Assembly: GCA_050015375.1 (NCBI GenBank) | Contig: JBEKBN010000005.1 | Span: forward strand, 1,858-65,857 | From: Minisyncoccia bacterium | GTDB taxonomy: Bacteria; Patescibacteriota; Minisyncoccia; 2-02-FULL-40-12; IGHO2-01-FULL-4-A | Reading direction: 5' to 3' | Length of the DNA: 64,000 nucleotides | Shown here: in pieces, positions 1 to 64,000 of the stretch | How positions within the stretch are numbered: position 1 is the first letter of the stretch | Layout: every line of letters begins with the position of its first letter | Notes under the pieces: model-generated | The model's database searches: none | What the model was told of the DNA's origin: nothing | What the model saw: only the letters and a program-made list of their open reading frames with translations | Program-made: the position numbers and the translations under genes

Positions 1-305
1 TGCGCGATGAGGTCGGGAAGATAATTCTCCGGGAAAATATCGCGCCCGAAGGCGTTTTAATAACCGTTTTGAGGGCAGTAATTTCGGTCACGCTGGAACA
101 CGCCACGATTTACATTTCGGTTTTGCCCGAAGACAGATCAAAAGAGATGCTGAAAAAATTAAAATTCAAAATTTACGACATCCAGCAGCAACTGAATAAA
201 AAACTCAAGATCCGCACCGTGCCGAAGATCCGTTTCGAAATTGACACCGCCGAACTCCGGGCCCAACACATTGAAGAGCTTCTTCAAAAAGTCGGGGAGA
301 AGTGA
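1..305 (+). CDS. rbfA: Ribosome-binding factor A, 5'-truncated at window edge
   Basis: Frame is open from base 3. Translation ...AVISVTLEHATIYISVLPED...KIRFEIDTAELRAQ fits the RbfA KH-fold pattern (T.D..HA.VYVSV; C-terminal P.I.F..D). Confidence 0.6.
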   Translation, partial: RDEVGKIILRENIAPEGVLITVLRAVISVTLEHATIYISVLPEDRSKEMLKKLKFKIYDIQQQLNKKLKIRTVPKIRFEIDTAELRAQHIEELLQKVGEK

Positions 306-328
306 TAGGATGGAAGCGAGATTAGGAC

Positions 329-400
329 GACGGCGTAGCCAAGTGGCAAGGCGGTTCTCTGCAAAAGAACTATACGGGAGTTCGATTCTCCCCGCCGTCT
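329..400 (+). tRNA. tRNA-Cys (anticodon GCA)
   Basis: Cloverleaf folded by eye: acceptor gacggcg/cgccgtc, anticodon stem gttct/agaac with loop cuGCAaa, T arm gggag-ttcgatt-ctccc, discriminator U73. CCA not encoded. Confidence 0.75.
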
Positions 401-414
401 CAAAATAAATCATC

Positions 415-501
415 GCCCGGGTGGTGAAATTGGTTAGACACAAAGGACTTAAAATCCTTCGAGGGCAACACCTCATGTCGGTTCGACTCCGACCCCGGGC
501 A
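415..501 (+). tRNA. tRNA-Leu (anticodon TAA)
   Basis: Acceptor gcccggg/cccgggc, anticodon stem aagga/tcctt with loop cuUAAaa, long variable arm, T arm gtcgg-ttcgact-ccgac, discriminator A73. Confidence 0.8.
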
Positions 502-631
502 CATTAGCAAAGCGCCTGCGCGCTTTGCGTGTCGGACGAGAACGCCGGAGTGATATTCGGCGAGCAAATGGCGAGCCGAATCACGAGGCGGTGGTCAGGC
601 CGAGTCGGCGGAAGTCGCCGAGAGCCGCGAC

Positions 632-650
632 CGACTCCGACCCCGGGCAC
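632..650. repeat. 19-nt direct repeat of the tRNA-Leu 3' end (copy of 484..502, cgactccgaccccgggcac)
   Basis: Exact duplicate 130 bp downstream of the tRNA, resembling an attL/attR-type scar. Confidence 0.8.
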
Positions 651-1013
651 TTTTTGTTAATGTTTCTCCTTGCAATTATTTTTGAATTTGCGTATTATTA
701 AAGGTAGCTGTTTCATGCATGTTAATCAGATCGTCGGCCCGGTCCTCGCATGGCCCGTTTTGGGGACCGGAGAAAGAAAGGAGCTTGCGATGATCCAATA
801 TCGGATATATCCGGTTTTTGCGACAGCAAGGTCCGGTCCTTGACTTGATTCGTTGCTCCTTGATTTAGCAGTTTCACTTTTCCCGAGAGCGGTCGGACTC
901 CGTTCAGTCCGGCCGCCAGCCATCATATCCCCCAATCATCGGGGGATTTAATTTTATCAGATTTCTGGGTAATTTTGTCAAAGCCCGAAAAATAGGATAT
1001 GATTCAGTTGTTT

Positions 1014-1096
1014 GGAAGGGTCGGATAATGGCTATTCCACCGGTTTCGAAAACCGGCGTCCGCAAGGACTTGTGGGTTCGAGTCCCACCCCTTCCG
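1014..1096 (+). tRNA. tRNA-Ser (anticodon CGA)
   Basis: Acceptor ggaaggg/cccttcc, anticodon stem ccggt/accgg with loop uuCGAaa, long variable arm, T arm gtggg-ttcgagt-cccac, discriminator G73. Confidence 0.8.
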
Positions 1097-1270
1097 CTAA
1101 TTGAATTGAAACAACCATTTGGCTGTTTCAATTCAATAGACGAGGGAGCGAGTCGCCTGCGCGACTCGCGTTGGGATGAGAAGGCCGAAGCGATATTTCG
1201 TCAGCTGACGAAATCGCGAGGCCGTGCCCAACCCGAGGAGCGCGACGGCGCGACGAGAGGTGCGGGCGAA

Positions 1271-1285
1271 TCCCACCCCTTCCGC
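1271..1285. repeat. Direct repeat of the tRNA-Ser 3' end (tcccaccccttccgc; copy of 1083..1097)
   Basis: 18 of 19 nt identical to the tRNA T-loop/acceptor 3' strand, about 175 bp downstream. Confidence 0.8.
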
Positions 1286-1325
1286 CGGTGCATAAATTGC
1301 TCGTTAGGTGTGATATAATAAAAGG

Positions 1326-1718
1326 GTGGAAGAAAGAAAGAAAATTTTAATTGTTGATGATGACGCCGAGGTCAGGCAGATATTAGCCGACAAGCTAATT
1401 GCCGAAGGTTTTGATGTTATTCAGGCCGTAGACGGCGAAACTGGATTGCAGTCGGCGGACGCCGCGCGGCCGGATCTGATATTGCTTGATCTGATAATGC
1501 CGAAAATTGACGGTGTCGGCGTGATGACCAAATTGAGGGAAAACGAGTGGGGCAAAAACGAACCAATAATAATCATCACCAACATCGATCCTGACGAGAA
1601 CACGGTGCGGGCGATGGCCAAATGCAAACCGTATTATTTTTTTTCCAAAGGCATGTTCGATCTGGACGATCTGGTCAATAAAATAAAAGAAATATTGCCA
1701 CCGCTGATAATCCACTAA
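1326..1718 (+). CDS. Single-domain response regulator (CheY-like receiver)
   Basis: 130 aa, GTG start. KKILIVDDD...DLILLDLIMPKIDG receiver signature with phospho-acceptor Asp context. Confidence 0.85.
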   Translation: MEERKKILIVDDDAEVRQILADKLIAEGFDVIQAVDGETGLQSADAARPDLILLDLIMPKIDGVGVMTKLRENEWGKNEPIIIITNIDPDENTVRAMAKCKPYYFFSKGMFDLDDLVNKIKEILPPLIIH

Positions 1719-1731
1719 GATATTTTTATTA

Positions 1732-2514
1732 CTATCTGTTTCGGGCAAAGACAAATCCGATGACTTCTTTCGCGCCGGCCCCGACGGAGTCGGGGCCGGC
1801 GCTTTTTAATACTCGGGCGCAGTCATTCAATGTCGAACCGGTAGTCGAGACATCGTCAACCAAAATTATGGTTTTTCCGGAGAGGTCGGCGGCACCGGCC
1901 GCGAGCGCGGCCGGTGCCGCCGACCCAGCCGACGCCAATTCAAAAACCCCCTTCATATTATCCACCCGCGTCTGTCGGTCTTTGATCTCAGCTTGCGGCG
2001 GATTGTTGCGACCGCGAACTAAAAGTTCTTGATATGGCCAATTGAAATGTTTCCCGATTTCCCGCGCCGCCAATTCTGACTGATTATAACCCCGGTCATT
2101 AAGCCGGCGCCGGTGAAGCGGAACCGCTGTTATCACGATTGAACCCGGCTCAAGAGGTAAATTCGGAGAAACCTTTTTCTCGAAAAAATTAGCCATGAAT
2201 TTTCCGATGTCGCTACCCAACGACCGCAAATATCGGTATTTGACGGCTTTGATCATTTTTTCGACAAGTGGGTAATCGTAGTCGGAAGCGACAATGAGCC
2301 GATCCAAATAATTATCTTTTCGACAAAACGGGCATGTTTTTCCGAGAATCACCTGCGAGCTGCAAAAAGCGCAGATGAAATTTGTTTTGAAGGGAATTTG
2401 GGCATAGCAGGACGGGCAAACGTGGGATTCGTCGAGTTTGTTTATCAATTCCGAACAGCCAAGACAATATCTGGGAAAAATGAGATCGAGAAGAAAAGTC
2501 CGGGCGGTGTTCAT
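1732..2514 (-). CDS. comF: ComF-family competence protein (double zinc ribbon plus phosphoribosyltransferase domain)
   Basis: N-terminal CxxC...CxxC pairs and C-terminal PRTase motif TIILVDDVSTTGSTL. Confidence 0.8.
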   Translation of the reverse strand: MNTARTFLLDLIFPRYCLGCSELINKLDESHVCPSCYAQIPFKTNFICAFCSSQVILGKTCPFCRKDNYLDRLIVASDYDYPLVEKMIKAVKYRYLRSLGSDIGKFMANFFEKKVSPNLPLEPGSIVITAVPLHRRRLNDRGYNQSELAAREIGKHFNWPYQELLVRGRNNPPQAEIKDRQTRVDNMKGVFELASAGSAAPAALAAGAADLSGKTIILVDDVSTTGSTLNDCARVLKSAGPDSVGAGAKEVIGFVFARNR

Positions 2515-2550
2515 GTTAATAACTTGCGCCTTTGATATGGTATAATTTAT
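2515..2550. promoter_or_regulatory. Divergent promoter region between comF and pilM
   Basis: ttgcgc-N17-tataat (tataat at 2541..2546), 5 nt before the pilM ATG region. Confidence 0.4.
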
Positions 2551-3660
2551 TTGTCTGAAATTATGTTTAAATTTGCCTCAAAAAGCAAATTAGGTATTGA
2601 TATCGGCACCGCTTCGATCAAGATCGTCGAGCTTTCCAAATCGGCTGGCCGTTACAAACTGGAGAACTATGGTCTTTTTGAATTGGAATCCGTCGAAGCG
2701 TCGGTCGGCGGTTCGGATGAAATTGTGGAAGCTCACCCGCCGAAATTGTTGGAAGAAGACCTGGCTTGGGGGATAAAGGAAACAATGAAACGCTGCAAGA
2801 TCACGGCACGCGACGTCGTGGCTTCGATCCCGTCGTTCAACACTTTCTCCACCATTATAACCATGCCCTATCTCTCGGAGCAAGATATCGCCAAGACCAT
2901 TCCCTACGAAGCCCGCAAATATATTCCCATTCCTTTGAGCGAAGTCATCATGGACTGGACGATCATCAATGTCGCTCCGCCGAACCAAAACCAAATTTTG
3001 CCGAACAAACAGTCCGAAGCCAAATCGCCGATCGTCGAGGTTTTTATTGCCGCCGTACCCAAGGAAGAAACCGCCAGATACCAAAAGATCATGTCGAACG
3101 CCGGCGTAAACCTGCGGGCCCTGGAACTTGAGAACTCGGCGTTGATCAGAGCGCTGGTCGGAAACGATCTGAGTCCCATTGCCATCATCAATATCGGCGG
3201 CCGGAGCACATCCATTTTGATAGTTGACAACGGCTACGAAAGGATCAGCCACAATTATGAGGTTGGCGGCTTTGAGATCACAAAAGCCATTGCCCGCTCA
3301 CTGAACATCAGTTTGAAAAGAGCCGAAGAATTAAAACGGAGCATGGGTTTGAAGAACGCTAACACGGACATGATCACCAGCGCCATGTCGTCGCTGGTGG
3401 ATCTGATCGCTTTTGAGACCAGAAAAACCATTCACAATTATGAGGACCTGAAAAAAACCCAAATTGCCAAAGTCCTTTTGGTCGGGGGATTAGCGAACAT
3501 GCCGATGTTCATGGAATATTTCGCCGACAAACTGGGCATGGCGGTATCAGCCGGAAATCCTTTGGCCCGGATCATCTACCCACCTCCTCTTGACGCCATC
3601 AAGGACGAATTAAACTCAACATTCACTATTGCTTTGGGACTTGGCATGAGGGAGATCTGA
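2551..3660 (+). CDS. pilM: Type IV pilus assembly ATPase-like protein PilM
   Basis: 369 aa. LGIDIGTASIKIVEL actin-like N-terminus and overall PilM architecture. Confidence 0.9.
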   Translation: MSEIMFKFASKSKLGIDIGTASIKIVELSKSAGRYKLENYGLFELESVEASVGGSDEIVEAHPPKLLEEDLAWGIKETMKRCKITARDVVASIPSFNTFSTIITMPYLSEQDIAKTIPYEARKYIPIPLSEVIMDWTIINVAPPNQNQILPNKQSEAKSPIVEVFIAAVPKEETARYQKIMSNAGVNLRALELENSALIRALVGNDLSPIAIINIGGRSTSILIVDNGYERISHNYEVGGFEITKAIARSLNISLKRAEELKRSMGLKNANTDMITSAMSSLVDLIAFETRKTIHNYEDLKKTQIAKVLLVGGLANMPMFMEYFADKLGMAVSAGNPLARIIYPPPLDAIKDELNSTFTIALGLGMREI

Positions 3661-3714
3661 ACGTAACGCCGGGTGTGCATAACAACCCAAGCTAAATAAG
3701 TTAAAATATAACTA

Positions 3715-4266
3715 GTGGCCGACGCAGGCGGGTTACAACTTCTTCCGGAAACCCGGAAGAAAATAGAATATCACGCACCGGGGCATAATCGGCTCTTGAT
3801 TTTTTCTGTTGTTTTCTTGGCATTTATTTTCGCCGTATACGGCGGGTTGGTCTATTATCAAAAATCTGTTCAGGGCCAGCTTGATACTATCAACAGCGCC
3901 TTGGTCAAGAACGAGCAAGCCCGGAGCAAGACCGACGAAGATATGCTTTTGAATCTGAAAGACAATCTGGCCGTCGCTTCGAATATGCTGACCCAGCACC
4001 TGCCGTGGTCGCAAGCCCTGACCCATATCCAAGCCCTGATCGTTCCCCAAGTTCAGTTCGAAAACCTGACGGTCAAGTTCGATCAGAAACAATATTCATT
4101 CAAAGCCCTGGCCGTCAGTTACGCGGCGGTGGCGAAACAGGTCGCCGCTTTTTATTCCGACGGCGCCATCACCAATATCGTGATGGGAAACATTACTGCC
4201 CAGCCAGACGGCACTGTTGAGTTTTCAGTCCAATTGGGGTTTGACCCGACCAAAGCAACCAAATGA
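3715..4266 (+). CDS. pilN: PilN-like pilus assembly protein
   Basis: Single N-terminal TM helix plus coiled coil; located immediately after pilM. Confidence 0.55.
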   Translation: MADAGGLQLLPETRKKIEYHAPGHNRLLIFSVVFLAFIFAVYGGLVYYQKSVQGQLDTINSALVKNEQARSKTDEDMLLNLKDNLAVASNMLTQHLPWSQALTHIQALIVPQVQFENLTVKFDQKQYSFKALAVSYAAVAKQVAAFYSDGAITNIVMGNITAQPDGTVEFSVQLGFDPTKATK

Positions 4267-4294
4267 TAATTCCGGAAAATCATATTCAATGAAT

Positions 4295-4412
4295 CCCGTT
4301 AGAAGTAGCTAAAACTAAATACTATAAGCAATTTACGATTAATAATTATGGCTATTTCTAACGGATATCTAAATAAAGTACGGAAATGTAAACATTTCCT
4401 ACTTCTAACGGG
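4295..4412. mobile_element. MITE-like palindromic element (CCCGTTAGAAG termini), 118 bp, TSD ATGAA
   Basis: Terminal inverted repeats cccgttagaagtag / ctacttctaacggg. Flanks atgaaT and ATGAAc. The right TSD copy supplies the start codon of the next gene. Confidence 0.7.
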
Positions 4413-4943
4413 ATGAACAAAGATATCATCGCATCAATCATATTCGGAGCCAGTTGTTTCATCTTTTTTTGGTTGGCCGTTCCGGTCTATGACAATATTT
4501 TAGATATCAAATCGGCCACCGCCGATATGCAATCATTGCTGTCAGAAAGGACGACCTTGCGCCAAAATGTCTCCAACCTGATGCAACAATACGAATCCAG
4601 AAGCGCCGAGATCGCCAAACTGATGATGTTTTTGCCGAACCAAAGCCGTTTGGACCAAATAATCGAAACCCTTCAATCAACGGCGGGTTCGACCGGCATT
4701 CAGATGAAAGACATGAGTCTTGCGTCACAGCCCAGCACCAATAATAGTCCCTACGTGGTAACGAATATCAAGATCGAGGTTTCGGGAAATTACGATTTGA
4801 TGGTCAATTATATGAAACAACTTGAGCAAAGTTTACGGATCTATGATGTCACCGAGATCAGCATCGCCCGGAATCAGCAGGCTCCTCTGGCGGCTAACCT
4901 GTTCAATATCGAGATCAAAGCCAATACTTATAGTTTAAATTAA
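4413..4943 (+). CDS. pilO: PilO-like pilus assembly protein
   Basis: N-terminal TM helix plus coiled coil; position between the pilN-like gene and pilB. Confidence 0.55.
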   Translation: MNKDIIASIIFGASCFIFFWLAVPVYDNILDIKSATADMQSLLSERTTLRQNVSNLMQQYESRSAEIAKLMMFLPNQSRLDQIIETLQSTAGSTGIQMKDMSLASQPSTNNSPYVVTNIKIEVSGNYDLMVNYMKQLEQSLRIYDVTEISIARNQQAPLAANLFNIEIKANTYSLN

Positions 4944-4944
4944 A

Positions 4945-5253
4945 ATGGACGGCACACCGGTAAAAAATAAAAAAGGGAATTCGAGTTTGTTCATTCAGAT
5001 CGCCATCATCTTTTTGGGCCTCGTCGGCGGCTATATTTATTATTCCCAGATCATCAAACCGGCGAAGACGGCCGTTACTTTGCCTGATATCCCCAGGTCC
5101 GACACCTTGAACAAGTTTCAGGATTTCAGTTCCTATAACTTTGGGATTTTGAACGACCCGACCTTCAAATCCCTCAAAATTCTCGGCAATATTCCGATCC
5201 AGCCCGGCGTTACCGGAAGAACCGATCTTTTCGCCCCGCTAATTAGCGAATAG
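4945..5253 (+). CDS. Small membrane-anchored protein (possible PilP-like)
   Basis: 102 aa, one TM helix, operon position only. Confidence 0.35.
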   Translation: MDGTPVKNKKGNSSLFIQIAIIFLGLVGGYIYYSQIIKPAKTAVTLPDIPRSDTLNKFQDFSSYNFGILNDPTFKSLKILGNIPIQPGVTGRTDLFAPLISE

Positions 5254-5340
5254 TGATCAGCCAATAGCGAATAGCAATTCGTGAATTGGAAATAGCAGCT
5301 AATAACTATCGGCTAATGACTGTCCGCTATTTGCTACCCC

Positions 5341-7140
5341 ATGGCTTTCAAAACCCCATCAATTTTAGTTGATGAACTCATCAAAAGCGGCCTTTTGACC
5401 GAAGAATCATCGGTTGCCCTTGAACAAGAAGCGGCCGACGGCAATAAGGATTTCGGCGAAGTTCTCATCGACCGCGGCGTCATCACAGACGAAGATCTTC
5501 TGAAGATCAAGTCGAGGATCTATCAATTGCCGATCATTGATATCGTCAATGTCGAGATCAACCGCGAACTTTCCAAAGAGATCTCCGACGAGGTCATCAA
5601 TTTTTACAAGATCATTCCTTTTGCCAAGAGCAACGGCGTTCTTAAGGTGGCCATGATCAACCCCGAAAACATCAACGCCCTTGAGGCCCTGAAATTTCTG
5701 GCGTCCGATCGTGGCCTGATCCCCGAGAAATACCTGATAACTTACAAGGACTTTGGCGCTTTGAGCCGGAGTTATCAAACGTTGGGTACCGAGGTCGGCA
5801 AAGAACTTGAAAATCTATCGGAAGAAAATACTCAAAAAAATCTACAGATCACCGACAAGACCGGCGGTCTGGAACAGATCACGGCTGAAGCGCCGGTCAC
5901 CCGGATCGTGGCCGTCATCGTCAAGCATGCCGTTGAAACGCGGGCTTCCGACATTCACCTCGAACCGTTCGAAGACAAGATCCGGCTGCGGTTCCGGGTT
6001 GACGGCTTACTCCATACAACCTTGACCCTGCCCATTAATTTGCAATCGGCCATCGTTACCCGCATAAAAATTCTTGCCGATATGAAGATTGACGAGACCC
6101 GTCTGGCTCAAGACGGCCGGTTCTCAACGAAGATCGGCGACAGGCGGATTGATTTCCGGGTTTCAACCTTTCCGACAAGAAATGGCGAGAAAGTCGTGAT
6201 GAGGATCTTGGACCCGTTGGTTGGCAATGTCGAGTTAACCGACCTGGGGCTTGAAGGCAGATCGCTGGAACTCGTCATCGAAAATATCGGCAAGCCGTTT
6301 GGCGCCGTTCTGATCACCGGTCCGACCGGTTCGGGCAAATCCACGACCTTAGCCGCCATTTTGAGAAAGATCAACGACGACGAGATCAATGTCGTTACCC
6401 TTGAAGACCCTATCGAATATTATGTCGAGGGTGTCAATCAATCCCAGATCCACGAAGAGATCGGTTACACTTTCGCCAGCGGTTTGCGCCACATTTTACG
6501 CCAAGACCCCGATGTCATCATGGTCGGCGAAATTCGCGACGGCGAGACGGCGCAATTAGCGGTCCAGGCCGCTTTGACCGGCCATGTCGTCCTGTCAACT
6601 TTGCATACCAACGACACCATCGGCGTCATCCCTCGGCTCATTGACATGGGCGTTGAGAAATATTTGATCGCGCCGACGATGAACTTAGCTTTGGCCCAGA
6701 GATTACCTCGTAAACTTTGCAACGCCTGCAAGGTGAAGGTCAAGGCCTTGGACTCCGAGGCCGAAATGATCAGGCGGGCGATCGCCGATATGCCGACCGA
6801 TGCCCGGAGGGATCTGCCCAAAAATGATTTTGAATTGTTCAAACCCAGCCCCAGCGGTTGCCGCGAATGCAACAACCGGGCTTACAAAGGCCGGATCGGG
6901 ATTTTTGAGACATTGGCCATGACCGATGAACTGGAAAATATCGTCTTGACCGATATTTCCGAAGCCAGGTTGAGAGAGGAAGCGAAACGACAGGGGATGA
7001 TTACCATGTTCCAAGATGGTATAATAAAAGTTCTGCGGGGCGTCACGTCGCTCGAGGAGCTTTTGACCGTGGCTCAAGAAGCGGCGGATGATGAGTTGGA
7101 TGCGCCGGTGAAAACACCAGCGGGAAATTCGAAGAAATGA
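5341..7140 (+). CDS. pilB: Type IV pilus assembly ATPase PilB (GspE family)
   Basis: 599 aa. N-terminal GSPII domain, Walker A LITGPTGSGKSTTLAAIL, tetracysteine motif CNACK...CRECN. Confidence 0.9.
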   Translation: MAFKTPSILVDELIKSGLLTEESSVALEQEAADGNKDFGEVLIDRGVITDEDLLKIKSRIYQLPIIDIVNVEINRELSKEISDEVINFYKIIPFAKSNGVLKVAMINPENINALEALKFLASDRGLIPEKYLITYKDFGALSRSYQTLGTEVGKELENLSEENTQKNLQITDKTGGLEQITAEAPVTRIVAVIVKHAVETRASDIHLEPFEDKIRLRFRVDGLLHTTLTLPINLQSAIVTRIKILADMKIDETRLAQDGRFSTKIGDRRIDFRVSTFPTRNGEKVVMRILDPLVGNVELTDLGLEGRSLELVIENIGKPFGAVLITGPTGSGKSTTLAAILRKINDDEINVVTLEDPIEYYVEGVNQSQIHEEIGYTFASGLRHILRQDPDVIMVGEIRDGETAQLAVQAALTGHVVLSTLHTNDTIGVIPRLIDMGVEKYLIAPTMNLALAQRLPRKLCNACKVKVKALDSEAEMIRRAIADMPTDARRDLPKNDFELFKPSPSGCRECNNRAYKGRIGIFETLAMTDELENIVLTDISEARLREEAKRQGMITMFQDGIIKVLRGVTSLEELLTVAQEAADDELDAPVKTPAGNSKK

Positions 7141-7225
7141 GGATGGTTAGTAGTGAGTAGTGAGTAGTGAGTAGAAAATAAAACAGAAACTACCAACTAC
7201 TAACTACCAACTACAAACTAGTTCC

Positions 7226-8302
7226 ATGGAGGACTATAAAAAAATTGTTGATGAACTTTTGGAGATCGCGGCCGAAAAAGGCGGTTCCGACCTTCACTTA
7301 TCCACCGGTTATTATCCGACCGTCCGTGTTGACGGCCGATTGATCCCGATGGATGACCATAGGGTTCTTGATAAGCGCCTCGTCGAAGGCATCGCTTTTT
7401 CGATCCTTGACGATGAGCACAAAGAAAGATTTCTCAAAGAAAGAGAGATCGATTTTGCTTATGAGTTGAATCAAAAGGTCAGATGCCGGGTGAATATTTA
7501 CACCGCCCGCGGAAATTATTCGGTGGTTTTCCGTTTTATTCCCGAGCGTATCATGACCATCGAGGAATTGAATCTGCCCGAGAGCATCAAGTTATTCACG
7601 AAAATTTCACAGGGCTTCGTGCTGGTTGTCGGCCCCAACGGCCACGGCAAATCCACGACTTTGGCCGCTATGATAGATCTGATAAACAAAGAAAGGGCCG
7701 AAAAGATCGTCACCATTGAAGACCCCATCGAATACATTTTCAGCCCCGAGCGAAGCATTATTGACCAGCGCGAAGTTTATTTTGACACTCATTCTTTCGA
7801 CAACGCCCTCCGTTCTACTTTCCGGGAAAATGTCAACGTCATCATGGTCGGCGAAATGCGCGACTTTGCGACCATGAGCGCGGCGGTGTCGGCGGCCGAA
7901 ACCGGCCATTTGGTTTTCGCTTCCATCCACACCAACAATGCCGCCCAAACCATTGAAAGGATCGTTGATTCGTTTCCGCCCGACCAGCAAGCCCAGATCA
8001 TCAGCCAGCTGGCCAATACCATTTCGGGCGTCATTTCCCAGCGTTTGATCCCTCGGCTGAAGGGAGGACTTATCCCGGCGGTGGAAGTCATGATCGCCAA
8101 TGCCGCCGTCCGCAATTTGATAAGAGAAAGAAAAACCCAGCAATTGAACATGGCCATTGATACCGGCGGCGATATCGGCATGATCTCGCTGAATAAATCA
8201 TTGGCCGACCTGGTCAGGCGGGGAGAGGTTGGCATCGAACAAGCGGAATTTTTCTCCCTGAATCCGGTCGAGCTGAGATCATTGCTTCGCGAACAAAATT
8301 GA
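7226..8302 (+). CDS. pilT: Twitching-motility / pilus retraction ATPase PilT
   Basis: 358 aa. Walker A GPNGHGKSTTLAAMI followed by IEDPIEY. Confidence 0.9.
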   Translation: MEDYKKIVDELLEIAAEKGGSDLHLSTGYYPTVRVDGRLIPMDDHRVLDKRLVEGIAFSILDDEHKERFLKEREIDFAYELNQKVRCRVNIYTARGNYSVVFRFIPERIMTIEELNLPESIKLFTKISQGFVLVVGPNGHGKSTTLAAMIDLINKERAEKIVTIEDPIEYIFSPERSIIDQREVYFDTHSFDNALRSTFRENVNVIMVGEMRDFATMSAAVSAAETGHLVFASIHTNNAAQTIERIVDSFPPDQQAQIISQLANTISGVISQRLIPRLKGGLIPAVEVMIANAAVRNLIRERKTQQLNMAIDTGGDIGMISLNKSLADLVRRGEVGIEQAEFFSLNPVELRSLLREQN

Positions 8303-8322
8303 TTTTCTAAAATAATTTTTCC

Positions 8323-9534
8323 GTGGAATTCGATTATCAAGCGAAAAATCAGGAAGGAACGTTGGTTGAAGGCAGAGTCGAGGCGCCATCGGAAGATCAG
8401 GCGGTCTCGATCCTTCACCGCAAAGGACTGATCATCCTTTCTTTGGGGTCTTCGGTCAAACCGCTTTTCTCGATGGACCTGATGGCAATATTTAATCGGC
8501 CGAACCGGAAGGACATTGTCATGTTCACCCGACAACTGGCAACCCTGGTGGATGCCGATGTGCCGGTGGTTGAGGGTCTCCACGCTTTGGCCGAGCAGAT
8601 AGAAAAACCGCCGTTCAAAAAGATCGTTTCGACCATTGCCAACTCGATCGAAGGAGGAGCGTCGCTGTCCTTGTCCTTGGCCGAACACGAGAAGATCTTC
8701 GGTTCGTTCTACATAAGTTTGATAAGATCGGGGGAAGTGTCGGGCAAACTCCATGCCACCCTTCTTTATCTCGCCGATTATCTGGAACAGAGCGCGGCCC
8801 TGAACTCGAAGATAAAAGGCGCCATGACTTACCCGATATTCGTGGTCTGCGCCATTGTTCTTGTCAGTATCATCATGATGACCACGGTCTTGCCGAACCT
8901 CTTGGTAATTCTCAAGGACTCAGGCGCCACCGATCTGCCGCTGACCACCAGAATTCTGATGGCCGCCACTGATTTTGTGAATAATTATCTTTGGTACCTT
9001 GTGGTCGGCCTTTTGGCTTTGGCCATCGGCATCACTTACTATGTTAGAAGCGTGACCGGTCGGGCTATGTGGGACAAATTCAAGCTCCGGATACCCCAGT
9101 TCGGCAAGATCATCAGGAATTTTTATATCGCCCGACTAGGCGAAGCGCTTTCCACCCTGATCAAATCCGGCGTGCCGATCCTCGACGGCTTGGGCATCAC
9201 CTCCGAGGTCGTCAACAATGATACTTATAAGGGCATAATTCTCGAAGCTCGGACCAATGTCCAAAACGGCGGCACCATCTCCGAGGTTTTCCAGAAATAC
9301 AAAGAATTTCCGCCTCTGGTCACTTCGATGTTGTCTATCGGCGAGAGAACCGGCCGGACCGATACCATGCTTGACAATGTCACCAAATTCTATAAATCGG
9401 AGACCGAGAACTCCGTCCAGAATCTCACCACCCTGATCGAACCGGTTTTGATCCTATTCCTGGGCCTGGCGGTGGGTATTTTGGTGGCGGCGATCTTATT
9501 GCCGATATACAACACGATAAGCACATCGGGCTAG
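8323..9534 (+). CDS. pilC: Type IV pilus inner-membrane platform protein PilC (GspF family)
   Basis: 403 aa, duplicated GspF domains with TM helices. Confidence 0.9.
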   Translation: MEFDYQAKNQEGTLVEGRVEAPSEDQAVSILHRKGLIILSLGSSVKPLFSMDLMAIFNRPNRKDIVMFTRQLATLVDADVPVVEGLHALAEQIEKPPFKKIVSTIANSIEGGASLSLSLAEHEKIFGSFYISLIRSGEVSGKLHATLLYLADYLEQSAALNSKIKGAMTYPIFVVCAIVLVSIIMMTTVLPNLLVILKDSGATDLPLTTRILMAATDFVNNYLWYLVVGLLALAIGITYYVRSVTGRAMWDKFKLRIPQFGKIIRNFYIARLGEALSTLIKSGVPILDGLGITSEVVNNDTYKGIILEARTNVQNGGTISEVFQKYKEFPPLVTSMLSIGERTGRTDTMLDNVTKFYKSETENSVQNLTTLIEPVLILFLGLAVGILVAAILLPIYNTISTSG

Positions 9535-9700
9535 CCCCCACACCCAACAAGCATAAGTTCTGCATTCCACAAGTCCCAACAAACCAGTCCCATTTGCAAA
9601 CATAATGCTATGCGAACAATAATATGGACAGTTAAGCAGAACAGAATGACTTGCAAATGCTCATTGGGTGCGGGGGTGAAGCTGTTGATATCTTATTTTG

Positions 9701-9726
9701 TTGACGTGCACCAAAGATTGTATAAT
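9701..9726 (+). promoter_or_regulatory. Sigma70-like promoter of the major pilin gene (extended -10)
   Basis: ttgacg...tgTATAAT with perfect -10 at 9721..9726, about 85 nt upstream of the pilin start. Confidence 0.5.
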
Positions 9727-9810
9727 TAAGTTAGTTAATAAAGCGTAGCGATCGTTTGCGTTGAGCAAAAAGCTAAACGCCAATGTTATCCGCCTACCGC
9801 TGATTTCAAA

Positions 9811-10371
9811 GTGACGATTCCATTTAGGAAATCTTTGAAAGATTTCCGCGGGTTCACATTGGTCGAGTTGCTGGTGGTTATTGCCATCATTGGTATTTTG
9901 GCCACCTTGCTTTTGTTGCAATTGGGAGTAGCGCGCGCCAAGGCACGCGATGCCAAACGTATCGCGGATGTTAACCAGGTCCGGACAGCTATCGAACTGT
10001 ATTTTGATGACAATAGCGGAAATTACCCGTCAGCCGATATCTACACCGACGTCGCAACGAATACAAAAATGATCAAATACATGTCCTCCTTAAAGTTACC
10101 GGTTGATCCCCTAGACGCAGCAGTTAATTATCCGTATGCGTGGAATGTAAGTGGAACCAAGATATTACAGTTTCAGATTTGGACAAATTTAGAGCAAAGT
10201 AACGCTTCGGCGTTTTCCGGCGATACCAAGATTGACTCAACGGGTTGGTCCAATGGTGTAAAAGTTAATAGTAATGCCGCACATGAACTTTGTTCCACAG
10301 CGGCCACGACAGGTCCCGGAGCTATCGCTGCTGGAACCGCCGATTGTGTCTATGATTCTGGCCAGAGGTAA
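9811..10371 (+). CDS. pilA: Type IV major pilin (prepilin)
   Basis: Leader ...KDFRG | FTLVELLVVIAIIGILA with Glu+5. True start may be TTG at 9835 (MKDFRG leader, SD aggaaa). Confidence 0.85.
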   Translation: MTIPFRKSLKDFRGFTLVELLVVIAIIGILATLLLLQLGVARAKARDAKRIADVNQVRTAIELYFDDNSGNYPSADIYTDVATNTKMIKYMSSLKLPVDPLDAAVNYPYAWNVSGTKILQFQIWTNLEQSNASAFSGDTKIDSTGWSNGVKVNSNAAHELCSTAATTGPGAIAAGTADCVYDSGQR

Positions 10372-10387
10372 ATCCTAAACTTCAAAA

Positions 10388-10418
10388 CAAAATCCGCCTC
10401 ACCGGCGGATTTTGTTTT
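10388..10418 (+). terminator. Rho-independent terminator after the pilin gene
   Basis: aaaatccgcc-tcacc-ggcggatttt followed by a T-run. Confidence 0.7.
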
Positions 10419-10445
10419 GCATCCGCCGACTTTGTTCTATAATGA

Positions 10446-11228
10446 TTGAAGATGACCATGACATATTTGTTAACATTCATCTTCGGTTTGGTCTTTGGCA
10501 GTTTTGTCAATGTTTTGATATATCGGATCCCGCGGGGCGAGAACTTCGTGACCGATCGTTCCAAGTGTCCTCATTGCCACGCTTTCATCGAGTGGTATGA
10601 TCTCATTCCGCTTTTAAGTTTTTTGGTCCTGAACGGCAAGTGCCGGAACTGCGGCGCGAAGATCAGCTGGTCATATTTCTGGGTTGAGTTCTATTCCGGT
10701 TTGATCTTTCTTTTATCGTTCATGGTTTTCGGCAATTTCGGTGTCGGTCTCTGGCTGGCCAATGTCGCCATCCTCGAGATCTTTCTGATCCTGTTCATGA
10801 CCGATATCAAAGAGTTAATCTTACCCGACTCCGTGATTCTTGCTGGTATTGTCATCGCTCTCGCCGGATTCAAAACATTCAATTCAATTTCCGTTGAACA
10901 TCTTTTGACGGCTTTGATCTACTTGTTGTTTTTTTCGGCTGTCTGGTTTTTGTCGAAAGGGAAGTGGCTCGGCTTTGGCGACGGCAAGTTGATGTTTCTC
11001 GTCGGCTTGGTTTTCGGCGCGGTGGCGAGTGTTGTCGTTTTGTATATGGCGGTTATTTTGGGAACCATCATCGGCCTCGGACTTTTACTGTTCAAGAAAG
11101 CCAATCTCAAAACCCGCTTGCCCTTGGGCGCTTTTATCTGTTTCTCGGCCAGTGTGTATATCTTTTTTGGAAATGTTATAATAAGTAAGTTGGGGTCGAT
11201 ATATTTGATCTTAAACATTTTTAAGTAA
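10446..11228 (+). CDS. pilD: Prepilin peptidase PilD (A24 family)
   Basis: CPHC...CRNC zinc motif plus multi-TM core. Confidence 0.9.
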   Translation: MKMTMTYLLTFIFGLVFGSFVNVLIYRIPRGENFVTDRSKCPHCHAFIEWYDLIPLLSFLVLNGKCRNCGAKISWSYFWVEFYSGLIFLLSFMVFGNFGVGLWLANVAILEIFLILFMTDIKELILPDSVILAGIVIALAGFKTFNSISVEHLLTALIYLLFFSAVWFLSKGKWLGFGDGKLMFLVGLVFGAVASVVVLYMAVILGTIIGLGLLLFKKANLKTRLPLGAFICFSASVYIFFGNVIISKLGSIYLILNIFK

Positions 11229-11239
11229 AAACAATGAAT

Positions 11240-11434
11240 CCCGTTAGAAGTCACCCTAATCCCGTTAGAGAGCGTAAACCAATCAAAAGTTTTAAACAAA
11301 ATGGTTTATGCCACCTATTCGGGACTCTCTAACGGGACTAACGGGTTCGCGAATTAAAATTATATGTAAAAAGTTAACTGTTAGCAGGTTGTATAACTTA
11401 TGTAATTAACTATGCAACAGTGACTTCTAACGGG
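11240..11434. mobile_element. Nested MITE-like elements: outer 195 bp (CCCGTTAGAAG termini, TSD ATGAA) containing an inner GAGAG-subfamily copy at 11261..11336
   Basis: Outer TIR cccgttagaagtcac / gtgacttctaacggg flanked by atgaaT and ATGAAa. Inner cccgttagagagcg / ctctctaacggg. Confidence 0.7.
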
Positions 11435-11845
11435 ATGAAAACGGAGATTTCGCCAAAACAAGTCATATTGGCAGCCGTGGCAGTGATCATTATTGGGGTT
11501 GGTTTTAGTTTGATAAAGACCAGTTTTAACAAGGGCCAGGTTCAGAACCAGCAAGCCGCCCTCGTCCTTTATTTCGACCAGACCCAAAAACGGATATTTG
11601 AAGGCGATGTTACTGACAACATGTCGGTTTTGCAGGCGCTCTACGCTTCTTCTTTGGCCGGAAATTTTGATTTCCGCTATTCCGTCGAAAAGTCCGGCAA
11701 GATCCAGCTTTACAAGATCGGCGACAAGATCAATGATCTTGGCGGCCAATGGTATTTTTACCTCAACGGCAATCCCATAAATATCGGAGACATTGACCTG
11801 CAAAAAATAAACAAAGGCGACTTAATTGAGGCAAAATATCAATAA
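11435..11845 (+). CDS. Hypothetical membrane-anchored protein
   Basis: The ORF track starts at 11420 inside the MITE. The ATG at 11435 is the duplicated target ATGAA. One TM helix. Confidence 0.5.
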   Translation: MKTEISPKQVILAAVAVIIIGVGFSLIKTSFNKGQVQNQQAALVLYFDQTQKRIFEGDVTDNMSVLQALYASSLAGNFDFRYSVEKSGKIQLYKIGDKINDLGGQWYFYLNGNPINIGDIDLQKINKGDLIEAKYQ

Positions 11846-11860
11846 TAATTCGGGGCTTGC

Positions 11861-11938
11861 CCTGTTAGAGAGTGCAAAATTATTCGGGCGTTTTTTTTGT
11901 TCACAATTTTTCAATTATCAAAAGGACTCTCTAACAGG
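11861..11938. mobile_element. MITE-like element, GAGAG subfamily, 78 bp, TSD GCTTGC
   Basis: cctgttagagagtgc / ggactctctaacagg flanked by gcttgc on both sides. Confidence 0.7.
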
Positions 11939-11951
11939 GCTTGCCCCTCAC

Positions 11952-12563
11952 TTGAAAGCGATTTTAAAAAAAACGCCGCTTTTCGGCTGGTCGTTTTCAA
12001 GCGAGGGGTTCTCATTAGTTGAAATACTCGTTGTCACGACTATTATAGTCATCCTCTCGACGTTGATGGTTTTTAATTTCCGGTCATCGTCCACCAATAC
12101 CACCAGCCGCCATCAGGTGGCTTCGGTCATTGTCGCCGACATCAGAGAACTCCAGGCCCGGGCTTTAGCCGGAATTTCAGCGACCGGGACGATCGTTTGC
12201 GGCTACGGCATTCATTTTGTCAATTCCCAGAGCTATCTGACCTTTACGCGCCAACCGGATCCGGTGTTATGTTCAAAAACCGACGACCGGAAATTTGGCG
12301 CCGGCAACGACCAGGTTCTGGATACCAAGATCGTCGGTAATCCGAATTTTGCCATCCAAACGACCTCCGGTTGGGACAACAGCGACATTTATTTCGAACC
12401 GCCCGACCCGACGACATACATAAACAACGAGAAAACCGTCGCCGGCAATATTGAGCCCTCCGAGACCATATTGATAGTTCGCTCCAACGATCCAAGCGAT
12501 CTGTCTTCGAGCACCATAACCGTTTATGCGTCTGGAAAAATAGACATAACCGATTCGCAATGA
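11952..12563 (+). CDS. Minor pilin / pseudopilin
   Basis: ...SSEG | FSLVEILVVTTIIVIL prepilin N-terminus. The ORF track extends to 11826 through the MITE; TTG 11952 is proposed as the start (uncertain). Confidence 0.6.
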   Translation: MKAILKKTPLFGWSFSSEGFSLVEILVVTTIIVILSTLMVFNFRSSSTNTTSRHQVASVIVADIRELQARALAGISATGTIVCGYGIHFVNSQSYLTFTRQPDPVLCSKTDDRKFGAGNDQVLDTKIVGNPNFAIQTTSGWDNSDIYFEPPDPTTYINNEKTVAGNIEPSETILIVRSNDPSDLSSSTITVYASGKIDITDSQ

Positions 12564-13165
12564 CCCAGATGGAAAGATCAAAAGAAAAGGGGTTCACCCC
12601 GTTAGAGAGTGCAAAATCATTAGGACAATATTTTAGCGTGCGGTTTCGCAATTTCAAAAAGGACTCTCTAACGGGGTTCACCATGGTTGAGATCATCGTC
12701 ACCATTTTTATTTTGGGTTTGGCCCTGGCCGCTATTTATGGAATTTTGTCCGTTGACATGGCCAGCGCCACCGCCTCAAAAAACAATTACACCGCCAGCA
12801 TGCTGGCTCAGGAAGGAGTGGAATTGGTGAGAAATTTCAGGGATAGCGATTGGCTTGCCGGACGGGAATTTGGTTCGCTGGGAGGTTTAGGCGGACCAGT
12901 AGGCGATGGTACCTTTGCCGTTGAGTGGGATGGAACCACGCTTTTGCCGGCGGAGTTTGCCGATGAATATCTGGAGAAAGATTCGAACGGCGTCTTCTCA
13001 TATGATGGTGGCGGTGACACTCTTTTCAAAAGGGCGATTACTATTGATGAAACCACAGATCCGGGAGTTGAGATTATTGTAAGAGTTGATGTCACCTGGA
13101 CCGAAAGGGGACTGGATAAAAAATTATCCGCCGAAGATCATTTATTCAACTGGTACCAAAAATGA
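12560..13165 (+). CDS. Minor pilin with a MITE-encoded 28-aa insertion in the leader peptide
   Basis: MTQMERSKEKGFT[PLESAKSLGQYFSVRFRNFKKDSLTGFT]MVEIIV. The GFT...E cleavage site is regenerated after the insert. Confidence 0.7.
   Translation: MTQMERSKEKGFTPLESAKSLGQYFSVRFRNFKKDSLTGFTMVEIIVTIFILGLALAAIYGILSVDMASATASKNNYTASMLAQEGVELVRNFRDSDWLAGREFGSLGGLGGPVGDGTFAVEWDGTTLLPAEFADEYLEKDSNGVFSYDGGGDTLFKRAITIDETTDPGVEIIVRVDVTWTERGLDKKLSAEDHLFNWYQK
12598..12675. mobile_element. MITE-like element, GAGAG subfamily, 78 bp, TSD GTTCAC, in-frame in CDS
   Basis: cccgttagagagtgc...cactctctaacggg with 6-bp TSD; insert plus TSD is 84 nt (28 codons). Confidence 0.8.
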
Positions 13166-13788
13166 AAAAACCATTTCAAAAGGGCTTTACCCCGTTAGAG
13201 AGTGCAAGCTCAATCAAGAAATTTTTTAACGGACGATTTTGTAATTTTAAAAAGGACTCTCTAACGGGGTTTACATTGATCGAGGCCATAGTTTCCACAC
13301 TTATTTTCTCGATAATCTTGACTATCATCGGCGGCGCTTTCAGTTTGTTCCTGAACTCCCAAAGAAGAGCCATGAACATCCAGCAGGCGATCGAGAACTC
13401 CAACTTTATCTTCGAGTCCATGGCCAAAGAGATCAGGATGAGCACAATCCTCGATGTCGGCAACGACAATTGCCCGGGAACGTATTCGACGACTTTGAAC
13501 ATCGAGCATCCGATCAACGGCTTGGTTACTTACCAATGGGATAACGGCAATCTTTACCGGACCGTGAAAAATCAGACAACCAACGCAACGACCACGACGA
13601 TGCTGAATTCCGATTCGGTTCAATTGACCGGCTTCAAATTTTGCAAAATGGGCGTTGAAGTCGGCGACCAGATCCAGCAGAGGGTAACTATAATTTCGTC
13701 CGTTTCAACCAAGAACTCCAGTGACCAGCAAGCGGTCGTTGATGTTCAAACCACGATTTCCACGAGAAATCTGGAAACAAATCCATGA
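13162..13788 (+). CDS. Minor pilin with a MITE-encoded leader insertion
   Basis: MKKPFQKGFT[PLESASSIKKFFNGRFCNFKKDSLTGFT]LIEAIV. Confidence 0.7.
   Translation: MKKPFQKGFTPLESASSIKKFFNGRFCNFKKDSLTGFTLIEAIVSTLIFSIILTIIGGAFSLFLNSQRRAMNIQQAIENSNFIFESMAKEIRMSTILDVGNDNCPGTYSTTLNIEHPINGLVTYQWDNGNLYRTVKNQTTNATTTTMLNSDSVQLTGFKFCKMGVEVGDQIQQRVTIISSVSTKNSSDQQAVVDVQTTISTRNLETNP
13191..13268. mobile_element. MITE-like element, GAGAG subfamily, 78 bp, TSD (c/g)TTTAC, in-frame in CDS
   Basis: Same termini as 12598..12675; identical 78-bp length. Confidence 0.8.
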
Positions 13789-14132
13789 GCATAAATAACC
13801 CATCCAAAAAAAGATCGGACTCCGGCGTCGCCCTTTTGTTCACGATATTAATGATCGGCATTTTGCTCTCGATCATTTTGGTTTTGTCGAATATTTTTGC
13901 CATCAAGCTCAAACTGTCGGCTGAAACGAGGTACTCGGTCAGCGCCTATTACGCCGCCGAGAGCGGTGTTGAATACTGCCTGTACCTGAGAACATCGCCG
14001 ACTCCGGTTCCGGACCCGCCGGTTCTGGATAACGGCGCGACCTTTGATACCGGCGATACTTGCGCTTCCGGCAACATTAGATCGGTAGGTTCTTTCCGGA
14101 ATGTTTCCCGAGCCATCGAGATCTCATACTAG
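13785..14132 (+). CDS. PilX-N-like pilus-associated protein
   Basis: SDSGVALLFTILMIGILLSIILVL, the PilX N-terminal hydrophobic pattern. Four genes are linked by ATGA overlaps. Confidence 0.45.
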   Translation: MSINNPSKKRSDSGVALLFTILMIGILLSIILVLSNIFAIKLKLSAETRYSVSAYYAAESGVEYCLYLRTSPTPVPDPPVLDNGATFDTGDTCASGNIRSVGSFRNVSRAIEISY

Positions 14133-14133
14133 C

Positions 14134-14199
14134 CCCGTTAGAAGTCCGGTTCACAGATTTGAGCCGGCAGAAGCCCGTGCGCTTCTTGCTTCTAACGGG
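14134..14199. mobile_element. MITE-like element (CCCGTTAGAAG termini), 66 bp, immediately after a stop codon
   Basis: cccgttagaagtcc...gcttctaacggg starting 2 nt after TAG at 14130..14132. Confidence 0.6.
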
Positions 14200-14276
14200 G
14201 GGAGTTATGAACACCTAGCAATGCCAAAAACTGCGGGTGTGATAAAATATAACTACCAGGAAATGAAAAATTAAAC

Positions 14277-14822
14277 ATGGAAACTAACGAAAATCATCCA
14301 AAAAATTGGGCGGTGAAGGAAGTTGAAGAAAACTGGAGAAATATTTTAACGGTGATTTTAGCCGCGGTCATTTTGATTGTTGGATTAATTGTAATTTGGC
14401 GCAATCCGAAAGGACTGGTTACCATACCAACGCCAACGCCGACAGCGACGGCCAGACCGACAGTCAACATTATTCATGAGGGTTTGAAAACCGTTCTGAC
14501 CGGATTCCCGACCGATATTACATTCCCGGCCAGCGCCATTTTGACGGACAATCTCAAATACACCAGTCCCACCGGCCAAGTCCAGCTGACCAAGATGTTT
14601 ACGAGCACAAAAGCGGTCAGCGACAATTACACTTTTTTCTATAATCAATTCCAGAAATCCACGGCTTGGAAAATCGTTTCCAAACTTGATTCGGGCGCAC
14701 CTGCCGGTCTGATGGCTCTAGTTGCCACCGGCCACGGCGGAGTGTTGAGCGTTAACATCCGCAACGACAACTCCATCAAAAAAACCGTCATCGAAATCGA
14801 TTTCGTTCCGTCAACGAAATAG
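14277..14822 (+). CDS. Hypothetical membrane protein
   Basis: N-terminal TM helix, Thr/Pro-rich linker. Its 3' end is duplicated at 15876..15923. Confidence 0.5.
   Translation: METNENHPKNWAVKEVEENWRNILTVILAAVILIVGLIVIWRNPKGLVTIPTPTPTATARPTVNIIHEGLKTVLTGFPTDITFPASAILTDNLKYTSPTGQVQLTKMFTSTKAVSDNYTFFYNQFQKSTAWKIVSKLDSGAPAGLMALVATGHGGVLSVNIRNDNSIKKTVIEIDFVPSTK
14763..14810. repeat. 48-bp direct repeat, left copy (partner 15876..15923)
   Basis: aacgacaactccatcaaaaaaaccgtcatcgaaatcgatttcgt(t/c)ccg present twice, 1.1 kb apart. Confidence 0.85.
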
Positions 14823-14972
14823 AGACATCCCTGTTTATAAATTATAAAGTGGATTTAGGCCACTTTTTTCATTGAGTAAAAAAGCAAAAGCGGCAAATTC
14901 TTTATCAAACTGCCGAGGAGTTTGGCAAATTAATTAAGACAACCTTCCATCCATTTTGCGGTTGGATTCTAT

Positions 14973-15302
14973 TTGTTTTTGTGCTATAATAGAAATAGAA
15001 ATATGAAAATACCCGATTTCCTAAAAAAATACTTTTGGGATGTTGATTTTAACGGTCTCGATGCCAACACACATTCGCTTTTTATCGTTGAAAGAATATT
15101 AGAATACGGAGACGAAACCGCAACGAGTTGGATGCTGGATAATTTCAGCAAAGAGCAAATAAAGCAAACATTGCTGGAAAGAAAGGGTTTTTCGAAAAAA
15201 AGCGCTAACTATTGGTCTTTGATTTTAAATATACCTAAAGATAAAATTTCATGTTTGAACAGGTCTTACCAGCAGATGCAAAAAAGTCATTGGCCATATT
15301 AG
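14973..15302 (+). CDS. Hypothetical protein, upstream partner of the AbiEii-like gene
   Basis: 109 aa, low GC. Overlaps the next ORF by 52 nt in another frame. Confidence 0.4.
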   Translation: MFLCYNRNRNMKIPDFLKKYFWDVDFNGLDANTHSLFIVERILEYGDETATSWMLDNFSKEQIKQTLLERKGFSKKSANYWSLILNIPKDKISCLNRSYQQMQKSHWPY

Positions 15303-15874
15303 GCAAGAGCGGATTACTGAATGGCGCTTATCTGGCCGGCGGCACAGCTCTAGCCCTACAAATAGGACACAGGATTTCTGTTGATTTTGATTTTTTCACT
15401 CCGGAAGAATTTGACGAAAATATTCTAGTTCAACGGATGCAAAAAACAATTCCTGATTTTAAATTGGATAGGATGGAATGGGGAACCATTTTGGGATATA
15501 TTGGAGAAACCCGTTTCAGTTTGTTTTTTTACAATTATCCTCTTCTTTTCAAAACTCACGATTTCATGGGAGTTAAAATCGCAGACATAAAAGATATCGC
15601 CCCCATGAAAATAGCGGCCATATCGGACAGGGGGACGAAAAGAGATTTTATTGACTTATTTTTTTTAATAGAAGAGGAGAAAACATTGACGCTGGAAGAA
15701 GCGCTTGAGTTATATGATAAAAAATTCGGGTTACTTAAACAAAATAGAATTCATATACTGAAAAGCTTGGTCTATTTTGACGATGCCGAAAAAGGGGGAG
15801 AGCCCAAAATGATAAAAGACATATCTTGGGATAAAATAAAAAAAAGAATCGCAGAATTGGCGTTGGCTCAATAA
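15251..15874 (+). CDS. Nucleotidyltransferase, AbiEii/AbiGii toxin-like family
   Basis: AYLAGGTALALQIGHRISVDFDFFT, the characteristic GG(T/S)AL...D.DF NTase motif of this family. Confidence 0.65.
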   Translation: MFEQVLPADAKKSLAILGKSGLLNGAYLAGGTALALQIGHRISVDFDFFTPEEFDENILVQRMQKTIPDFKLDRMEWGTILGYIGETRFSLFFYNYPLLFKTHDFMGVKIADIKDIAPMKIAAISDRGTKRDFIDLFFLIEEEKTLTLEEALELYDKKFGLLKQNRIHILKSLVYFDDAEKGGEPKMIKDISWDKIKKRIAELALAQ

Positions 15875-15875
15875 T

Positions 15876-15923
15876 CAACGACAACTCCATCAAAAAAACC
15901 GTCATCGAAATCGATTTCGTCCC
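15876..15923. repeat. 48-bp direct repeat, right copy
   Basis: See 14763..14810. Confidence 0.85.
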
Positions 15924-15944
15924 CGGAAAATAATAAGTTGCTCT

Positions 15945-16003
15945 TCCGAGCCTTGTAGTTGACACTAAACTGTATATAGTTGTAAAATCCAGAAAGTACT
16001 TCC
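15945..16003 (+). promoter_or_regulatory. Promoter of the RiPP precursor gene
   Basis: TTGACA ... tgTAAAAT extended -10-like, then SD ggaggtg 7 nt before the ATG at 16018. Confidence 0.45.
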
Positions 16004-16017
16004 ATGGAGGTGTTTTT

Positions 16018-16194
16018 ATGTCTTTTATGTCTGGTTTTCTGACCTTGGACATTAGAGAGCCAGAGCAGGGCACACTTTCCGGCATCGAAATGCAACCGAC
16101 TTGTGATTGCGATGATATCGCCTGCGATACCAATTGCGATTGCCAAGATTGCGATTACAACTGTGAGGAATGCGACTGCGACAAAAGCGACTGA
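16018..16194 (+). CDS. Candidate RiPP precursor peptide A (58 aa), Cys/Asp-rich core
   Basis: Not in the ORF track because it is under 60 aa. MSFMSGFLTLDIREPEQGTLSGIEMQ-PTCDCDDIACDTNCDCQDCDYNCEECDCDKSD. Good SD, own promoter and terminator. Confidence 0.55.
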   Translation: MSFMSGFLTLDIREPEQGTLSGIEMQPTCDCDDIACDTNCDCQDCDYNCEECDCDKSD

Positions 16195-16224
16195 CAGTTT
16201 GCCCCGTTTGTAGCCAATGTCCCC

Positions 16225-16257
16225 GAGACGCCACTTCTTGGCGCCTCTTCTTTTTTA
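16225..16257. terminator. Bidirectional terminator after precursor A, convergent with the HExxH gene
   Basis: gagacgcc-acttctt-ggcgcctc followed by ttcttttttatt. Confidence 0.6.
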
Positions 16258-17124
16258 TTCAATGACGATGGGTTGTCTAAATTTTTTTAGAAGCTCCTGA
16301 TCTCTTAATGTTTTGTAGCCAAATTTATGCCACATCTCGATTTTTTTGCTTATTTGGTCGCCGATAGAAGCAAATAGTTTTATTAATTTATTAATAATCT
16401 GATTCATATCATTGTTATTATTTTTGTTAAAAATAATATTTTTGTCTACAAAATCAACCAGGGTCATATTATTATCTCCCTCCGATATGTGTATCTCTAC
16501 AATCTCTGGATTGCCTCGGGGAGATTTAGGCATATTAAAAAGGCTTAATAACTCTGGATTTTTAAACATACTTGAGGTGATTGATTCCTGTAAAACATAA
16601 ACCACATCCTTTGAAACATTTTGCCCAATTTTCCAGCCCATTTTCTCGATATATTCTAAAAAAATAATATGAGAAATTTCATGAATTGCAGTCGAAAGAA
16701 CCGACTTGTTTTCTGGATTTTTATTATTTAATTCTGCCAATACAGAATAAAAAAAATAATCTTTCTTGAATGGTGAAAACGGCAGGAGAGACAGATACGC
16801 GTTATATGCTATAGGATCAGACCATGAATAGTTCATAAATCCGCTCAAGAATTTAAAAGCCGCATTATTTTTTTTATTAATTATTTCTTGATTGTACTTG
16901 ATTATCTCTTCTAATTGATTACCCTTGCTTTGATGAAGTGAAACAACAAAATCACGCACTTTTTTTTCCGCATCAGAACTGTTTATTATGTCCGTAAGTT
17001 CCGGGTATGTTTTAAGGATCTTCTCTCGATTTTGAATAAAATATTTATGCCAAATAAAAGAAACGAAGGCGTCAGCATCTTTAATTGGGTCGTTAATAAT
17101 TTTGATTGTTGGGGATACGCCCAT
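16255..17124 (-). CDS. HExxH-motif protein, putative zinc metallopeptidase
   Basis: 289 aa, very low GC. TAIHEISHIIF. Homologous to 20241..20888 (T.IHEI.H.........W). Confidence 0.55.
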   Translation of the reverse strand: MGVSPTIKIINDPIKDADAFVSFIWHKYFIQNREKILKTYPELTDIINSSDAEKKVRDFVVSLHQSKGNQLEEIIKYNQEIINKKNNAAFKFLSGFMNYSWSDPIAYNAYLSLLPFSPFKKDYFFYSVLAELNNKNPENKSVLSTAIHEISHIIFLEYIEKMGWKIGQNVSKDVVYVLQESITSSMFKNPELLSLFNMPKSPRGNPEIVEIHISEGDNNMTLVDFVDKNIIFNKNNNNDMNQIINKLIKLFASIGDQISKKIEMWHKFGYKTLRDQELLKKFRQPIVIE

Positions 17125-17222
17125 TTCTTTAATATTTACAAATCTTTATTATAATTGTATAGTAAATTATAGCATAGCAACTGCACTTTAACAACGAAAT
17201 CCTAGCCAGAAAGAGGTTTTGT

Positions 17223-18563
17223 ATGTACAGGACTTTAAGCGCTCCGCTCATCACACAGGTTGAGTTGACTGAAAAATGTCCCAATAAATGTAGACATTGC
17301 TACAATTATTGGCGGACATTTAATACTGGCAAGTTCAATAATTTTCCAGCCAAAATGGTTGACCAGACGCTGGATAAATTAGCAGAAGCAAAAATATTTC
17401 ACTTAGTCATAACCGGTGGCGAACCACTTGCCAATAAACCAGTTCTTTTTAGTTTCCTCAAAGGCGTGGAAGCCCGAAAATTGACTTGCGGCATCAATTC
17501 GACATTATCAGGACTCACAAAATCAGATGCCGAATATTTTCAGGAAAGTGGCGTTATGAATGTCCTGATTTCGATATTGGGGTCAGACGAGAAAAAACAT
17601 GACGCTATTACCCAAAGCAGGGGTTCTTTTTCCCGCACAATTGATGGGATAAAAATATTGAAAAACACAAACATCCCCATTAGCGCAAATATGGTTGTCT
17701 CCGCCTTGAATATTGACGACATAATCCCGACTTCGATACTTGTTAAATCGCTCGGTTTTAAGAAATTCTTCATTACTAGGGCGGCTTGTCCCAGTAACTG
17801 TATTGATTTCAACGAGCTACGCTTAACAAGAGAACAGTTTACAGGTTACTTAAAAGAACTCCACGCTATTCAAGAACGGATGGGTTTGCGTACGGGTTTT
17901 TTGGAGTGCTACCCGCTTTGTGGCATGAAAGAATTACTACGATACAGTTCTTTTCTGGGTCGCAAATGTTTGGCCGGAATAACTAGCATGACCATAGGTC
18001 CGACCGGAGAAGCCAGACCCTGTTCCCATTTGGATAAGGTTTATGGAAATATATTCAAGGAAAATATCCGTGAAGTTTGGTCCAGAATGACGGAATGGCG
18101 TCATCAATCGTTGCTACCAGACATATGCAAGTCATGCAGAATCGTTAACTATTGTGGTGGCGGGTGCAGGATGGAAGCAAAAACGCTCGGGGGAGGTATA
18201 AATGAAATCGATCCCTTTGCTGAACCGGCAAATGTCGAATATGCGACAGAACAACTTGCCATTTTACACAGAAGAAAACTTGCGAAAAAAGATGAGCTAC
18301 CAAAATTCTGCAGGATAAACCCAAGCTTACGGGTGCGGAATGAATCCTTTGGAGGAGTGTTTTTTGTGGGGGATAAGTCATCTGGTTTAGTGGAATCTCC
18401 AGTGATGGATTTCGTTGGTAGGCTAGATAAAAGGCAAATTTATGAAGTTGATTTTTTGACCGCAGAGATAAATCGTTCTTTATCTTCCGTAAACATCACC
18501 AAGTTTCTCAACCGTATGTTCAAGGAAAAGATTTTCGTTGCTATTTCCGGGGATCATGTTTGA
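17223..18563 (+). CDS. Radical SAM / SPASM-domain peptide-modifying enzyme
   Basis: CPNKCRHCYN (CxxxCxxC) plus C-terminal SPASM cysteines CKSCRIVNYCGGGCR. Confidence 0.85.
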   Translation: MYRTLSAPLITQVELTEKCPNKCRHCYNYWRTFNTGKFNNFPAKMVDQTLDKLAEAKIFHLVITGGEPLANKPVLFSFLKGVEARKLTCGINSTLSGLTKSDAEYFQESGVMNVLISILGSDEKKHDAITQSRGSFSRTIDGIKILKNTNIPISANMVVSALNIDDIIPTSILVKSLGFKKFFITRAACPSNCIDFNELRLTREQFTGYLKELHAIQERMGLRTGFLECYPLCGMKELLRYSSFLGRKCLAGITSMTIGPTGEARPCSHLDKVYGNIFKENIREVWSRMTEWRHQSLLPDICKSCRIVNYCGGGCRMEAKTLGGGINEIDPFAEPANVEYATEQLAILHRRKLAKKDELPKFCRINPSLRVRNESFGGVFFVGDKSSGLVESPVMDFVGRLDKRQIYEVDFLTAEINRSLSSVNITKFLNRMFKEKIFVAISGDHV

Positions 18564-18745
18564 TCCCTTTTTTATTTGATAAATTTAATTATGCACTTAT
18601 CTTTCATATCTTCTTGACTTCTTCATTTAGGAGTAGTATATTGACAGAGTAGTGAAAGTGGGGTTTTTGGTTAGTTACCAGAACCTTAACAACGCAATAT
18701 TTATTTGACATCAGACGGGTTCAAGATTCGTCGGAAGGAGGGGCT

Positions 18746-19636
18746 ATGAAAGGCCTAAGATTATTTTTGATGATTTTGGCGGGGCTGGCGCTTATTACCC
18801 TGTTTCCGCAGGCCGTTTTCGGCCAGAAAGACGGGGATACCCGGCAGATCTATGTGTATCTTCCTACTCAAGTTGTAGGATTAGATGGACCGGCCGGGAA
18901 TCCAAATACTTACGAATATTTAACAGTTATGACATTTACCGTGCGACCCGGTGTTCCTGGTAGTTTTTATGCCTGGCATTTCGATTCGTCCGGGAAGAAA
19001 ATGCAACTGAGGATTTCAGGCGTCAACGGTAGCAGTTTTGAGGCTACTGAGTCGGGGGGCAGTATTGTACCCGGGGGGAGTATTACTCTGACATATTCCT
19101 ATTGCCAAGATAATCAATTTGGCGGATGCCCAAATACTAACATACGTAGCGGCTGGACGCGTTTTCAGGTGGGACAAACTTTTTCAGTGGCGTCTGGGTG
19201 GCAATACGACACCCTGATTTCCGTTGTCTTTCAGCGACGAGACAATCTCGGGTTTCCAAAAATCGTTGCTGATGCTCCCGTTGTTGAGCTTGACACTTCT
19301 TTTATCATTCCGGCATCAGTGACAACCGGCGGAATTGATTCGGGTATTGCCATAGTTAATCCTTCTGACCAACTAGCCAACTTGTCATTCCAGATTTTTA
19401 ATGATGTTGGCCAACTGAAAGGGTCAAAGCAACTGACACTTAATGCCGCCTATCAGTTGAGTGAGTTTGTATCCCAGCTTTTTCCAAATTTACCATTGGA
19501 TGGACTGGGCAATATGCTGACATCCGGCCAGTTAAGGATTTCTTCTGACACACCAATTGCCGTTCTTTCGCTGAAGTCCTACACCGCTCCCGGTTTTTTC
19601 AATATGGGCGGCGGAGCGGCTTTCGTTGTCAAATAA
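18746..19636 (+). CDS. Secreted hypothetical protein
   Basis: Signal peptide MKGLRLFLMILAGLALITLFPQAVFGQ. Confidence 0.5.
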   Translation: MKGLRLFLMILAGLALITLFPQAVFGQKDGDTRQIYVYLPTQVVGLDGPAGNPNTYEYLTVMTFTVRPGVPGSFYAWHFDSSGKKMQLRISGVNGSSFEATESGGSIVPGGSITLTYSYCQDNQFGGCPNTNIRSGWTRFQVGQTFSVASGWQYDTLISVVFQRRDNLGFPKIVADAPVVELDTSFIIPASVTTGGIDSGIAIVNPSDQLANLSFQIFNDVGQLKGSKQLTLNAAYQLSEFVSQLFPNLPLDGLGNMLTSGQLRISSDTPIAVLSLKSYTAPGFFNMGGGAAFVVK

Positions 19637-19643
19637 CCTTTCC

Positions 19644-19693
19644 AATCCCGATTGGTGAGCTCACACCGAACTCTCAGTCGGGGATTTTTTTTG
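19644..19693 (+). terminator. Putative terminator
   Basis: Imperfect hairpin atcccgattg...cagtcggggat plus T8. Confidence 0.45.
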
Positions 19694-19763
19694 GAATTTT
19701 TAACTAAATGAAACATTGACATTCCTATGTTAATGACCTATTATACCAACGACATCATCTAGG

Positions 19764-20111
19764 TTGTTTTTTGACAACCAAAGACAAAAGAAAAGAGGAA
19801 AAATGACTAAGAAATTCCAGCGAACAATAGAAGAATTTACCCGTGGAAAGTGTGTTTTTACTGTGCTTGGAAACGGCTACACTAATCACTGCCCGCAATG
19901 CCTATGGAGTAAGCATGTTGATATAAATCCTAGCGACCGCCAGGCAATATGCCAAGGGTTTATGGAACCCGTGGGCATTGAGCTCAAGAGTGGGGAATAT
20001 ACTATCCTCCATCGCTGTGTTTCGTGCGGTTTTGAGAAACGGAATAAGACGTCAAAAGATGATAATTTTGATGTAATTCTCCGACTCTCGAGTCGTCCAA
20101 CCAAACATTAA
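19764..20111 (+). CDS. RNHCP-domain zinc-ribbon protein
   Basis: NHCPQC...CVSCG. Likely start is ATG 19802 (MTKKFQ). Confidence 0.5.
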   Translation: MFFDNQRQKKRGKMTKKFQRTIEEFTRGKCVFTVLGNGYTNHCPQCLWSKHVDINPSDRQAICQGFMEPVGIELKSGEYTILHRCVSCGFEKRNKTSKDDNFDVILRLSSRPTKH

Positions 20112-20240
20112 TTATAGATTTATCTAATTTTTTAAGATATAATAAAAACGACAAATATCTTCGCCGTCTCGGGGGCAATTTGGAAATATCTTATCGGGAA
20201 ACACCAGTTTCCTTTTTGCCATAAATTCCCTTGATTTTTT

Positions 20241-20888
20241 CTAAGATTTGGAGGTTTTTTTGAGTATTTCCTCTAGATTTGGAAAGTTTGAGTTGAAGAT
20301 CTCGTCAATTTTTTCGATATTAAACCCTTGGGGAAGTTTCTGCATTTTACTTATTTCCGGCATGATTTTCGAGAATATTAGGTCAACAATCCTTTCTTTT
20401 TCCCAGTGACCAATATGATATTTAACTATTAAAGATTCGATATTTAGGTGTAAAATTTCGTGAATAATGGTTCTGCAAATTTCGTTTGGTTGTCTATTAT
20501 TGACATTGATAATTATTGTGCTGGGAGGATCGTAACTCCCGCCGACTCCATATTTTGTAAGAATAATTTTATATAATCCAAATCCTGTCGTTAGACCGTT
20601 TTTTTCTATATTGTTTTCAAGAATATCTGAGATCTTGCCCCATTCTGCATAAATCGAATTAGTCAATTTTTGGTATTCGTTTCGATCAAATTCGTCTTCC
20701 AATTTGTCAGTGATGGTGTCCAAATTAACATCTTCATAACCATCCATGACTATCTCAGAAATTCTGGCAGGTAGACTAATGTTATACCCTCTCTCTCGAT
20801 ACCATTTTAACTTTTTTAATGTATCTAAAACTCTCTCCACTTCAAACTTGAGAGAGAATTTGATTTTGATTTCAATCTGTTTGTTCAT
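20241..20888 (-). CDS. HExxH-motif protein, paralog of 16255..17124
   Basis: TIIHEILHLNIESLIVKYHIGHW; low GC. Confidence 0.55.
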   Translation of the reverse strand: MNKQIEIKIKFSLKFEVERVLDTLKKLKWYRERGYNISLPARISEIVMDGYEDVNLDTITDKLEDEFDRNEYQKLTNSIYAEWGKISDILENNIEKNGLTTGFGLYKIILTKYGVGGSYDPPSTIIINVNNRQPNEICRTIIHEILHLNIESLIVKYHIGHWEKERIVDLIFSKIMPEISKMQKLPQGFNIEKIDEIFNSNFPNLEEILKKTSKS

Positions 20889-20930
20889 AAAAAATTAGGG
20901 GTTAGCATAAGCTATGCTTATACTAACCCC
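20888..20930 (-). terminator. Hairpin terminator/attenuator between precursor B and the HExxH gene
   Basis: ggggttagcataagc / gcttatactaacccc stem with a T-run on the minus strand. Confidence 0.6.
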
Positions 20931-20960
20931 TTTTGGAGAGAACAGCGCAACCGCGTCTGG

Positions 20961-21146
20961 TTAAACGCATTGCCCGGTAGTGCAGTCGCCAGTCACGACA
21001 TCACAACAGTTAATGCCGAACCGGTTTTGCAGGACAGAAGACGGCTGGGTGCTATCTTTCGAATCTTTCTTCAGATGATCCCCGGCCAAATTTACGAAGA
21101 GCAACTTCAATTCCTGCATACCACGATTACCCCTGTTTTTGACCAT
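20961..21146 (-). CDS. Candidate RiPP precursor peptide B (61 aa), Cys-rich C-terminus
   Basis: MVKNRGNRGMQELKLLFVNLAGDHLKKDSKDSTQPSSVLQNRF-GINCCDVVTGDCTTGQCV. SD ggaaggag. Starts 2 nt after the rSAM stop. Confidence 0.5.
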   Translation of the reverse strand: MVKNRGNRGMQELKLLFVNLAGDHLKKDSKDSTQPSSVLQNRFGINCCDVVTGDCTTGQCV

Positions 21147-21148
21147 AA

Positions 21149-22198
21149 CTAAGGATCTCCTTCCTTATTCGAGATCATACCAGAAAAGTCAAAACTATTC
21201 CACCACAGTGGACAACCTCCACGACACCACCACCTATAATCACAATTTGTGCACTTTCGATGACGAAAAACATCAATCGTTCTTCTAAGACGGCTCATTT
21301 CAGAGCCACTCCAAAAATCAATGAATGATTGTGAGCTGGAAATCACAGAATCAATTTCGGATGGACAAACAAGCTCAAATCCCGTCGTGTGAGTGCACAA
21401 AGAAATCGCACGGTTCTCCTTAATTGTTACCGCGTTGCCCGTAAAAACCGGGCAGTTAAACATCAATGACTTTTCCGCCATTATTTCTCTCAATGTCATT
21501 TCCTCTATAAGGCACCACGGTAAGCTAATGACGAAACAGCATTTCTGCTCCAATTTTTTACAAAGTCGAAAAATGTCTGGGATCGCATCAGCAATCAAGA
21601 CCGGATCGGTTTTATATTGCCTGGTATCATCCAAGGAAGGAAGACCGAAAGTGAAGCAAAGCGATTTTGCTTCGAACTTTTTTGCCAAAGCGATGCAATC
21701 TCCAACATTGCCCAGATTTTCCGGACATAGAACGACATTGACCGAAAAACCAATATTTCGATCACGCAGATTTTTCAATCCCTGGCACATTTCATCAAAT
21801 CCTTCCGATGCGCCCGTGTTTGCAAAATAGTGCTCCCGATTGGTTCCGTGCATAGAAACAGAAATACTGAGATGAGGGATGTTTTTTATTACTGACAAGG
21901 GAATGCCATTTGAAAACGATCTCCCGTTGGTAATTAAATTACAGAACTGAAAAAAACTACACAAGTCATCTGCAATTGAAGAAAATTCTGGATGAAGAGT
22001 CGGTTCGCCGCCCGTAATTACGCAGGATTTCGTCCCGCATTCGGACAAGGTTTTTGCAACCCTGACAATAAAATCGCGATTCAAAAAAGTTGCTATTTCC
22101 GACCCCTTACGCAAACACCACAAACAATCGTTGTCGCAAATCCCAGTTAGTGACAACCATACTCGATTTGGTACGACGTTTTGCAACTTTTCAGCCAT
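21149..22198 (-). CDS. Radical SAM / SPASM-domain peptide-modifying enzyme
   Basis: CDNDCLWC (CxxxCxxC) plus SPASM CTNCDYRWWCRGGCP. The ORF track extends to 22285, but ATG 22198 has SD ggagg and is preferred. Confidence 0.85.
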   Translation of the reverse strand: MAEKLQNVVPNRVWLSLTGICDNDCLWCLRKGSEIATFLNRDFIVRVAKTLSECGTKSCVITGGEPTLHPEFSSIADDLCSFFQFCNLITNGRSFSNGIPLSVIKNIPHLSISVSMHGTNREHYFANTGASEGFDEMCQGLKNLRDRNIGFSVNVVLCPENLGNVGDCIALAKKFEAKSLCFTFGLPSLDDTRQYKTDPVLIADAIPDIFRLCKKLEQKCCFVISLPWCLIEEMTLREIMAEKSLMFNCPVFTGNAVTIKENRAISLCTHTTGFELVCPSEIDSVISSSQSFIDFWSGSEMSRLRRTIDVFRHRKCTNCDYRWWCRGGCPLWWNSFDFSGMISNKEGDP

Positions 22199-22441
22199 AA
22201 ATACCTCCGAATAATAGCAAAAATGTTTTTTATTGTGTTGTAAACGAACAATTATAAAGATACTAGAATATTGCATTTTTGTCAAAATATATTAGAATAT
22301 TTAGAATAATAAAAAACATTACCACTTCAACTGCCACTATGGGTTTCCGAAGTTTTTCCATGTATAATTAAGGCAATAAACATCTTCACCGCCTCGGGGA
22401 ATAATTTAGAGAAGCCCTGGTTATTTTCAAAAAGTTGATAA

Positions 22442-25400
22442 ATGATGTTGTTCACAATTTCCGGGATTGGTATAATTGAGACAATGAGAAGCGGGGCAAT
22501 TTCTTATAGAAGACAAGGAGTAGTTTTGATTTCGGTTTTGGTTTTGTCTTTTGTTGTCATCTTTTTATCTTTTTCCGATGCTCAAGCTAGGACCTGCTCG
22601 ATAAATAACGTTCATCCAACCTTTTTATATGGTGACGGCACCCAAACCGCGCCTTTTGCGGCTGACGGTTACCGAGCGAAAATTGGCTCTGTTGATTATT
22701 CGTATCAACCACCGTTGTGTGGAAACTCGGGGATTATTTCGATAACACCTTCGGATCGAACCTATGTCCCGGGTGTCAATATTAATGTTACGCACAGCCT
22801 AAAGGGCTCTGTTGATTCCCCGGATTGGATTTATATCTCGGTTCAAAGAGATGTCCCGCCCGGAAATTATCCCGTCTCATTTGATAGCGTCGTTAATGTT
22901 GGCGGAGGAATGTGTCAGATTGATACATATAACGGTCCGTGCGACGGTTTTGGCTTTACCATAATGGGCAACTCACTTGTCGTAGCAATCAGTCCGGCGG
23001 GAGGCGGGACTGTAACCGGAGGCCACGATATACATTGTCCGAGTAATTGTACAGATGAAGATTCCGAACTTATTAGTGGCTGGGGTAATGGCACCGGCTA
23101 CTCAACTGCCGAAAGTGTTACTTTAACCGCTACCCCTAATACCGGATATGCTTTTGACCATTGGAGCGGAGTTCCTAATACTGGTGATTGTAACGGCTCG
23201 ACAACCACAACATGTAATATGCCCATGTCGATATCAAGAAGTGTAACAGCGGTTTTTCGCGCCACTTCTAATCCGAAACCGAAGGTGGATCTTAGCTCAA
23301 TTATGTCTTATTTCAGTTATCCGACTAAGGATTTAGGAAATAATTCCGTTTCGGTAACAAATGATGGAGATGCTGGAAGCTTGTTAAATTATAGTTATGG
23401 AAAATACGGTCACTTAGCTTCAAGATTTGAATTTAAAGATGCTTCAGATCAAAATAATAATTACAGTTGGCTTGATAAAATTAAAAATATTCTGATTAAT
23501 ATTGCTGACGCCACGGTAAATTTACACGATGGTCTATTAGGTGATGGCGGTGTGCCCCTAGCTAAAGATGTATGGAGAGCCGGGTGGTATGATGGGAGTT
23601 TCAGCGATAACGACATTGCTGGTTTGCATCGCGGAGATAATCCTGTTGCTGTGATTACTGAAACTTGTGAAACTGTGGGTGGCTGCCTTGGTTCCCAAAC
23701 CGCTTCTCACTCGATTATCTACAACATCCCCGATCCATACATTAAGATAAACGGCAAACTTTACGAAACAATTTCGGCAACTTCCGGCCAGCAACTTAAT
23801 ATCGTAATCTCTAGCGGAAACCTTAATACTACGACTCCTACCGTTGTTCCCTCAACAACCGGTTATACCGACCTTTCCGGTATTTGTTATGGCTTGAATG
23901 GCCATTGCATTTTCAACGCTCCCGCCTCTACCACGATTTACGAGATTCGAGTCAAGGGTGTTTCCAATGACGACTACGCAACCGATTCAGGCAATTTCGT
24001 TTCCGCTTTCTTGACTGTGAACATCGGCCAGCCGCCATCTGGCTGTCTCCCCGGCGCGGTTTCACTTTCGGGCTATTCCATTCCCGTTGGTGATTCTGTT
24101 ACTGCTTCAATCCCATCCGGCTGGAGCGGTAGTGGCGCTTTCATTTCTAGTGATGCCACTGTCGCTTCCGTTGGTCCAACAAGCGGCGTAGTTACTGGCA
24201 ACAAAGTCGGTAGCGCCAGTATCAGCGGCACCGGCTGGACCGATCCCAGCGGCAAAACAAATTGTCCTTTGGACAATTCAAATGTCTTATCTATCGGGCC
24301 GCCGCCTTCTAGCCCGCCGCCGCCTTCTGGCGCAGTTTCTGTTTCTCTGACCGCAGACCCCGATACTGTTGACTACGGCCACTCTTCTACTCTGACCTGG
24401 GTTCCGACCAATGCTACCTCTTGCACCTCAACTAATCTGCCAGCCGGCAATTGGTCAACCGGCGACTCCGGGAGCGTTTTCACCGGTTCCCTGACTGGCA
24501 CTACAACTTATTACATAACCTGCACCGGCTCAGATGGCACAGCTAACGCCACCGCCACGGTTGATGTTAGGTTGCCATCAAGCGTCCTAGCCGCCAATCT
24601 TACCATCAAAGACGATGACCAAAACGTCATCAATGTCGCCATTGTTAACAGCTATGTTAATCTCTACGTCGATGCGTCTGCCGACACAGGGCAACATATT
24701 ACTAATGTGAAATTTTGTTCCGATGACACGCCGGGCGACCATTCTTGCGACAGTTCATGGACGAATGTCTATGATTGGACGATCAGTAACAACGGCTTCG
24801 GCATTCCGTGGAACGCTGTCTATAAAAGAATGAAGTGGTCTTTCGCTACACCCGGCATTAAGGGCGTCTATGTTCGAGTTCAGGAGAATGGTGGAACCTG
24901 GTCAAGTATTGCCGAAGCCGACATCACGATTAACGATACTTTTTGGAAACTTCATGTTTATAAAAACGGCTCTGGCGATGGCACTGTCCAGCTCAATTGG
25001 GATGATAGCATATTTGATACCTTAACTTGTGGGTCTGATACATCATGGTCGGACTGTAACGCTGGCACTAGGCAGGTCAATAGATCTAGCGTCTATGTCC
25101 TAGCAGCAGATGTCACAACTCAGCTTCATGCCTCTCCCGCCACCGGCTCTACTTTTGCCGGCTGGTCTGGCAGCGGTTGTTCGGGCACCGGCGGTTGCGC
25201 TGTTACCCCGGCTGGCGATGCCAATGGTTATTTGTATCCCGGCTCGCCGGACAATAGTGTCACTGCCACATTCAATACTCTGGCAACCCCGACTCCTCCT
25301 CCGGGCAACAGCAATCCCAACACTCCTTCAAGTGTCGCCGCGCCGGGCAGTGTTGATTATTGCGCCGGTCTGGCGGCGAGTGTGAACTGGACATATTCTG

Positions 25401-25981
25401 ACACGGACAATAATCCAGTTGGGACTGATCCCCAAAGCGCCTATGATGTAAACATATTAGCTTCTGGTTTTTCTTTCGACACTGGCAAAGTTATGAGTAG
25501 CGGCAACTCATATTCCATTGATCCATCTAAATTAGCCCCGGCAACTACATACAGCGCCAAGGTTAAGGTCTGGGATTCACATAACGCCGCCAGTCCTTGG
25601 TCGTCGGTTGTCTCGTGGACAACGCCGCCCTATCACTATCCGGGTCCGGCTGATTTCACTCCGACGCCGGCAAATATTACCCACGCCAATACCTCGACCC
25701 AGTTCACAGATAAAACAAATTATTATTCCGGCGGCACGCCCTCCCAGCTCTGGACTTTCGCGAATCTTTCCACCGGAGCTCCGGCGACGACTTTCACTTC
25801 CGCTACTCCGACATTCTCATTCCCGACAGCCGGACTTTGGTCCGTGTCGTTAGTTGCCAGTAAAGGGACCTACGCCTGCAGCTCGGGTACTTGCAACGCC
25901 GTTTGCACGCCCAAAGACATCTTTGTCAATGTCGGCAATGTTCCCGTTCCTTCCTGGATAGAAGTTCCGCCTGCGAAGTAG
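22442..25981 (+). CDS. Large secreted/surface protein with Ig-like / InlB-B-repeat-like and Fn3/PKD-like modules
   Basis: 1179 aa, N-terminal TM/signal. C-terminal roughly 230 aa paralogous to 42403..43818. Confidence 0.6.
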   Translation: MMLFTISGIGIIETMRSGAISYRRQGVVLISVLVLSFVVIFLSFSDAQARTCSINNVHPTFLYGDGTQTAPFAADGYRAKIGSVDYSYQPPLCGNSGIISITPSDRTYVPGVNINVTHSLKGSVDSPDWIYISVQRDVPPGNYPVSFDSVVNVGGGMCQIDTYNGPCDGFGFTIMGNSLVVAISPAGGGTVTGGHDIHCPSNCTDEDSELISGWGNGTGYSTAESVTLTATPNTGYAFDHWSGVPNTGDCNGSTTTTCNMPMSISRSVTAVFRATSNPKPKVDLSSIMSYFSYPTKDLGNNSVSVTNDGDAGSLLNYSYGKYGHLASRFEFKDASDQNNNYSWLDKIKNILINIADATVNLHDGLLGDGGVPLAKDVWRAGWYDGSFSDNDIAGLHRGDNPVAVITETCETVGGCLGSQTASHSIIYNIPDPYIKINGKLYETISATSGQQLNIVISSGNLNTTTPTVVPSTTGYTDLSGICYGLNGHCIFNAPASTTIYEIRVKGVSNDDYATDSGNFVSAFLTVNIGQPPSGCLPGAVSLSGYSIPVGDSVTASIPSGWSGSGAFISSDATVASVGPTSGVVTGNKVGSASISGTGWTDPSGKTNCPLDNSNVLSIGPPPSSPPPPSGAVSVSLTADPDTVDYGHSSTLTWVPTNATSCTSTNLPAGNWSTGDSGSVFTGSLTGTTTYYITCTGSDGTANATATVDVRLPSSVLAANLTIKDDDQNVINVAIVNSYVNLYVDASADTGQHITNVKFCSDDTPGDHSCDSSWTNVYDWTISNNGFGIPWNAVYKRMKWSFATPGIKGVYVRVQENGGTWSSIAEADITINDTFWKLHVYKNGSGDGTVQLNWDDSIFDTLTCGSDTSWSDCNAGTRQVNRSSVYVLAADVTTQLHASPATGSTFAGWSGSGCSGTGGCAVTPAGDANGYLYPGSPDNSVTATFNTLATPTPPPGNSNPNTPSSVAAPGSVDYCAGLAASVNWTYSDTDNNPVGTDPQSAYDVNILASGFSFDTGKVMSSGNSYSIDPSKLAPATTYSAKVKVWDSHNAASPWSSVVSWTTPPYHYPGPADFTPTPANITHANTSTQFTDKTNYYSGGTPSQLWTFANLSTGAPATTFTSATPTFSFPTAGLWSVSLVASKGTYACSSGTCNAVCTPKDIFVNVGNVPVPSWIEVPPAK

Positions 25982-26011
25982 CCGGTTGCCGCGACAAATA
26001 TATTTTCAAAA

Positions 26012-26037
26012 AGAAGTCCCAAGGGGCTTCTTTTTTG
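26012..26037 (+). terminator. Rho-independent terminator
   Basis: agaagtccc-aa-ggggcttct plus T6. Confidence 0.6.
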
Positions 26038-26068
26038 CCGCTGAATGTGATAGATTTGGCATATATCC

Positions 26069-28072
26069 ATGACCAAATCTGAAGCCAAAACCAGGATCGA
26101 AAAATTGAAAGTCCTCATCAACAAATACCGCTACAGCCGGTTGGTCTTGAATAAAGAATTGGTTGAAGAATCGGTCGAGGACTCGCTTAAAAAAGAACTT
26201 TTCGATCTGGAGCAGGAATTTCCCGATCTGGTCACGCCGGATTCGCCGACCCAGCGCGTCGGCGGAAAACCGCTGGAAAAATTTGAGAAATTCGCCCATC
26301 CGGCGAGGATGCTTTCATTCAACGACGCTTTCAGCCGTGAGGACATGGAGGAATGGCTCGAAAGATTGAAAAGGATCGACTCACGCGCCGTTGACGGCGG
26401 ATTTTATTGCGAACTCAAACTCGACGGGCTGGCGATTGAAATGATATATAAAGACGGAATTTTTACGACCGGAGCAACACGGGGTGATGGGACGATCGGT
26501 GAAAACGTGACCCAAAATCTGAGAACGATCGAAGCCGTTCCGCTTTCACTACAAACTACAAACTACTCACTACCAACTACTCTCGTCGTCCGCGGCGAAG
26601 CTCTGGTCACGAAAAAAGAATTCGCTCGGATAAATAAAGAACAGAAAAAATTGGATTTGCCGGTCTATGCCAATCCGCGCAATCTTGCCGCCGGTTCCAT
26701 CCGCCAGCTCGATCCCGCCGTCATGGCCGGCCGGAAACTTGATTCCAATGCCTATTCTCTTATCACCGATCTCGGCCAAAAGGTTCACGAGGACGAGCAC
26801 AAAATTCTCCACCAACTCGGATTCAAAACCAATCCTCATTGCAAATTTTGCAAAAACATGGACGAAGTCCAAAAATTCCGCGATCACTGGGAGAAACATC
26901 GTGTTGACCTAGATTACGAAATTGACGGCATTGTGGTCATCGTCAACAACAACCAAATGTTCCGAAAACTCGGTGTCGTCGGCAAAGCGCCCCGCGGCGG
27001 CATCGCCTATAAATTCTCGCCCAAAGAATCCACGACAAAATTGAAGGACATCATTGTCAGCGTTGGCCGGACGGGAATTTTGACGCCGGTGGCGGTGCTT
27101 GAACCGGTTGAGATCGGCGGCACGACGGTCTCGCGGGCGACGCTTCACAATGAAGATGAGATCAAACGCCTGAATGTGAAAATAGGGGACACGGTAGTGG
27201 TCGGCCGGGCCGGCGATGTCATTCCCGATATCAAAAAATCACTTGTCGAACTTCGAACCGGCAAGGAGAAAAATTTTCATTTTCCGGCAAAATGCCCGGT
27301 TTGTCGTGAGCCTGTCGAACGATCCGAGGGTGAAGCCGCCTACAAATGCGTCAACAAAAACTGCCCCGCCATCAAGCGCGAGGCGATCTATCATTTTGTC
27401 TCCAGAGCGGCCGTGGATATTGACCGCGTCGGCCCGAAGATCATTGACCAGCTGATGGACACGGGTCTTATCAAAGACGCCGCCGATCTGTATGTCTTGA
27501 AAAAAGACGACTTGCTGAATCTGGAACGTTTTGCCGACAAATCCGCCGACAATGTCATTTCGTCGATCCAATCCAGAAAAGAAATTCCGCTTGACCGATT
27601 CATTTTCGCTCTTGGCATTCCCCATGTCGGTTCGGAAACGGCGGTGGACTTGGCGCGGCGGTTCGGAACGCTGGAAAAAGTAGGCCAAGCCGAACTTGAA
27701 GAGTTGAATATTATCCGAGATATCGGCGAAATTGTCGCCAAAAGCATTTATGATTGGTTCCGGCAAAATTACAATCAGAAACTTTTGGAAAAATTCAAAA
27801 ATGTCAGCGTTCACATTTTGAAACAGGAATCCACCCAAAAATCAAAAAAACTCGAAGGCCTGACATTCGTTTTTACCGGTTCGCTGGAAACCATGAGCCG
27901 CGAACAGGCGGAAGAAATGACCCGCGAAAACGGCGGCGACGCTTCGTCATCGGTTTCGAAAGAAACCAGCTATGTCGTCGCCGGAAATGAACCCGGCTCG
28001 AAATACGACAAAGCAAAGAAACTCGGAGTGAAAGTCATCTCCGAACCCGATTTCTTGAAAATGATAAAATAG
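26069..28072 (+). CDS. ligA: NAD-dependent DNA ligase
   Basis: Adenylation motif ELKLDGLA, Zn finger CPVC...C, HhH and BRCT regions. In-frame ACTAC-repeat insert at 26548..26582. Confidence 0.9.
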   Translation: MTKSEAKTRIEKLKVLINKYRYSRLVLNKELVEESVEDSLKKELFDLEQEFPDLVTPDSPTQRVGGKPLEKFEKFAHPARMLSFNDAFSREDMEEWLERLKRIDSRAVDGGFYCELKLDGLAIEMIYKDGIFTTGATRGDGTIGENVTQNLRTIEAVPLSLQTTNYSLPTTLVVRGEALVTKKEFARINKEQKKLDLPVYANPRNLAAGSIRQLDPAVMAGRKLDSNAYSLITDLGQKVHEDEHKILHQLGFKTNPHCKFCKNMDEVQKFRDHWEKHRVDLDYEIDGIVVIVNNNQMFRKLGVVGKAPRGGIAYKFSPKESTTKLKDIIVSVGRTGILTPVAVLEPVEIGGTTVSRATLHNEDEIKRLNVKIGDTVVVGRAGDVIPDIKKSLVELRTGKEKNFHFPAKCPVCREPVERSEGEAAYKCVNKNCPAIKREAIYHFVSRAAVDIDRVGPKIIDQLMDTGLIKDAADLYVLKKDDLLNLERFADKSADNVISSIQSRKEIPLDRFIFALGIPHVGSETAVDLARRFGTLEKVGQAELEELNIIRDIGEIVAKSIYDWFRQNYNQKLLEKFKNVSVHILKQESTQKSKKLEGLTFVFTGSLETMSREQAEEMTRENGGDASSSVSKETSYVVAGNEPGSKYDKAKKLGVKVISEPDFLKMIK

Positions 28073-28077
28073 TTTTC

Positions 28078-28112
28078 GTTCCATTATGAACATATGTTCG
28101 TAATGGAACGAA
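28078..28112. repeat. 34-bp near-perfect palindrome (cgttccattatgaacatatgttcgtaatggaacg)
   Basis: Partner palindrome at 28712..28746. The pair brackets the PaaX-like gene. Confidence 0.8.
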
Positions 28113-28218
28113 CCGAATCATTAATAGGTTTAAGAAAAACTCATTCGCCACGAAATTATTATCCACGCTCAAAGTTACCGGTATTGTTTTATTATGCGCT
28201 ACGAGTCCAAATTTTGGT

Positions 28219-28695
28219 TTGCGTTTGGTAGAAGGTGCGATAAAAGAATTGTCCGGCAAGAATAAAAGAAAAGAATGGAACAAGATCAATCAAACCTTAC
28301 GGTATCTTAAGAAAAAGCGACAAGTTCAGATAATAACCCGCGATATTAATAGTGTTGGTTTAAAGATTACTGACGAGGGTCGGAAAATTGCGGATTTTGT
28401 CGATGTCACGAATCTAAAACTTCGAAAAAATTCCATTTGGGATGGGAAATGGAGGATTGTTATATTTGACGTCCCCAACGACAAAAGCAAGAATCGCTTA
28501 GCTTTTATTAGAGAGTTAAAGGACCTTGGTTTTATAATGGTTCAACGAAGTGTCTGGGCTTATCCTTATGAGTGCCGAAAAGAAGTTGAGATAATTAGGA
28601 ATTATTTTGAAATAGGCAAATTTGTAACATATATTGAATCTTCGGAAATCGAAGATGGCCACCTTTGGTTAAAACGATTCAAGGAAACAGTTTAG
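28219..28695 (+). CDS. PaaX-family-like small regulator (Cas2-like fold motif)
   Basis: WDGKWRIVIFDVPNDKSKNRLAFIRELKDLGFIMVQRSVWAYP matches the PaaX C-terminal pattern. TTG start. Confidence 0.5.
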   Translation: MRLVEGAIKELSGKNKRKEWNKINQTLRYLKKKRQVQIITRDINSVGLKITDEGRKIADFVDVTNLKLRKNSIWDGKWRIVIFDVPNDKSKNRLAFIRELKDLGFIMVQRSVWAYPYECRKEVEIIRNYFEIGKFVTYIESSEIEDGHLWLKRFKETV

Positions 28696-28711
28696 GTAAA
28701 AACCACATTCA

Positions 28712-28746
28712 TTCCATAATGAACATATGTTCATTATGGAATGAAG
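28712..28746. repeat. 34-bp perfect palindrome (cattccataatgaacatatgttcattatggaatg)
   Basis: Same core as 28078..28112. Confidence 0.8.
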
Positions 28747-28795
28747 ATATTAGTTGGTATTGTTTCGCAAGGTATTTTCGTGATATTTTTAAGAT

Positions 28796-29101
28796 ATGAT
28801 TTTAAACATTAAAGATGTTGAGCATATCGCCGAATTGGCGAGGATAAAGCTGACGGGGGAGGAGAAAGAAAAAATGGCCGAGGACCTGGGCCAGATTTTG
28901 GATTATATAAATAAATTGAAAGAAATTAAAACTGATGGAGTGGAACCGACAGCGCAAGTGACAGGTTTGGAAAATGCTTTCAGAAAAGATGAAACAACTC
29001 CGGCCGATCCCGAACAGCGGCAGAAAATAATTGATGAATTTCCGCACAAAAAAGACGATTTCCTAAAAGTGAGAGCGGTGTTTGGTGAAAAAGAATCATG
29101 A
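28796..29101 (+). CDS. gatC: Asp/Glu-tRNA amidotransferase subunit C
   Basis: LTGEEKEKMAEDLGQILDYINKLKEI pattern. Confidence 0.85.
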   Translation: MILNIKDVEHIAELARIKLTGEEKEKMAEDLGQILDYINKLKEIKTDGVEPTAQVTGLENAFRKDETTPADPEQRQKIIDEFPHKKDDFLKVRAVFGEKES

Positions 29102-29111
29102 ATCAAGAATC

Positions 29112-30590
29112 ATGGATTTGAAAAATCTGACAATCAAATCATTGCGCGACGGCTACGCCAAAAAAGAATTCACACCCGAAGAGATCCAGAAGGAGTTTTT
29201 GAAATTGATAGAGAAAGAAAATCCGAAACTCAACGTTTTCTTGTCTGTTTCCGAGAATCTCACCCATGATTCAAAATTCATGATTCATGATTCAATTCTT
29301 ACCGGTGTTCCATGCGCGATCAAGGATAATATTATGACCAAGGATTCGATCACCACCGCCGGCTCAAAAATTCTGAAGCATTACAAAGCGCCATACGATG
29401 CTACGGTGATCAAACTTTTGAAAAAACACGGAGCGATTTTTTTGGGCAAAACAAATATGGACGAATTTGCCATGGGTTCGACCACCGAAAATTCCGCTTT
29501 CGGGCCGACGAGAAATCCTCATGACCATGATCGCGTTACCGGCGGTTCATCAGGCGGTTCGGCGGCGGCTGTGGCTTCGGGGATGGCCGTCTTTGCTCTT
29601 GGTTCGGATACCGGCGGTTCGATCCGGGCGCCGGCATCTTGGTGCGGAGTTGTGGGTTTGAAGCCGACTTACGGAAGAGTTTCGCGCTACGGTCTCATTG
29701 CTATGGCTTCCAGTTTGGACCAGATAGGACCCATTACCAAAAATGTAGAAGACGCGGCCATTGTCATGAACGCCATTGCCGGCCACGATTCGATGGATTC
29801 AACGAGTTCACCCCCACACTCAAAATTTGAGTGTGGGGGCGAGCCAAAAGACACCCCCGATTTCACGAAAAATCTTGGCAAATCCATCAAAGGATTAAAA
29901 ATCGCCATCGCCAAAGAATTTTTCGGTTCACCTCCACACTCAGCGACTGAGTGTGGGGGCAAGGGTTTGAATTCAGAAGTGGCCGATGCCATCGAGAAAG
30001 CGATTTCAAAACTCCAATCCCAGGGCGCTCATATTGACTATGCCAGTTTGCCGTTGACGGACTATTCCATTGCTGTCTATTATATAATCGTGCCGGCGGA
30101 AATTTCAGCGAACCTGGCAAGGTTCGATGGCATCCGTTACGGCCATTCGTCGGTGAAAGGTAAAAATCTGCTTGACACCTATCTTGATTCCCGCGAGGAA
30201 GGTTTTGGCGCCGAGGTCAAACGCCGGATAATGCTCGGCACTTATACTTTGTCAGCCGGTTATTATGATGCTTATTATTTGAAAGCCCAAAAAGTCCGGA
30301 CTCTTATCAGACAAAGTTTTGACAAAATTTTTGAACATTATGACGCCATTATCGGTCCGACCATGCCTACGATCGCGCCTAAGATCGGGGAATACAACGA
30401 CCCATTGACTTTTTACATGGCTGATATTTACACCTGCCAGGCGAATCTGGCCGGACTGCCGGCGATTTCCGTGCCTTGCGGGTTCATTGAAACCGGTGGC
30501 AAAAAACTTCCGGTCGGTTTGCAGATCATCGGCAAACATTTTGACGAAGAAACGATTTTACGAATAGCCAATGCTTACTCGAATTCATAA
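29112..30590 (+). CDS. gatA: Asp/Glu-tRNA amidotransferase subunit A (amidase signature)
   Basis: GGSSGGSAAAVA amidase signature. Start taken at MDLKNLTIK. Contains two in-frame palindrome inserts. Confidence 0.9.
   Translation: MDLKNLTIKSLRDGYAKKEFTPEEIQKEFLKLIEKENPKLNVFLSVSENLTHDSKFMIHDSILTGVPCAIKDNIMTKDSITTAGSKILKHYKAPYDATVIKLLKKHGAIFLGKTNMDEFAMGSTTENSAFGPTRNPHDHDRVTGGSSGGSAAAVASGMAVFALGSDTGGSIRAPASWCGVVGLKPTYGRVSRYGLIAMASSLDQIGPITKNVEDAAIVMNAIAGHDSMDSTSSPPHSKFECGGEPKDTPDFTKNLGKSIKGLKIAIAKEFFGSPPHSATECGGKGLNSEVADAIEKAISKLQSQGAHIDYASLPLTDYSIAVYYIIVPAEISANLARFDGIRYGHSSVKGKNLLDTYLDSREEGFGAEVKRRIMLGTYTLSAGYYDAYYLKAQKVRTLIRQSFDKIFEHYDAIIGPTMPTIAPKIGEYNDPLTFYMADIYTCQANLAGLPAISVPCGFIETGGKKLPVGLQIIGKHFDEETILRIANAYSNS
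29811..29839. repeat. 29-bp perfect palindrome cccccacactcaaaatttgagtgtggggg, in-frame in gatA
   Basis: Encodes SPPHSKFECGGEP. Confidence 0.85.
29931..29959. repeat. Palindrome cctccacactcagcgactgagtgtggggg (same family), in-frame in gatA
   Basis: Encodes SPPHSATECGGKG, 120 bp from the first copy. Confidence 0.8.
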
Positions 30591-30599
30591 TTTTTTACC

Positions 30600-31142
30600 A
30601 TGAGTTGGATGATCTTATTCCATAATATCACCGCTTCCATTTCAAGTTTTATTTCCGGACTGGATCTGGCGGTTTGGCTTTCATATTTTAAAGATGTAAT
30701 GATATTCATCTCAATAATTTTTGGGATTTTGTTTGTGGTCTTGATCTTTAAACTTCGGTCGTTGATAAAAAGCAGAGTCGAGGAGATCGAGACCGAACTA
30801 AAATCGCCAGCTGAAGCCATAACGACCTATGATATTCGTTGGGACGAGATCAAAAAACATGTCCAGTCATTCAACGAAGCTGAATGGAAAATGGCCGTCA
30901 TCGAAGGCGACAAATTCACAGATGACGCGCTTAAGGCCGGCGGCTACGCCGGAGAATCCATGGGCGAACGGCTGATGCTGATCGAACCGGGCCAGCTTTT
31001 GTCTTTGCAAAATCTGTGGGACGCCCACAAATTAAGGAATCTTCTGGTTCACGACGCCAACTACCAGCTCGATCATCGCCAAGCGGTCATGGCCATCGAG
31101 GCCTTCGAACAAGCGTTGAGAGAATTGGGGGCGCTGTCATAA
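30600..31142 (+). CDS. Hypothetical membrane protein
   Basis: Two N-terminal TM helices. Confidence 0.4.
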   Translation: MSWMILFHNITASISSFISGLDLAVWLSYFKDVMIFISIIFGILFVVLIFKLRSLIKSRVEEIETELKSPAEAITTYDIRWDEIKKHVQSFNEAEWKMAVIEGDKFTDDALKAGGYAGESMGERLMLIEPGQLLSLQNLWDAHKLRNLLVHDANYQLDHRQAVMAIEAFEQALRELGALS

Positions 31143-32806
31143 TGCTACACCGTTCTCAAGTTTTTTTGCTGATCATGCTGGCCTTCATCAGCGGTATTTT
31201 TTTGGGCTCGTTCGTTTCGGTTGATCAAAAATATGTTTGGATCGCCATAGCGATCTGCGCGGCCGCGGTCGCTGTTTTTTTTCGGCGCGACTCCAAGCTT
31301 CTTCGTCCGAAGGTCGCTTTTTACGCTTTTTTGGCCCTGATCTTCCTGTTCGGTTTTTCCCGCATCAACACCACGAACTCTGAAAAACATTTGCTCCAAG
31401 AATTCGCCAAAGCCGCCGCCAACATCAAAGATCCTTCAGGTAAACACAAAGTTAAGATTGACCTCATCGGCTATATCAACAACGAACCATCCCGCGGCGC
31501 CAAAATGCAATCATTTGTTTTTAAATCGAAGGAATTGATCTCTGGCAATTACTCCGCCGATACCGATGAAAGCGTTTTGGTCAACACCGATTTTTTTCCG
31601 GAGTACAAATATGGCCAAAAACTCGAGATCTACGGAGAATTGCAATTGCCGTCGAGCACGGCCAGCCCCCACACTCAAAATTTGAGTGTGGGGGCCAGTT
31701 CCTCGATGGACCCCGTTAGAGGCAAGACACCGTCCCAGGTGTCTGCCGACACGCCTTCGGCGGGGCGGGCCTCTAACGGGGTGGATTACGCCGCTTATCT
31801 CGCCAAAGATGATATTTTCACGACGATGTATCAGCCGATGATAAGACAGGTTGATTTCAATTTTTCTTTTTTTGAAAAATATAAAGTTGCGATTTTGCAA
31901 AAAATATTCACTTTCAAATCGGCTTTTGAAACAGCCGTAAGCAAAGCCATTCCCGAACCCAACGCCGCTTTCGTCAACGGAATTTTGCTTGGCAGTCGAG
32001 CCCAAATTCCGGATGCTCTCAAAAATGATTTTGCCATCACCAGCACAACCCACATTCTGGCCATCTCCGGTTTCAATATTACCATCGTCGCCGGAATTCT
32101 CGCTTCATTTTTTCTTTTCTTTTTCAAACGCCGGACGGCATTCTGGTTCGCCATCGCCGGCATCGCACTTTTCACGATCCTGACTGGCGCCCAGGCCTCG
32201 GTCATTCGGGCGGCGATCATGGGCTGTTTGTTCTTGCTGGCAACGCGAGTTGGTAGGCCTTACACTGCCCGAAACGCCGTAATATTCGCCGGCGCCTTGA
32301 TGGTTTTGCTAAGCCCGGAAATTTTACGATACGATGTAGGTTTTCAGCTTTCTTTCATGGCAACTTTGGGTCTGATATATCTCTGTCCGTTTTTCACCGA
32401 CAAATTCAAAAAGATCACAAATTTTTTCGGTCTGCGAGAGAATCTAGCCATGACATTATCGGCGCAAATTGCCGTTCTTCCTCTTCTGATATTTTATTTC
32501 AACCGATTGTCAATTGTTTCTCTGCCAACAAATCTTCTGGTCTTGCCGATGGTGCCCCTGGCGATGCTCTTGGGTTTCGTCGCCGGATTGGCCGGGATGA
32601 TCTTGCCATTTTTGGGCGTCATTATCGGATATTTCGCCTGGTTTTTGACTGCGATACAGCTCTGGTTGGTGGAATTTTTTGCCAAGCCGTCATGGGCGGC
32701 GCCGGCGGTTGCTTTTCCGTGGTATGCTTTGGCGATAACTTATGTGGTCATGATTTTTGTGATCTACAAATGGATTTATGCTCGGCCCAAACCAAAACAA
32801 AAATGA
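31142..32806 (+). CDS. comEC: ComEC/Rec2 competence protein, membrane channel part (DUF4131 plus competence domain)
   Basis: Multi-TM. ATG 31142 (MLHRSQVFLL) is preferred over the track start at 31016. Contains one palindrome and one MITE in-frame. Confidence 0.75.
   Translation: MLHRSQVFLLIMLAFISGIFLGSFVSVDQKYVWIAIAICAAAVAVFFRRDSKLLRPKVAFYAFLALIFLFGFSRINTTNSEKHLLQEFAKAAANIKDPSGKHKVKIDLIGYINNEPSRGAKMQSFVFKSKELISGNYSADTDESVLVNTDFFPEYKYGQKLEIYGELQLPSSTASPHTQNLSVGASSSMDPVRGKTPSQVSADTPSAGRASNGVDYAAYLAKDDIFTTMYQPMIRQVDFNFSFFEKYKVAILQKIFTFKSAFETAVSKAIPEPNAAFVNGILLGSRAQIPDALKNDFAITSTTHILAISGFNITIVAGILASFFLFFFKRRTAFWFAIAGIALFTILTGAQASVIRAAIMGCLFLLATRVGRPYTARNAVIFAGALMVLLSPEILRYDVGFQLSFMATLGLIYLCPFFTDKFKKITNFFGLRENLAMTLSAQIAVLPLLIFYFNRLSIVSLPTNLLVLPMVPLAMLLGFVAGLAGMILPFLGVIIGYFAWFLTAIQLWLVEFFAKPSWAAPAVAFPWYALAITYVVMIFVIYKWIYARPKPKQK
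31666..31694. repeat. Palindrome cccccacactcaaaatttgagtgtggggg, in-frame in comEC
   Basis: Flanked by (g)ccag on both sides. Confidence 0.85.
31711..31781. mobile_element. MITE-like element (CCCCGTTAGAGGC termini), in-frame in comEC, TSD TGGA
   Basis: ccccgttagaggc...gcctctaacgggg. Confidence 0.7.
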
Positions 32807-33686
32807 TCTGACGAATGGTCACAAAGCGATCTCCCGACTCGAATGGTATGTTTTTTCGGTGATTTTGGTCGCGGCAATTCTAAGTTTCATTGCCGTCAAT
32901 GCCCAGGCCATCGGCGACGGATATTTGCGGATATATTTTCTCGATGTCGGCCAGGGCGATTCCGAATTCATCCAAAATTTCAACGGCAACCAGGTTTTGA
33001 TAGACGGCGGACCAGACGACAAGGTCTTGTCCGATTTGGCCAAGGTCATGCCCATCAATGACCGCTCTATCGACATGGTCATCCTGACCCATCCGCATTC
33101 CGACCACGTCACCGGCCTCATCGATGTTTTGAAAAGATACCAGGTCGGACAAATTTTGGAAAATAATTATCCCTACCAGGCGCCCGTTTACGACGAATGG
33201 AATAAAATAAAAACCAATTCTGTCGTCACTCAAGCAGTGGCCGGGCAAGTCGTTGACCTTGGCGGGGGAGTGAAGATGACCGTGGTGTTTCCGGGTGTTT
33301 CCGAGGCCGGCAAGTTCAACAGCAATCCCAATAATACTTCCGTCGTCACTCGGCTGACGTATGGCGATGAGTCAGTTTTGTTCACCGGCGACATTGAAGC
33401 GCCGGTGGAGAAAAAATTGACGCTCAATGGCAGTATCCTTGATTCTGATTTTTTGAAAATCGGCCATCACGGTTCGCGGACTTCGACAACGGAGGATTTC
33501 TTGAACGCCGTGACGCCAAAAGTCGCTTTTATCGAAGTCGGAGCCGGCAATACTTTCGGCCATCCGAATCAGGAAGTCCTCGACCGGCTTGCAAATCACG
33601 GGATAAAATATTATCGTACAGATAAGGACGGCACGATAGAACTGATTCTTGACGGTCAGTCCTTTTCAACCAAGGAGAACATATGA
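32778..33686 (+). CDS. ComEC C-terminal metallo-beta-lactamase domain protein, separately encoded
   Basis: ILTHPHSDHVTGL MBL motif. Overlaps the upstream comEC ORF by 29 nt in another frame. Confidence 0.7.
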   Translation: MLGPNQNKNDLTNGHKAISRLEWYVFSVILVAAILSFIAVNAQAIGDGYLRIYFLDVGQGDSEFIQNFNGNQVLIDGGPDDKVLSDLAKVMPINDRSIDMVILTHPHSDHVTGLIDVLKRYQVGQILENNYPYQAPVYDEWNKIKTNSVVTQAVAGQVVDLGGGVKMTVVFPGVSEAGKFNSNPNNTSVVTRLTYGDESVLFTGDIEAPVEKKLTLNGSILDSDFLKIGHHGSRTSTTEDFLNAVTPKVAFIEVGAGNTFGHPNQEVLDRLANHGIKYYRTDKDGTIELILDGQSFSTKENI

Positions 33687-34198
33687 GCAAAGATAAACTC
33701 GAAAGAACATTGGTCTTGTTAAAACCCGATGCCATCCATCGGGGAATTACCGGCGAGATAATCACCCGGTTCGAGAGGATCGGGGCAAAGTTGGTCGGTC
33801 TGAAATTGTTGGTTTCGGAGCGTGACACGGCCGAGAAACACTATACCGAGGATTTGGCAAAACGACGGGGCGAACGGGTTCGCCAGCTTATGATAAAAAT
33901 GCTGACTGCGAGCCCGATTGTAGCCATGGTTTGGGAAGGCGTTGAAATTGTTGAAGTCACCCGCAAAATTGTCGGAGAAACCGAGCCCCAAAAAGCCCTT
34001 CCGGGAACAATTCGAGGCGACTATTCCCATGTTTCATATGCTTATTCAGACGCGAAGAAAATCGGCGTTTTTAATCTGATACACGCTTCGGCTTCACCGG
34101 AAGAAGCGGAGGTTGAAATCGGAGTTTGGTTCAAACCCGAAGAATTAGTGAACCACAAACCCTATTATACTCGACTGACCTTGCGTGAAGACGAATAA
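33683..34198 (+). CDS. ndk: Nucleoside diphosphate kinase
   Basis: TLVLLKPDAIHRGITGEIITRFE... Confidence 0.9.
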   Translation: MSKDKLERTLVLLKPDAIHRGITGEIITRFERIGAKLVGLKLLVSERDTAEKHYTEDLAKRRGERVRQLMIKMLTASPIVAMVWEGVEIVEVTRKIVGETEPQKALPGTIRGDYSHVSYAYSDAKKIGVFNLIHASASPEEAEVEIGVWFKPEELVNHKPYYTRLTLREDE

Positions 34199-34226
34199 CT
34201 AGCTGACTTTCGGGTCAGCTTTTTTC

Positions 34227-34733
34227 TTGATGGGAAACAAAAACGAAAATAAACTAGATCCCAGATTGCATTTCGTGGTTGCGACAGCTATAATCCACCG
34301 AAAGAGAAAAGACAAGACCCGCGAGTATTTAATATTGAAGCGGGCGGCGCATGAAAAAGCATTTCCCAACCGCTGGACCGTGCCCGGCGGAAAACTGGTC
34401 CTTCACGAATACGAGAAACTGCCCAAGACAACTATTTCACAATGGTACAACGTCGTTGACTGGGTCTTGAAAAAAGAGGTCAAAGAGGAGGCCAATCTTG
34501 AGATCCACCAGCCGGAATATCTCTGCGACCTGACTTTCGTCAGGCCGGACGGCTATCCGGTGGTAACCCTTTCATATTTCGCCAAATACAAAAAAGGCAT
34601 TGCCAAACCCGGAAAAGATTTAACAGACCACGCCTGGGTCACCCTCAAAGAAGCCAAAAAATACGACCTCATCGAAGGCATTTGGAACGAAATCAAAGAA
34701 GTCGAAAAGATACTCAAATCAAAATCCCGCTGA
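34227..34733 (+). CDS. Nudix hydrolase
   Basis: Nudix-box-like GGKLV...KKEVKEEANLEI. Confidence 0.6.
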   Translation: MMGNKNENKLDPRLHFVVATAIIHRKRKDKTREYLILKRAAHEKAFPNRWTVPGGKLVLHEYEKLPKTTISQWYNVVDWVLKKEVKEEANLEIHQPEYLCDLTFVRPDGYPVVTLSYFAKYKKGIAKPGKDLTDHAWVTLKEAKKYDLIEGIWNEIKEVEKILKSKSR

Positions 34734-34795
34734 TTGCGGGATTTTGATTTAGTCGGGCTGCGGGGAATCGGCTTCGATCTCATTCCGTTTTGTTG

Positions 34796-35071
34796 TTATT
34801 TGAATGGTTTTCCGTACTTGATTAAATATTCTTTCTTTTCACGACGCCATTTCTTAATTTGTGTTTCTCTTTTTCTAGCATTGAGCAGGTCTGGATGTTC
34901 TTCTTTGTAAACCAGTTGAAATGTTTTGTTTCTTTTTGTAAATTCAGCTCCTTCTCCTTTTTGATGCCTTTGAATCCTAGCTTCAATATTGGAAGTTGTT
35001 CCAATATAAATATGGTCTCGCGGTCCTCGGAGAATATAAACGAAGTAACTAGAATTGTTGGTCGAAGACAT
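34796..35071 (-). CDS. GIY-YIG nuclease-domain protein
   Basis: YFVYILRG...IYIGTTSNIEARIQRH. The track ORF extends over the tRNA; ATG 35071 is chosen as the start. Confidence 0.6.
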   Translation of the reverse strand: MSSTNNSSYFVYILRGPRDHIYIGTTSNIEARIQRHQKGEGAEFTKRNKTFQLVYKEEHPDLLNARKRETQIKKWRREKKEYLIKYGKPFK

Positions 35072-35147
35072 TGAGCAGCAAAGCGAAAGAAATGAGCAGA
35101 GCTTCGACAAGCTCAGCTCATTTCGCCACGCTTTGCGTGTCGAAATG

Positions 35148-35218
35148 TCGGGCCGTGGGGAATCGAACCCCAGCTGCAAGACCCCCAGCCTCGCGTACTA
35201 CCATTATACGACGACCCG
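35148..35218 (-). tRNA. tRNA-Pro (anticodon GGG)
   Basis: Minus-strand fold: acceptor cgggtcg/cggcccg (C1:G72), anticodon stem cgagg/tcttg, loop cuGGGgg, T arm tgggg-ttcgatt-cccca, discriminator A73. Confidence 0.75.
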
Positions 35219-35235
35219 AAATTATTGTTTTGTTC

Positions 35236-35931
35236 TCACAAACCTTCCGGAAATTTCCCTCCCCTAAACACGAAACGCGTTTCTTCGGTTTCATTTTCTC
35301 CCAAATATTCTTCCGGAAATACCGATTTAGGCATTCTTAAAATTAAATATTTTATTTGTTGAGGCAGCAAATCTCCGCTCACGTGCCGGCAAAAATTTTC
35401 TCTGAAAGCGGTATCTCTTATATCTGTATCGCCGGCTTTAGCTTTTCCAACTTCTATTGGTTCAACTTGAAGATTTCCCGGTTCAAACCCGATCAAGGAT
35501 CGGATATCAAAAGCAATTAATAATTTTATTGGCCCGGGCGCTCGGGCTTCAGCAAAGGCGATTTTTACGCCTTCCAGCTCAGGGATCACCGCATTAGCGT
35601 AATGATCTTTTCTGTCACCAACATGAATGGGCCGGTGGTCAATTATTGATTCAAAGATTTTGCTCATACTCTCGCATCGCAACATTAACCCCTCTTTTTT
35701 CATTGAATCATAAATTTTGGCGACATCGCCCGTGAGTTCCATCTTTATAATACTTTCAAGAAAGAAAAAAACCCTCTTCAATATCTCTCTAGCTTCCTCG
35801 GGAGTTTTTGAGTTTTCTAATTGTCTAGCCAGAGTTGTTATTATAGACCGATCAACGTCCTCTAATTTTTTCACCGGTGTGTTCGGTTCCTGCGTGGTTT
35901 TTTCAAAACTGTTCATTTTGAATTTATTCAA
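35236..35931 (-). CDS. Hypothetical protein
   Basis: 231 aa, no recognised motif. Confidence 0.4.
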   Translation of the reverse strand: MNKFKMNSFEKTTQEPNTPVKKLEDVDRSIITTLARQLENSKTPEEAREILKRVFFFLESIIKMELTGDVAKIYDSMKKEGLMLRCESMSKIFESIIDHRPIHVGDRKDHYANAVIPELEGVKIAFAEARAPGPIKLLIAFDIRSLIGFEPGNLQVEPIEVGKAKAGDTDIRDTAFRENFCRHVSGDLLPQQIKYLILRMPKSVFPEEYLGENETEETRFVFRGGKFPEGL

Positions 35932-35956
35932 TTTTTTTGAGGAGATTTACGAACCG

Positions 35957-36145
35957 CTAGGTCTTGGCGACTTTAGCTTGGGCTTTGAGGCAGGAAGTGC
36001 AGATCTTGATTCGCTTGCCGTCAACTCGTGCCCATTGCAAATTCGGATATTTTTTGTACCGATTCACGATATTATAATTTCCGCGCAGTAGCTTGCGCTT
36101 GTTGGCCATCACCGGTTTTTTTCCGCAAATAGGACACTTAGTCAT
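35957..36145 (-). CDS. rpmB: 50S ribosomal protein L28
   Basis: MTKCPICGKKPVMANKRK...PNLQ...CTSCL, the L28 Cys pattern. Confidence 0.8.
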   Translation of the reverse strand: MTKCPICGKKPVMANKRKLLRGNYNIVNRYKKYPNLQWARVDGKRIKICTSCLKAQAKVAKT

Positions 36146-36182
36146 GATTTACATCATATCCTAAAGATGCTAAATTAGCAAT

Positions 36183-36791
36183 ATGTCCCCGCTGGAAATC
36201 ATATTTTTAATCGTCGTTTTCCTGTATTCCGTGGTTTTGCACGAAGTATCCCACGGTTTCGTGGCTTACAGCATGGGCGACAACACGGCCAGGGATCTCG
36301 GCCGATTGACCCTTAATCCGCTCAAACATCTGGACTTTTTCGGTTCGATAATTTTGCCGTTGTTTCTTTTTCTGGTGGGCTCGCCGTTCTTGTTCGGCTA
36401 CGCCAAGCCGGTGCCTTACAATCCGCTGAATCTCAATGACCGAAAATACGGCCCGGCCAAAGTTGCCATCGCCGGCCCGATAGTCAACTTCATCCTTGCG
36501 GTCATGTTCGGGCTGGTTTTGAGGTTTTTGCCGAGTTCCACCGGTCCAGCTTTGCCGATCCTTCTGGGTTATATCGTCCAGATCAATTTGTTGCTGGCGA
36601 TATTCAATTTAGTGCCGATTCCGCCGCTTGACGGCCATTGGATATTGTTCACTTTTTTGCCGGCCAGATTCGACCATGTCAGGCAAACCCTTAGCCGCTA
36701 CGGCATTTTTATATTACTGATCTTCCTGTTCTTTATTTTCCCGTTCATCCTGCCCTTGATTAATTTTCTTTATAGAGTTATAGTTAATTAG
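36183..36791 (+). CDS. Site-2 protease family zinc metalloprotease (M50-like)
   Basis: HEVSHGFVA HExxH inside a multi-TM protein. Confidence 0.75.
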   Translation: MSPLEIIFLIVVFLYSVVLHEVSHGFVAYSMGDNTARDLGRLTLNPLKHLDFFGSIILPLFLFLVGSPFLFGYAKPVPYNPLNLNDRKYGPAKVAIAGPIVNFILAVMFGLVLRFLPSSTGPALPILLGYIVQINLLLAIFNLVPIPPLDGHWILFTFLPARFDHVRQTLSRYGIFILLIFLFFIFPFILPLINFLYRVIVN

Positions 36792-36810
36792 CGTCTGAGC
36801 ACAGGCGAAT

Positions 36811-36939
36811 GAAATGAGCCGAGCACAGAAACGATAATTAACCCAGCACATATTTTACCATAAGAGGCGAGACCAGTTTGGCAATGGAGGTTATTGGTAA
36901 TTGCCCTCGCTATTGAGGGTTTTGTTTGCGGTAAAATAT
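36811..36939. other. Long imperfect inverted repeat / structured leader upstream of rpsL
   Basis: aacccagcacatattttacc (36840..36859) pairs with ggtaaaatatgtgctgggtg (36920..36939). Pairing extends further (aaatgagc / gctcattt). Confidence 0.5.
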
Positions 36940-36991
36940 GTGCTGGGTGCTCATTTTATTACCCAATCGCTTTGCTCTTGGATAAAATGGC

Positions 36992-37402
36992 ATGCCGACA
37001 TTCAACCAATTGCTGAAAAAACCCAGAACCAAAGCCAAGGCGAAGACCAAATCGCCGGCTTTGTCGTTCGGCTTCAATACCAAAAAGAACCGTCCGATGA
37101 AATATAACTCGCCGTTCAAAAGGGGAGTGGCTACCAAAGTCACGACCATCACTCCAAAAAAACCGAATTCCGCTTTGCGGAAGATCGCCCGGGTCCGCTT
37201 AACCAACGGCATGGAAGTCACCGCCTATATTCCTGGCGTCGGCCATAATTTGCAGGAACACTCGGTTGTCACCCTTCGAGGCGGCAGAGTCAAAGATCTG
37301 CCCGGCGTCCAGTATCATATCATCCGGGGCCGGCTGGATGCCACCGGTGTTGAAAACCGCAAACAAGGCCGGAGTAAATATGGGGCCAAAGCTCCCAAAT
37401 AA
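36992..37402 (+). CDS. rpsL: 30S ribosomal protein S12
   Basis: [12 protein letters not shown]... Confidence 0.95.
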
Positions 37403-37404
37403 AT

Positions 37405-37872
37405 ATGCGCAGAGCCACCAAACGTCGACAACCGCTTGAACCCGACAGAAAATACAACTCCATTCTCGTGGCCGGTTTTATCAATAAAATTATGCAAAAT
37501 GGCAAGAAAAATATTGCCGAGAAAATCGTCTACGGCGCCCTTGAAAATGCCGAGAAAAAGATCGGCAAACCGGCGATGGAGGTTTTGGACTTGGTCATTG
37601 AAAATGCCGGTCCGCAATTGGAATTGAAATCGCGGCGCATCGGCGGCGCCAATTATCAGGTTCCTTACGAGATAAAAGGCAATCGCCGGATGACCCTGGC
37701 TTTCCGCTGGATCATTGAGGCCGCCCGGAACGGCAAAGGCAAACCGATGGAACAAAAATTGACCGAAGAATTGATAAACGCTTTCAACAACACCGGTGTG
37801 GCCGTCAAAAAGAAACAGGACACTCATCGCATGGCTGACGCCAACAAAGCGTTTGCGCATTTCGCCTGGTGA
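37405..37872 (+). CDS. rpsG: 30S ribosomal protein S7
   Basis: Typical S7 sequence. Confidence 0.95.
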   Translation: MRRATKRRQPLEPDRKYNSILVAGFINKIMQNGKKNIAEKIVYGALENAEKKIGKPAMEVLDLVIENAGPQLELKSRRIGGANYQVPYEIKGNRRMTLAFRWIIEAARNGKGKPMEQKLTEELINAFNNTGVAVKKKQDTHRMADANKAFAHFAW

Positions 37873-38335
37873 GTTACTACGAAATTACGAATCTTTACGA
37901 ATATACGAATGGAATTGAAGAGAAAAGATCTTATACTTCCAGAACTAAGCTATAAAATTATAGGAGTATTGTTCGATGTTTTCAATTACTTAGGTTACGA
38001 ATATAGAGAAAAGTATTATCAAAGAGCGATTGCGAAAGCATTCAAAGAAATAAGAGTAAATTTTAAAGAGCAGGTATACTCGCCAATTGAATACAAAGGA
38101 GAAAATATTGGTGGTTATTTTTTCGACTTTTTAGTAGAAAACAAAATTATTCTTGAAATTAAAAGAGGAGACAATTTTTCTTCAAACGATATATCACAAA
38201 TTCTTTCTTACTTGAAAAAATCAAAATTACAGCTTGGTATCCTCGCACGTTTTTCAAGTAAAGGTTTGAAGTATAGGAGGATTGTTAATATAAATTGATT
38301 CGTATATTCGTAGCAATTCGTAATTTCGTAGTAAC
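37873..38335. mobile_element. 463-bp low-GC cassette with about 38-bp terminal inverted repeats carrying a GxxExxY gene, inserted between rpsG and fusA
   Basis: Left gttactacgaaattacgaatctttacgaatatacgaat; right attcgtatattcgtagcaattcgtaatttcgtagtaac, its reverse complement. Confidence 0.7.
37909..38298 (+). CDS. GxxExxY-family protein (PD-(D/E)XK-like)
   Basis: LGYEYREKYYQRAI motif, AT-rich. Confidence 0.7.
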   Translation: MELKRKDLILPELSYKIIGVLFDVFNYLGYEYREKYYQRAIAKAFKEIRVNFKEQVYSPIEYKGENIGGYFFDFLVENKIILEIKRGDNFSSNDISQILSYLKKSKLQLGILARFSSKGLKYRRIVNIN

Positions 38336-40444
38336 ATGTCAGATTACCCAATAGAAAAGATAAGAAATATAGGCATTGTCGCCCACATAGACGCCGGAAA
38401 AACCACAACAACCGAGCGGGTTTTGTTTTACACCGGTTTGACCCACAAGATTGGCGAGGTCCACGAAGGCGAAGCAGTCATGGATTGGATGGAACAGGAA
38501 CGCGAGCGGGGCATCACCATCACCGCCGCCGCCGTTACTTGTTATTGGTATCCGGTGGGCCTGCCCAGAGACAAAGAGAACGAGAGCCGTTTCAACATCA
38601 TTGACACCCCGGGGCATATTGATTTCACGGTTGAAGTCAAAAGATCACTCCGTGTTTTAGACGGCGCAGTCGTCGTTTTTGACGGCGTGGCCGGCGTTGA
38701 GCCTCAATCGGAAACCAACTGGCGCTACGCCGATGAATACAAAGTTCCCCGGATCTGTTTCATAAATAAGCTCGACCGACTGGGCGCGTCTTTTGAACGC
38801 TCCTACAAATCAATTTTGGAAAGATTAACGCCCAATGCCGTCCGGATGCAATTGCCCGACGGCGAGGAAGACAAATTCCACGGCGTTTTGGATTTGCTGG
38901 AAATGAAATATTATATTTTTGAAGGCGAGCATGGCGAGAAAGTCATCGAGAAACCGATCCCGTTCGAGGATCTGAGGGAACGAGCCGAAGCCGCCCGAGC
39001 AGAACTCGTCGAAAAAATTGTCGAGAACGATGATGTTGCCATGCAGAATTACCTGGAAGGAAAAGAAGTGCCCATTGCCGAACTTAAAAGGATCCTCCGC
39101 AAAGCGACCATCGAGAACAAATTAGTGCCGGTCTACGCTGGTTCGGCGTTGAAGAACAAGGGCGTCCAATTCATTTTGGACGGCGTGGTGGATTATTTGC
39201 CTTCGCCGATCGACCGGGCGGTAGTAAAGGGAATTGACCCAAAAACCGGCGGCGAGATATCCAGAAAATTAATTGATACCCAACCTTTCGCCAGTTTGGC
39301 ATTTAAAGTCGCCACCGATCCTTTTGTCGGCCAATTAACTTTCATCAGGGTTTATTCGGGCGTTCTCAATGCTGGTTCTTATACTTTGAACAGCACCAGC
39401 GGACAAACGGAACGTATCGGCCGGCTTTTACGAATGCGCGCCAATGACAGGGAAGAAATAAAAGAAATCTACGCCGGCGGAATTGCCGCCATTGTCGGCC
39501 TGAAGGGAACCAAAACCGGAGATACGCTTTGCGATCCGGAGGATCCGATCGTTCTTGAGAAAATTTCATTCCCCGAGCCGGTCATTCACATGCGAATTGA
39601 ACCCAAGACCAAGGCCGACCAGGAAAAAATGGGCTTGGCCTTGAAGAAACTTTCCGACGAGGACCCGACTTTCAAGATCAGGACCGACCAAGAAACCGGC
39701 GAAACCATCATCGGCGGGATGGGCGAGTTGCATTTGGATATCATCGTTGACCGGATGAAACGCGAGTTCAGCGTCGGCGCCAATGTCGGCCGGCCACAAG
39801 TCGCCTACAAAGAAACCATCCGCCAAAACGCTCAAGCCGAAGGCAAATATATCCGCCAATCCGGCGGCCGCGGCCAGTACGGACACGTTTGGTTGCGCAT
39901 CGAACCCCAGAAAAGGGGAGCGGGTTTTGAATTTCTTGATGAGATCAAATCCGGCGTCATTCCTAATGAATTTATTCCGGCTGTTGAAAAAGGCGTCCGC
40001 GAGGCGCTCGACAAAGGCATCGTTGCCGGTTTTCCGATTGTTGACCTGAAAGTCGCCCTTTATGATGGTTCGTATCATGAAGTTGACTCGTCGGAGATCG
40101 CCTTCAAGATAGCCGGCGCCATGGCCCTCCAGGAAGCCGCCAGACGCGCAAAACCGGTCCTGCTTGAGCCGATAATGAAGGTTGAGGTCATTGTGCCGGA
40201 GAAGTTTTTAGGCGAAGTCGTGGGTGATCTGAACTCACGGCGGGGAAAGATCGAACAGGTTTCGGATCGCTCGCCGTTGAATCTCAAAGTCATTGATTCC
40301 AAAATTCCGCTCTCGGAAATGTTCGGTTACGCGACCACGATCCGTTCGCTTTCCGAAGGCCGGGGAAATTATAATATGGAGTTCTCGAATTACGAGGAAG
40401 TACCGAACAACATCGCGGAACTGATCAAAGAAGGAAAAAAGTAA
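38336..40444 (+). CDS. fusA: Elongation factor G
   Basis: [20 protein letters not shown]. Confidence 0.95.
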
Positions 40445-40459
40445 CTCGCCTCCGTTTTG

Positions 40460-40650
40460 AAAATCCCGGACCAGGCTCACCGGATTGCTTTCCGGGGACT
40501 TAGGAAATCCCAGCGAGATTTCCGTCATCCGGTTGTCAGTTGCCGTCACTGATTGACGGCTTTTTGATTTCACAAAAAGCCGTCAATCAGACCCTGCCGA
40601 CGGCACCGACAACGGCCCCTGAAAGCAATCCGGTTCGCAGGGATTTTCAA
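40460..40650. repeat. 191-bp palindromic repeat element, copy 1 (about 98% identical to 53025..53215)
   Basis: Arms aaaatcccggaccaggctcaccggattgctttccgggga...cccctgaaagcaatccggttcgcagggatttt. Centre carries a bidirectional terminator-like hairpin gattgacggctttttgatttcacaaaaagccgtcaatc. Confidence 0.85.
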
Positions 40651-40744
40651 AACGGTAGCTCGCTGGGGGCTGTTGCATTATTTTCTGTTTTTTGGTATAA
40701 GTCAATTGCGATAATTGGGTCGTAATTATTAAGGAGATTGAATA

Positions 40745-41197
40745 ATGGGACGCTCTTTGAAAAACAAAAGATTCGATCCATTTAAGTTGTCGGTGCGATA
40801 TTTGGAACGAAAAATCCGGTCACTAAAAGAAGCCCTGAAATATCTCGAAAATGTGCTAATCGTGAAAAAAATGGGGAAAAAGCCGCCCTTTCTTCCTGGT
40901 GATAAAGTTGATCCGGGACGGGCAGAGTGGGGAGCATTAGAGGTTTTAGCTCGCAAAGGATTTCGCGGTCAGTCGATTGCGGTGACGATGTCCCACCCAA
41001 ATTATATCGTCGAAGAAGTTCATTATTACCCGGCTTCAAATTTCAGCCCGTGGTCTTTGGTTTTAAAAGGAATTCCGAAACATGATGGCGAGGATCTTCT
41101 GTTTGATGCTTCTGATTTCCACAATGTAACCGAAGGGATGAAATTACTCGAACGAAAATCCAGAAAAGTTCTCCGTGGTAAAAATCCTAGCCGCTGA
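40745..41197 (+). CDS. Hypothetical protein
   Basis: 150 aa. Confidence 0.4.
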   Translation: MGRSLKNKRFDPFKLSVRYLERKIRSLKEALKYLENVLIVKKMGKKPPFLPGDKVDPGRAEWGALEVLARKGFRGQSIAVTMSHPNYIVEEVHYYPASNFSPWSLVLKGIPKHDGEDLLFDASDFHNVTEGMKLLERKSRKVLRGKNPSR

Positions 41198-41276
41198 AAA
41201 ATGCGGCTTTTTGTTGCAAATTTTGGACGGTTATTGTATAAATCAGTTGCGATAATTTTCGGAATTTGGAGGGGAT

Positions 41277-41783
41277 ATGGAAATCGAAAATTATGATCCG
41301 AGCAATTCGACTGACGAAAAGCTCATTGATGAATTTGTCCGGATAGCCGGAATTGTCTATCAGATAGAGCACGGCAATAATCCGGTATCATCTGACGGTC
41401 ATGACAGCGAAAGATTGGCGGTCTTGAAGAAGATCGTTTTGGGACGCATGATCAAAGATGAAGTTTCTTCACTGGAACCGGTTGATGGAAAACCGGCACA
41501 TGAAATAGTACTTTCCAAACTCAAAACAATCTTGCCGGATTTGCGAGCATACCTGGAATTTAAAACGGAATCTCCCGGGTCAGCCAATTTCTTTTGCGAA
41601 ACATCGAATGGGGCAAGGGTTCTTATTGATGTGCTTTCCGAGATGATCGTATTCGAGAGGGACAAGCTGGATGCCGCGAAACAAATCCACGAGCTCCGCT
41701 CATTCGGGATCTTATTGCCAGAGTTGCAAATATTAGAGGACAAATTTTCGAAGAAACCGCCGGCTCCGGCAGAAACTCTCTGA
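41277..41783 (+). CDS. Hypothetical protein
   Basis: 168 aa. Confidence 0.4.
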   Translation: MEIENYDPSNSTDEKLIDEFVRIAGIVYQIEHGNNPVSSDGHDSERLAVLKKIVLGRMIKDEVSSLEPVDGKPAHEIVLSKLKTILPDLRAYLEFKTESPGSANFFCETSNGARVLIDVLSEMIVFERDKLDAAKQIHELRSFGILLPELQILEDKFSKKPPAPAETL

Positions 41784-41886
41784 CCGCCAAGACACGGCGG
41801 TTTTTGATTCCCAAGCGCCTGACCTGTGGATAATTATTACATTTCATTTTGCAGATGTAGTAAAATGGTAGAGTAGGTCAAAAATC

Positions 41887-42378
41887 GTGAAACCACTCGA
41901 AAACAAGAAATTATTGATCAAGATCGCCGTTGCGGCGGTTTGCGTTGTCGTTGTTATTGTCGTGGTCCTGACAATTGTGAGCATTTACACCAAGCCGGTT
42001 CCGGAGATCGGCAGTGGACTTGTCGTTGTTCCATCAAGGACGGGAGAGACCGAGGTTTCAATAAACAAATTGCCGGTGGGTTTTCCGACCAATATCCCGC
42101 TCGAAAAAAATGCCAAGGTCGTCCAGAATTATAACGCGACGGGAACCGACGGCAGGAGCCAGGCCACCCGTGTTTTTGAGTCAAAACTGACCCTGGACCA
42201 GAATTACAAGATCTATACGAATTTCTTTCAGGCCAATAGCTGGAAGATTGATAACAAATACCAATCGGCATCTTTGGACTCGATTTTCGCATCGAACGGA
42301 CAAGGTCAGCTTGCCGTCAATATTTCCAAAAACAGCGTGTCAGGCGTGGTGACGGTGAATTTAAGTTATGTTTATTAA
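41887..42378 (+). CDS. Hypothetical membrane-anchored protein
   Basis: N-terminal TM helix. Confidence 0.4.
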   Translation: MKPLENKKLLIKIAVAAVCVVVVIVVVLTIVSIYTKPVPEIGSGLVVVPSRTGETEVSINKLPVGFPTNIPLEKNAKVVQNYNATGTDGRSQATRVFESKLTLDQNYKIYTNFFQANSWKIDNKYQSASLDSIFASNGQGQLAVNISKNSVSGVVTVNLSYVY

Positions 42379-42402
42379 ATGGATACGGGAAATTAAAATT
42401 GT

Positions 42403-43818
42403 ATGAGAAATTTTAAATTATTATTCTTTCTTTCTTTTTGTTTTGTAGTGTTTCTTGATTTTGTCTCATTGCCCAAAGTTGCCATGGCAGCCGGTAATTT
42501 TAGATTATTCGCTTCGCCTATTTCACAACATATTGTTCCGGGAGGTGCGACGTCATATACAATTACAGTTATTTGCACGGATGTTTCAGGACCGATTCAA
42601 CTTTATCAGGTTTCCGTGTCTCCATATGATAGCGAAACTCCCACCGACCAGGTTACTACAAGTTTATCTTCTACCTCCTTAAGTTGTAATGGATCCGTTG
42701 TTCTTACCGCACAGGCAAAAGCGTCGGCTACCCCATATAGTTATTCTATAATTGTATACGGGCAATTCAGTAGCGCTGTGCCGTCCACGAGTTATGTCAA
42801 GATGAGTTTATATATTGATGGCGTACCCCCCGCTCCCACCAATTTGACTCTGGACAATTCCGTATGCGGTCAAATAACCCTGAACTGGTCTTTCACCAGT
42901 TACAATCCGTGGACGGCCCAAACGGGTTTTAATATCTATATGACGGCAGACCTCGCTTTTCCGGTTAGTCTAATCGGCCAAGCCGGTCCGACCGACAGGA
43001 GTTTTACTTATACCCCATCCACAAACGATTTATTGTACTATGCGATTACGGCTTATAATGATGCTGGTGAATCCTCAAAAGTCACAACCTCGGGCGCGAT
43101 GACATCCTGTCCAACCCCCACCCCCACTCAACCGCCGAGTGGAAGCAACACCCCCACCCCCACTCCTACACCAACCAATCAACCGCCAACCGCGAGCAAT
43201 GTCACAGCCACCGAACTTGATTATTGTTTTGGAGTCCCGATAAATATAAGTTGGAATTATAACCATCCTGGGGCAAGCGCGCAGGGCGCTTATCAGGTTC
43301 AAATTGACACATTTGGATCTTTGTTCGGTTCGCCAGATTTTGATACCGGCAAAGTTCTGTCAACAAGCACTTCTGCCGCCCTCACCGGCTTGGCATTTAA
43401 CACGACCTATCAGGCAAGGGTCAAGGTTTGGGACGCGAATGACAATGAATCAGATTGGTCTGTGCAATCGGCTTGCGCGGGTTCAGGTTGCCTTCCCAGC
43501 CAGTTAGCTTGGAAAACACCCATTCACGCTTATCCGAATGTTAATTTCAGCTGGACACCGGATGTGCCCCTGGATAAACAATCGGTCCAATTTACCGATC
43601 TGACCACTTTTGCTTCAGGCGGGGGATCGTGGAATTGGAATTTTGGCGATAATGGTTCGTCGCTTTTGCAAAATCCGACCCACATTTATTCAACTGAAAA
43701 TATTTATAATGTCACCCTGACGGCGACAGATGAGGTTGGTCAAAGCTGTTCGTTGTCGAAAATGATAACCGTGAGTCCAAACAACAAGATTCCCGTCTGG
43801 AAGGAAGTCGAACAGTAG
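42403..43818 (+). CDS. Secreted surface protein with Fn3-like and PKD domains
   Basis: Signal peptide; PKD signature WNWNFGDNG...TATDEVGQ; Pro/Thr linker. Paralog of the 22442..25981 C-terminus. Confidence 0.55.
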   Translation: MRNFKLLFFLSFCFVVFLDFVSLPKVAMAAGNFRLFASPISQHIVPGGATSYTITVICTDVSGPIQLYQVSVSPYDSETPTDQVTTSLSSTSLSCNGSVVLTAQAKASATPYSYSIIVYGQFSSAVPSTSYVKMSLYIDGVPPAPTNLTLDNSVCGQITLNWSFTSYNPWTAQTGFNIYMTADLAFPVSLIGQAGPTDRSFTYTPSTNDLLYYAITAYNDAGESSKVTTSGAMTSCPTPTPTQPPSGSNTPTPTPTPTNQPPTASNVTATELDYCFGVPINISWNYNHPGASAQGAYQVQIDTFGSLFGSPDFDTGKVLSTSTSAALTGLAFNTTYQARVKVWDANDNESDWSVQSACAGSGCLPSQLAWKTPIHAYPNVNFSWTPDVPLDKQSVQFTDLTTFASGGGSWNWNFGDNGSSLLQNPTHIYSTENIYNVTLTATDEVGQSCSLSKMITVSPNNKIPVWKEVEQ

Positions 43819-43842
43819 AAATCTGGCTTCTGTTGTGTTGTC

Positions 43843-43885
43843 GCCGCCGCTTATTGGCGGCTTTTTGTTTACAAAAAGCCGCCGA
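43843..43885. terminator. Bidirectional terminator hairpins
   Basis: ggcggctttttgtttacaaaaagccgcc; centre motif related to the 191-bp element centre. Confidence 0.6.
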
Positions 43886-43991
43886 CACCCATTCTTCTGC
43901 CCGATTGACAGTATTAATCTGATTTGGTATAAGGATTACGCAGTTCGTTGACATATTCACAATATAACAACCATTTCCGAAAGGAGAAGTC

Positions 43992-44789
43992 ATGCCAGGC
44001 AAAGTGCTATTATGTGGAAATACATTTGATTTTTTGGCACCCGACATCACACTTTGTCTTCGTTTCGGCGAGGAACTTAGGCCTGAAATGATGCGCTGGG
44101 GCATGCCGGTAATATTGAGAAATGTCCTTTACGCCTTGTTATCTCTTGACGGTTTCGTTTCCGCCATATCGGCGAATGTCGGTATTAACTGGATTCATGA
44201 GACCAGACATCCTGATAGAATGTTTTGTCGGATTTTTCTCGGCGACATTTGCGTTGCTGGTTTTATTCATGTAGCAGGCAAGCCATATTCCGATAGCCAA
44301 TGCAGAGAAATCGCCGAGTGGCTTTGGCCGGAAACCGACAAAAAAACTACCGAGACCTGGACGGCGGACCAATGGCGGGAATTCTTCTTGGGACAAATTC
44401 AGGAAAATGCCGAGGCCACCCTAAAAAATGCCGAAGCTAAAATCGCCGAAGGTAATGTGGAAAAAATTGTTCCCGAATCCATCCTCCGCCACATCGGGAA
44501 ATTGCCGGCGAAAAAGAGGAAACCTCCCTATCTTTTTGCCGTTGAATGTATAGAGGCCGTCTACGGAACTTCGATGCGGGATATCACTTGGCCGCCGTTG
44601 AGAGAAATCGGCATGGCCGCCCTAGATATTCTCAAACAATCATTTGTTCAGGGTAAAATTCCAGAAGATGGATTGTCCGATGTGATTAAGCGTTTGGAAA
44701 AAATCCTTTACGATCCTGAAGCTTTCGACGCGTTGGGCCTTTTAATCAAAGACTTTATAAAGGTGATGAAACAACCCCCAAAAATCTAA
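43992..44789 (+). CDS. Hypothetical protein
   Basis: 265 aa; true start uncertain. Confidence 0.35.
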   Translation: MPGKVLLCGNTFDFLAPDITLCLRFGEELRPEMMRWGMPVILRNVLYALLSLDGFVSAISANVGINWIHETRHPDRMFCRIFLGDICVAGFIHVAGKPYSDSQCREIAEWLWPETDKKTTETWTADQWREFFLGQIQENAEATLKNAEAKIAEGNVEKIVPESILRHIGKLPAKKRKPPYLFAVECIEAVYGTSMRDITWPPLREIGMAALDILKQSFVQGKIPEDGLSDVIKRLEKILYDPEAFDALGLLIKDFIKVMKQPPKI

Positions 44790-45249
44790 CCGCTGAAATA
44801 CGCGGTTTTTATATTTTGTAATAATCCCAATGCCCGCCCTCGAAATCTTCCATAATTCCTCCCGAACAACAGCTCGCCAATATGGTTCTGGCGGCCGTTG
44901 TCGGTGCCGTTGGCACGGTTCGGTTTTTGTAATCAAAAAACGACAACGGCATCCGACAACCGGATGAGCAAATCGCTCGCTGGGCGATGCGAAGTCCGCA
45001 AGAGCCATATTGGCGAGCTATGGGAGAAATTGATAGAGAGATTTCGAGGCGAGCGTCATGTTGACAAACTAAAAATAAAGGAGTAAGCTGGTTCTATTGT
45101 AGGTTGTGTTCTAAGAGCCCTTGGTACTGTAGGTTTATCCTCAAAGGCCTAGGCGATTGGACAGGTCTTTCCTACAGGAAAAACGGGATATCTAGCGGTT
45201 GCGAGAATCTAGCTTCTAGATTCTAACTTCCGATGTTTATCCCCGAAAA

Positions 45250-45579
45250 ATGGGTAAAAAATTATATGTCGGCAGCTTGCCTTACAGCACGACCGATCAA
45301 CAGCTGAAAGAACACTTTTCCGCAGCTGGAACAGTGGAAACAGCGACGGTCATTTCCGACAAGTTCTCCGGCCGGTCCAAGGGCTTCGGTTTCGTCGAAA
45401 TGTCGACGGACGAGGAAGCTCAGAAAGCCATTGAGATGTTCAATGGAGCGGACATGGGCGGCAGGAACATTGTCGTGAACGAGGCGAGACCGTTGGAACC
45501 CCGCGCTCCTCGCGCCGGCGGTTTCAACAGAGGCGGCGGAAGCCGCGACCGCGGCTTTGGCGGCGGCAGGGACTACTAA
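45250..45579 (+). CDS. RRM-type RNA-binding protein with Gly/Arg-rich tail
   Basis: RNP-1 KGFGFVEM and RNP-2 LYVGSL. Confidence 0.85.
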   Translation: MGKKLYVGSLPYSTTDQQLKEHFSAAGTVETATVISDKFSGRSKGFGFVEMSTDEEAQKAIEMFNGADMGGRNIVVNEARPLEPRAPRAGGFNRGGGSRDRGFGGGRDY

Positions 45580-45587
45580 CCTTTCAT

Positions 45588-45613
45588 CCCCACGCTCACG
45601 CGTGAGTGTGGGG
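45588..45613. repeat. Palindrome ccccacgctcacgcgtgagtgtgggg (variant of the CCCCCACACTC family), intergenic
   Basis: One mismatch between arms. Confidence 0.6.
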
Positions 45614-45630
45614 ACAAGCCAAAACTCAAG

Positions 45631-45657
45631 AGGCGCTCGAAAGGGCGCCTTTTGGTT
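45631..45657 (+). terminator. Rho-independent terminator after the RRM gene
   Basis: aggcgc-tcgaaag-ggcgcct plus tttt. Confidence 0.65.
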
Positions 45658-45694
45658 TCTTGCTAATAATTTCATGTTCGAGGTATAATGTATG

Positions 45695-45783
45695 GCATGG
45701 GCCCAACTTGCGAGGGGTTCATTCTCATTTGGCAGTTAGGGAAGAGTCGGGAATGAAGTCGCGAGTTGGGCCCTCTTTTTTCC
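45695..45783 (+). ncRNA. Candidate small RNA or attenuator: promoter-proximal 75-nt hairpin ending in a T-run, upstream of the glutaredoxin gene
   Basis: tataat at 45684..45689; stem gggcccaacttgcgag / ctcgcgagttgggccc; then ctcttttttt. Confidence 0.35.
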
Positions 45784-45811
45784 TATAGATAATTTTGTTA
45801 TCATTAAATCC

Positions 45812-46054
45812 ATGACAAAAAACAAAAAAGTCGAGATCTATTCCACGCCATTTTGCGCTTATTGCAATTTGGCCAAAGAATATTTCAAGAAAAACAATAT
45901 CATCTATCACGAATACGATGTCGCCGCCGATATTAAAAAGCGGCAGGAGATGCTGGATAGAACCCGTCAGTTCGGCGTGCCGGTCATCGTCATTGATGGC
46001 CAGATAGTCATCGGCTTTGATAAGCCGAAGATAAACGAGCTGTTGGGGATTTAA
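45812..46054 (+). CDS. Glutaredoxin-like protein (NrdH/Grx family)
   Basis: CAYC redox motif in a thioredoxin-fold-sized 80-aa protein. Confidence 0.75.
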   Translation: MTKNKKVEIYSTPFCAYCNLAKEYFKKNNIIYHEYDVAADIKKRQEMLDRTRQFGVPVIVIDGQIVIGFDKPKINELLGI

Positions 46055-46057
46055 TTT

Positions 46058-46663
46058 ATGGAAATCAAACCATTGTCATTCACAAAAGATCTCGATGGAA
46101 TTTCAAAAAAAACCATTGAGATCCATCACGACAAACTTTACGCCGGCTATGTGAAAAAAGCCGGTGAGATTGCTGAGAAGTTGGTTGCTTTGCGGAAATC
46201 GGGAACGTTCGAAGGCAGTGCCACTTTCAGTGATTTGCGCGCGCTCAAAAGCGAAGAAACTTTTGCCGTCAACGGCGCCTATCTCCACGAATATTATTTC
46301 GACAACCTTGGCGGAGACGGCGACGCGAAATTAGCGCCGGAATTGTCGAAGGCATTTGTGGAAAAATGGGGGAGTGTGGAAAACGGGCTGAAATATTTTA
46401 GTGAGTGCGCTATGGCGGCACGCGGCTGGGCGGTGCTTGCGTGGGATATTAAGAAGCAGAAAATAATGCAATACAACGGTGATGCCCATAATCAGGGCGG
46501 GGTTTGGGGCTGTATTCCGATAATCGCACTGGATGTTTATGAGCACGCCTATTTTATTGACTTTGGTTCCGACCGCAAGGCCTACATCGAAGCGTTTTGG
46601 AAGAATTTTGATTGGCAAAAAGCCGAGGAATTATTCAAAAAAGTCAGAGAGATAAAAATTTAA
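46058..46663 (+). CDS. sodA: Fe/Mn superoxide dismutase
   Basis: IEIHHDKLYAGYV ... DVYEHAYFIDFGSDRKAYIEAFW. Confidence 0.85.
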   Translation: MEIKPLSFTKDLDGISKKTIEIHHDKLYAGYVKKAGEIAEKLVALRKSGTFEGSATFSDLRALKSEETFAVNGAYLHEYYFDNLGGDGDAKLAPELSKAFVEKWGSVENGLKYFSECAMAARGWAVLAWDIKKQKIMQYNGDAHNQGGVWGCIPIIALDVYEHAYFIDFGSDRKAYIEAFWKNFDWQKAEELFKKVREIKI

Positions 46664-46681
46664 CAGGCATATTAAAAGCAA

Positions 46682-46706
46682 AGGCCGCTCGAATGAGCGG
46701 CTTTGT
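46682..46706. terminator. Bidirectional terminator
   Basis: aaggccgctc-gaat-gagcggcttt. Confidence 0.65.
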
Positions 46707-46728
46707 CTACTGCGTTTACCACACAACT

Positions 46729-47004
46729 TCAGCTCAGCGGTTCGACAAGAACCTCATATGACCCGCACCTCAAACAATTCCTCGCGAAATTCTCCAGGGT
46801 CGGAGCACGAAGGGTAATGCTCTCGGGATCCCGGCCCTTAATCGGTTTGACGTGAATAAGCGCTTGACCCTGGACTGGAGTTTCAGCGTCTTTTGGAATT
46901 CTGGGGATAAGTTCTAGCCCGGCTTCCTGTACCATGTCTTCGATGTTTGCAAGGGCGTGATCAAGCGATCTATTCGCCGGACCAGTTATCAGCATATTGA
47001 ACAT
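46729..47004 (-). CDS. Hypothetical protein
   Basis: 91 aa. Confidence 0.3.
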   Translation of the reverse strand: MFNMLITGPANRSLDHALANIEDMVQEAGLELIPRIPKDAETPVQGQALIHVKPIKGRDPESITLRAPTLENFARNCLRCGSYEVLVEPLS

Positions 47005-47105
47005 CTATCTTTCTCCTTCTCTAGTGTTCCGTGTGTGGTTGACAAAATGAACTATTGAGTATATTACTCTTTTTGAAAAAAGATGTCAATTGTGAATAAG
47101 TGCCA

Positions 47106-48476
47106 CTACTCCCAAGACGAGAACCAGACGCGGGCGTTGTACGCTTTCGTGGTCAACGGCAGACCATAGATAATAGGCGCGAAGAAAAGAAACACGATCG
47201 CCGAGAGAACGATTATGGTTGTCAGGATGGCTTTGTTGAATTTGAACCGGTCAATAATGAATACCAGGGCCAAAATGGCGAAGATGAGCGCCGACATGTA
47301 ATGATACAAGAACATTGCCCGGGTGATGCCGATGAAAGGAAGGAGATTGAACAAATAACCGCCGGCGATGAGAAGCGGAAAAGGCGACCCAATGAATTTT
47401 TTGAAGAGTCCGAGGATGAGCTTCCAGCCCCACATCAGCAAACCGTAAAAGATCGCCACCGAGGAAAGCCACCAGATCAGCGGATTGCCGATCAGATATA
47501 TCCGCGAAGCCATGCCGTTAAAATTGTCGTGGAACCAATAATATATCGGCCGGGTCATGAACGGCCAGGTGTACCAGGCGCTCTGGTACGGATGGGTGGC
47601 GGTGAGGGTGGCGTTGGCGCGGTACATTTCAATGTTCAACTCCACGAATTCGCCGATGAGCCCGATCGGTTTCACATTCGGATTTTGGGCGTAGACACTG
47701 CCGACCAAATTTTTTTGGAATGACGGAGTCATAAAAGCATCGCCCGGACCGCTCTTGGTCAGAAGTTTCAAATGAACGGCGAAGATCGAGAAATAAATGA
47801 CGACCGGAACAACAACTACCGCCGCCAGAATATTGCCGATGGAGACAAGGAGTTTCCGTTCTTTCAGTGTTCTGATGATATTGATCGCCTCAAGGATGAA
47901 GATCAGCCCCAAAAAAGACGCGCCAGTCCACTTGACCGACATTGAAAGCGCGCCCAAGATGCCGGCAAGATAAAGATAATTTATTTTTTTCTCCTGGTGA
48001 TATTTGAAATACGCGAGCAATGCCGAAAAGCCGAACAAAAGCAGAAACGAATCTAAAAGGATGAATCGTGACTGGACCAAAAGCGAACTTTCAAGAGTAA
48101 CGAACATACCGGCGGCGAAGGAACCGAATTTGGAAATTCCCAGTCGCAAAGCCAGAAAGAAAATAATTATCGGCAGAAGCACGCCGGCCAACGTCGGCAG
48201 GAGTCGGAGCCAAAGATATGAATTGTCGGGGAATTTCTGGCCGATTTCGGCGTAGCTGAAACCGGGCTTGAATCCGGTCAGATAACCGACGCCGGAAATG
48301 AGCAGTTTACCTAGCGGCGGGTGGATATCGAAAAAATATTGATGGGTAAAATAGCCGGAAATGAACTTGCCGAAATGAACCTCGTCGAAAACGGTCTCGT
48401 TGGGATGGCCGTAATAGGCGAAATGGACGACCAGGGTCGCGACGATGAGAATTATCAGCAGAAGATGTTTTTTCAT
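47106..48476 (-). CDS. Membrane glycosyltransferase, GT39/PMT (ArnT-like) family
   Basis: Multi-TM; HFAYYGHPNETVFDEVHFGKF...DIHPPLGKLL matches the PMT N-terminal loop. Confidence 0.75.
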   Translation of the reverse strand: MKKHLLLIILIVATLVVHFAYYGHPNETVFDEVHFGKFISGYFTHQYFFDIHPPLGKLLISGVGYLTGFKPGFSYAEIGQKFPDNSYLWLRLLPTLAGVLLPIIIFFLALRLGISKFGSFAAGMFVTLESSLLVQSRFILLDSFLLLFGFSALLAYFKYHQEKKINYLYLAGILGALSMSVKWTGASFLGLIFILEAINIIRTLKERKLLVSIGNILAAVVVVPVVIYFSIFAVHLKLLTKSGPGDAFMTPSFQKNLVGSVYAQNPNVKPIGLIGEFVELNIEMYRANATLTATHPYQSAWYTWPFMTRPIYYWFHDNFNGMASRIYLIGNPLIWWLSSVAIFYGLLMWGWKLILGLFKKFIGSPFPLLIAGGYLFNLLPFIGITRAMFLYHYMSALIFAILALVFIIDRFKFNKAILTTIIVLSAIVFLFFAPIIYGLPLTTKAYNARVWFSSWE

Positions 48477-48507
48477 ATATAATTATGATATAATAATCCC
48501 ATATTTT

Positions 48508-49482
48508 ATGAAAGTTTATGATTTGATCATTATCGGAGGATCTGCCGCCGCTACCAGCGCCGGCATCTATGCCGCCAGACGCGGCTTGGATTTTTTGATC
48601 CTGACCAAAGAATTCGGCGGGGAAGTCGCGACATCGGGCGAGATCGGCAACTGGCCCGGCGTCAACAAAACCGACGGCATCACATTATCGCGGCAATTCA
48701 AAGAACACCTCAAGTCGTATAAAGTCGAACCCCGGGAAGGCGTCGAAGTGGCGAAGATCACCAAACAAGAAGACGATCTGTTTTGCGTGACCGTTAAGAC
48801 CGATGGCGAGAAAATGGTTTCCGATAAAATGCTTGTCGAGGCCGATGCTGTTCCCAAATGCGATTATGTTTCGAGAACCGTCATTGTAGCCACGGGCGTT
48901 CATCCCCGAACTTTAGGTATTCCCGGCGAAAAAGAATTCCGCAACAAAGGTTTGAGCTATTGCACCGTTTGTGACGGTCCGCTTTTCGCTGGTTTGACGG
49001 CGGCGACCATCGGCGGCGGCAATTCGGCGCTGGAATCGGCCCTGATGCTTTCGGATATTTGCAAAAATGTCATCGTCATCAATAAAAACCATATTTTTAA
49101 AGGCGAAGAGGTGCTGATCAATAACCTCAAAACCAAGAAAAATGTCGAGATCATTTATGACGCGTTAACCACAGAAATCATTGGCAATGAATTCGTTTCT
49201 GGGTTAAAATATATCAAGGACGGTAAGTCGGAAGAGGCAGCGGTCAATGGCGTTTTCGTCCACATTGGCATGACGCCAAACAATAAGCTCGTTCCCGATA
49301 ACGTTGTCAAAAATCAAGTCGGCGAGATCGTAGTCAATCGAAATTGTGAGACCAACATCCCCGGGCTTTACGCCGCCGGCGACGTCACCGATACGCCTTT
49401 CAAGCAAATCATCATTGCCGCCGGTCAGGGGACGATCGCAACATTATCAGCGGTGCAATATTTGAATAAAATAAAAATTTGA
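48508..49482 (+). CDS. trxB: Thioredoxin-disulfide reductase
   Basis: FAD motif IIGGSAAATSAG, redox CTVCDG, NAD GGGNSALE. ATG 48508 (MKVYDL) chosen. Confidence 0.8.
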   Translation: MKVYDLIIIGGSAAATSAGIYAARRGLDFLILTKEFGGEVATSGEIGNWPGVNKTDGITLSRQFKEHLKSYKVEPREGVEVAKITKQEDDLFCVTVKTDGEKMVSDKMLVEADAVPKCDYVSRTVIVATGVHPRTLGIPGEKEFRNKGLSYCTVCDGPLFAGLTAATIGGGNSALESALMLSDICKNVIVINKNHIFKGEEVLINNLKTKKNVEIIYDALTTEIIGNEFVSGLKYIKDGKSEEAAVNGVFVHIGMTPNNKLVPDNVVKNQVGEIVVNRNCETNIPGLYAAGDVTDTPFKQIIIAAGQGTIATLSAVQYLNKIKI

Positions 49483-49486
49483 AATT

Positions 49487-49966
49487 ATGACGATCTATAT
49501 CGGTACCGATCATAAAGGTTTCAGAATAAAGGAAAAGGTCAAAGCGTGGCTGACCGACTGGGGTTATGACATCGAGGATGTGGGCGCCCACAGTTTGGAT
49601 CCGGACGACGACTATCCGGATTACGCTTCCCAAGTGGCTGCCAAGGTCTCCGCCGATCCTGGAGAAACCAAGGGCATAATATTGGGCGCTACCGGCGAAG
49701 GCGAAGCCATTGTGGCCAACAAATATAACGGCGTCAGGTGTAGTGTTTATTATGGCGGGCCGGAAGAGATTGTCGCTTTGTCCCGCGACCACAGCGACGC
49801 CAATATCTTTTCCATCGGAGTTCTGTTCTTAGACGAAGAAACTTTGAAAAAAATGATAAAATTGTGGCTTGAGAAACCGTTCAGCGGAATGGAAAGACAC
49901 ATCCGGAGATTGGCGAAGATCAAAGAGATCGAAGCCGAGTTTGGCGAACAACACAAGAAAGCTTAA
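49487..49966 (+). CDS. rpiB: Ribose-5-phosphate isomerase B
   Basis: MTIYIGTDHKGF... Confidence 0.85.
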   Translation: MTIYIGTDHKGFRIKEKVKAWLTDWGYDIEDVGAHSLDPDDDYPDYASQVAAKVSADPGETKGIILGATGEGEAIVANKYNGVRCSVYYGGPEEIVALSRDHSDANIFSIGVLFLDEETLKKMIKLWLEKPFSGMERHIRRLAKIKEIEAEFGEQHKKA

Positions 49967-49968
49967 TA

Positions 49969-50417
49969 TGAAAATCTATATCGGAGCGGATCATCGAGGA
50001 TTCGCCCTGAAAGAAAAAATAAAAGTTTGGCTGGCGAATTGGAACTACCAATCAGAAGATGTCGGCGCTTTTGAGCACAATGAAAGCGACGACTACCCGG
50101 ATTTTGCCGAACTGGTCGCTAAAAAAGTCGCCGCCGATGCCGGGAGCAAGGGAATTTTGCTTTGCGGCTCCGATATCGGCGTAACCATTGCCGCCAACAA
50201 AATAAAAGGCATCCGTGCCGGCGGCGCGACCATCGCCGAGCAGATCCAAGCGGCGGTCTATGATGACGATATAAATGTCTTAACGATCGGCGCCGACTAT
50301 CTGAACGAAGAACAGGCCAAAGAAATCGTCAAAATTTTCTTGGAGGCCAAATTTTCCAACGGCCGGAGGTTCGTCAGACGAATTGAAAAGATCAATAATT
50401 TAGAAAAAAATAATTAA
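49969..50417 (+). CDS. rpiB: Ribose-5-phosphate isomerase B, tandem paralog
   Basis: MKIYIGADHRGFALKEK. The track ORF starts earlier at 49869. Confidence 0.8.
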
Positions 50418-50428
50418 CTTTTCATAAT

Positions 50429-51400
50429 ATGGCAAAAGTATTTGTGACAAGACCCATTCCCGAAGCCGGAATAAATTTGCTGAAAAGCAAAGGATTTGAG
50501 ATCGTCGTCAACGAAGCGGCGGCTGACCGGGTAGCGACAAAGGAAGAACTGATTGCCGGTGCCGCTGGCGCCGATGCAATACTCTCGGTCCTAACTGATA
50601 ATATTGATGCTGATGTCATAGCGGCGGGATTACCGGCATTGAAGATCGTGGCCAATTTCGCCGTCGGCTATGATAATGTTGATGTCAAAACCGCCAAAGA
50701 AAAAAATATTTTTGTGACCAACACGCCCGGCGTTCTGACCGAAACGGTGGCCGAACATACCTTCGGTCTTTTAATGGCCATCAGCCGGCGGATCCCGGAA
50801 GGGGACAAGTTTGCCCGCGCCGGCAAATATACCGCTTGGGGACCGAAACTGCTTTTGGGCACTGACATGGCCGGGAAAACCCTCGGCATTATCGGTCTTG
50901 GCAGGATCGGCTCGCGGGTCGCCCATTTTGCCATCAGGGCTTTGGAGATGAAGGTCATTTACACCGATACCAAACCCAATCCTGAATTTGAAAAAGAATA
51001 CGGAGCAGTTTTCGCGCCGACAGTTGATGCGCTTTTACCTCAAGCCGACTTTGTTTCCATTCATGTCCCTATGCTTGAATCAACAAGGCACCTGATGAAC
51101 GAAGCCAGATTTAAACTAATGAAAAAGTCGGCTTATCTAATCAATACCGCCCGCGGACCGATCGTGGACGAACTTGCTTTGGCGGCCGCTCTGAAAAATG
51201 GCACCATCAAAGGCGCGGCGATCGATGTTTTCGAATTCGAACCGAAAATTTCGCCCGAATTGATCGCTTTGGATAATATCGTCATGACTCCCCACACGGC
51301 CTCGGCCTCGGAAGAAACCAGAGATAAAATGGCGATCATGGCCGCGACAAATATAATAGAAGTTTTGGAGGGCCGAAACCCGCCAAATCCAGTTCAATGA
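50429..51400 (+). CDS. D-isomer-specific 2-hydroxyacid dehydrogenase (glyoxylate/hydroxypyruvate reductase-like)
   Basis: GIIGLGRIGSRVA NAD-binding motif and family architecture. Confidence 0.85.
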   Translation: MAKVFVTRPIPEAGINLLKSKGFEIVVNEAAADRVATKEELIAGAAGADAILSVLTDNIDADVIAAGLPALKIVANFAVGYDNVDVKTAKEKNIFVTNTPGVLTETVAEHTFGLLMAISRRIPEGDKFARAGKYTAWGPKLLLGTDMAGKTLGIIGLGRIGSRVAHFAIRALEMKVIYTDTKPNPEFEKEYGAVFAPTVDALLPQADFVSIHVPMLESTRHLMNEARFKLMKKSAYLINTARGPIVDELALAAALKNGTIKGAAIDVFEFEPKISPELIALDNIVMTPHTASASEETRDKMAIMAATNIIEVLEGRNPPNPVQ

Positions 51401-52032
51401 GCGTTGAAATAATTCCGTCAATTTTGGTCAAAACCAAAGAAGAGTTCCTGGACAAAGTTATCACGATTGAACCTTACGCCGATCAGGCGCACATTGACGT
51501 TGCCGACGGGATATTCGTGCCCAACATGACCATTGACGGGGTTGAAGAGCTGGAAGAAGTCGAATCAAGTTTGCGATTTGGCGTCCATTTGATGGTTTCC
51601 AAACCGGAAAATCACATCCATCGCTGGCTCCAAACCCAAGTTGAGAGAATAGTTTTTCATATCGAGGCCACTAAAAAATCCCGAGAGATAATTGACGCCG
51701 CCAAGGAAGGCGAAAAATTGATCGGTATCGCTTTGAATCCCAAAACGCCGGTTTCCGAGATCGAACCTTTTGTTGATTCGGTTGATTTCGTTCATTTCAT
51801 GACCGTTGAGCCGGGTTTCAACGGCGGCGCGTTCGTGGACAGCGTCATTGATAAAATTTCCGATTTTCATTATTTCTATCCCGACAAGGAAATTGAAGTT
51901 GATGGCGGGGTGACGCCTGAGACCGCGCCGCGACTCATCGCCGTCGGCGCGACGCTTTTAGTCGTCGGAAGTTATATTTGGCAAAATCACGATGCCGGAA
52001 AAGCGATTGAAAATTTAAAAAATTTGATTTGA
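51397..52032 (+). CDS. rpe: Ribulose-phosphate 3-epimerase
   Basis: HIDVADGIFVPNMTID. Confidence 0.85.
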   Translation: MSVEIIPSILVKTKEEFLDKVITIEPYADQAHIDVADGIFVPNMTIDGVEELEEVESSLRFGVHLMVSKPENHIHRWLQTQVERIVFHIEATKKSREIIDAAKEGEKLIGIALNPKTPVSEIEPFVDSVDFVHFMTVEPGFNGGAFVDSVIDKISDFHYFYPDKEIEVDGGVTPETAPRLIAVGATLLVVGSYIWQNHDAGKAIENLKNLI

Positions 52033-53018
52033 TCATGCCCCATAAATTTGATGTCATCTCCCTCGGTTCCTCGACTCGCGATGTCCTCTTGAAAAGCGGT
52101 TACTTTGAGACGCGCAAACATGGCGATTCACCGACGGGAGTGGAGCAGTGTTTTCCTTTGGGTACGAAACTGGAGATCAAAGAGATATATTTTACCACTG
52201 GCGGCGGCGGACACAACGCGGCGGTGACATTTGCCCGGCAAGGTTTCAAAACGGCTTGCGTTGGCGTCATCGGCGACGATATCACCGGTCAGGAAATAAT
52301 CTGGGAATTGAAAAAAGAAGGCGTCAACGCCGACATGTTCCAGAAACATGCCGAAGGCCATTCGGCCTACTCGATAATCATGGTTCATCCGAACGGCGAG
52401 CGGACAATTTTGAGTTACAAAGGCGAGGGCCAGCATTTCGATGTCAAAAAAATTCCTTTGGAAAAAATGGATTCGGAATGGCTGTATCTGGATTCAATGG
52501 GCGGCCATTACGACTTGATGTGGTCGGTGGTCAATCACGCCGTCAAGAACGGGATCAAGATCGCTTTCAATCCCGGCGGCAAAGAACTCGAGCACGGACT
52601 GGAAAGATTGAAACCAATTTTGCGCCACATTGATGTTTATCTCACAAACAAAGAAGAAGGCGCTGAGTTACTGAAAGTCAAATCCCAGAATTGGGGGATC
52701 GTTTTGGAAAAATTGTCGAAACTCGTGAAAGGCGTAGCCATCGTTTCGGACGGCCACAACGGAGTTCGGGTATCGGACAAAAGAAATATTTACAGCGCCG
52801 GCGTGCCCGATTCGCCGGTCATTGAGAGAACCGGCGCCGGAGATGCGTTCGGTTCGGGATTCGTCAGTGAGTTCATGCGGGTGGGAAATATTACCAAGGC
52901 CATTCAATTCGCGACGGCCAACGCTTCATCGGTAGTGACGAAATTCGGGGCCAAGGCGGGGATTCTCAAAAAAGGGGATTGGGGACCGTGGAAGCTGGTT
53001 GAGGTCAGCAAAAAGTAG
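52029..53018 (+). CDS. PfkB-family carbohydrate kinase (ribokinase-like)
   Basis: GGGGHNAAV ... TGAGDAFGSGFV. Confidence 0.8.
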   Translation: MIMPHKFDVISLGSSTRDVLLKSGYFETRKHGDSPTGVEQCFPLGTKLEIKEIYFTTGGGGHNAAVTFARQGFKTACVGVIGDDITGQEIIWELKKEGVNADMFQKHAEGHSAYSIIMVHPNGERTILSYKGEGQHFDVKKIPLEKMDSEWLYLDSMGGHYDLMWSVVNHAVKNGIKIAFNPGGKELEHGLERLKPILRHIDVYLTNKEEGAELLKVKSQNWGIVLEKLSKLVKGVAIVSDGHNGVRVSDKRNIYSAGVPDSPVIERTGAGDAFGSGFVSEFMRVGNITKAIQFATANASSVVTKFGAKAGILKKGDWGPWKLVEVSKK

Positions 53019-53024
53019 TTAATT

Positions 53025-53215
53025 AAAATCCCGGACCAGGCTCACCGGATTGCTTTCCGGGGACTTAGGAAATCCCAGCGAGATTTCCGTCATCCGGTTG
53101 TCGGTTGCCGTCGCTGATTGACGGCTTTTTGATTTCACAAAAAGCCGTCAATCAGACCCTGCCGACGGCACCGACAACGACCCCTGAAAGCAATCCGGTT
53201 CGCAGGGATTTTCAA
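53025..53215. repeat. 191-bp palindromic repeat element, copy 2
   Basis: Inserted at the centre of a pre-existing palindrome gcaaaaagtagttaatt | aattaactactttttgc that includes the kinase stop codon. Confidence 0.85.
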
Positions 53216-53229
53216 TTAACTACTTTTTG

Positions 53230-54100
53230 CTGTTGTATTCGGTTGGTTAAAACAAAAGACCCCTGTCCAAATGGATCAGAGGCCGGAACCCTACAGAAGC
53301 CGTTCGGTTATTTCAGCTTCTTTGCCTTTTGTTTGTCGGCAGGTTCGGATTATGTATGATGTGAGTCCCATTTTACTCCACGGGTTTCTCACGATGTCTG
53401 CCAACCGAAAGGTCAGGCACCTGAAGGATTTTCACCTTCTAAAGATCTATGATTGCGGGCCCGCCTGCCGCAGATCGGGAAACCCGACAAAAACTGCGGC
53501 AGGACAGGTAAATGGGAACATTTGTTCGCATTGGGAGGCGAACCTTCCGGAGTTCCCGACCCGGAAATGACACGAACAATGATGAACCAGTGGGCGACCG
53601 CTCCAAAAAATGGGTGGCCCGTCATCATCTGATGTTCGTGCCGGTGGTGCGAGTTACACCAGATTGTGGGTGACCCGATTGAACGGGAACCCTATGTCCA
53701 AGCGTAACTCGCGCCGGTGTACGGGAGCTACCGATACATTGAGTGGCTACTTCGTGCCTTTTTTTACGAAGTGCCTGCACTGATAACTCTCGCACAAGTC
53801 GGTCTTGCCGTGGAGAAGGCCAGGGCGCCGGTCGTCAGGAACTCTTCATTTTCAAAGAAATGGAAAGGGTCAAAACCTTCATAGGCGTATTCCTCGCTAT
53901 GCTAGCGGAAAAAGGGGTGGGCACGGCTGTGCGCCACCACGGTTTCAGAGAAAAACACTGATGTGATAAGTTGGGTCTGGCATTTATGCGGGTGGGAAGC
54001 GCGCCAGACCCTATTTGCGGGGTAGTCCCGGCCCACCACATCTCCCAAAACATATTTAATTGTTAATGTATCCAGTATAGCACAACCATATATCCTGTCA
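53230..54100. other. ORF-free GC-rich structured region of about 870 bp; candidate large ncRNA(s)
   Basis: No ORF over about 75 aa on either strand. Segment 53780..54045 resembles the RNase P RNA P4-P5 region (aaguc...ggccagggcgcc) but lacks full consensus. Confidence 0.25.
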
Positions 54101-54101
54101 A

Positions 54102-54129
54102 CCCCCACACTCAAATTTGAGTGTGGGGG
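54102..54129. repeat. Palindrome cccccacactcaaatttgagtgtggggg, intergenic
   Basis: Family member; see 29811..29839. Confidence 0.85.
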
Positions 54130-54269
54130 TTAAGTCCTGAAAGGTAGATTGTGTCAATATCATCAAAAAACCGTGAAAAATAAGGGTTTTTGAGGAGTGA
54201 CTAGCGGTGCGGCGGCATCGCCGCCGCGCCGCTGGCTTGTTTATTCTTTTTTTGATAAAATTACGTCAT

Positions 54270-55499
54270 ATGTCGCAATCACATGAGAAATTAGCCAAAA
54301 TCTTGCGGGTTGAGCCGCAGGTTTTAGTTGATTTGGAGAAAAAAATGATTGAGATTTGCGGCCACGACAGTGTTGTCGAGCGGATTATGGGCCAGAACGA
54401 AGCTCGCATTGATCAGACATTGTTGAAGTTCGGTTTGGATAGAAAATCCAGCGCCGAGGACGTTTATGCCACACTTGTGGGCAACCTAAAAGAGCTTGAC
54501 GCAAAACTTTATGACTATCTTGACCAGCCGAAACTCGGGGGTATGAGCGAGAACATCGGCAAACTCGGCGAAGTGGCTTTGCGCTTGAGCCATCCCTCGA
54601 CCGGATTTTTCATCAAAAGAGAAAAAGCCGTTGAAATGCTCGAAAAATTCCCGCCGGAGAATATTTTGAAATTCTTTGGCTATCAGACCGTGGCCGAACT
54701 TGTTAAAAAAGAAGGTTTCTCATCCGTTTTCAGCGCTTTGCGTTTTGCCCAGGACCAGAAATGGATGCACAAGTTTTTTGACGAGGCATATTCCGATCTG
54801 AAAGCCGATGATTTCGAAGAAAGAAACGTCGAGATAAAAGTTCTCGACACCAAATGGCTTAAAGTTGCCGAAAAATTTCTTGAGAAAAAATATCACAACC
54901 TCAGCCACCTCAAAGAATTCGGCGTCATCTTCATAATTCCGCTTGAGATCGATACTGACGGGGAAATGATGCGAGTTTTCACCCTGCTTTTGCACTATTT
55001 GAACGAAGTTCCGTTCTATTCCAAACTTTTCCGCAAATATTCTCATGACGCGGATTTTCCCGACAAACTAAAATCGCTTTTGCGCGGCGATGTGCCGGAA
55101 GATAAAAACGACGACATCGGCGCCAAATGGCGGATCGTCCAGCGCTATCTCGCCAAAGACGACGTTGATGATTTCCGATTGCTTGAACCTCATGTCAATC
55201 CCGAAGCCGAGCATTGGTTCAAAGCCGCTGGAAATCTGTCAGGTTTGGATTTTTTGGGCAACTGGCAGGACTTAGATTTCGTCGGCGACTTTTTCCCATC
55301 AAAAGGCGGCGGCGATTTGCTTGTAAGTTTTGATTTGATCGATCTGGTGATGTCATTGGTCAAAAAGGGTGAGATAAAATATTTATATCATCAGGAAGAG
55401 GCGCTGTGGAACAAAATATTTCTAGAATATGTCGGCCGCGACCGGATGAATGAGTTGATCGAGGAAAATCTCATCAGTGGATATATAAATTTAAAATGA
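54270..55499 (+). CDS. Hypothetical protein upstream of fba
   Basis: Track ORF starts at 54207; MSQSHEK at 54270 is the more plausible start. Confidence 0.4.
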   Translation: MSQSHEKLAKILRVEPQVLVDLEKKMIEICGHDSVVERIMGQNEARIDQTLLKFGLDRKSSAEDVYATLVGNLKELDAKLYDYLDQPKLGGMSENIGKLGEVALRLSHPSTGFFIKREKAVEMLEKFPPENILKFFGYQTVAELVKKEGFSSVFSALRFAQDQKWMHKFFDEAYSDLKADDFEERNVEIKVLDTKWLKVAEKFLEKKYHNLSHLKEFGVIFIIPLEIDTDGEMMRVFTLLLHYLNEVPFYSKLFRKYSHDADFPDKLKSLLRGDVPEDKNDDIGAKWRIVQRYLAKDDVDDFRLLEPHVNPEAEHWFKAAGNLSGLDFLGNWQDLDFVGDFFPSKGGGDLLVSFDLIDLVMSLVKKGEIKYLYHQEEALWNKIFLEYVGRDRMNELIEENLISGYINLK

Positions 55500-56356
55500 A
55501 AAAATTAAACGAATATTTTCAAAAGGCAAAGGCGGAAAAGTGGGCAATCGGTCATTTTAATTTTTCGACCGAGGACCAATTGAAAGCATTCGTCGAGGCG
55601 GCGGCGGAATTAAAATCTCCAATCATGGTGGCGGTTTCGGAAGGCGAGGCCAAGTATTTCGGACGGCCGCAAGCGGCGGCGCTGGTGAAATCATTTCAGG
55701 AAACCGGCAATCCCGTCTATCTCAACGCCGATCATCACAAGTCATGGGAGACGATCAAAGATGCCATTGATGCCGGGTTTGACACGGTTTTGTTCGACGG
55801 GTCAAAATTGCCATATGAAGAAAATATCGCTTTGACCAAAAAGGTCGTCACCTACGCCAAGAAAAAAGATTCGGACATGATGGTGGAAGGGGAGCTGGGT
55901 TATCTTCGGGGCGATTCTCAAATTCAGGAAAATGTCGAGATAAGCCCGGCGGATTACACTCAACCGGAACAAGCTACGGACTTCGTTAAAAAAACCGGCG
56001 TTGACCGGCTGGCGATTGTTTTTGGCAACATCCATGGCATTGTTACCAAACAAGAAGAACATCTCGATATCGGTTTATTAAAAAAAATCGTGACAGCGGT
56101 ACCGGATGTCTATCTGGTTTTGCATGGCGCGTCAGGTTTGCCGCCGGTGGAAATCAAAGAAGCCATCGCCAACGGCATTACCAATGTCCACATCAATACC
56201 GAACTTCGGGTGGCATATATTGACGCGTTGAAAGAAGCCATTCAAAAAGATCCGAAACAAACCACGCCCTACAAAGTTTTCGGCGATTCTTACGAAGCCA
56301 CAAAAAAAGCCATCAGAGAAAAACTGGAACTCTTCGGGTCAGTCGCAGGGATCTGA
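55496..56356 (+). CDS. fba: Class II fructose-bisphosphate aldolase
   Basis: AIGHFNFST...LNADHHKS...LVLHGASGL. Confidence 0.9.
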   Translation: MKKLNEYFQKAKAEKWAIGHFNFSTEDQLKAFVEAAAELKSPIMVAVSEGEAKYFGRPQAAALVKSFQETGNPVYLNADHHKSWETIKDAIDAGFDTVLFDGSKLPYEENIALTKKVVTYAKKKDSDMMVEGELGYLRGDSQIQENVEISPADYTQPEQATDFVKKTGVDRLAIVFGNIHGIVTKQEEHLDIGLLKKIVTAVPDVYLVLHGASGLPPVEIKEAIANGITNVHINTELRVAYIDALKEAIQKDPKQTTPYKVFGDSYEATKKAIREKLELFGSVAGI

Positions 56357-56563
56357 CGCGAACCCCTTTTGATATTTCCGAACCTCCATCTCTATTTTCC
56401 GGCTAGCTTCGGCGATTGCCTCTCTGATCACCACTCCATTTCCCAGCGAGAAATGTCGTTCGCTCAAAAGCGTGGATTTTGCTCGCAGTGGCTCACGCCG
56501 ATATTATACTGCTCGCAAACCGTGCAATCCACCCTTTTGAGCGTGCTCCGAGAGGCAATCACC
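56354..56563 (+). ncRNA. Structured repeat element copy A, beginning at the fba stop codon
   Basis: Outer stem gattgcctctctga / tcagagaggcaatc enclosing a conserved core. About 90% identical (reverse-complemented) to 62682..62828, with compensatory outer-stem changes. Confidence 0.4.
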
Positions 56564-56690
56564 TCGCCTGATCGCTGGAATATTATTGAAGTCCGGAAAT
56601 GATGCGGGCCTGCCTAAATCTTCTCAACTGACACCGCCGAGTTTGCAGGTGAGCGGCTTAGACACAAAAAAGCCACCCATTCGGATGGCG

Positions 56691-56969
56691 TTACGACCGG
56701 GATTCAAGATCGCCCAATAATCTAGAAATCTCATCGTCTAATCCAAAGCCTATGTAAGGTTCTTTGACCCTTATTTTAGCTAGCCGAATAATTACCCCCT
56801 GTAAATCATTTTCGGGTATTGTCATTTCTCGCATCACATGAATGAGGGTTCGGGTCGTATGCTGAATAGTGATGTGATTGATACGATTACTGGTTAGGGA
56901 CAGGTTATGCATTATTCTTGAAACAATAACCTCGTGAGGCGATTTTTTCTCATATATTATATTCGGCAT
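56691..56969 (-). CDS. Hypothetical protein
   Basis: 92 aa, low GC. Confidence 0.3.
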   Translation of the reverse strand: MPNIIYEKKSPHEVIVSRIMHNLSLTSNRINHITIQHTTRTLIHVMREMTIPENDLQGVIIRLAKIRVKEPYIGFGLDDEISRLLGDLESRS

Positions 56970-57299
56970 GATTTCCTCATTTAGATTAAAGAACTGGCGA
57001 CATCATCGTCGCAAATACTTTATATGCCAAACCCGAAAAAAATACAAGAAGGCGATACGGATGTTTAGGAATGCGGATGAACGAAGCCGATTAATCCCTG
57101 CGAACCCTGGTTCCTTTGGAGGGCACTGCCAGTCCCGTCGAGCAAGGTTTTTCTTGAGCTGTAATCAGCAAAAGAAAATCGACGGGATCTGGCAATGAGC
57201 GGAGATTTCGAAAGACAAAGACCTCGCAGGGGTCATAGAGTCGAAGCGTCCCGACAAAGGGACTAGGGTGAGCCCAGGTCGGGGATTGATCGGCTCGCG

Positions 57300-58265
57300 C
57301 TAGATCTTGATTTCCACCACATCCCCGTCCTGGATGAGATAATCCTTGCCGACGGTGTGGATTTTGCCGTGGGTTTTGGCGGCAGACCAGGAGCTGGCGG
57401 CCAGAAGTTCGCGCCAATTGATTACATCGGCGCGGATGAATTTTTGCTCAAAATCAGTGTGAATGGCCCGGGCGGCACGGGGGATGAAGTCGCCGCGCTT
57501 CGCCGTCCAGGCTCGGGTCTCGTCTTCGCCGGTGGTCAGGAAAGTAACGAGATCCAATGTCTCATAGGATTTTTTTATCAACGAGTCAAGTCCGCTTTGA
57601 CTAATTTCCAATTCCTCCATGAATAACGCTTGCTCATCGGGCGCGGATTCCGAAAGCGTCAGTTCGAATGTTCCGCACAGAATGACGAACTCGTCTTTTC
57701 CAACCGCTCCCAATATTTTTTCATCCGGCCGCCACTTATTTTTTATCTGTTCTTCGGAAGCGTTGAAAACATAAATGATCTTTTTATCGGTCAAAAGGTC
57801 AAGTTTCGGCAGTTCCTCTTTGCCTTTCTTTTTCGCGTCTCGTTTTTCTTTTGTCTCCAGATCGGCGAGCGCCAACTCGGTATTGATAACTCCGATATCA
57901 TTGGCTGGATCTATTTTCTTATGAACATGGAGTATTTTTTCATTTTCAAAAACTCGGACGACTTCGGCAATGGCATCCACTTCGCGGATGTTGGCCAGAA
58001 ATTTATTACCTAGACCTTCGCCTTGAGCCGCGCCTTTGACCAGGCCGGCAATGTCAATGAATTCTATCGCCGTCGGAATTATCTTCGCCGAATGAGACAT
58101 CTTGGCCAATAAATCCAACCGTTCGTCTGGGACGGCAACAACGCCCACATTCGGATCAATGGTTGTGAAAGGATAGTTCTGGATATCAACTTGTTTTTTC
58201 GTCAGGGCCTTGAAAAGCGTTGACTTTCCCACATTTGGTAGGCCCACGATGCCGATAGAGAGCAT
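57300..58265 (-). CDS. ychF: Ribosome-binding ATPase YchF (Obg family)
   Basis: [19 protein letters not shown] plus C-terminal TGS domain. Confidence 0.9.
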
Positions 58266-58317
58266 GTTTATAAGTGGTTATTGATTATGTTTTCAATGGA
58301 TGATATCATGAAAATAT

Positions 58318-58645
58318 GAGTGGCGTGGGTGTTAACCTGTGCCATTCCGGAGTAGGTAGTACCTTTTCTTGAGTGGACAGTTCTGACGGCGAAAGGTAGG
58401 GTAGCTTATGAATGTACGCACTTTGCTAAACACTCTATTTCACAGTGGTTTAGCTTCGAATACGGTGGAGACGATCGCCTAAGCATATAACGAGCGGCCT
58501 CGAGCCCTTTAGGTGATTTGCTCTCATTGTCCGCACGCCGGCCCTTCAATATTCGGTGTGCGGCCCGCTATCATTTGTTCTTTTTTACAAGTTTTTCACG
58601 GTTCGATCCCGTAGCCCGGCATACCATAGCCGGGCTTCCTTTTTA
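58318..58645 (+). ncRNA. Tandem structured element 1 (about 330 nt) with its own terminator and a 24-codon mini-ORF (58408..58482)
   Basis: Conserved boxes agtggcgt, ccggagtagg, hairpin tccgcacgccggcc..caatattcggtgtgcggcccgc, terminator gcccggc-ataccatag-ccgggc plus T5. Confidence 0.35.
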
Positions 58646-58723
58646 ATCATATCTTCTTTTGCCGGAGAGCATATTTATAACTGGTTATTGCTCTGATTCA
58701 TATAGTTTGATATTATTGAAATG

Positions 58724-58987
58724 CAGTGGCGTTAGTGTTAGATTGACGCCGTTGCGGAGTAGGCGTTACCCGCGAGAACTGGGAGAAAAAAGGGAGAATT
58801 GCCTATGAATGCGTTTAACAGCTTTACGGTGGAGTTCATCGCCTAGGATCGCTATCCAGTAAGGATGATGAAATTTCCAAGTCCGCACGCCGGCCTACAA
58901 TATTCGGTGTGCGGCCCGCCATCATCGCTCTTTCATATATTTTCTTTCTTATTAAGGCCGAGACCAGTTCTCGGCTTTGCCTTTTTT
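58724..58987 (+). ncRNA. Tandem structured element 2, paralog of 58318..58645, with a 13-codon mini-ORF (58805..58846) and terminator
   Basis: Same conserved boxes; terminator gccgaga-ccagt-tctcggc plus T6. Confidence 0.35.
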
Positions 58988-59016
58988 ATAATCTCATATT
59001 CTGATAAAATATCAAT

Positions 59017-60405
59017 ATGATATACAACTCGGAAATTTTCAGGGCATACGATATCAGGGGAATTTATGACAGGGATTTTGATGATGAATTCGCGGTCGCA
59101 TTGGGCAAGGCGGCGGTAGAATATTTCAAAGCCGGGAAAATTCTGGTTGGCCATGATAGCCGGGCATCATCGCTGGCTTTGGCCGGAAAATTATCCGAAA
59201 GTTTAACCGGTTTTGGCTGTGATGTGGCGAGTATCGGTCTGGTCACCACGCCGTTTTTCAATTTTGTCCTTTCCAGCATTAAGCCCGACGCCGGCATCAT
59301 GGTTACCGCTTCGCACAACCCGACCGAATACGGCGGTTTCAAGATCTACGACGGTTCGGGAACAATAATTGGCCTGACAGCGGGGCTTGGCGAGATAAAA
59401 AAGATAATTGATCCCGTTAGAGACCTCGCCCGCGCTGGCGCGCCCGGAGGGCCTATGGGGCGGGCTGTCTCTAACGGGGTTGATTCCGGAAATTTTAAAA
59501 CCGCCGACAAAAAGGGCGAATATTTAAAAGTTCCCGTGGCAGAACTCCTGCAAAAATACACAAACCGTATCGTTACCGGTTCAAAGTTGAGGAAAGGTGA
59601 GCTCAGCAATCTCAAATTTAATATCACCGGCCGGAAAAGTGTTATGGCCGAAGTCGAGTTGATACTGAAGAAATTGGATTTGCGATTGACACCCAACGGC
59701 TTTGACATCGCTTTTTCTTTTGACGAGGATTCGGACCGTTTGATAGTCATGGATTCCGCCGGCAACAAGATAGGCACCGATTTCGTCGTCGGTTTGTTGG
59801 CGAAAAATTCGGTCAGGTTCTTGTCAAAACCGAAAGTCGTCTACGATGTCCATTTTTCCAAAGGCGTCATCGGCAAATTCAAAGAGTGGGGGATAAAGTC
59901 ATACAGATCAAAAGTCGGCCGGTTCTATCTTCGCGATGCCATGGTAAAACACCGCGCCGATATCGGCGGCGAGATCTCCGGCCATATCTATTTCAAAGAA
60001 AATAACCGCAATGAATTGCCGCTTCTGGCTTTGTTGCGGCTTTTGAGAATTTTAGCCGCCAGTAAAATGAGCATCAACGAAATGATTAAGCCATTCCAGA
60101 CATGGTTCAGTTCCGGCCGGCTGGATTTCAGGGTCAACAATCTGCAGACCGCCAGAGAATTAATAAAAAAAATCGCGGGCAAATATCCCGACGGCCAAAA
60201 GGACGAATTAGACGGCATTACCATCGAATACACCGACCCGGAAAAAATAGACAACCTGACGCCGGACAAATTTTGGTGGTTCAATCTCCGTGCTTCCAAC
60301 ACCGAACCGGTTCTCCGTCTCATCGTTGAGGCGAAAAACGCCGACTTATTGAAAGAAAAGGTCGGCGAGATCTCGCAAATTATTGAAGAAAAAAATGCCG
60401 CGTAG
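59017..60405 (+). CDS. Phosphomannomutase/phosphoglucomutase (alpha-D-phosphohexomutase)
   Basis: Active-site TASHNPTEYGGFK. Confidence 0.85.
   Translation: MIYNSEIFRAYDIRGIYDRDFDDEFAVALGKAAVEYFKAGKILVGHDSRASSLALAGKLSESLTGFGCDVASIGLVTTPFFNFVLSSIKPDAGIMVTASHNPTEYGGFKIYDGSGTIIGLTAGLGEIKKIIDPVRDLARAGAPGGPMGRAVSNGVDSGNFKTADKKGEYLKVPVAELLQKYTNRIVTGSKLRKGELSNLKFNITGRKSVMAEVELILKKLDLRLTPNGFDIAFSFDEDSDRLIVMDSAGNKIGTDFVVGLLAKNSVRFLSKPKVVYDVHFSKGVIGKFKEWGIKSYRSKVGRFYLRDAMVKHRADIGGEISGHIYFKENNRNELPLLALLRLLRILAASKMSINEMIKPFQTWFSSGRLDFRVNNLQTARELIKKIAGKYPDGQKDELDGITIEYTDPEKIDNLTPDKFWWFNLRASNTEPVLRLIVEAKNADLLKEKVGEISQIIEEKNAA
59413..59479. mobile_element. MITE-like element (CCCGTTAGAGAC termini), in-frame in the phosphohexomutase gene, TSD TTGAT
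   Basis: cccgttagagacc...gtctctaacgggg flanked by ttgat on both sides. Confidence 0.7.
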
Positions 60406-60618
60406 ATCACACGGCACGAGGGAGTTCAATTCCCCAATCATGAGCTATTTTATCTAATATGATTCTATCGTCAGGATCGGGATGTTCAAAATGTTTGAGA
60501 ATTGATTCCTCATCGTCAACTTCATCGAACAGAAAGCAAGATTCGTCGAAAATGAACGAAAAGAGAAACGCAATAACTCCACCACCCAAAAAAATTTTAA
60601 GAAAGAGCATAGTCCCTC

Positions 60619-61596
60619 CTACAGCCCCATTTTGGCCTTAATTTCAGCCATATTTGAAGTAGCTATTTCCTTGGCCTTATTTTCACTCTTGGTGAGGATT
60701 TTGTCAACTTCAGGCAAGTCATCTTCAAATTTTTTCCGTCTTTTCTGAAACGGTGTCAAAAAATCGACTACCATTTCCGCCAGGTCATTTTTGAAATCAA
60801 CATATGTTTTTCCGGCGAACTCATCCTCAAGTTTTTTCACGGGCTTTCCAGCAAGAAGGGAATAGATGGTTAATAAATTTGAAATCGCCGGTTTTTTCTC
60901 TTCATCGAAAATTATTTCTTTCCCCGAATCAGTTACGGCTTTTTTTATTTTGGCGCGGATGACATCGGGCTCATCGGTCAGAGCAATGCCTTCATCATTG
61001 GTTTTTGACATTTTCTTTGTCGGTTCCTGAAGCGACATGATCCTGGCGCCGGTATTGACATGGGCTTTCACATTCGGAAATACATCGCCGAACATTGAGT
61101 TGAATTTATGGCCAATTTCGTTTGTTAGATCAATGTGAGGCAGTTGGTCTTCACCAACCGGTACCATATTCGATTTATAGATTAAAATATCTGCCGCCAT
61201 CAAAACCGGATAATCAAGCAAACCCATGTGATTATATTTTCCCGCTTGCTCAAGTTTTTCCCGATAAGTTGGCAATCTGTCCAGCCAGCTGACTGGTGTG
61301 ATTGTATTGAAAAGCCAAGCAAGCTCGGTGTGCTCGGGGATTTTTGACTGGCGGATGAGAAGCGATTTCTCCGGATTGATTCCGGCGGCTAGATAATCTA
61401 AAACCACATCCATGACTTGCTGATGGTATGTTTTTGGGTCGTAAGGCGTGGTAATGCCATGCAAATCAACCACGCCATAAATCGCCCGTTCGGTCTCTGG
61501 GTCGTCCTGCAATGCTATCCAGTTCTTTATCGCCCCCAAATAATTGCCCAGATGCAATTTCCCCGACGGCCGGATGCCACTGAATATGCGGTTCAT
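60619..61596 (-). CDS. trpS: Tryptophan--tRNA ligase
   Basis: SGIRPSGKLHLGNYLG (HIGH-type) and KMSKT. Confidence 0.9.
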   Translation of the reverse strand: MNRIFSGIRPSGKLHLGNYLGAIKNWIALQDDPETERAIYGVVDLHGITTPYDPKTYHQQVMDVVLDYLAAGINPEKSLLIRQSKIPEHTELAWLFNTITPVSWLDRLPTYREKLEQAGKYNHMGLLDYPVLMAADILIYKSNMVPVGEDQLPHIDLTNEIGHKFNSMFGDVFPNVKAHVNTGARIMSLQEPTKKMSKTNDEGIALTDEPDVIRAKIKKAVTDSGKEIIFDEEKKPAISNLLTIYSLLAGKPVKKLEDEFAGKTYVDFKNDLAEMVVDFLTPFQKRRKKFEDDLPEVDKILTKSENKAKEIATSNMAEIKAKMGL

Positions 61597-61685
61597 ATAT
61601 CAAGAATACAATAATTTGTTCAAAATATAAACTATTGACAAGTAATTGCTAATGATATACTATTCTCTGAAAGGAGAGATAACCC

Positions 61686-62102
61686 ATGAGAACCTTAAAA
61701 ACAGTCGTGTTTTTAGTGGTTTTGCTTTTAACTTTTTCGGCGTGTTCCGGGTCGGTCAGTGTTTCAAGCGTTCCATCTGACAAAGACCAGGAAGTCGAAA
61801 AAACGGTAGGGGAATTTGTCGCATACGGCTATGTCCGGTCGGTTTGGACGCTGGACCACAAGATAGGTAGTATCACGAATTATCGGCACATGGTTGTTGC
61901 ATTCGAAGGCGACGACCACCGATTATTTCAAATTACATTTTTTTCACTGGAGCCAGTTCTTTGGCAAGGTTTGCATGCCAAAATCAGATACAAATTATCC
62001 GGAAAAAACGAGCCGAACGCTTATGTTTCTAATAAAGTGGGATATTGCGTATCCTATGGAACCGATCTTTATGACTTGATTTCAGTAGAGCGAATCCGTT
62101 AA
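61686..62102 (+). CDS. Putative lipoprotein
   Basis: Signal peptide with lipobox LTFSAC. Confidence 0.45.
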   Translation: MRTLKTVVFLVVLLLTFSACSGSVSVSSVPSDKDQEVEKTVGEFVAYGYVRSVWTLDHKIGSITNYRHMVVAFEGDDHRLFQITFFSLEPVLWQGLHAKIRYKLSGKNEPNAYVSNKVGYCVSYGTDLYDLISVERIR

Positions 62103-62207
62103 TATCTCATCCATTTTTCACCGAGTTTGCACCGAGGCGCCCCCCGCGCCTCTTTTTTTTGCAAATATTTTGCGGTCGTGATATCCTTTTGATGACAAAA
62201 TTGTTCT

Positions 62208-62567
62208 TTGGAGGTGAATATGGCAGGGGAGAGGTATTGCACGTATGACGGCGGAGAGCTTCTATTTCGCCAATTTCTCGGTAGTATTCGCGTATTTATT
62301 TGCAGAAAATGTAGGCAGGTTTTTTTTGCGGAAACAGCAGAACATAGAGCAAAAATGGGCGTGGCCGATTCGAGCGAATGCGAGAAAGCCAAACGGGAAA
62401 AGCTGGAAAAAGATTTGGAGCAATCAATCGGAAAAACCCAGACCATGGCTCGGGAACACGAACTTTTAAAAAAACGGGTTAACGAATTGGAAGAAAAGTT
62501 GGGCGACGAAGATTTCAGAAGAATGGGTGGAGTGTCTTTTCCTCCCCCTGAAAATCAAGGTACCTAA
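62208..62567 (+). CDS. Hypothetical zinc-ribbon / coiled-coil protein
   Basis: CTYDGG...CRKCRQ; likely start MAGERY at 62220. Confidence 0.4.
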   Translation: MEVNMAGERYCTYDGGELLFRQFLGSIRVFICRKCRQVFFAETAEHRAKMGVADSSECEKAKREKLEKDLEQSIGKTQTMAREHELLKKRVNELEEKLGDEDFRRMGGVSFPPPENQGT

Positions 62568-62591
62568 CAAGACAATTATCGCAAACATCAC

Positions 62592-62614
62592 GAGGCGGAA
62601 ACGCCTCTTTTTTA
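62592..62614 (+). terminator. Rho-independent terminator
   Basis: gaggcg-gaaa-cgcctc plus tttttt. Confidence 0.7.
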
Positions 62615-62650
62615 ATACTACGAAATTACGAATTAGTACGAATATACGAA
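62614..62650. repeat. Solo copy of the GxxExxY-cassette terminal repeat
   Basis: aatactacgaaattacgaattagtacgaatatacgaatcc, compared with 37873..37910. Confidence 0.75.
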
Positions 62651-62681
62651 TCCCTGAGCGAGCCCCTCAATCCATGCGAGT

Positions 62682-62862
62682 CCCGGTCTCTCTGGGCACG
62701 CTCAAAAGAGTGGATTGCACGGTTTGCGAGCAGTATAATGTCGGCGTGAGCCACTGCGAGCAAAATCCACGCTTTTAAGTGAACGGTAAAACTCGCTGGG
62801 TTTTGGAGTGGTGACCAGAGAGACCGGGACGAGCCCAGGTTGAGGATTAAGGGCTCGCGCTA
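62682..62862 (-). ncRNA. Structured repeat element copy B, beginning at the RNase J stop codon
   Basis: Outer stem cccggtctctctgg / ccagagagaccggg. Core is the reverse complement of copy A (56414..56563). Shares the stop-adjacent motif cgcgagcc..acctgggctc with the ychF 3' end. Confidence 0.4.
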
Positions 62863-64000
62863 GACTTCAATGACCACCGGCAGAACCATCGGACGCCGTT
62901 CTGTCTTTTGGAACAGGAACAGTCCGATTTCGTCGCGGAGAATGTCTTTCAGGTCAACCCAGTTTATCGGATGGGTGGCTTTTTTCTCGACGATGAATTT
63001 AATTTTCTTGCGGACCGTAGCCAGAAGTTCCTTGTTCTCTTTCAAATAAACGAACCCGCGGGAAATGATATCCGGACTGCCGCGGACCTTGCCGGTTTTG
63101 CCATCAATGAGCGTGATAAGAACGAACATGCCATCTTCAGCCAAAACTTGCCGGTCGCGCAAAACCACATTGCCGATATCGCCAATGCCAAGGCCGTCAA
63201 CCATGATATTATCCGACGGCGCGGTTCTTTTGTCGAAAAACCAACTTCCCGAATTCCGGACCTCCGGTTTCGGATCGTCAATGTGGATTATCGAACCGTT
63301 GTCGGCGATTATCATGCTTGAATCGGGCATGCCTTCTTTGAGCCCCAGATAACTGTGGTTGACCATCATTGAGTAGTAGCCGTGGATCGGCATCAAAAAT
63401 TTCGGCCGTATCAAGGTAATTATTTTCCGCAAGTCCTCCTGCTGGGCGTGGCCCGACGCGTGAATATCCATCAAACCCGAGTGGTAGACCTTCGCACCCA
63501 TCCGATAGAGTAAATCCTTCAGCCGCTGGACGGTTCTTTCGTTGCCGGGAATGACCGATGACGAGAACACGACCGAATCGGTTTTTTTCAATCGGATATA
63601 TTTGTGTTCACCCGATGCGATGCGCATCAGAACGGCCCGGTCTTCGCCTTGGGCGCCGGTGCCGATGACGGTCACATTCTGGTCGGGATAATTGTCTATC
63701 TGGTCAATGGGTATTTGAGTATTTTTTGAAATGTGTAATTGTCCGGATTCTTTGGCGAATTCAACATTACTTTTCAAACTGAATCCGTCAAATGCCACTT
63801 TGCGGTTATATTTTTCCGACAAAGTGATAAGTTGTTGGACGCGGTTCAAAAGGGAAGAGAAGGTAGCGGTGATGATCCGGCCTTTGGCTTCTTTGAAAAT
63901 TATTTCCAAATTATCTTGGATCAACCTTTCGGAAATGGTTGAGCCCTCTTTTTCGGCGCCGGTCGAATCCGACATCAAGACGCTGACGCCGCGATCGCCG
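62860..64000 (-). CDS. rnj: Ribonuclease J, 5' end beyond the window
   Basis: Beta-CASP and C-terminal region, HASGHAQQEDLRKI...PKFLMPIHG. Frame stays open past 63978 to the window edge. Confidence 0.85.
   Translation of the reverse strand, partial: GDRGVSVLMSDSTGAEKEGSTISERLIQDNLEIIFKEAKGRIITATFSSLLNRVQQLITLSEKYNRKVAFDGFSLKSNVEFAKESGQLHISKNTQIPIDQIDNYPDQNVTVIGTGAQGEDRAVLMRIASGEHKYIRLKKTDSVVFSSSVIPGNERTVQRLKDLLYRMGAKVYHSGLMDIHASGHAQQEDLRKIITLIRPKFLMPIHGYYSMMVNHSYLGLKEGMPDSSMIIADNGSIIHIDDPKPEVRNSGSWFFDKRTAPSDNIMVDGLGIGDIGNVVLRDRQVLAEDGMFVLITLIDGKTGKVRGSPDIISRGFVYLKENKELLATVRKKIKFIVEKKATHPINWVDLKDILRDEIGLFLFQKTERRPMVLPVVIEV

Follow-up and report, generated by a model that had tools for sequence, protein, structure and literature searches.

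The window, a stretch of 64,000 nt that was analysed as a whole, carries short perfect palindromes, three of which lie in frame inside gatA and comEC. The question raised by this locus is what such palindromes are and how they could enter coding sequences. A literature search on the sequence, its arms and MITE or palindromic repeats of the Candidate Phyla Radiation (CPR) or Patescibacteria returned nothing relevant. The comparisons below favour, with a probability of roughly 0.7, a non-autonomous MITE-like element that is cut down to its two TIRs and specific to Patescibacteria/CPR.

Palindrome copies in the window

Five copies are present in the window (5 copies per 64 kb), as the earlier note had listed, where chance would give none. 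The paired-arm pattern was found four times in the window versus 0 in dinucleotide-preserving shuffles, and a 14-mer with 2 mismatches nine times versus 0.43 in such shuffles. The exact palindrome CCCCCACACTCAAA(A)TTTGAGTGTGGGGG occurs in three copies, copy 1 at 29811-29839 and copy 3 at 31666-31694 (29 nt each) and copy 5 at 54102-54129 (28 nt). Variants are located at 29931-29959 (copy 2, 29 nt, CCTCCACACTCAGcgaCTGAGTGTGGGGG) and at 45587-45614 (copy 4, 28 nt, TCCCCACGCTCACGCGTGAGTGTGGGGA). Rfam and tRNA scans returned four tRNAs and nothing else.

Copies 1 and 2 are located in the plus-strand gene gatA (Glu/Asp-tRNA amidotransferase subunit A, 29112-30590; ORF 29082-30590), where they encode the peptides SPPHSKFECGGEP and SPPHSATECGGKG. 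The arms of copy 1, CCCCCACACTCA and TGAGTGTGGGGG, enclose the centre AAATT, and its RNA hairpin has a calculated energy of -30.3 kcal/mol (z -9.1). Copy 2 consists of CCTCCACACTCAG cga CTGAGTGTGGGGG between TTCA (29927-29930) and CAAG (29960-29963), with a hairpin of -23.2 kcal/mol. In strain L106 (96.7% identity) the arm at this site is a perfect CCCCC, indicating that CCTCC in the window is a recent C>T change. Both peptides are 11-residue insertions. They are missing from the GatA of S. aureus and Aquifex, so that unrelated orthologues do not share these residues, and also from the closest CPR homologues (70-74% identity). With the CGAG that follows it (29840-29843), copy 1 adds 33 nt (11 codons) behind the native AGT TCA. 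At this position the sequence of the closest homologues is DSTSS-P, showing that TTCA is native and CGAG foreign. A reading of copy 1 as CGAG-TTCA-core-CGAG, with CGAG as the target-site duplication (TSD), was ruled out, as it amounts to 37 nt versus an 11-residue gap. The net insertion of copy 2 in gatA is likewise 33 nt. Aligned to GatA of the solved structures 2DF4/2F2A, the two inserts follow P242 and G269. Mapping of the inserts (residues 234-245 and 273-283, numbered from the ATG at 29112), which the earlier note had proposed, placed both in low-confidence, unstructured loops of an AlphaFold2 model of GatA (pTM 0.87), where they are predicted with pLDDT <50 and no secondary structure. 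Two k141 contigs stop 140 nt ahead of the gatA copy.

Copy 3 lies in a comEC-type competence channel gene (31142-32806, plus strand; PF03772 and DUF4131) and is bounded by the perfect TSD CCAG (31662-31665 and 31695-31698). Its net insertion is 33 nt, translated SPHTQNLSVGA, and a related ComEC is without it. Thus, the gatA and comEC copies are in-frame insertions as had been claimed, since orthologues do not have them; the description of comEC as essential was an assumption. A 71-nt element of a longer repeat family (31711-31781; TIR CCCCGTTAGAGG...CCTCTAACGGGG, TSD TGGA) begins 16 nt downstream of copy 3, and both are located in the ComEC linker that leads from DUF4131 to the Competence domain. 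The 71-nt element and its 4-nt duplication add up to 75 nt and are therefore in frame. Members of this longer family in the window measure 68-197 nt and have the same YCCC...GGGR termini as the palindromes. Perfect 4-nt TSDs flank 11 of 13 longer elements from the window and other CPR loci. Those inside ORFs are 80, 80, 80, 71 and 68 nt long, each of which becomes a multiple of three when 4 is added. The termini and 4-nt duplications common to the palindromes and the longer family suggest that one transposase probably moves both.

The other two copies lie outside coding sequences. Copy 4 (TCCCCACGCTCA CGCG TGAGTGTGGGGA, flanks TTCA/CAAG) is positioned in a 3' untranslated region, 8 nt past the stop codon of an RRM RNA-binding protein gene (45250-45579) and ahead of a terminator (45626-45655). 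It is unchanged in a 97.7%-identical strain. Copy 5 is an intergenic perfect palindrome with the centre AATT and flanks TCAA/TTAA (3/4 direct), and it adjoins a minus-strand promoter-like site whose -35 box TTGACA occupies 54101-54096. The same copies are present in all contigs that belong to the window's population, drawn from seven samples and covering the 96.7-97.7%-identical strains, with no empty/filled polymorphism. Orthologous empty sites are present in more distant genomes.

A palindrome family with 4-nt duplications

The palindrome is found far beyond the window, to which it might have been confined: 89 loci turned up among 185,579 scanned species genomes. The family consists of two 12-nt arms, YCCCCACACTCA and TGAGTGTGGGGR, around a centre of 0-12 nt; the arms are perfectly complementary, and their conservation is partly ascertainment since the search pattern demanded perfect 10-nt arms. 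Full-arm copies occur almost exclusively in MAGs of Patescibacteria, with up to 7 copies per MAG. They cover at least six named candidate phyla and Saccharibacteria, the hosts including Yanofsky-, Falkow-, Azam-, Lloyd-, Nomura- and Saccharibacteria. Copies of 28 nt and 29 nt are in a ratio of 40:11, and the 12-nt arms and 4-5-nt centre of these typical copies leave no room for a protein. TGCA is the commonest centre (24/61 copies, in different genomes and at different sites), which indicates copying of the 28-mer itself rather than scars left by independent deletions. The lineage of the window has the centre AAA(A)TTT, and a metagenome scan for AAA(N0-2)TTT centres found 7 loci. Single arms without a partner were absent from the window and the examined loci. 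Viral contigs gave three chance-like matches to the palindrome and none to the longer family. The palindromes have no fixed placing relative to genes and are mostly intergenic. A dispersed family of hairpin-forming palindromes, as originally suggested, is thus confirmed, and it behaves like selfish DNA.

Analysis of the flanks showed a perfect 4-nt direct repeat abutting the element in 24 of 64 copies at offset 0, versus 0-2 copies at offsets 1-8. The flanks of a further 11 copies match at 3/4 positions. As a rule, the target gains the length of the element and a further 4 nt. The TSDs have the form T..A or C..G (TNNA/CNNG) in 20 of 22 cases, and in the flank profile position -4 is Y, -3 is T/A and -1 is R, so that the outer 4 nt vary as YWNR. 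An absence of obvious target duplication, as first reported, therefore describes part of the window copies but not the family, in which the 4-nt TSD is clear. About 60% of copies are without a perfect TSD. Many have two differing TSD-like 4-mers, e.g. TTCA...CAAG; in 18 of the 39 non-TSD copies the two flanks disagree although each by itself conforms to TNNA/CNNG. At gatA site 1 the native flank is TTCA and the foreign one CGAG, and in rsmA CAAG is native and TTCA foreign. Such mosaic flanks are not predicted by plain cut-and-paste with gap filling.

The palindromes inside ORFs other than rsmA (two in gatA, one in comEC and one in locus L034) are all 29 nt long with a net insertion of 33 nt, and in-gene copies use stop-free frames only. 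Inserts of this kind are carried by GatA, ComEC, RsmA, a phosphoglucomutase and pilin-like ORFs. The copies in gatA and comEC are in frame because 29 + 4 = 33 nt. The in-frame tolerance called striking in the earlier note is thus real as an observation, but simple arithmetic and unstructured loops account for it. The rsmA genes of other genomes contain a 28-nt copy (32 nt net) with a +1 compensation a few bases downstream. Their alleles read GC, TTCA, the 28-mer and CAAG. An additional G comes next, or else an additional T after 6 nt, and brings the native GCC AAG CCG CCN back into frame. The arms are identical between rsmA orthologues with just 48% protein identity. The S-containing rsmA allele P0146 is best explained as the scar of a 33-nt deletion. 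In the native rsmA loop, KPPH (CCN CCN CAY) looks like a palindrome arm. A birth of the palindrome in rsmA from native CCCCCACAC-like codons was set aside, as K/R is found at the position in >100 homologues.

Proposed mobility of the palindrome and alternative explanations

According to the preferred reading, the element would be moved in trans by a transposase that recognises the YCCC... ends of the palindrome and cuts symmetric YNNR targets with a 4-bp stagger. The same enzyme would move the longer YCCCGTTAGAG-ended MITEs of the window, and its gene would be located elsewhere or in other genomes. Transpososome geometry counts against this reading, since a duplex of 28 bp lacks the length and flexibility for both of its ends to enter a single conventional complex. 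A hairpin or cruciform form may be what joins the ends of an element this small. The copies in the species of the window would be old, fixed passengers without demonstrated function. Pfam scans of the ~50 window ORFs detected no transposase or autonomous element. Neighbour clustering of 59 loci found no gene recurring beside the palindrome except the host gene rsmA, and the ~100 examined loci contained no full-length, TIR-bounded unit with YCCC ends and flanking TSDs. At one locus (L055), one arm and two tandem palindromes enclose a small GIY-YIG gene. GIY-YIG genes were dropped as a general partner, being near few other copies; the one in the window (34796-35179) has no palindrome nearby.

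A more specific and rather doubtful version takes the 28-mer as the minimal substrate of a CPR transposase, with piggyBac-like excision of the element together with its 4-nt flanks as overhangs. Cruciform extrusion of the perfect palindrome would unite the two ends, and the flanks after integration would be a heteroduplex of donor and target 4-mers, resolving to either sequence. This version would explain the dual legitimate flanks in 18 of 39 copies, the native and foreign flanks at gatA and rsmA and the net gain of element + 4.

A host-beneficial hairpin kept by selection, as a CPR-wide protein site, a terminator or insulator, or an aid to RNA stability, with mobility secondary or absent, is unlikely. 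The identity of the arms in very distant lineages, including the rsmA orthologues, is consistent with such a role, as are the many intergenic copies that precede T-rich tracts or adjoin TTGACA boxes and the single copy between a stop codon and a terminator. However, copies also reside in coding genes that are unrelated to one another, in two frames, possess TSDs and vary in their placing relative to genes, and the centre ranges over 0-12 nt with no solitary half-sites. It is also quite improbable that the palindromes are immobile scars, each left by internal deletion of a longer MITE or IS that had these ends and once occupied the site. Independent deletions should leave heterogeneous centres, but 24 of 61 copies, from many genomes, have TGCA. 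A longer precursor in gatA must itself have been in frame, and the examined loci contained no longer relative whose arm matches CCCCCACACTCA exactly, although a 148-nt element of locus L028 has related 19-nt TIRs (CCCCCACACTGATTGACAT) and longer centres of 8-12 nt do occur.

The earlier note considered REP-like elements or targets of a REP-associated transposase. Spread of REP/REPIN-type elements by a REP-associated tyrosine (Y1/HUH) transposase would fit short, hairpin-forming, dispersed and mostly intergenic palindromes, but several results make it very unlikely. The copies have 4-nt TSDs and no conserved GTAG/CGTC head, their outer 4 nt varying instead; the same sequence is found across distant CPR lineages, unlike the familiar species-specific REPs. 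The proposed search for RAYT/IS200-like genes gave no Y1_Tnp match by Pfam among the ~50 window ORFs and no recurrent neighbour gene in the 59 loci. Pairs of DNA-uptake signals for competence, or multi-copy Xer/dif-like 11-6-11 sites, are scarcely credible. Genes for ComEC and type IV pili occur in CPR bacteria, the window included, and dif sites are 28 nt long with a 6-nt core, a length similar to that of the palindrome. However, single arms never stand alone in the window or the loci, the density is low, and the many copies have variable centres between 12-nt arms rather than a fixed 11-6(8)-11 layout. In addition, TSDs are present, and tyrosine recombinases make none. An origin in place, through inverted duplication or template switching, or else an error of sequencing or assembly, could draw on the arm-like rsmA loop and on the contig breaks before the gatA copy. 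This explanation is effectively refuted by the occurrence of the same 28 nt at >60 unrelated sites in assemblies from many laboratories, by identical copies in independent samples of one population and by the preserved reading frame of in-gene copies.

If the MITE-like reading is true, two 12-bp ends are enough for a mobile element, and how the ends of a 28-bp duplex meet becomes a concrete mechanistic question. It would also point to a transposase that is active across the CPR. If the piggyBac-like version is true, the palindrome would be the smallest known mobile DNA, bacteria would have a seamless cut-and-paste system, and some of the loop insertions in CPR proteins would be explained by it. 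The rule that element + 4 is divisible by 3 with no stop codon predicts which in-gene insertions survive. The palindromes break short-read assemblies and can mimic frameshifts, as in the 32-nt rsmA insertion, which matters for the annotation of CPR MAGs. They could also mark horizontal exchange between CPR lineages.

Comparison with known systems

The palindrome resembles piggyBac/IS1380-type DDE transposons in its 4-bp TSD, symmetric target and CC(C) termini, a likeness that does not establish membership. The termini of piggyBac and IS1380 begin CCC...GGG. For piggyBac, a TTAA duplication and a hairpin on the transposon ends are described (PMC8151067). The target of the palindrome is relaxed (TNNA/CNNG) compared with TTAA, and no piggyBac-type transposase was found in the window ORFs. 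REP/REPIN elements, at 20-40 nt, are similarly hairpin-forming and dispersed. REPs and IS200/IS605-type Y1 transposition are not known to produce 4-nt TSDs. REPs are imperfect palindromes, linked to a Y1 transposase gene and species-specific, whereas the palindrome lacks these features in the loci examined. A definition of REPs with a GTAG/CGTC head appears in PMC3733652.

Rickettsia palindromic elements (RPEs) are palindromic, lie in frame in unrelated housekeeping genes and are tolerated in the protein (PMC10969869). Their hosts, like those of the palindrome, are reduced-genome, host-dependent bacteria. RPEs are about 100-150 bp long, encode a conserved peptide of ~30-50 residues and are limited to Rickettsia, whereas the palindrome is five times shorter, encodes 11 residues and belongs to Patescibacteria. 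Thus, length and host set it apart from RPEs, as do its clear 4-nt TSDs. Very short palindromic repeats with coding potential were reportedly found by Suyama et al. in 2005 in genes of Methanocaldococcus jannaschii, with the frame unbroken. Those repeats differ in organism, in sequence and in their clustered copies.

Prokaryotic MITEs such as Correia, ERIC and RUP share most features with the palindrome, being non-coding and multi-copy, with TIRs, a TSD and no transposase of their own. Familiar MITEs measure roughly 50-400 bp, and we know of none smaller than the 28-29-bp palindrome. MITEs are mostly intergenic and are at times fused in frame to genes (reviewed in PMC10969869). The palindrome differs from them in that no related autonomous IS was seen in the window, beside the copies or in the ~100 loci, and in that many of its flanking 4-mers are mosaic and non-identical. 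It also differs in being only 28-29 bp long, its two 12-nt TIRs and 4-5-nt centre together forming a perfect palindrome, and in having one sequence across whole candidate phyla.

Copies in the window and in other genomes

The five palindrome copies of the earlier note were all recovered, three of them perfect (29 nt at 29811-29839 in gatA and at 31666-31694 in comEC, 28 nt at the intergenic 54102-54129) and two variant (the second gatA copy, 29931-29959, and a 3'UTR copy, 45587-45614). Paired-arm matches numbered four in the window and zero in shuffled sequence, and RNA folding of each copy gave a hairpin of 12-14 bp with -22 to -30 kcal/mol and z-scores of -4 to -9. The window comes from a Patescibacteria (CPR) bacterium of the Parcubacteria/Paceibacteria type. 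Its gene content includes type IV pilus genes, ligA, gatCAB and comEC, and the best relatives of its GatA are from Paceibacterota and Yanofskybacteria MAGs. Every contig from the window's population (seven samples, with strains 96.7-97.7% identical among them) shares the same copies, which are thus fixed and predate the divergence of these strains; 1 base differs among the 86 compared between strains. Two k141 assemblies of this population (L116 and L117) stop 140 nt short of the first gatA copy, at window position 29671, suggesting that the palindromes break de Bruijn-graph assemblies.

A scan of 185,579 species, each represented by one genome, with the pattern CCCACACTCA-N0-12-TGAGTGTGGG matched 89 eight-kb blocks, showing that the palindrome extends CPR-wide, far beyond the window. 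Copies with full 12-nt arms are almost all from Patescibacteria MAGs (Yanofsky-, Falkow-, Azam-, Lloyd- and Nomurabacteria, unclassified Parcubacteria/Paceibacteria and Saccharibacteria), with at most seven copies per MAG. The element comprises two 12-nt arms, with C or T as the first base, and a centre of 0-12 nt; it is 28 nt long in 40 copies and 29 nt in 11. The dominant form is CCCCCACACTCATGCATGAGTGTGGGGG, the centre being TGCA in 24 of 61 copies, and the AAA(A)TTT centre of the window copies marks a minor subfamily. The palindrome is a real, non-random and widespread feature. The CCCCC ends are missing from the matches in cyanobacteria, Firmicutes and Actinobacteria, which resemble unrelated hairpins or some other repeat family. 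In the cyanobacteria Moorena, Calothrix and Nostoc (L042, L051, L053, L062, L065, L068, L071 and L052), a repeat of the form gacatactCCCACACTCA-N10-12-TGAGTGTGGGcttctt has the same 10-nt arm core with different ends and constant flanks, and is probably unrelated to the CPR family. Full-text literature searches returned no description of the palindrome sequence or of MITEs in CPR, and the family seems to have no earlier description in the literature that can be searched.

Other repeats are present in the window. Related near-perfect palindromes of 38-40 nt at 28075-28112 (TTCGTTCCATTATGAACAT|ATGTTCGTAATGGAACGAA) and 28708-28745 (TTCATTCCATAATGAACATA|TATGTTCATTATGGAATGAA) flank a PaaX/Cas2-like gene (28219-28695) and look like operator sites. 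Two perfect, GC-rich palindromes (31 nt at 1772-1802 and 42 nt at 1884-1925, e.g. GGTCGGCGGCACCGGCCGCG..CGCGGCCGGTGCCGCCGACC) lie inside the minus-strand ORF 1732-2514, a ComF-like gene that encodes phosphoribosyltransferase and double zinc ribbon domains. A ~150-nt repeat (40489-40641 and 53054-53206) holds an identical 42-nt hairpin, CTGATTGACGGCTTTTTG...CAAAAAGCCGTCAATCAG (40549-40590 and 53114-53155), and is matched at 82% identity by a metagenome contig (L093, 13586-13721). In the ~1.1 kb at 53100-54100, no ORF exceeds 100 aa, and scans for Rfam families and tRNAs gave no match; a strong minus-strand promoter-like site is directed into it (TTGACA at 54101-54096, 16-nt spacer, TG, TATACT; 11/12), and the region may encode an unannotated non-coding RNA.

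Target-site duplication and a longer family

The earlier note saw no obvious target duplication apart from the CCAG flanks of the comEC copy. That holds for only part of the window copies, among which a perfect duplication occurs only at comEC, and it is contradicted by the family as a whole: a perfect 4-nt direct repeat abuts the arms in 24 of 64 non-redundant copies, and offsets of 1-8 give 0-2. The duplicated 4-mers have the form T..A or C..G in 20 of 22 cases (e.g. TTGA, TTTA, TAAA, TTCA, CAAG, CTCG and CCAG), and the flank profile has Y at -4, T/A at -3 and R at -1. The sequence cTTGACa, or a T-tract downstream of a terminator stem, served as the target in several cases. This pattern is the signature of staggered 4-bp cleavage at a symmetric target, that is, of transposition.

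In the 39 copies without a perfect target-site duplication (TSD), 47 of 78 flanking 4-mers have the T..A/C..G form, compared with 12.9% of control 4-mers (p ~1e-22), and in 18 copies both flanks have this form yet are unlike each other. Both gatA copies, the 45587 3'UTR copy and rsmA pair a TTCA flank with a CAAG or CGAG flank. Comparisons with orthologues showed one native and one foreign flank: CGAG is foreign at the first gatA copy, because the native sequence, given the S of the closest homologues, is AGT TCA, and TTCA is foreign in rsmA, where the native lysine codon lies within C-AAG. The net gain at such mosaic copies is still the element plus 4 nt. In five further copies, the palindrome is lengthened by inverted 4-mers. 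Recombination between copies cannot account for mosaics within intact genes. In piggyBac, the transposon ends form hairpins, TTAA is duplicated and excision is footprint-free (PMC8151067). By a similar mechanism, an excised palindrome would carry the donor 4-nt flanks as overhangs, whose partial mispairing with a new target would yield mosaic flanks; this explanation is improbable, because a longer family in the window has almost only perfect TSDs.

This longer family comprises nine window elements of 68-197 nt with terminal inverted repeats (TIRs) YCCCGTTAGAG...CTCTAACGGGR (4294-4413, 11239-11435 with 11260-11337 nested in it, 11860-11939, 12597-12676, 13190-13269, 14133-14200, 31711-31781 and 59412-59479). 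Eight of the nine have perfect 4-nt TSDs (TGAA twice, CTAA, CTTG, TTCA, TTTA, TGGA and TTGA). Five are in frame within ORFs, namely three paralogous ORFs (11826-13788), comEC and a phosphoglucomutase gene (59017-60405). The family also occurs in L019, L046, L050 and L080; with four elements from other CPR loci, one in a Saccharibacteria MAG, perfect TSDs amount to 11 of 13. Its features are those of a second MITE family. Since the two families agree in their YCCC...GGGR termini and in the length and type of their TSDs, we infer that one kind of transposase moves both.

Insertions inside genes

Alignment of the window GatA with solved structures showed two 11-residue gaps exactly at the palindromes. 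Both inserts are absent from the closest CPR homologues (70-74% identity) and present only in a 98%-identical protein of the same species, identifying the gatA copies as true insertions. An AlphaFold2 model (pTM 0.87) places them at residues 234-245 and 273-283, with pLDDT below 50 and no secondary structure. Similarly, the ComEC of a related genome lacks ~37 residues encoded in the window by the palindrome and the adjacent 71-nt element. Each insertion adds the element plus 4 nt. Four palindromes within ORFs (two in gatA, one in comEC and one in a membrane-protein gene of L034) are all of the rarer 29-nt form, giving 33 nt; the probability of drawing four 29-mers by chance from 11/61 copies is ~6e-4 by our calculation. 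The 29-mer is stop-free in two of three frames, and only those two are used. The longer-family members in ORFs measure 80, 80, 80, 71 and 68 nt, and adding 4 makes every one of these lengths divisible by three. In these genes the copies are in frame because the inserted length is a multiple of three.

The informative exception is rsmA, in which several other CPR genomes have a 28-nt copy at the same codon, in the loop QKEVAQRIMA-KPPHMNLL (GC|TTCA|28-mer|CAAG). Some alleles have an extra G directly after CAAG (CAAG-G-CCGCCGAAGATG) and others an extra T six bases downstream (CAAG-CCGCCC-T-CATATG), each restoring the frame of the native GCC AAG CCG CCN. Such alleles are as expected if an insertion of 32 nt was followed by +1 compensations that differ between them. 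As ksgA/rsmA is dispensable in E. coli, such a frame-breaking and then compensated path would be allowed. The allele P0146 retains only TTCA and 9 nt of the left arm and reads as an in-frame 33-nt deletion scar. The arms are identical between orthologues of only 48% protein identity, which needs repeated insertion, horizontal spread of alleles or constraint on the DNA.

Further CPR lineages carry other in-frame inserts, unrelated or decayed, in the same loops of RsmA and GatA (P0123, P0142, P0144, P0180, P0182, P0189, P0204 and P0227; P0019, P0029, P0056, P0069, P0084, P0097, P0105 and P0116). One, NPVRGKTP...SNGM, belongs to the CCCGTTAGAG family, and the same GatA site in P0069 holds CCCTCCGAAGCCTCTGGCGAAGGAGGG, a palindrome of 27 nt that is imperfect. 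By these sequence comparisons, both loops are insertion hot spots.

Proposed mobilisation and comparison with known systems

The palindrome is most plausibly a MITE-like mobile element of Patescibacteria that consists of TIRs alone and duplicates 4 bp of its target. The earlier note had suggested, among other options, REP-like elements or targets of a RAYT transposase, a reading that fails: the copies have TSDs and lack a GTAG head, and Pfam scans of ~50 window ORFs found no Y1 transposase, no RAYT/IS200-like gene and no other transposase. No gene recurs beside the palindromes in 59 loci, and no full-length unit with YCCC ends and a TSD was found. Solitary arms were limited to two cases. A 148-nt MITE-like element with 19-nt TIRs (CCCCCACACTGATTGACAT) in a Saccharibacteria MAG (L028, 1642-1789) is a possible longer relative of the palindrome family. 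In L055 (2080-2443), a gene for an 89-aa GIY-YIG nuclease (PF01541) has one arm (CTCCCACACTCA at 2080) on one side and a tandem pair of 36-nt palindromes (2359-2394 and 2408-2443) on the other. The GIY-YIG gene of the window (34796-35179) has no palindrome nearby, and the association is weak overall.

Like the Rickettsia palindromic elements, which are tolerated in frame in housekeeping proteins (PMC10969869), the CPR palindrome resides in frame in such genes, but it is ~5 times shorter.

Follow-up and report, generated by a model that had tools for sequence, protein, structure and literature searches.

The window, 64,000 nt of DNA from a Minisyncoccia bacterium (GCA_050015375.1 JBEKBN010000005.1:1858-65857), holds six members (A, B, C, D1, D2 and E) of the Y-hairpin family, a non-coding family of Parcubacteria (Patescibacteria) that is apparently undescribed so far and occupies about 2% of the window. 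A and B, the look-alike pair noticed originally, are two copies of one subfamily within it. Our tentative reading, with a probability of roughly 45%, is that the elements are non-autonomous mobile DNA, REPIN- or MITE-like in kind, co-transcribed as 3'-UTR hairpins. Patescibacteria genomes are very small and streamlined, and to our knowledge almost no non-coding RNA or repeat biology has been described for them.

The single strand folds as a Y, i.e. a three-way junction of a long basal helix (P0-P2), a side hairpin (P3) and an arm (P4-P5). P3 is short and exposes the loop CCCAGCGAG; the P4-P5 arm is long, starts with GCUCAU, has a variable tip and carries the bulge AACCNUGC on its 3' side. The 3' tail CUCGCUUGGG takes the form CUCGCU(U)GGG in many members, not all, and this tail is complementary to the P3 loop and also to the 5' end GCGAGCC. 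Conserved positions fall in the P3 loop, GCUCAU, the bulge and the junction, while arms and ends vary between members, and the same core types occur with different outer stems. The window members, with cores as delimited by the covariance model, are:

56354..56615, + strand: element A, after fba; its first bases are the fba TGA stop (56354-56356); core 56413-56561, of A/B type; P3 loop CCCAGCGAG at 56442-56450, bulge AACCGTGC at 56518-56525.
62645..62862, - strand: element B, after the RNase J gene rnj; its first bases are the rnj TAG stop (62862-62860); core 62681-62829; 5' motifs AATCC..ACCTGG at 62848 and P3 loop at 62800-62792; 3' motifs bulge end at 62717, CTCGCATGGATT at 62680-62669 and tail GGCTCGCTCAGGG at 62664-62652.
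57072..57302, - strand: element C, after ychF; its first bases are the ychF TAG stop; core 57105-57268; P3 loop CCCTGCGAG at 57231-57223.
40442..40668, + strand: element D1, after fusA (EF-G); its first bases are the fusA TAA stop; core 40479-40633; P3 loop at 40509-40517, tail CTCGCTGGG at 40659-40667.
53004..53234, + strand: element D2, after pfkB; core 53044-53198.
44832..45058, - strand: element E; core 44877-45013, of D/E type.

A and B are 89% identical over 135 nt (A 56420-56554, +; B 62688-62822, -; blastn E 2e-39), a common core shorter than the 150 nt first claimed. Inverted repeats surround the match (56411-56431/56543-56563 in A, 62665-62699/62811-62845 in B), and from the stop codon inward the two hairpins measure 218-262 nt each; the long hairpins of A, B and C have folding z-scores of -4.5, -6.9 and -5.7. 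As the original prediction had it, both copies are sense to the upstream gene and start at its stop codon (fba TGA, rnj TAG). The outer arms it quoted are exact for B; the 3' arm of A is tccgagaggcaatc, one mismatch from the quoted tcagagaggcaatc. The pair itself is real, but the view of it was too narrow, missing three window members at 40442-40668, 53004-53234 and 45058-44832. The motif TRRCGCGARCC occurs at exactly three sites in the window, the fba, rnj and ychF stops (0.26 expected by shuffling, with at least three sites in 1 of 100 shuffles). The ychF copy had been taken to share only the first 34 nt; C also has the common 3' end (TTCGCAGGGATT...GGCTTCG), the whole architecture and the motifs, and is a full third member rather than a 34-nt fragment. 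Its outer module is that of B, and the core sequence alone differs, being of a separate C type. D2 is 98% identical to D1 over 191 nt, and its outer helix takes in the last 10 coding bases of pfkB together with the TAG stop (53016-53018). E has no gene upstream on its own strand, and its 5' end points towards the start of a divergent RRM-protein gene (45250).

About eleven loci outside the window, from at least five other Parcubacteria genome lineages, carry the element; these were drawn from a metagenome pattern scan and from the ychF loci of relatives, and beside these lineages several additional metagenome contigs, of unknown relatedness, have it as well. Upstream genes at the outside loci are gyrA, ftsK, rpmA, rpsF, rpoC and pfkB. 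The covariance model recovered members on which it had not been trained: L023, after rpoC (56 bits), L007b (35.8 bits), L022, from a Yanofskybacteria genome (27 bits), and L005. Cores in the family run to about 130-230 nt, and with their outer modules the elements measure about 190-260 nt; for the family as a whole the range is roughly 150-260 nt. Since further copies exist in the window and in other genomes, and the repeat takes in no coding sequence, the original prediction falls neither for want of copies nor as a duplication of coding DNA. The motifs are kept across genera at G+C of 39-57%, at low copy number and in streamlined genomes, a persistence that fits a host function. A 21-mer from the core had a single chance match in the genome collection, in a high-G+C genome; pattern scans of the viral collection and BLAST of the element against plasmids and phages gave no match. 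Rfam 15 at gathering thresholds found four tRNAs and nothing else over the whole window, and at E <=10 over A, B and C gave weak chance matches of at most 19 bits; the elements thus match none of its families, ribozymes, 6S, SRP, Y RNA and HEARO among them. Our literature search for such elements in Patescibacteria found none.

The paired changes in the stems are real and family-wide, both sides being altered in 5 of 5 pairs of P3 and 12 of 15 of P2. The covariance-model alignment shows covariation in 18 of 20 pairs, with a score reached by 0 of 500 shuffles; 89% of its positions pair in the true register versus 34-58% in slid-alignment controls. The step from compensatory changes to functional RNA, taken in the original prediction, nonetheless fails here because mobile DNA hairpins give the same signal: REPIN hairpins commonly have compensatory changes in their two arms (PMC3116915). 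Whichever reading is right, strong covariation alone is compatible with a replicating hairpin as well as with a functional RNA. One-sided or wobble intermediates are near-absent in motif-anchored alignments (none in P3, two cells in P2), and the stem pairs are nearly all Watson-Crick (in D2, not one G:U among 88 pairs). Strand tests comparing G:U with A:C give conflicting directions. Mismatches beside the helices on the sense strand are 42 A:C versus 15 G:U, and minimum-energy folds and mismatch counts favour the antisense strand or DNA; the model-fitted alignment, itself biased to sense, favours the sense strand.

In all of the roughly nine co-directional contexts that could be scored (C, D1, D2, L009, L016, L017, L022, L023 and probably L008a) the element is sense, for which chance is about 0.002; L007b is sense to its upstream gene, with an uncertain downstream gene. 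Within 17 kb the orientation switches with the local gene (D2 and A plus, C and B minus), so replication direction cannot account for the bias. Sense orientation ties the elements to transcription. Four members lack an upstream gene (E, L008b, L006/L007a and L005), and the 5' end of each faces a divergent gene start, thus placing a promoter region upstream of all four. The stop codon as such is at most a putative target: these members follow no gene, and in other genera the fold begins 10-23 nt past the stop codon. Among the identities first proposed, a 3'-UTR RNA, an sRNA or a stop-targeting insertion, the best fit combines the 3'-UTR RNA with the insertion, namely an insertion element that has dispersed and comes to form a hairpin in the 3'-UTR. 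At their 3' ends, A, B and C have no predicted intrinsic terminator (hairpin plus U-tract) on their own strand. Predicted terminator-like sites near A, B and C belong to convergent genes.

Turning to gain and loss, ychF, fba and rnj are followed by no element in relatives that share the gene order (L005, L015 and L016); after pfkB, L016 has one and L015 has none. Such absence in close relatives, together with near-identical copies at unrelated loci (D1/D2 and A/B, as above) and nearly pure Watson-Crick stems, argues for dispersal by copying. Among the loci compared, no occupied and empty sites were similar enough to define where the element ends, nor was there a consistent target-site duplication: CTCGC is repeated directly in D1, L007a, L008a and L022 and inverted in B, C and L008c. 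Target duplication of TA was ruled out, as it fits L008c only. YchF and Fba keep their native C-termini, unaltered by the adjoining elements, so the notion that the element supplies the stop codon was discarded too.

Under the favoured, mobile-element reading, the copies would be non-autonomous DNA of the kind of REPINs, MITEs and IS200/IS605 ends, and a trans-acting enzyme would recognise the single strand in its folded state, conserved unpaired motifs included. Propagation would be limited to copies retaining the fold; the stems would therefore covary family-wide while single copies drift. Insertions may be tolerated at gene 3' ends in the sense orientation, and would there be transcribed as 3'-UTR or intergenic spacer to give a very stable RNA hairpin, probably a barrier to 3' exonucleases or a processing site. 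Such a mobile element would be of an unusual kind, with an asymmetric three-way junction, conserved loops and a transcription-oriented placement at stop codons, and would imply a mobilising activity in these genomes; the 50 window proteins scanned include no transposase, reverse transcriptase or recombinase. That conservation falls on a side hairpin and on unpaired motifs in the interior, instead of on the termini, is unlike REPINs and MITEs and typical of functional RNA, and strict sense orientation is unusual in cut-and-paste DNA elements.

We compared the family with four known systems. (i) REPINs, pairs of inverted REPs mobilised by RAYT/TnpA-REP tyrosine HUH transposases, are likewise non-coding, multi-copy and outside genes, roughly 100-200 nt long, folded as a long hairpin in ssDNA or mRNA, with compensatory arm changes and vertical persistence in bacterial lineages. 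They are, however, symmetric, with two conserved terminal REPs around a variable spacer, and are scattered without gene orientation, whereas here an asymmetric three-way junction keeps its internal motifs, stems and ends vary, and copies run in the direction of the upstream gene and adjoin its stop. REP ends bear a GTAG or CGTC tetranucleotide tag (PMC3733652). In the sequences read, that tag is not at the element ends, which are (stop)CGCGAGCC or CGCTCGCC and GGCTCGCT(T)GGG; two inverted conserved-end REP units are absent from the family, whose arms and ends vary, and no RAYT gene (Y1 HUH transposase) is among the 50 window proteins scanned, about 72 kb of the genome having been read. (ii) The transcribed bacterial MITEs ERIC/IRU, Correia/NEMIS, RUP, BOX and RU-1/2/3 (reviewed in PMC2229807, PMC2759123) are small non-autonomous repeats that form long RNA hairpins on co-transcription, can change mRNA stability or processing, sometimes overlap ORF ends, and have several near-identical copies at unrelated loci, as D1/D2 and A/B do here. 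Classical MITEs differ in their defined terminal inverted repeats, fixed target duplication (often TA) and high copy identity; the Y-hairpins have no consistent duplication, diverge strongly around conserved loops and are strictly sense. The DNA analysed contains no parent insertion sequence sharing their ends. True MITE-like hairpins with 8-10-bp duplications lie elsewhere in the window, at 11852-11947 and 12591-12682, and contrast with the Y family. (iii) Integron attC sites share conservation of structure rather than sequence, near-perfect stems with unpaired bases marking one strand, a place directly 3' of ORFs, fixed orientation and variable length. The Y-hairpins differ from them in being longer, in their three-way junction, in having no RYYYAAC/GTTRRRY core sites in the sequences read, and in following housekeeping genes on both strands (fba, rnj, ychF, fusA, pfkB) rather than forming a cassette array; no integrase is among the 50 window proteins scanned. 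(iv) Retron ncRNAs (msr-msd) also have paired 5' and 3' ends, a short hairpin with a conserved loop and one long hairpin. They differ in that the Y-hairpins have many copies per genome and no adjacent reverse transcriptase, and the window encodes none. The sole reverse transcriptases near any member, at L006 and L022, belong to diversity-generating retroelements (bAvd, TR/VR). L006 abuts the convergent reverse transcriptase of a complete retroelement, a link we treat as coincidence because L007 has the element at the same site without it and the repeats lie outside the ORFs.

That the elements are host-functional structured RNAs, acting in cis (3'-UTR or spacer) or, where they stand alone, as small RNAs, is a possibility that we rate as somewhat unlikely. 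Possible roles include a processing or stability signal, factor-dependent termination, a protein-binding module, a self-cleaving ribozyme, or a translation-sensing switch in which a ribosome at the stop would open the basal helix and free the 3' tail for the P3 loop; new copies would arise by duplication or recombination without a dedicated transposase. In favour of such a function, about 35 unpaired nt in loops and junctions are conserved while each stem covaries; it also accords with the sense-strand bias, the promoter region upstream of all four gene-less members, the highly expressed housekeeping genes upstream, and the spread over several genera with adaptation to host G+C. The complementarity of tail and P3 loop may be kept up by two compensating changes (L006, L008a), and C/A/U-rich juxtapositions at sense-strand helix ends could be design against unwanted pairing. 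Yet the element is not a fixed neighbour of any gene: close relatives lack it behind the same genes, and near-identical copies at unrelated loci indicate recent copying. Sense-strand G:U is also scarce, folding is better on the antisense strand for 12 of the 13 members, and copies in a second strain contain an 8-nt duplication and mismatching changes within stems. The lack of any Rfam match even at E <=10 counts against known RNA classes only. The more specific proposal of a new Patescibacteria-specific structured RNA, either a ribozyme or processing module at transcript boundaries after housekeeping genes or a translation-sensing 3'-UTR switch, appears unlikely; in its switch form, the stop-codon ribosome would melt the basal helix and the tail CUCGCUUGGG and loop CCCAGCGAG could form a pseudoknot. 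If the elements do function as RNAs, a major uncultured lineage would have a new and widespread ribozyme or 3'-UTR module.

It is quite improbable that they are simply DNA palindromes kept complementary by a mutational process (template switching or hairpin gene conversion), or attC-like ssDNA recombination sites, in which case the paired changes would carry no information on RNA. The near-pure Watson-Crick stems and the two-sided changes with hardly any one-sided intermediates count in its favour. So do the outer helix of D2, which repeats the final 13 nt of pfkB, stop codon included, in inverted form, and the simultaneous difference in both outer-helix arms between L006 and L007a, which occupy the same site. 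A palindrome-perfecting process would, however, erase the side hairpin on one arm, the bulge on the other and the asymmetric internal loops, all kept across genera, and it leaves the gene-relative orientation bias unexplained; attC core sites, a cassette array and an integrase (50 window proteins scanned) are likewise missing. Chance, or a recent segmental duplication including coding sequence, has nothing in its favour but the initial two-copy observation and is refuted by the A/B E-value (2e-39), a repeat that begins past the stop codons of unrelated genes, and more than 15 further family members in several genomes.

Two observations concern the strains. E is identical between them, within a 2,836-nt identical tract that reflects a recombination mosaic, and its perfect conservation is for that reason uninformative. 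B and C diverge less than the dS of the adjacent genes (0.25 and 0.38), and the flanking non-coding DNA is equally conserved.

Elements A and B, which follow fba and the RNase J gene rnj, form a 135-nt inverted pair (56420-56554, plus strand, and 62688-62822, minus strand; 89% complementary by a repeat finder run on the window; blastn E = 2e-39), and each is enclosed by an inverted repeat of its own. The original prediction gave this core as 150 nt and quoted a 3' arm of A that has one mismatch to the actual arm; its placement of both copies on the sense strand of the upstream gene, beginning at the stop codon, is confirmed by the open reading frames of fba and rnj. The ychF sequence, taken there for a 34-nt fragment, is a complete third element, C, with both ends and the architecture of B. 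The motif TRRCGCGARCC occurs three times in the 64 kb (0.26 expected), each time exactly at a stop codon, those of fba, ychF and rnj. An inverted-repeat scan and motif searches added three members (D1, D2 and E), for a total of six in the window, with folding z-scores of -4.5 to -14.9.

Elements of the family and stop codons in the window
56354-56356, plus strand: fba stop (open reading frames)
62860-62862, minus strand: rnj stop (open reading frames)
57302-57072, minus strand: C, complete, at ychF
40442-40668: D1, at the fusA stop
53004-53234: D2, at the pfkB stop; matches D1 at 98% over 191 nt
45058-44832: E, with no preceding gene on its own strand

The common architecture comprises a basal helix (P0-P2), a junction usually with ACUY, a short hairpin P3 with the loop CCCWGCGAG, and a long arm P4-P5 with GCUCAU at the start of P4, a variable tip and the bulge AACCNUGC on its 3' side. 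Most copies also have an outer module, AATCCnnnACCWGG(G)CTC ... YTCGCAKGGATT, and a 3' tail, GGCTCGCT(T)GGG. In D2 the outer helix repeats the final bases of pfkB in inverted form. Arrays of the motif TACGAAT/ATTCGTA with a period of ~10 nt were seen at 37876-37910, 38298-38335 and 62617-62650 of the window, and at about 6650-6720 of L017, a locus from outside it; two inverted arrays flank a 129-aa ORF immediately upstream of fusA, and a third adjoins the 3' end of B.

The source organism is a Minisyncoccia (Patescibacteria) metagenome-assembled genome. One metagenome pattern scan yielded four contigs, all from another sample, in which the scan and motif searches found at least seven members; loci around ychF homologues supplied those listed below under L016, L017, L018, L023, L022 and L005.

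Members outside the window, by locus (a, b and c are separate members on one contig)
L007b: after gyrA
L008a: after ftsK
L008c: after recA, with divergent interior
L009: after rpmA
L006/L007a and L008b: adjoining the start of a divergent gene
L016: after pfkB
L017 and L018: after rpsF
L023: after rpoC
L022 (a Yanofskybacteria genome): before fba
L005: cut by the contig end

Three loci have no element: L015 and L021, of 20 kb each, and L019, of 4.8 kb. Two loci bear diversity-generating retroelements: L006 (2535-5198), with reverse transcriptase, bAvd and a template/variable repeat pair (3395-3434, 3830-3860), and L022 (11695-13054), with reverse transcriptase and bAvd beside ychF. The ychF gene of L005 has an insertion at its 5' end (2108-3763) that overlaps the start and encodes a large serine recombinase and a small terminase subunit; it is probably a prophage remnant.

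The fold is solidly conserved across the family, as its covariation shows. With the register of P3 and P2 fixed by flanking conserved motifs rather than by each sequence's own fold, two-sided changes occur in all five pairs of P3 (93% of cells paired; 0 of 500 shuffles as good) and in 12 of the 15 of P2. RNAalifold, applied to an unsupervised MAFFT alignment of 12 cores, recovered P2, P3 and P4, with two-sided changes in 17/20 pairs. A covariance model built from the MAFFT alignment of the 12 cores, a check proposed with the original prediction, recovered every member plus members outside the training set; in its alignment 18/20 pairs have two-sided changes and 89% of cells are paired, versus 34-58% with the partners slid; the score was reached by 0/500 shuffles. 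No Rfam family matches the elements.

Several observations speak for dispersal. Near-identical copies are present at unrelated loci, and identical core types have different outer stems, the A/B-type core of A, B and L009 being set in three different P2 helices. Relatives that keep the gene order lack elements: the ychF-fba gap is 0-37 nt in L015 and L016, the rnj-trpS gap is about 50-110 nt in the same two loci, and in L005 only a terminator lies downstream of ychF. At the pfkB site the window and L016 have very different members, and L015 has none. Despite the insertions, the C-termini of YchF (GDVVEIKI) and Fba are native and the proteins unchanged. A second strain also has B and C with a few changes, among them an 8-nt duplication and mismatches within stems in B and, in the apical stem of C, a compensated replacement of G-C by A-T. 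No transposase, reverse transcriptase or recombinase was found among the 50 window proteins scanned. Co-occurring strains (44120-46956 compared with L020, 57730-62200 with L011) share kilobase tracts of 100% identity within 4-8% divergence, which indicates recent recombination between the two strains; these genomes are recombination mosaics.

Placement is on the sense strand in all scorable co-directional contexts (about nine; chance about 0.002), and in 4/4 members without a preceding gene the 5' end adjoins the start of a divergent gene. Over distances of a few kilobases the orientation flips with the local gene, so replication direction cannot be its cause. What is conserved is asymmetric and single-stranded. 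All of these features point to a link with RNA or transcription. The stems are nearly pure Watson-Crick with almost no one-sided (wobble) intermediates, sense-strand mismatches in or beside helices are more often A:C than G:U (14 vs 7 and 42 vs 15), and in 12 of 13 members the more stable fold is that of the antisense strand; together with the D2 outer helix copying the pfkB end, these point to a DNA-level entity. As REPINs show, compensatory changes can be common in a DNA hairpin that replicates (PMC3116915). Terminator prediction gave no intrinsic terminator at the ends of the elements.

REPINs and transcribed MITEs come closest to the family in way of working, and attC sites resemble it in conserved structure, variable sequence and position 3' of ORFs, but it fails the testable defining features of each. 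Neither Rfam nor the searchable literature yielded a description of it, and there is a real chance that it is a new RNA class.

Since it fits most of the data, we tentatively prefer, at a probability of about 0.45, a non-autonomous family that copies itself, the folded single strand being the replicating unit. Copies would survive at gene 3' ends in sense orientation and, through co-transcription, form highly stable hairpins in the 3'-UTR or between cistrons. The main rival, which we consider less likely, is a truly host-functional RNA: a module for processing, stability or termination, a protein-binding site, a ribozyme, or a translation-sensing switch, which would exploit the fact that the tail is complementary to the P3 loop. 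Self-copying and host function are mutually compatible. The conservation of the asymmetries from genus to genus makes palindromes maintained purely by a mutational process unlikely. Chance or segmental duplication as the source of the similarity is refuted.

Other small elements were seen in the window.

11852-11947, 12591-12682, 11238-11436, 4296-4364 and 59413-59478: classical MITE-like hairpin family
29811-29838 and 29931-29959: two perfect small hairpins CCCCCACACTCA..TGAGTGTGGGGG within a GatA-like amidase ORF
58281-58640 and 58716-58990, plus strand: two related non-coding units in tandem, lying between ychF and the PGM gene

The MITE-like family has terminal repeats CNGTTAGAGAGTGCAAAA.../...ACTCTCTAACNG and is flanked by 8-10-bp direct repeats (GGCTTGCC, GGGGTTCACC); one copy lies in frame within a prepilin-like ORF, with a duplicated KGFT motif, and another within the PGM/PMM ORF, which has 462 aa here vs 426-437 aa in relatives. 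The tandem units, without Rfam match, each have a sigma-70-like promoter with TG extension and an intrinsic terminator, and are candidate small RNA genes. The amidase hairpin recurs after gyrA in L006 (1640-1700), beside a ~30-nt duplicate of the gyrA 3' end, and there looks like an insertion that rebuilt the end of the gene.
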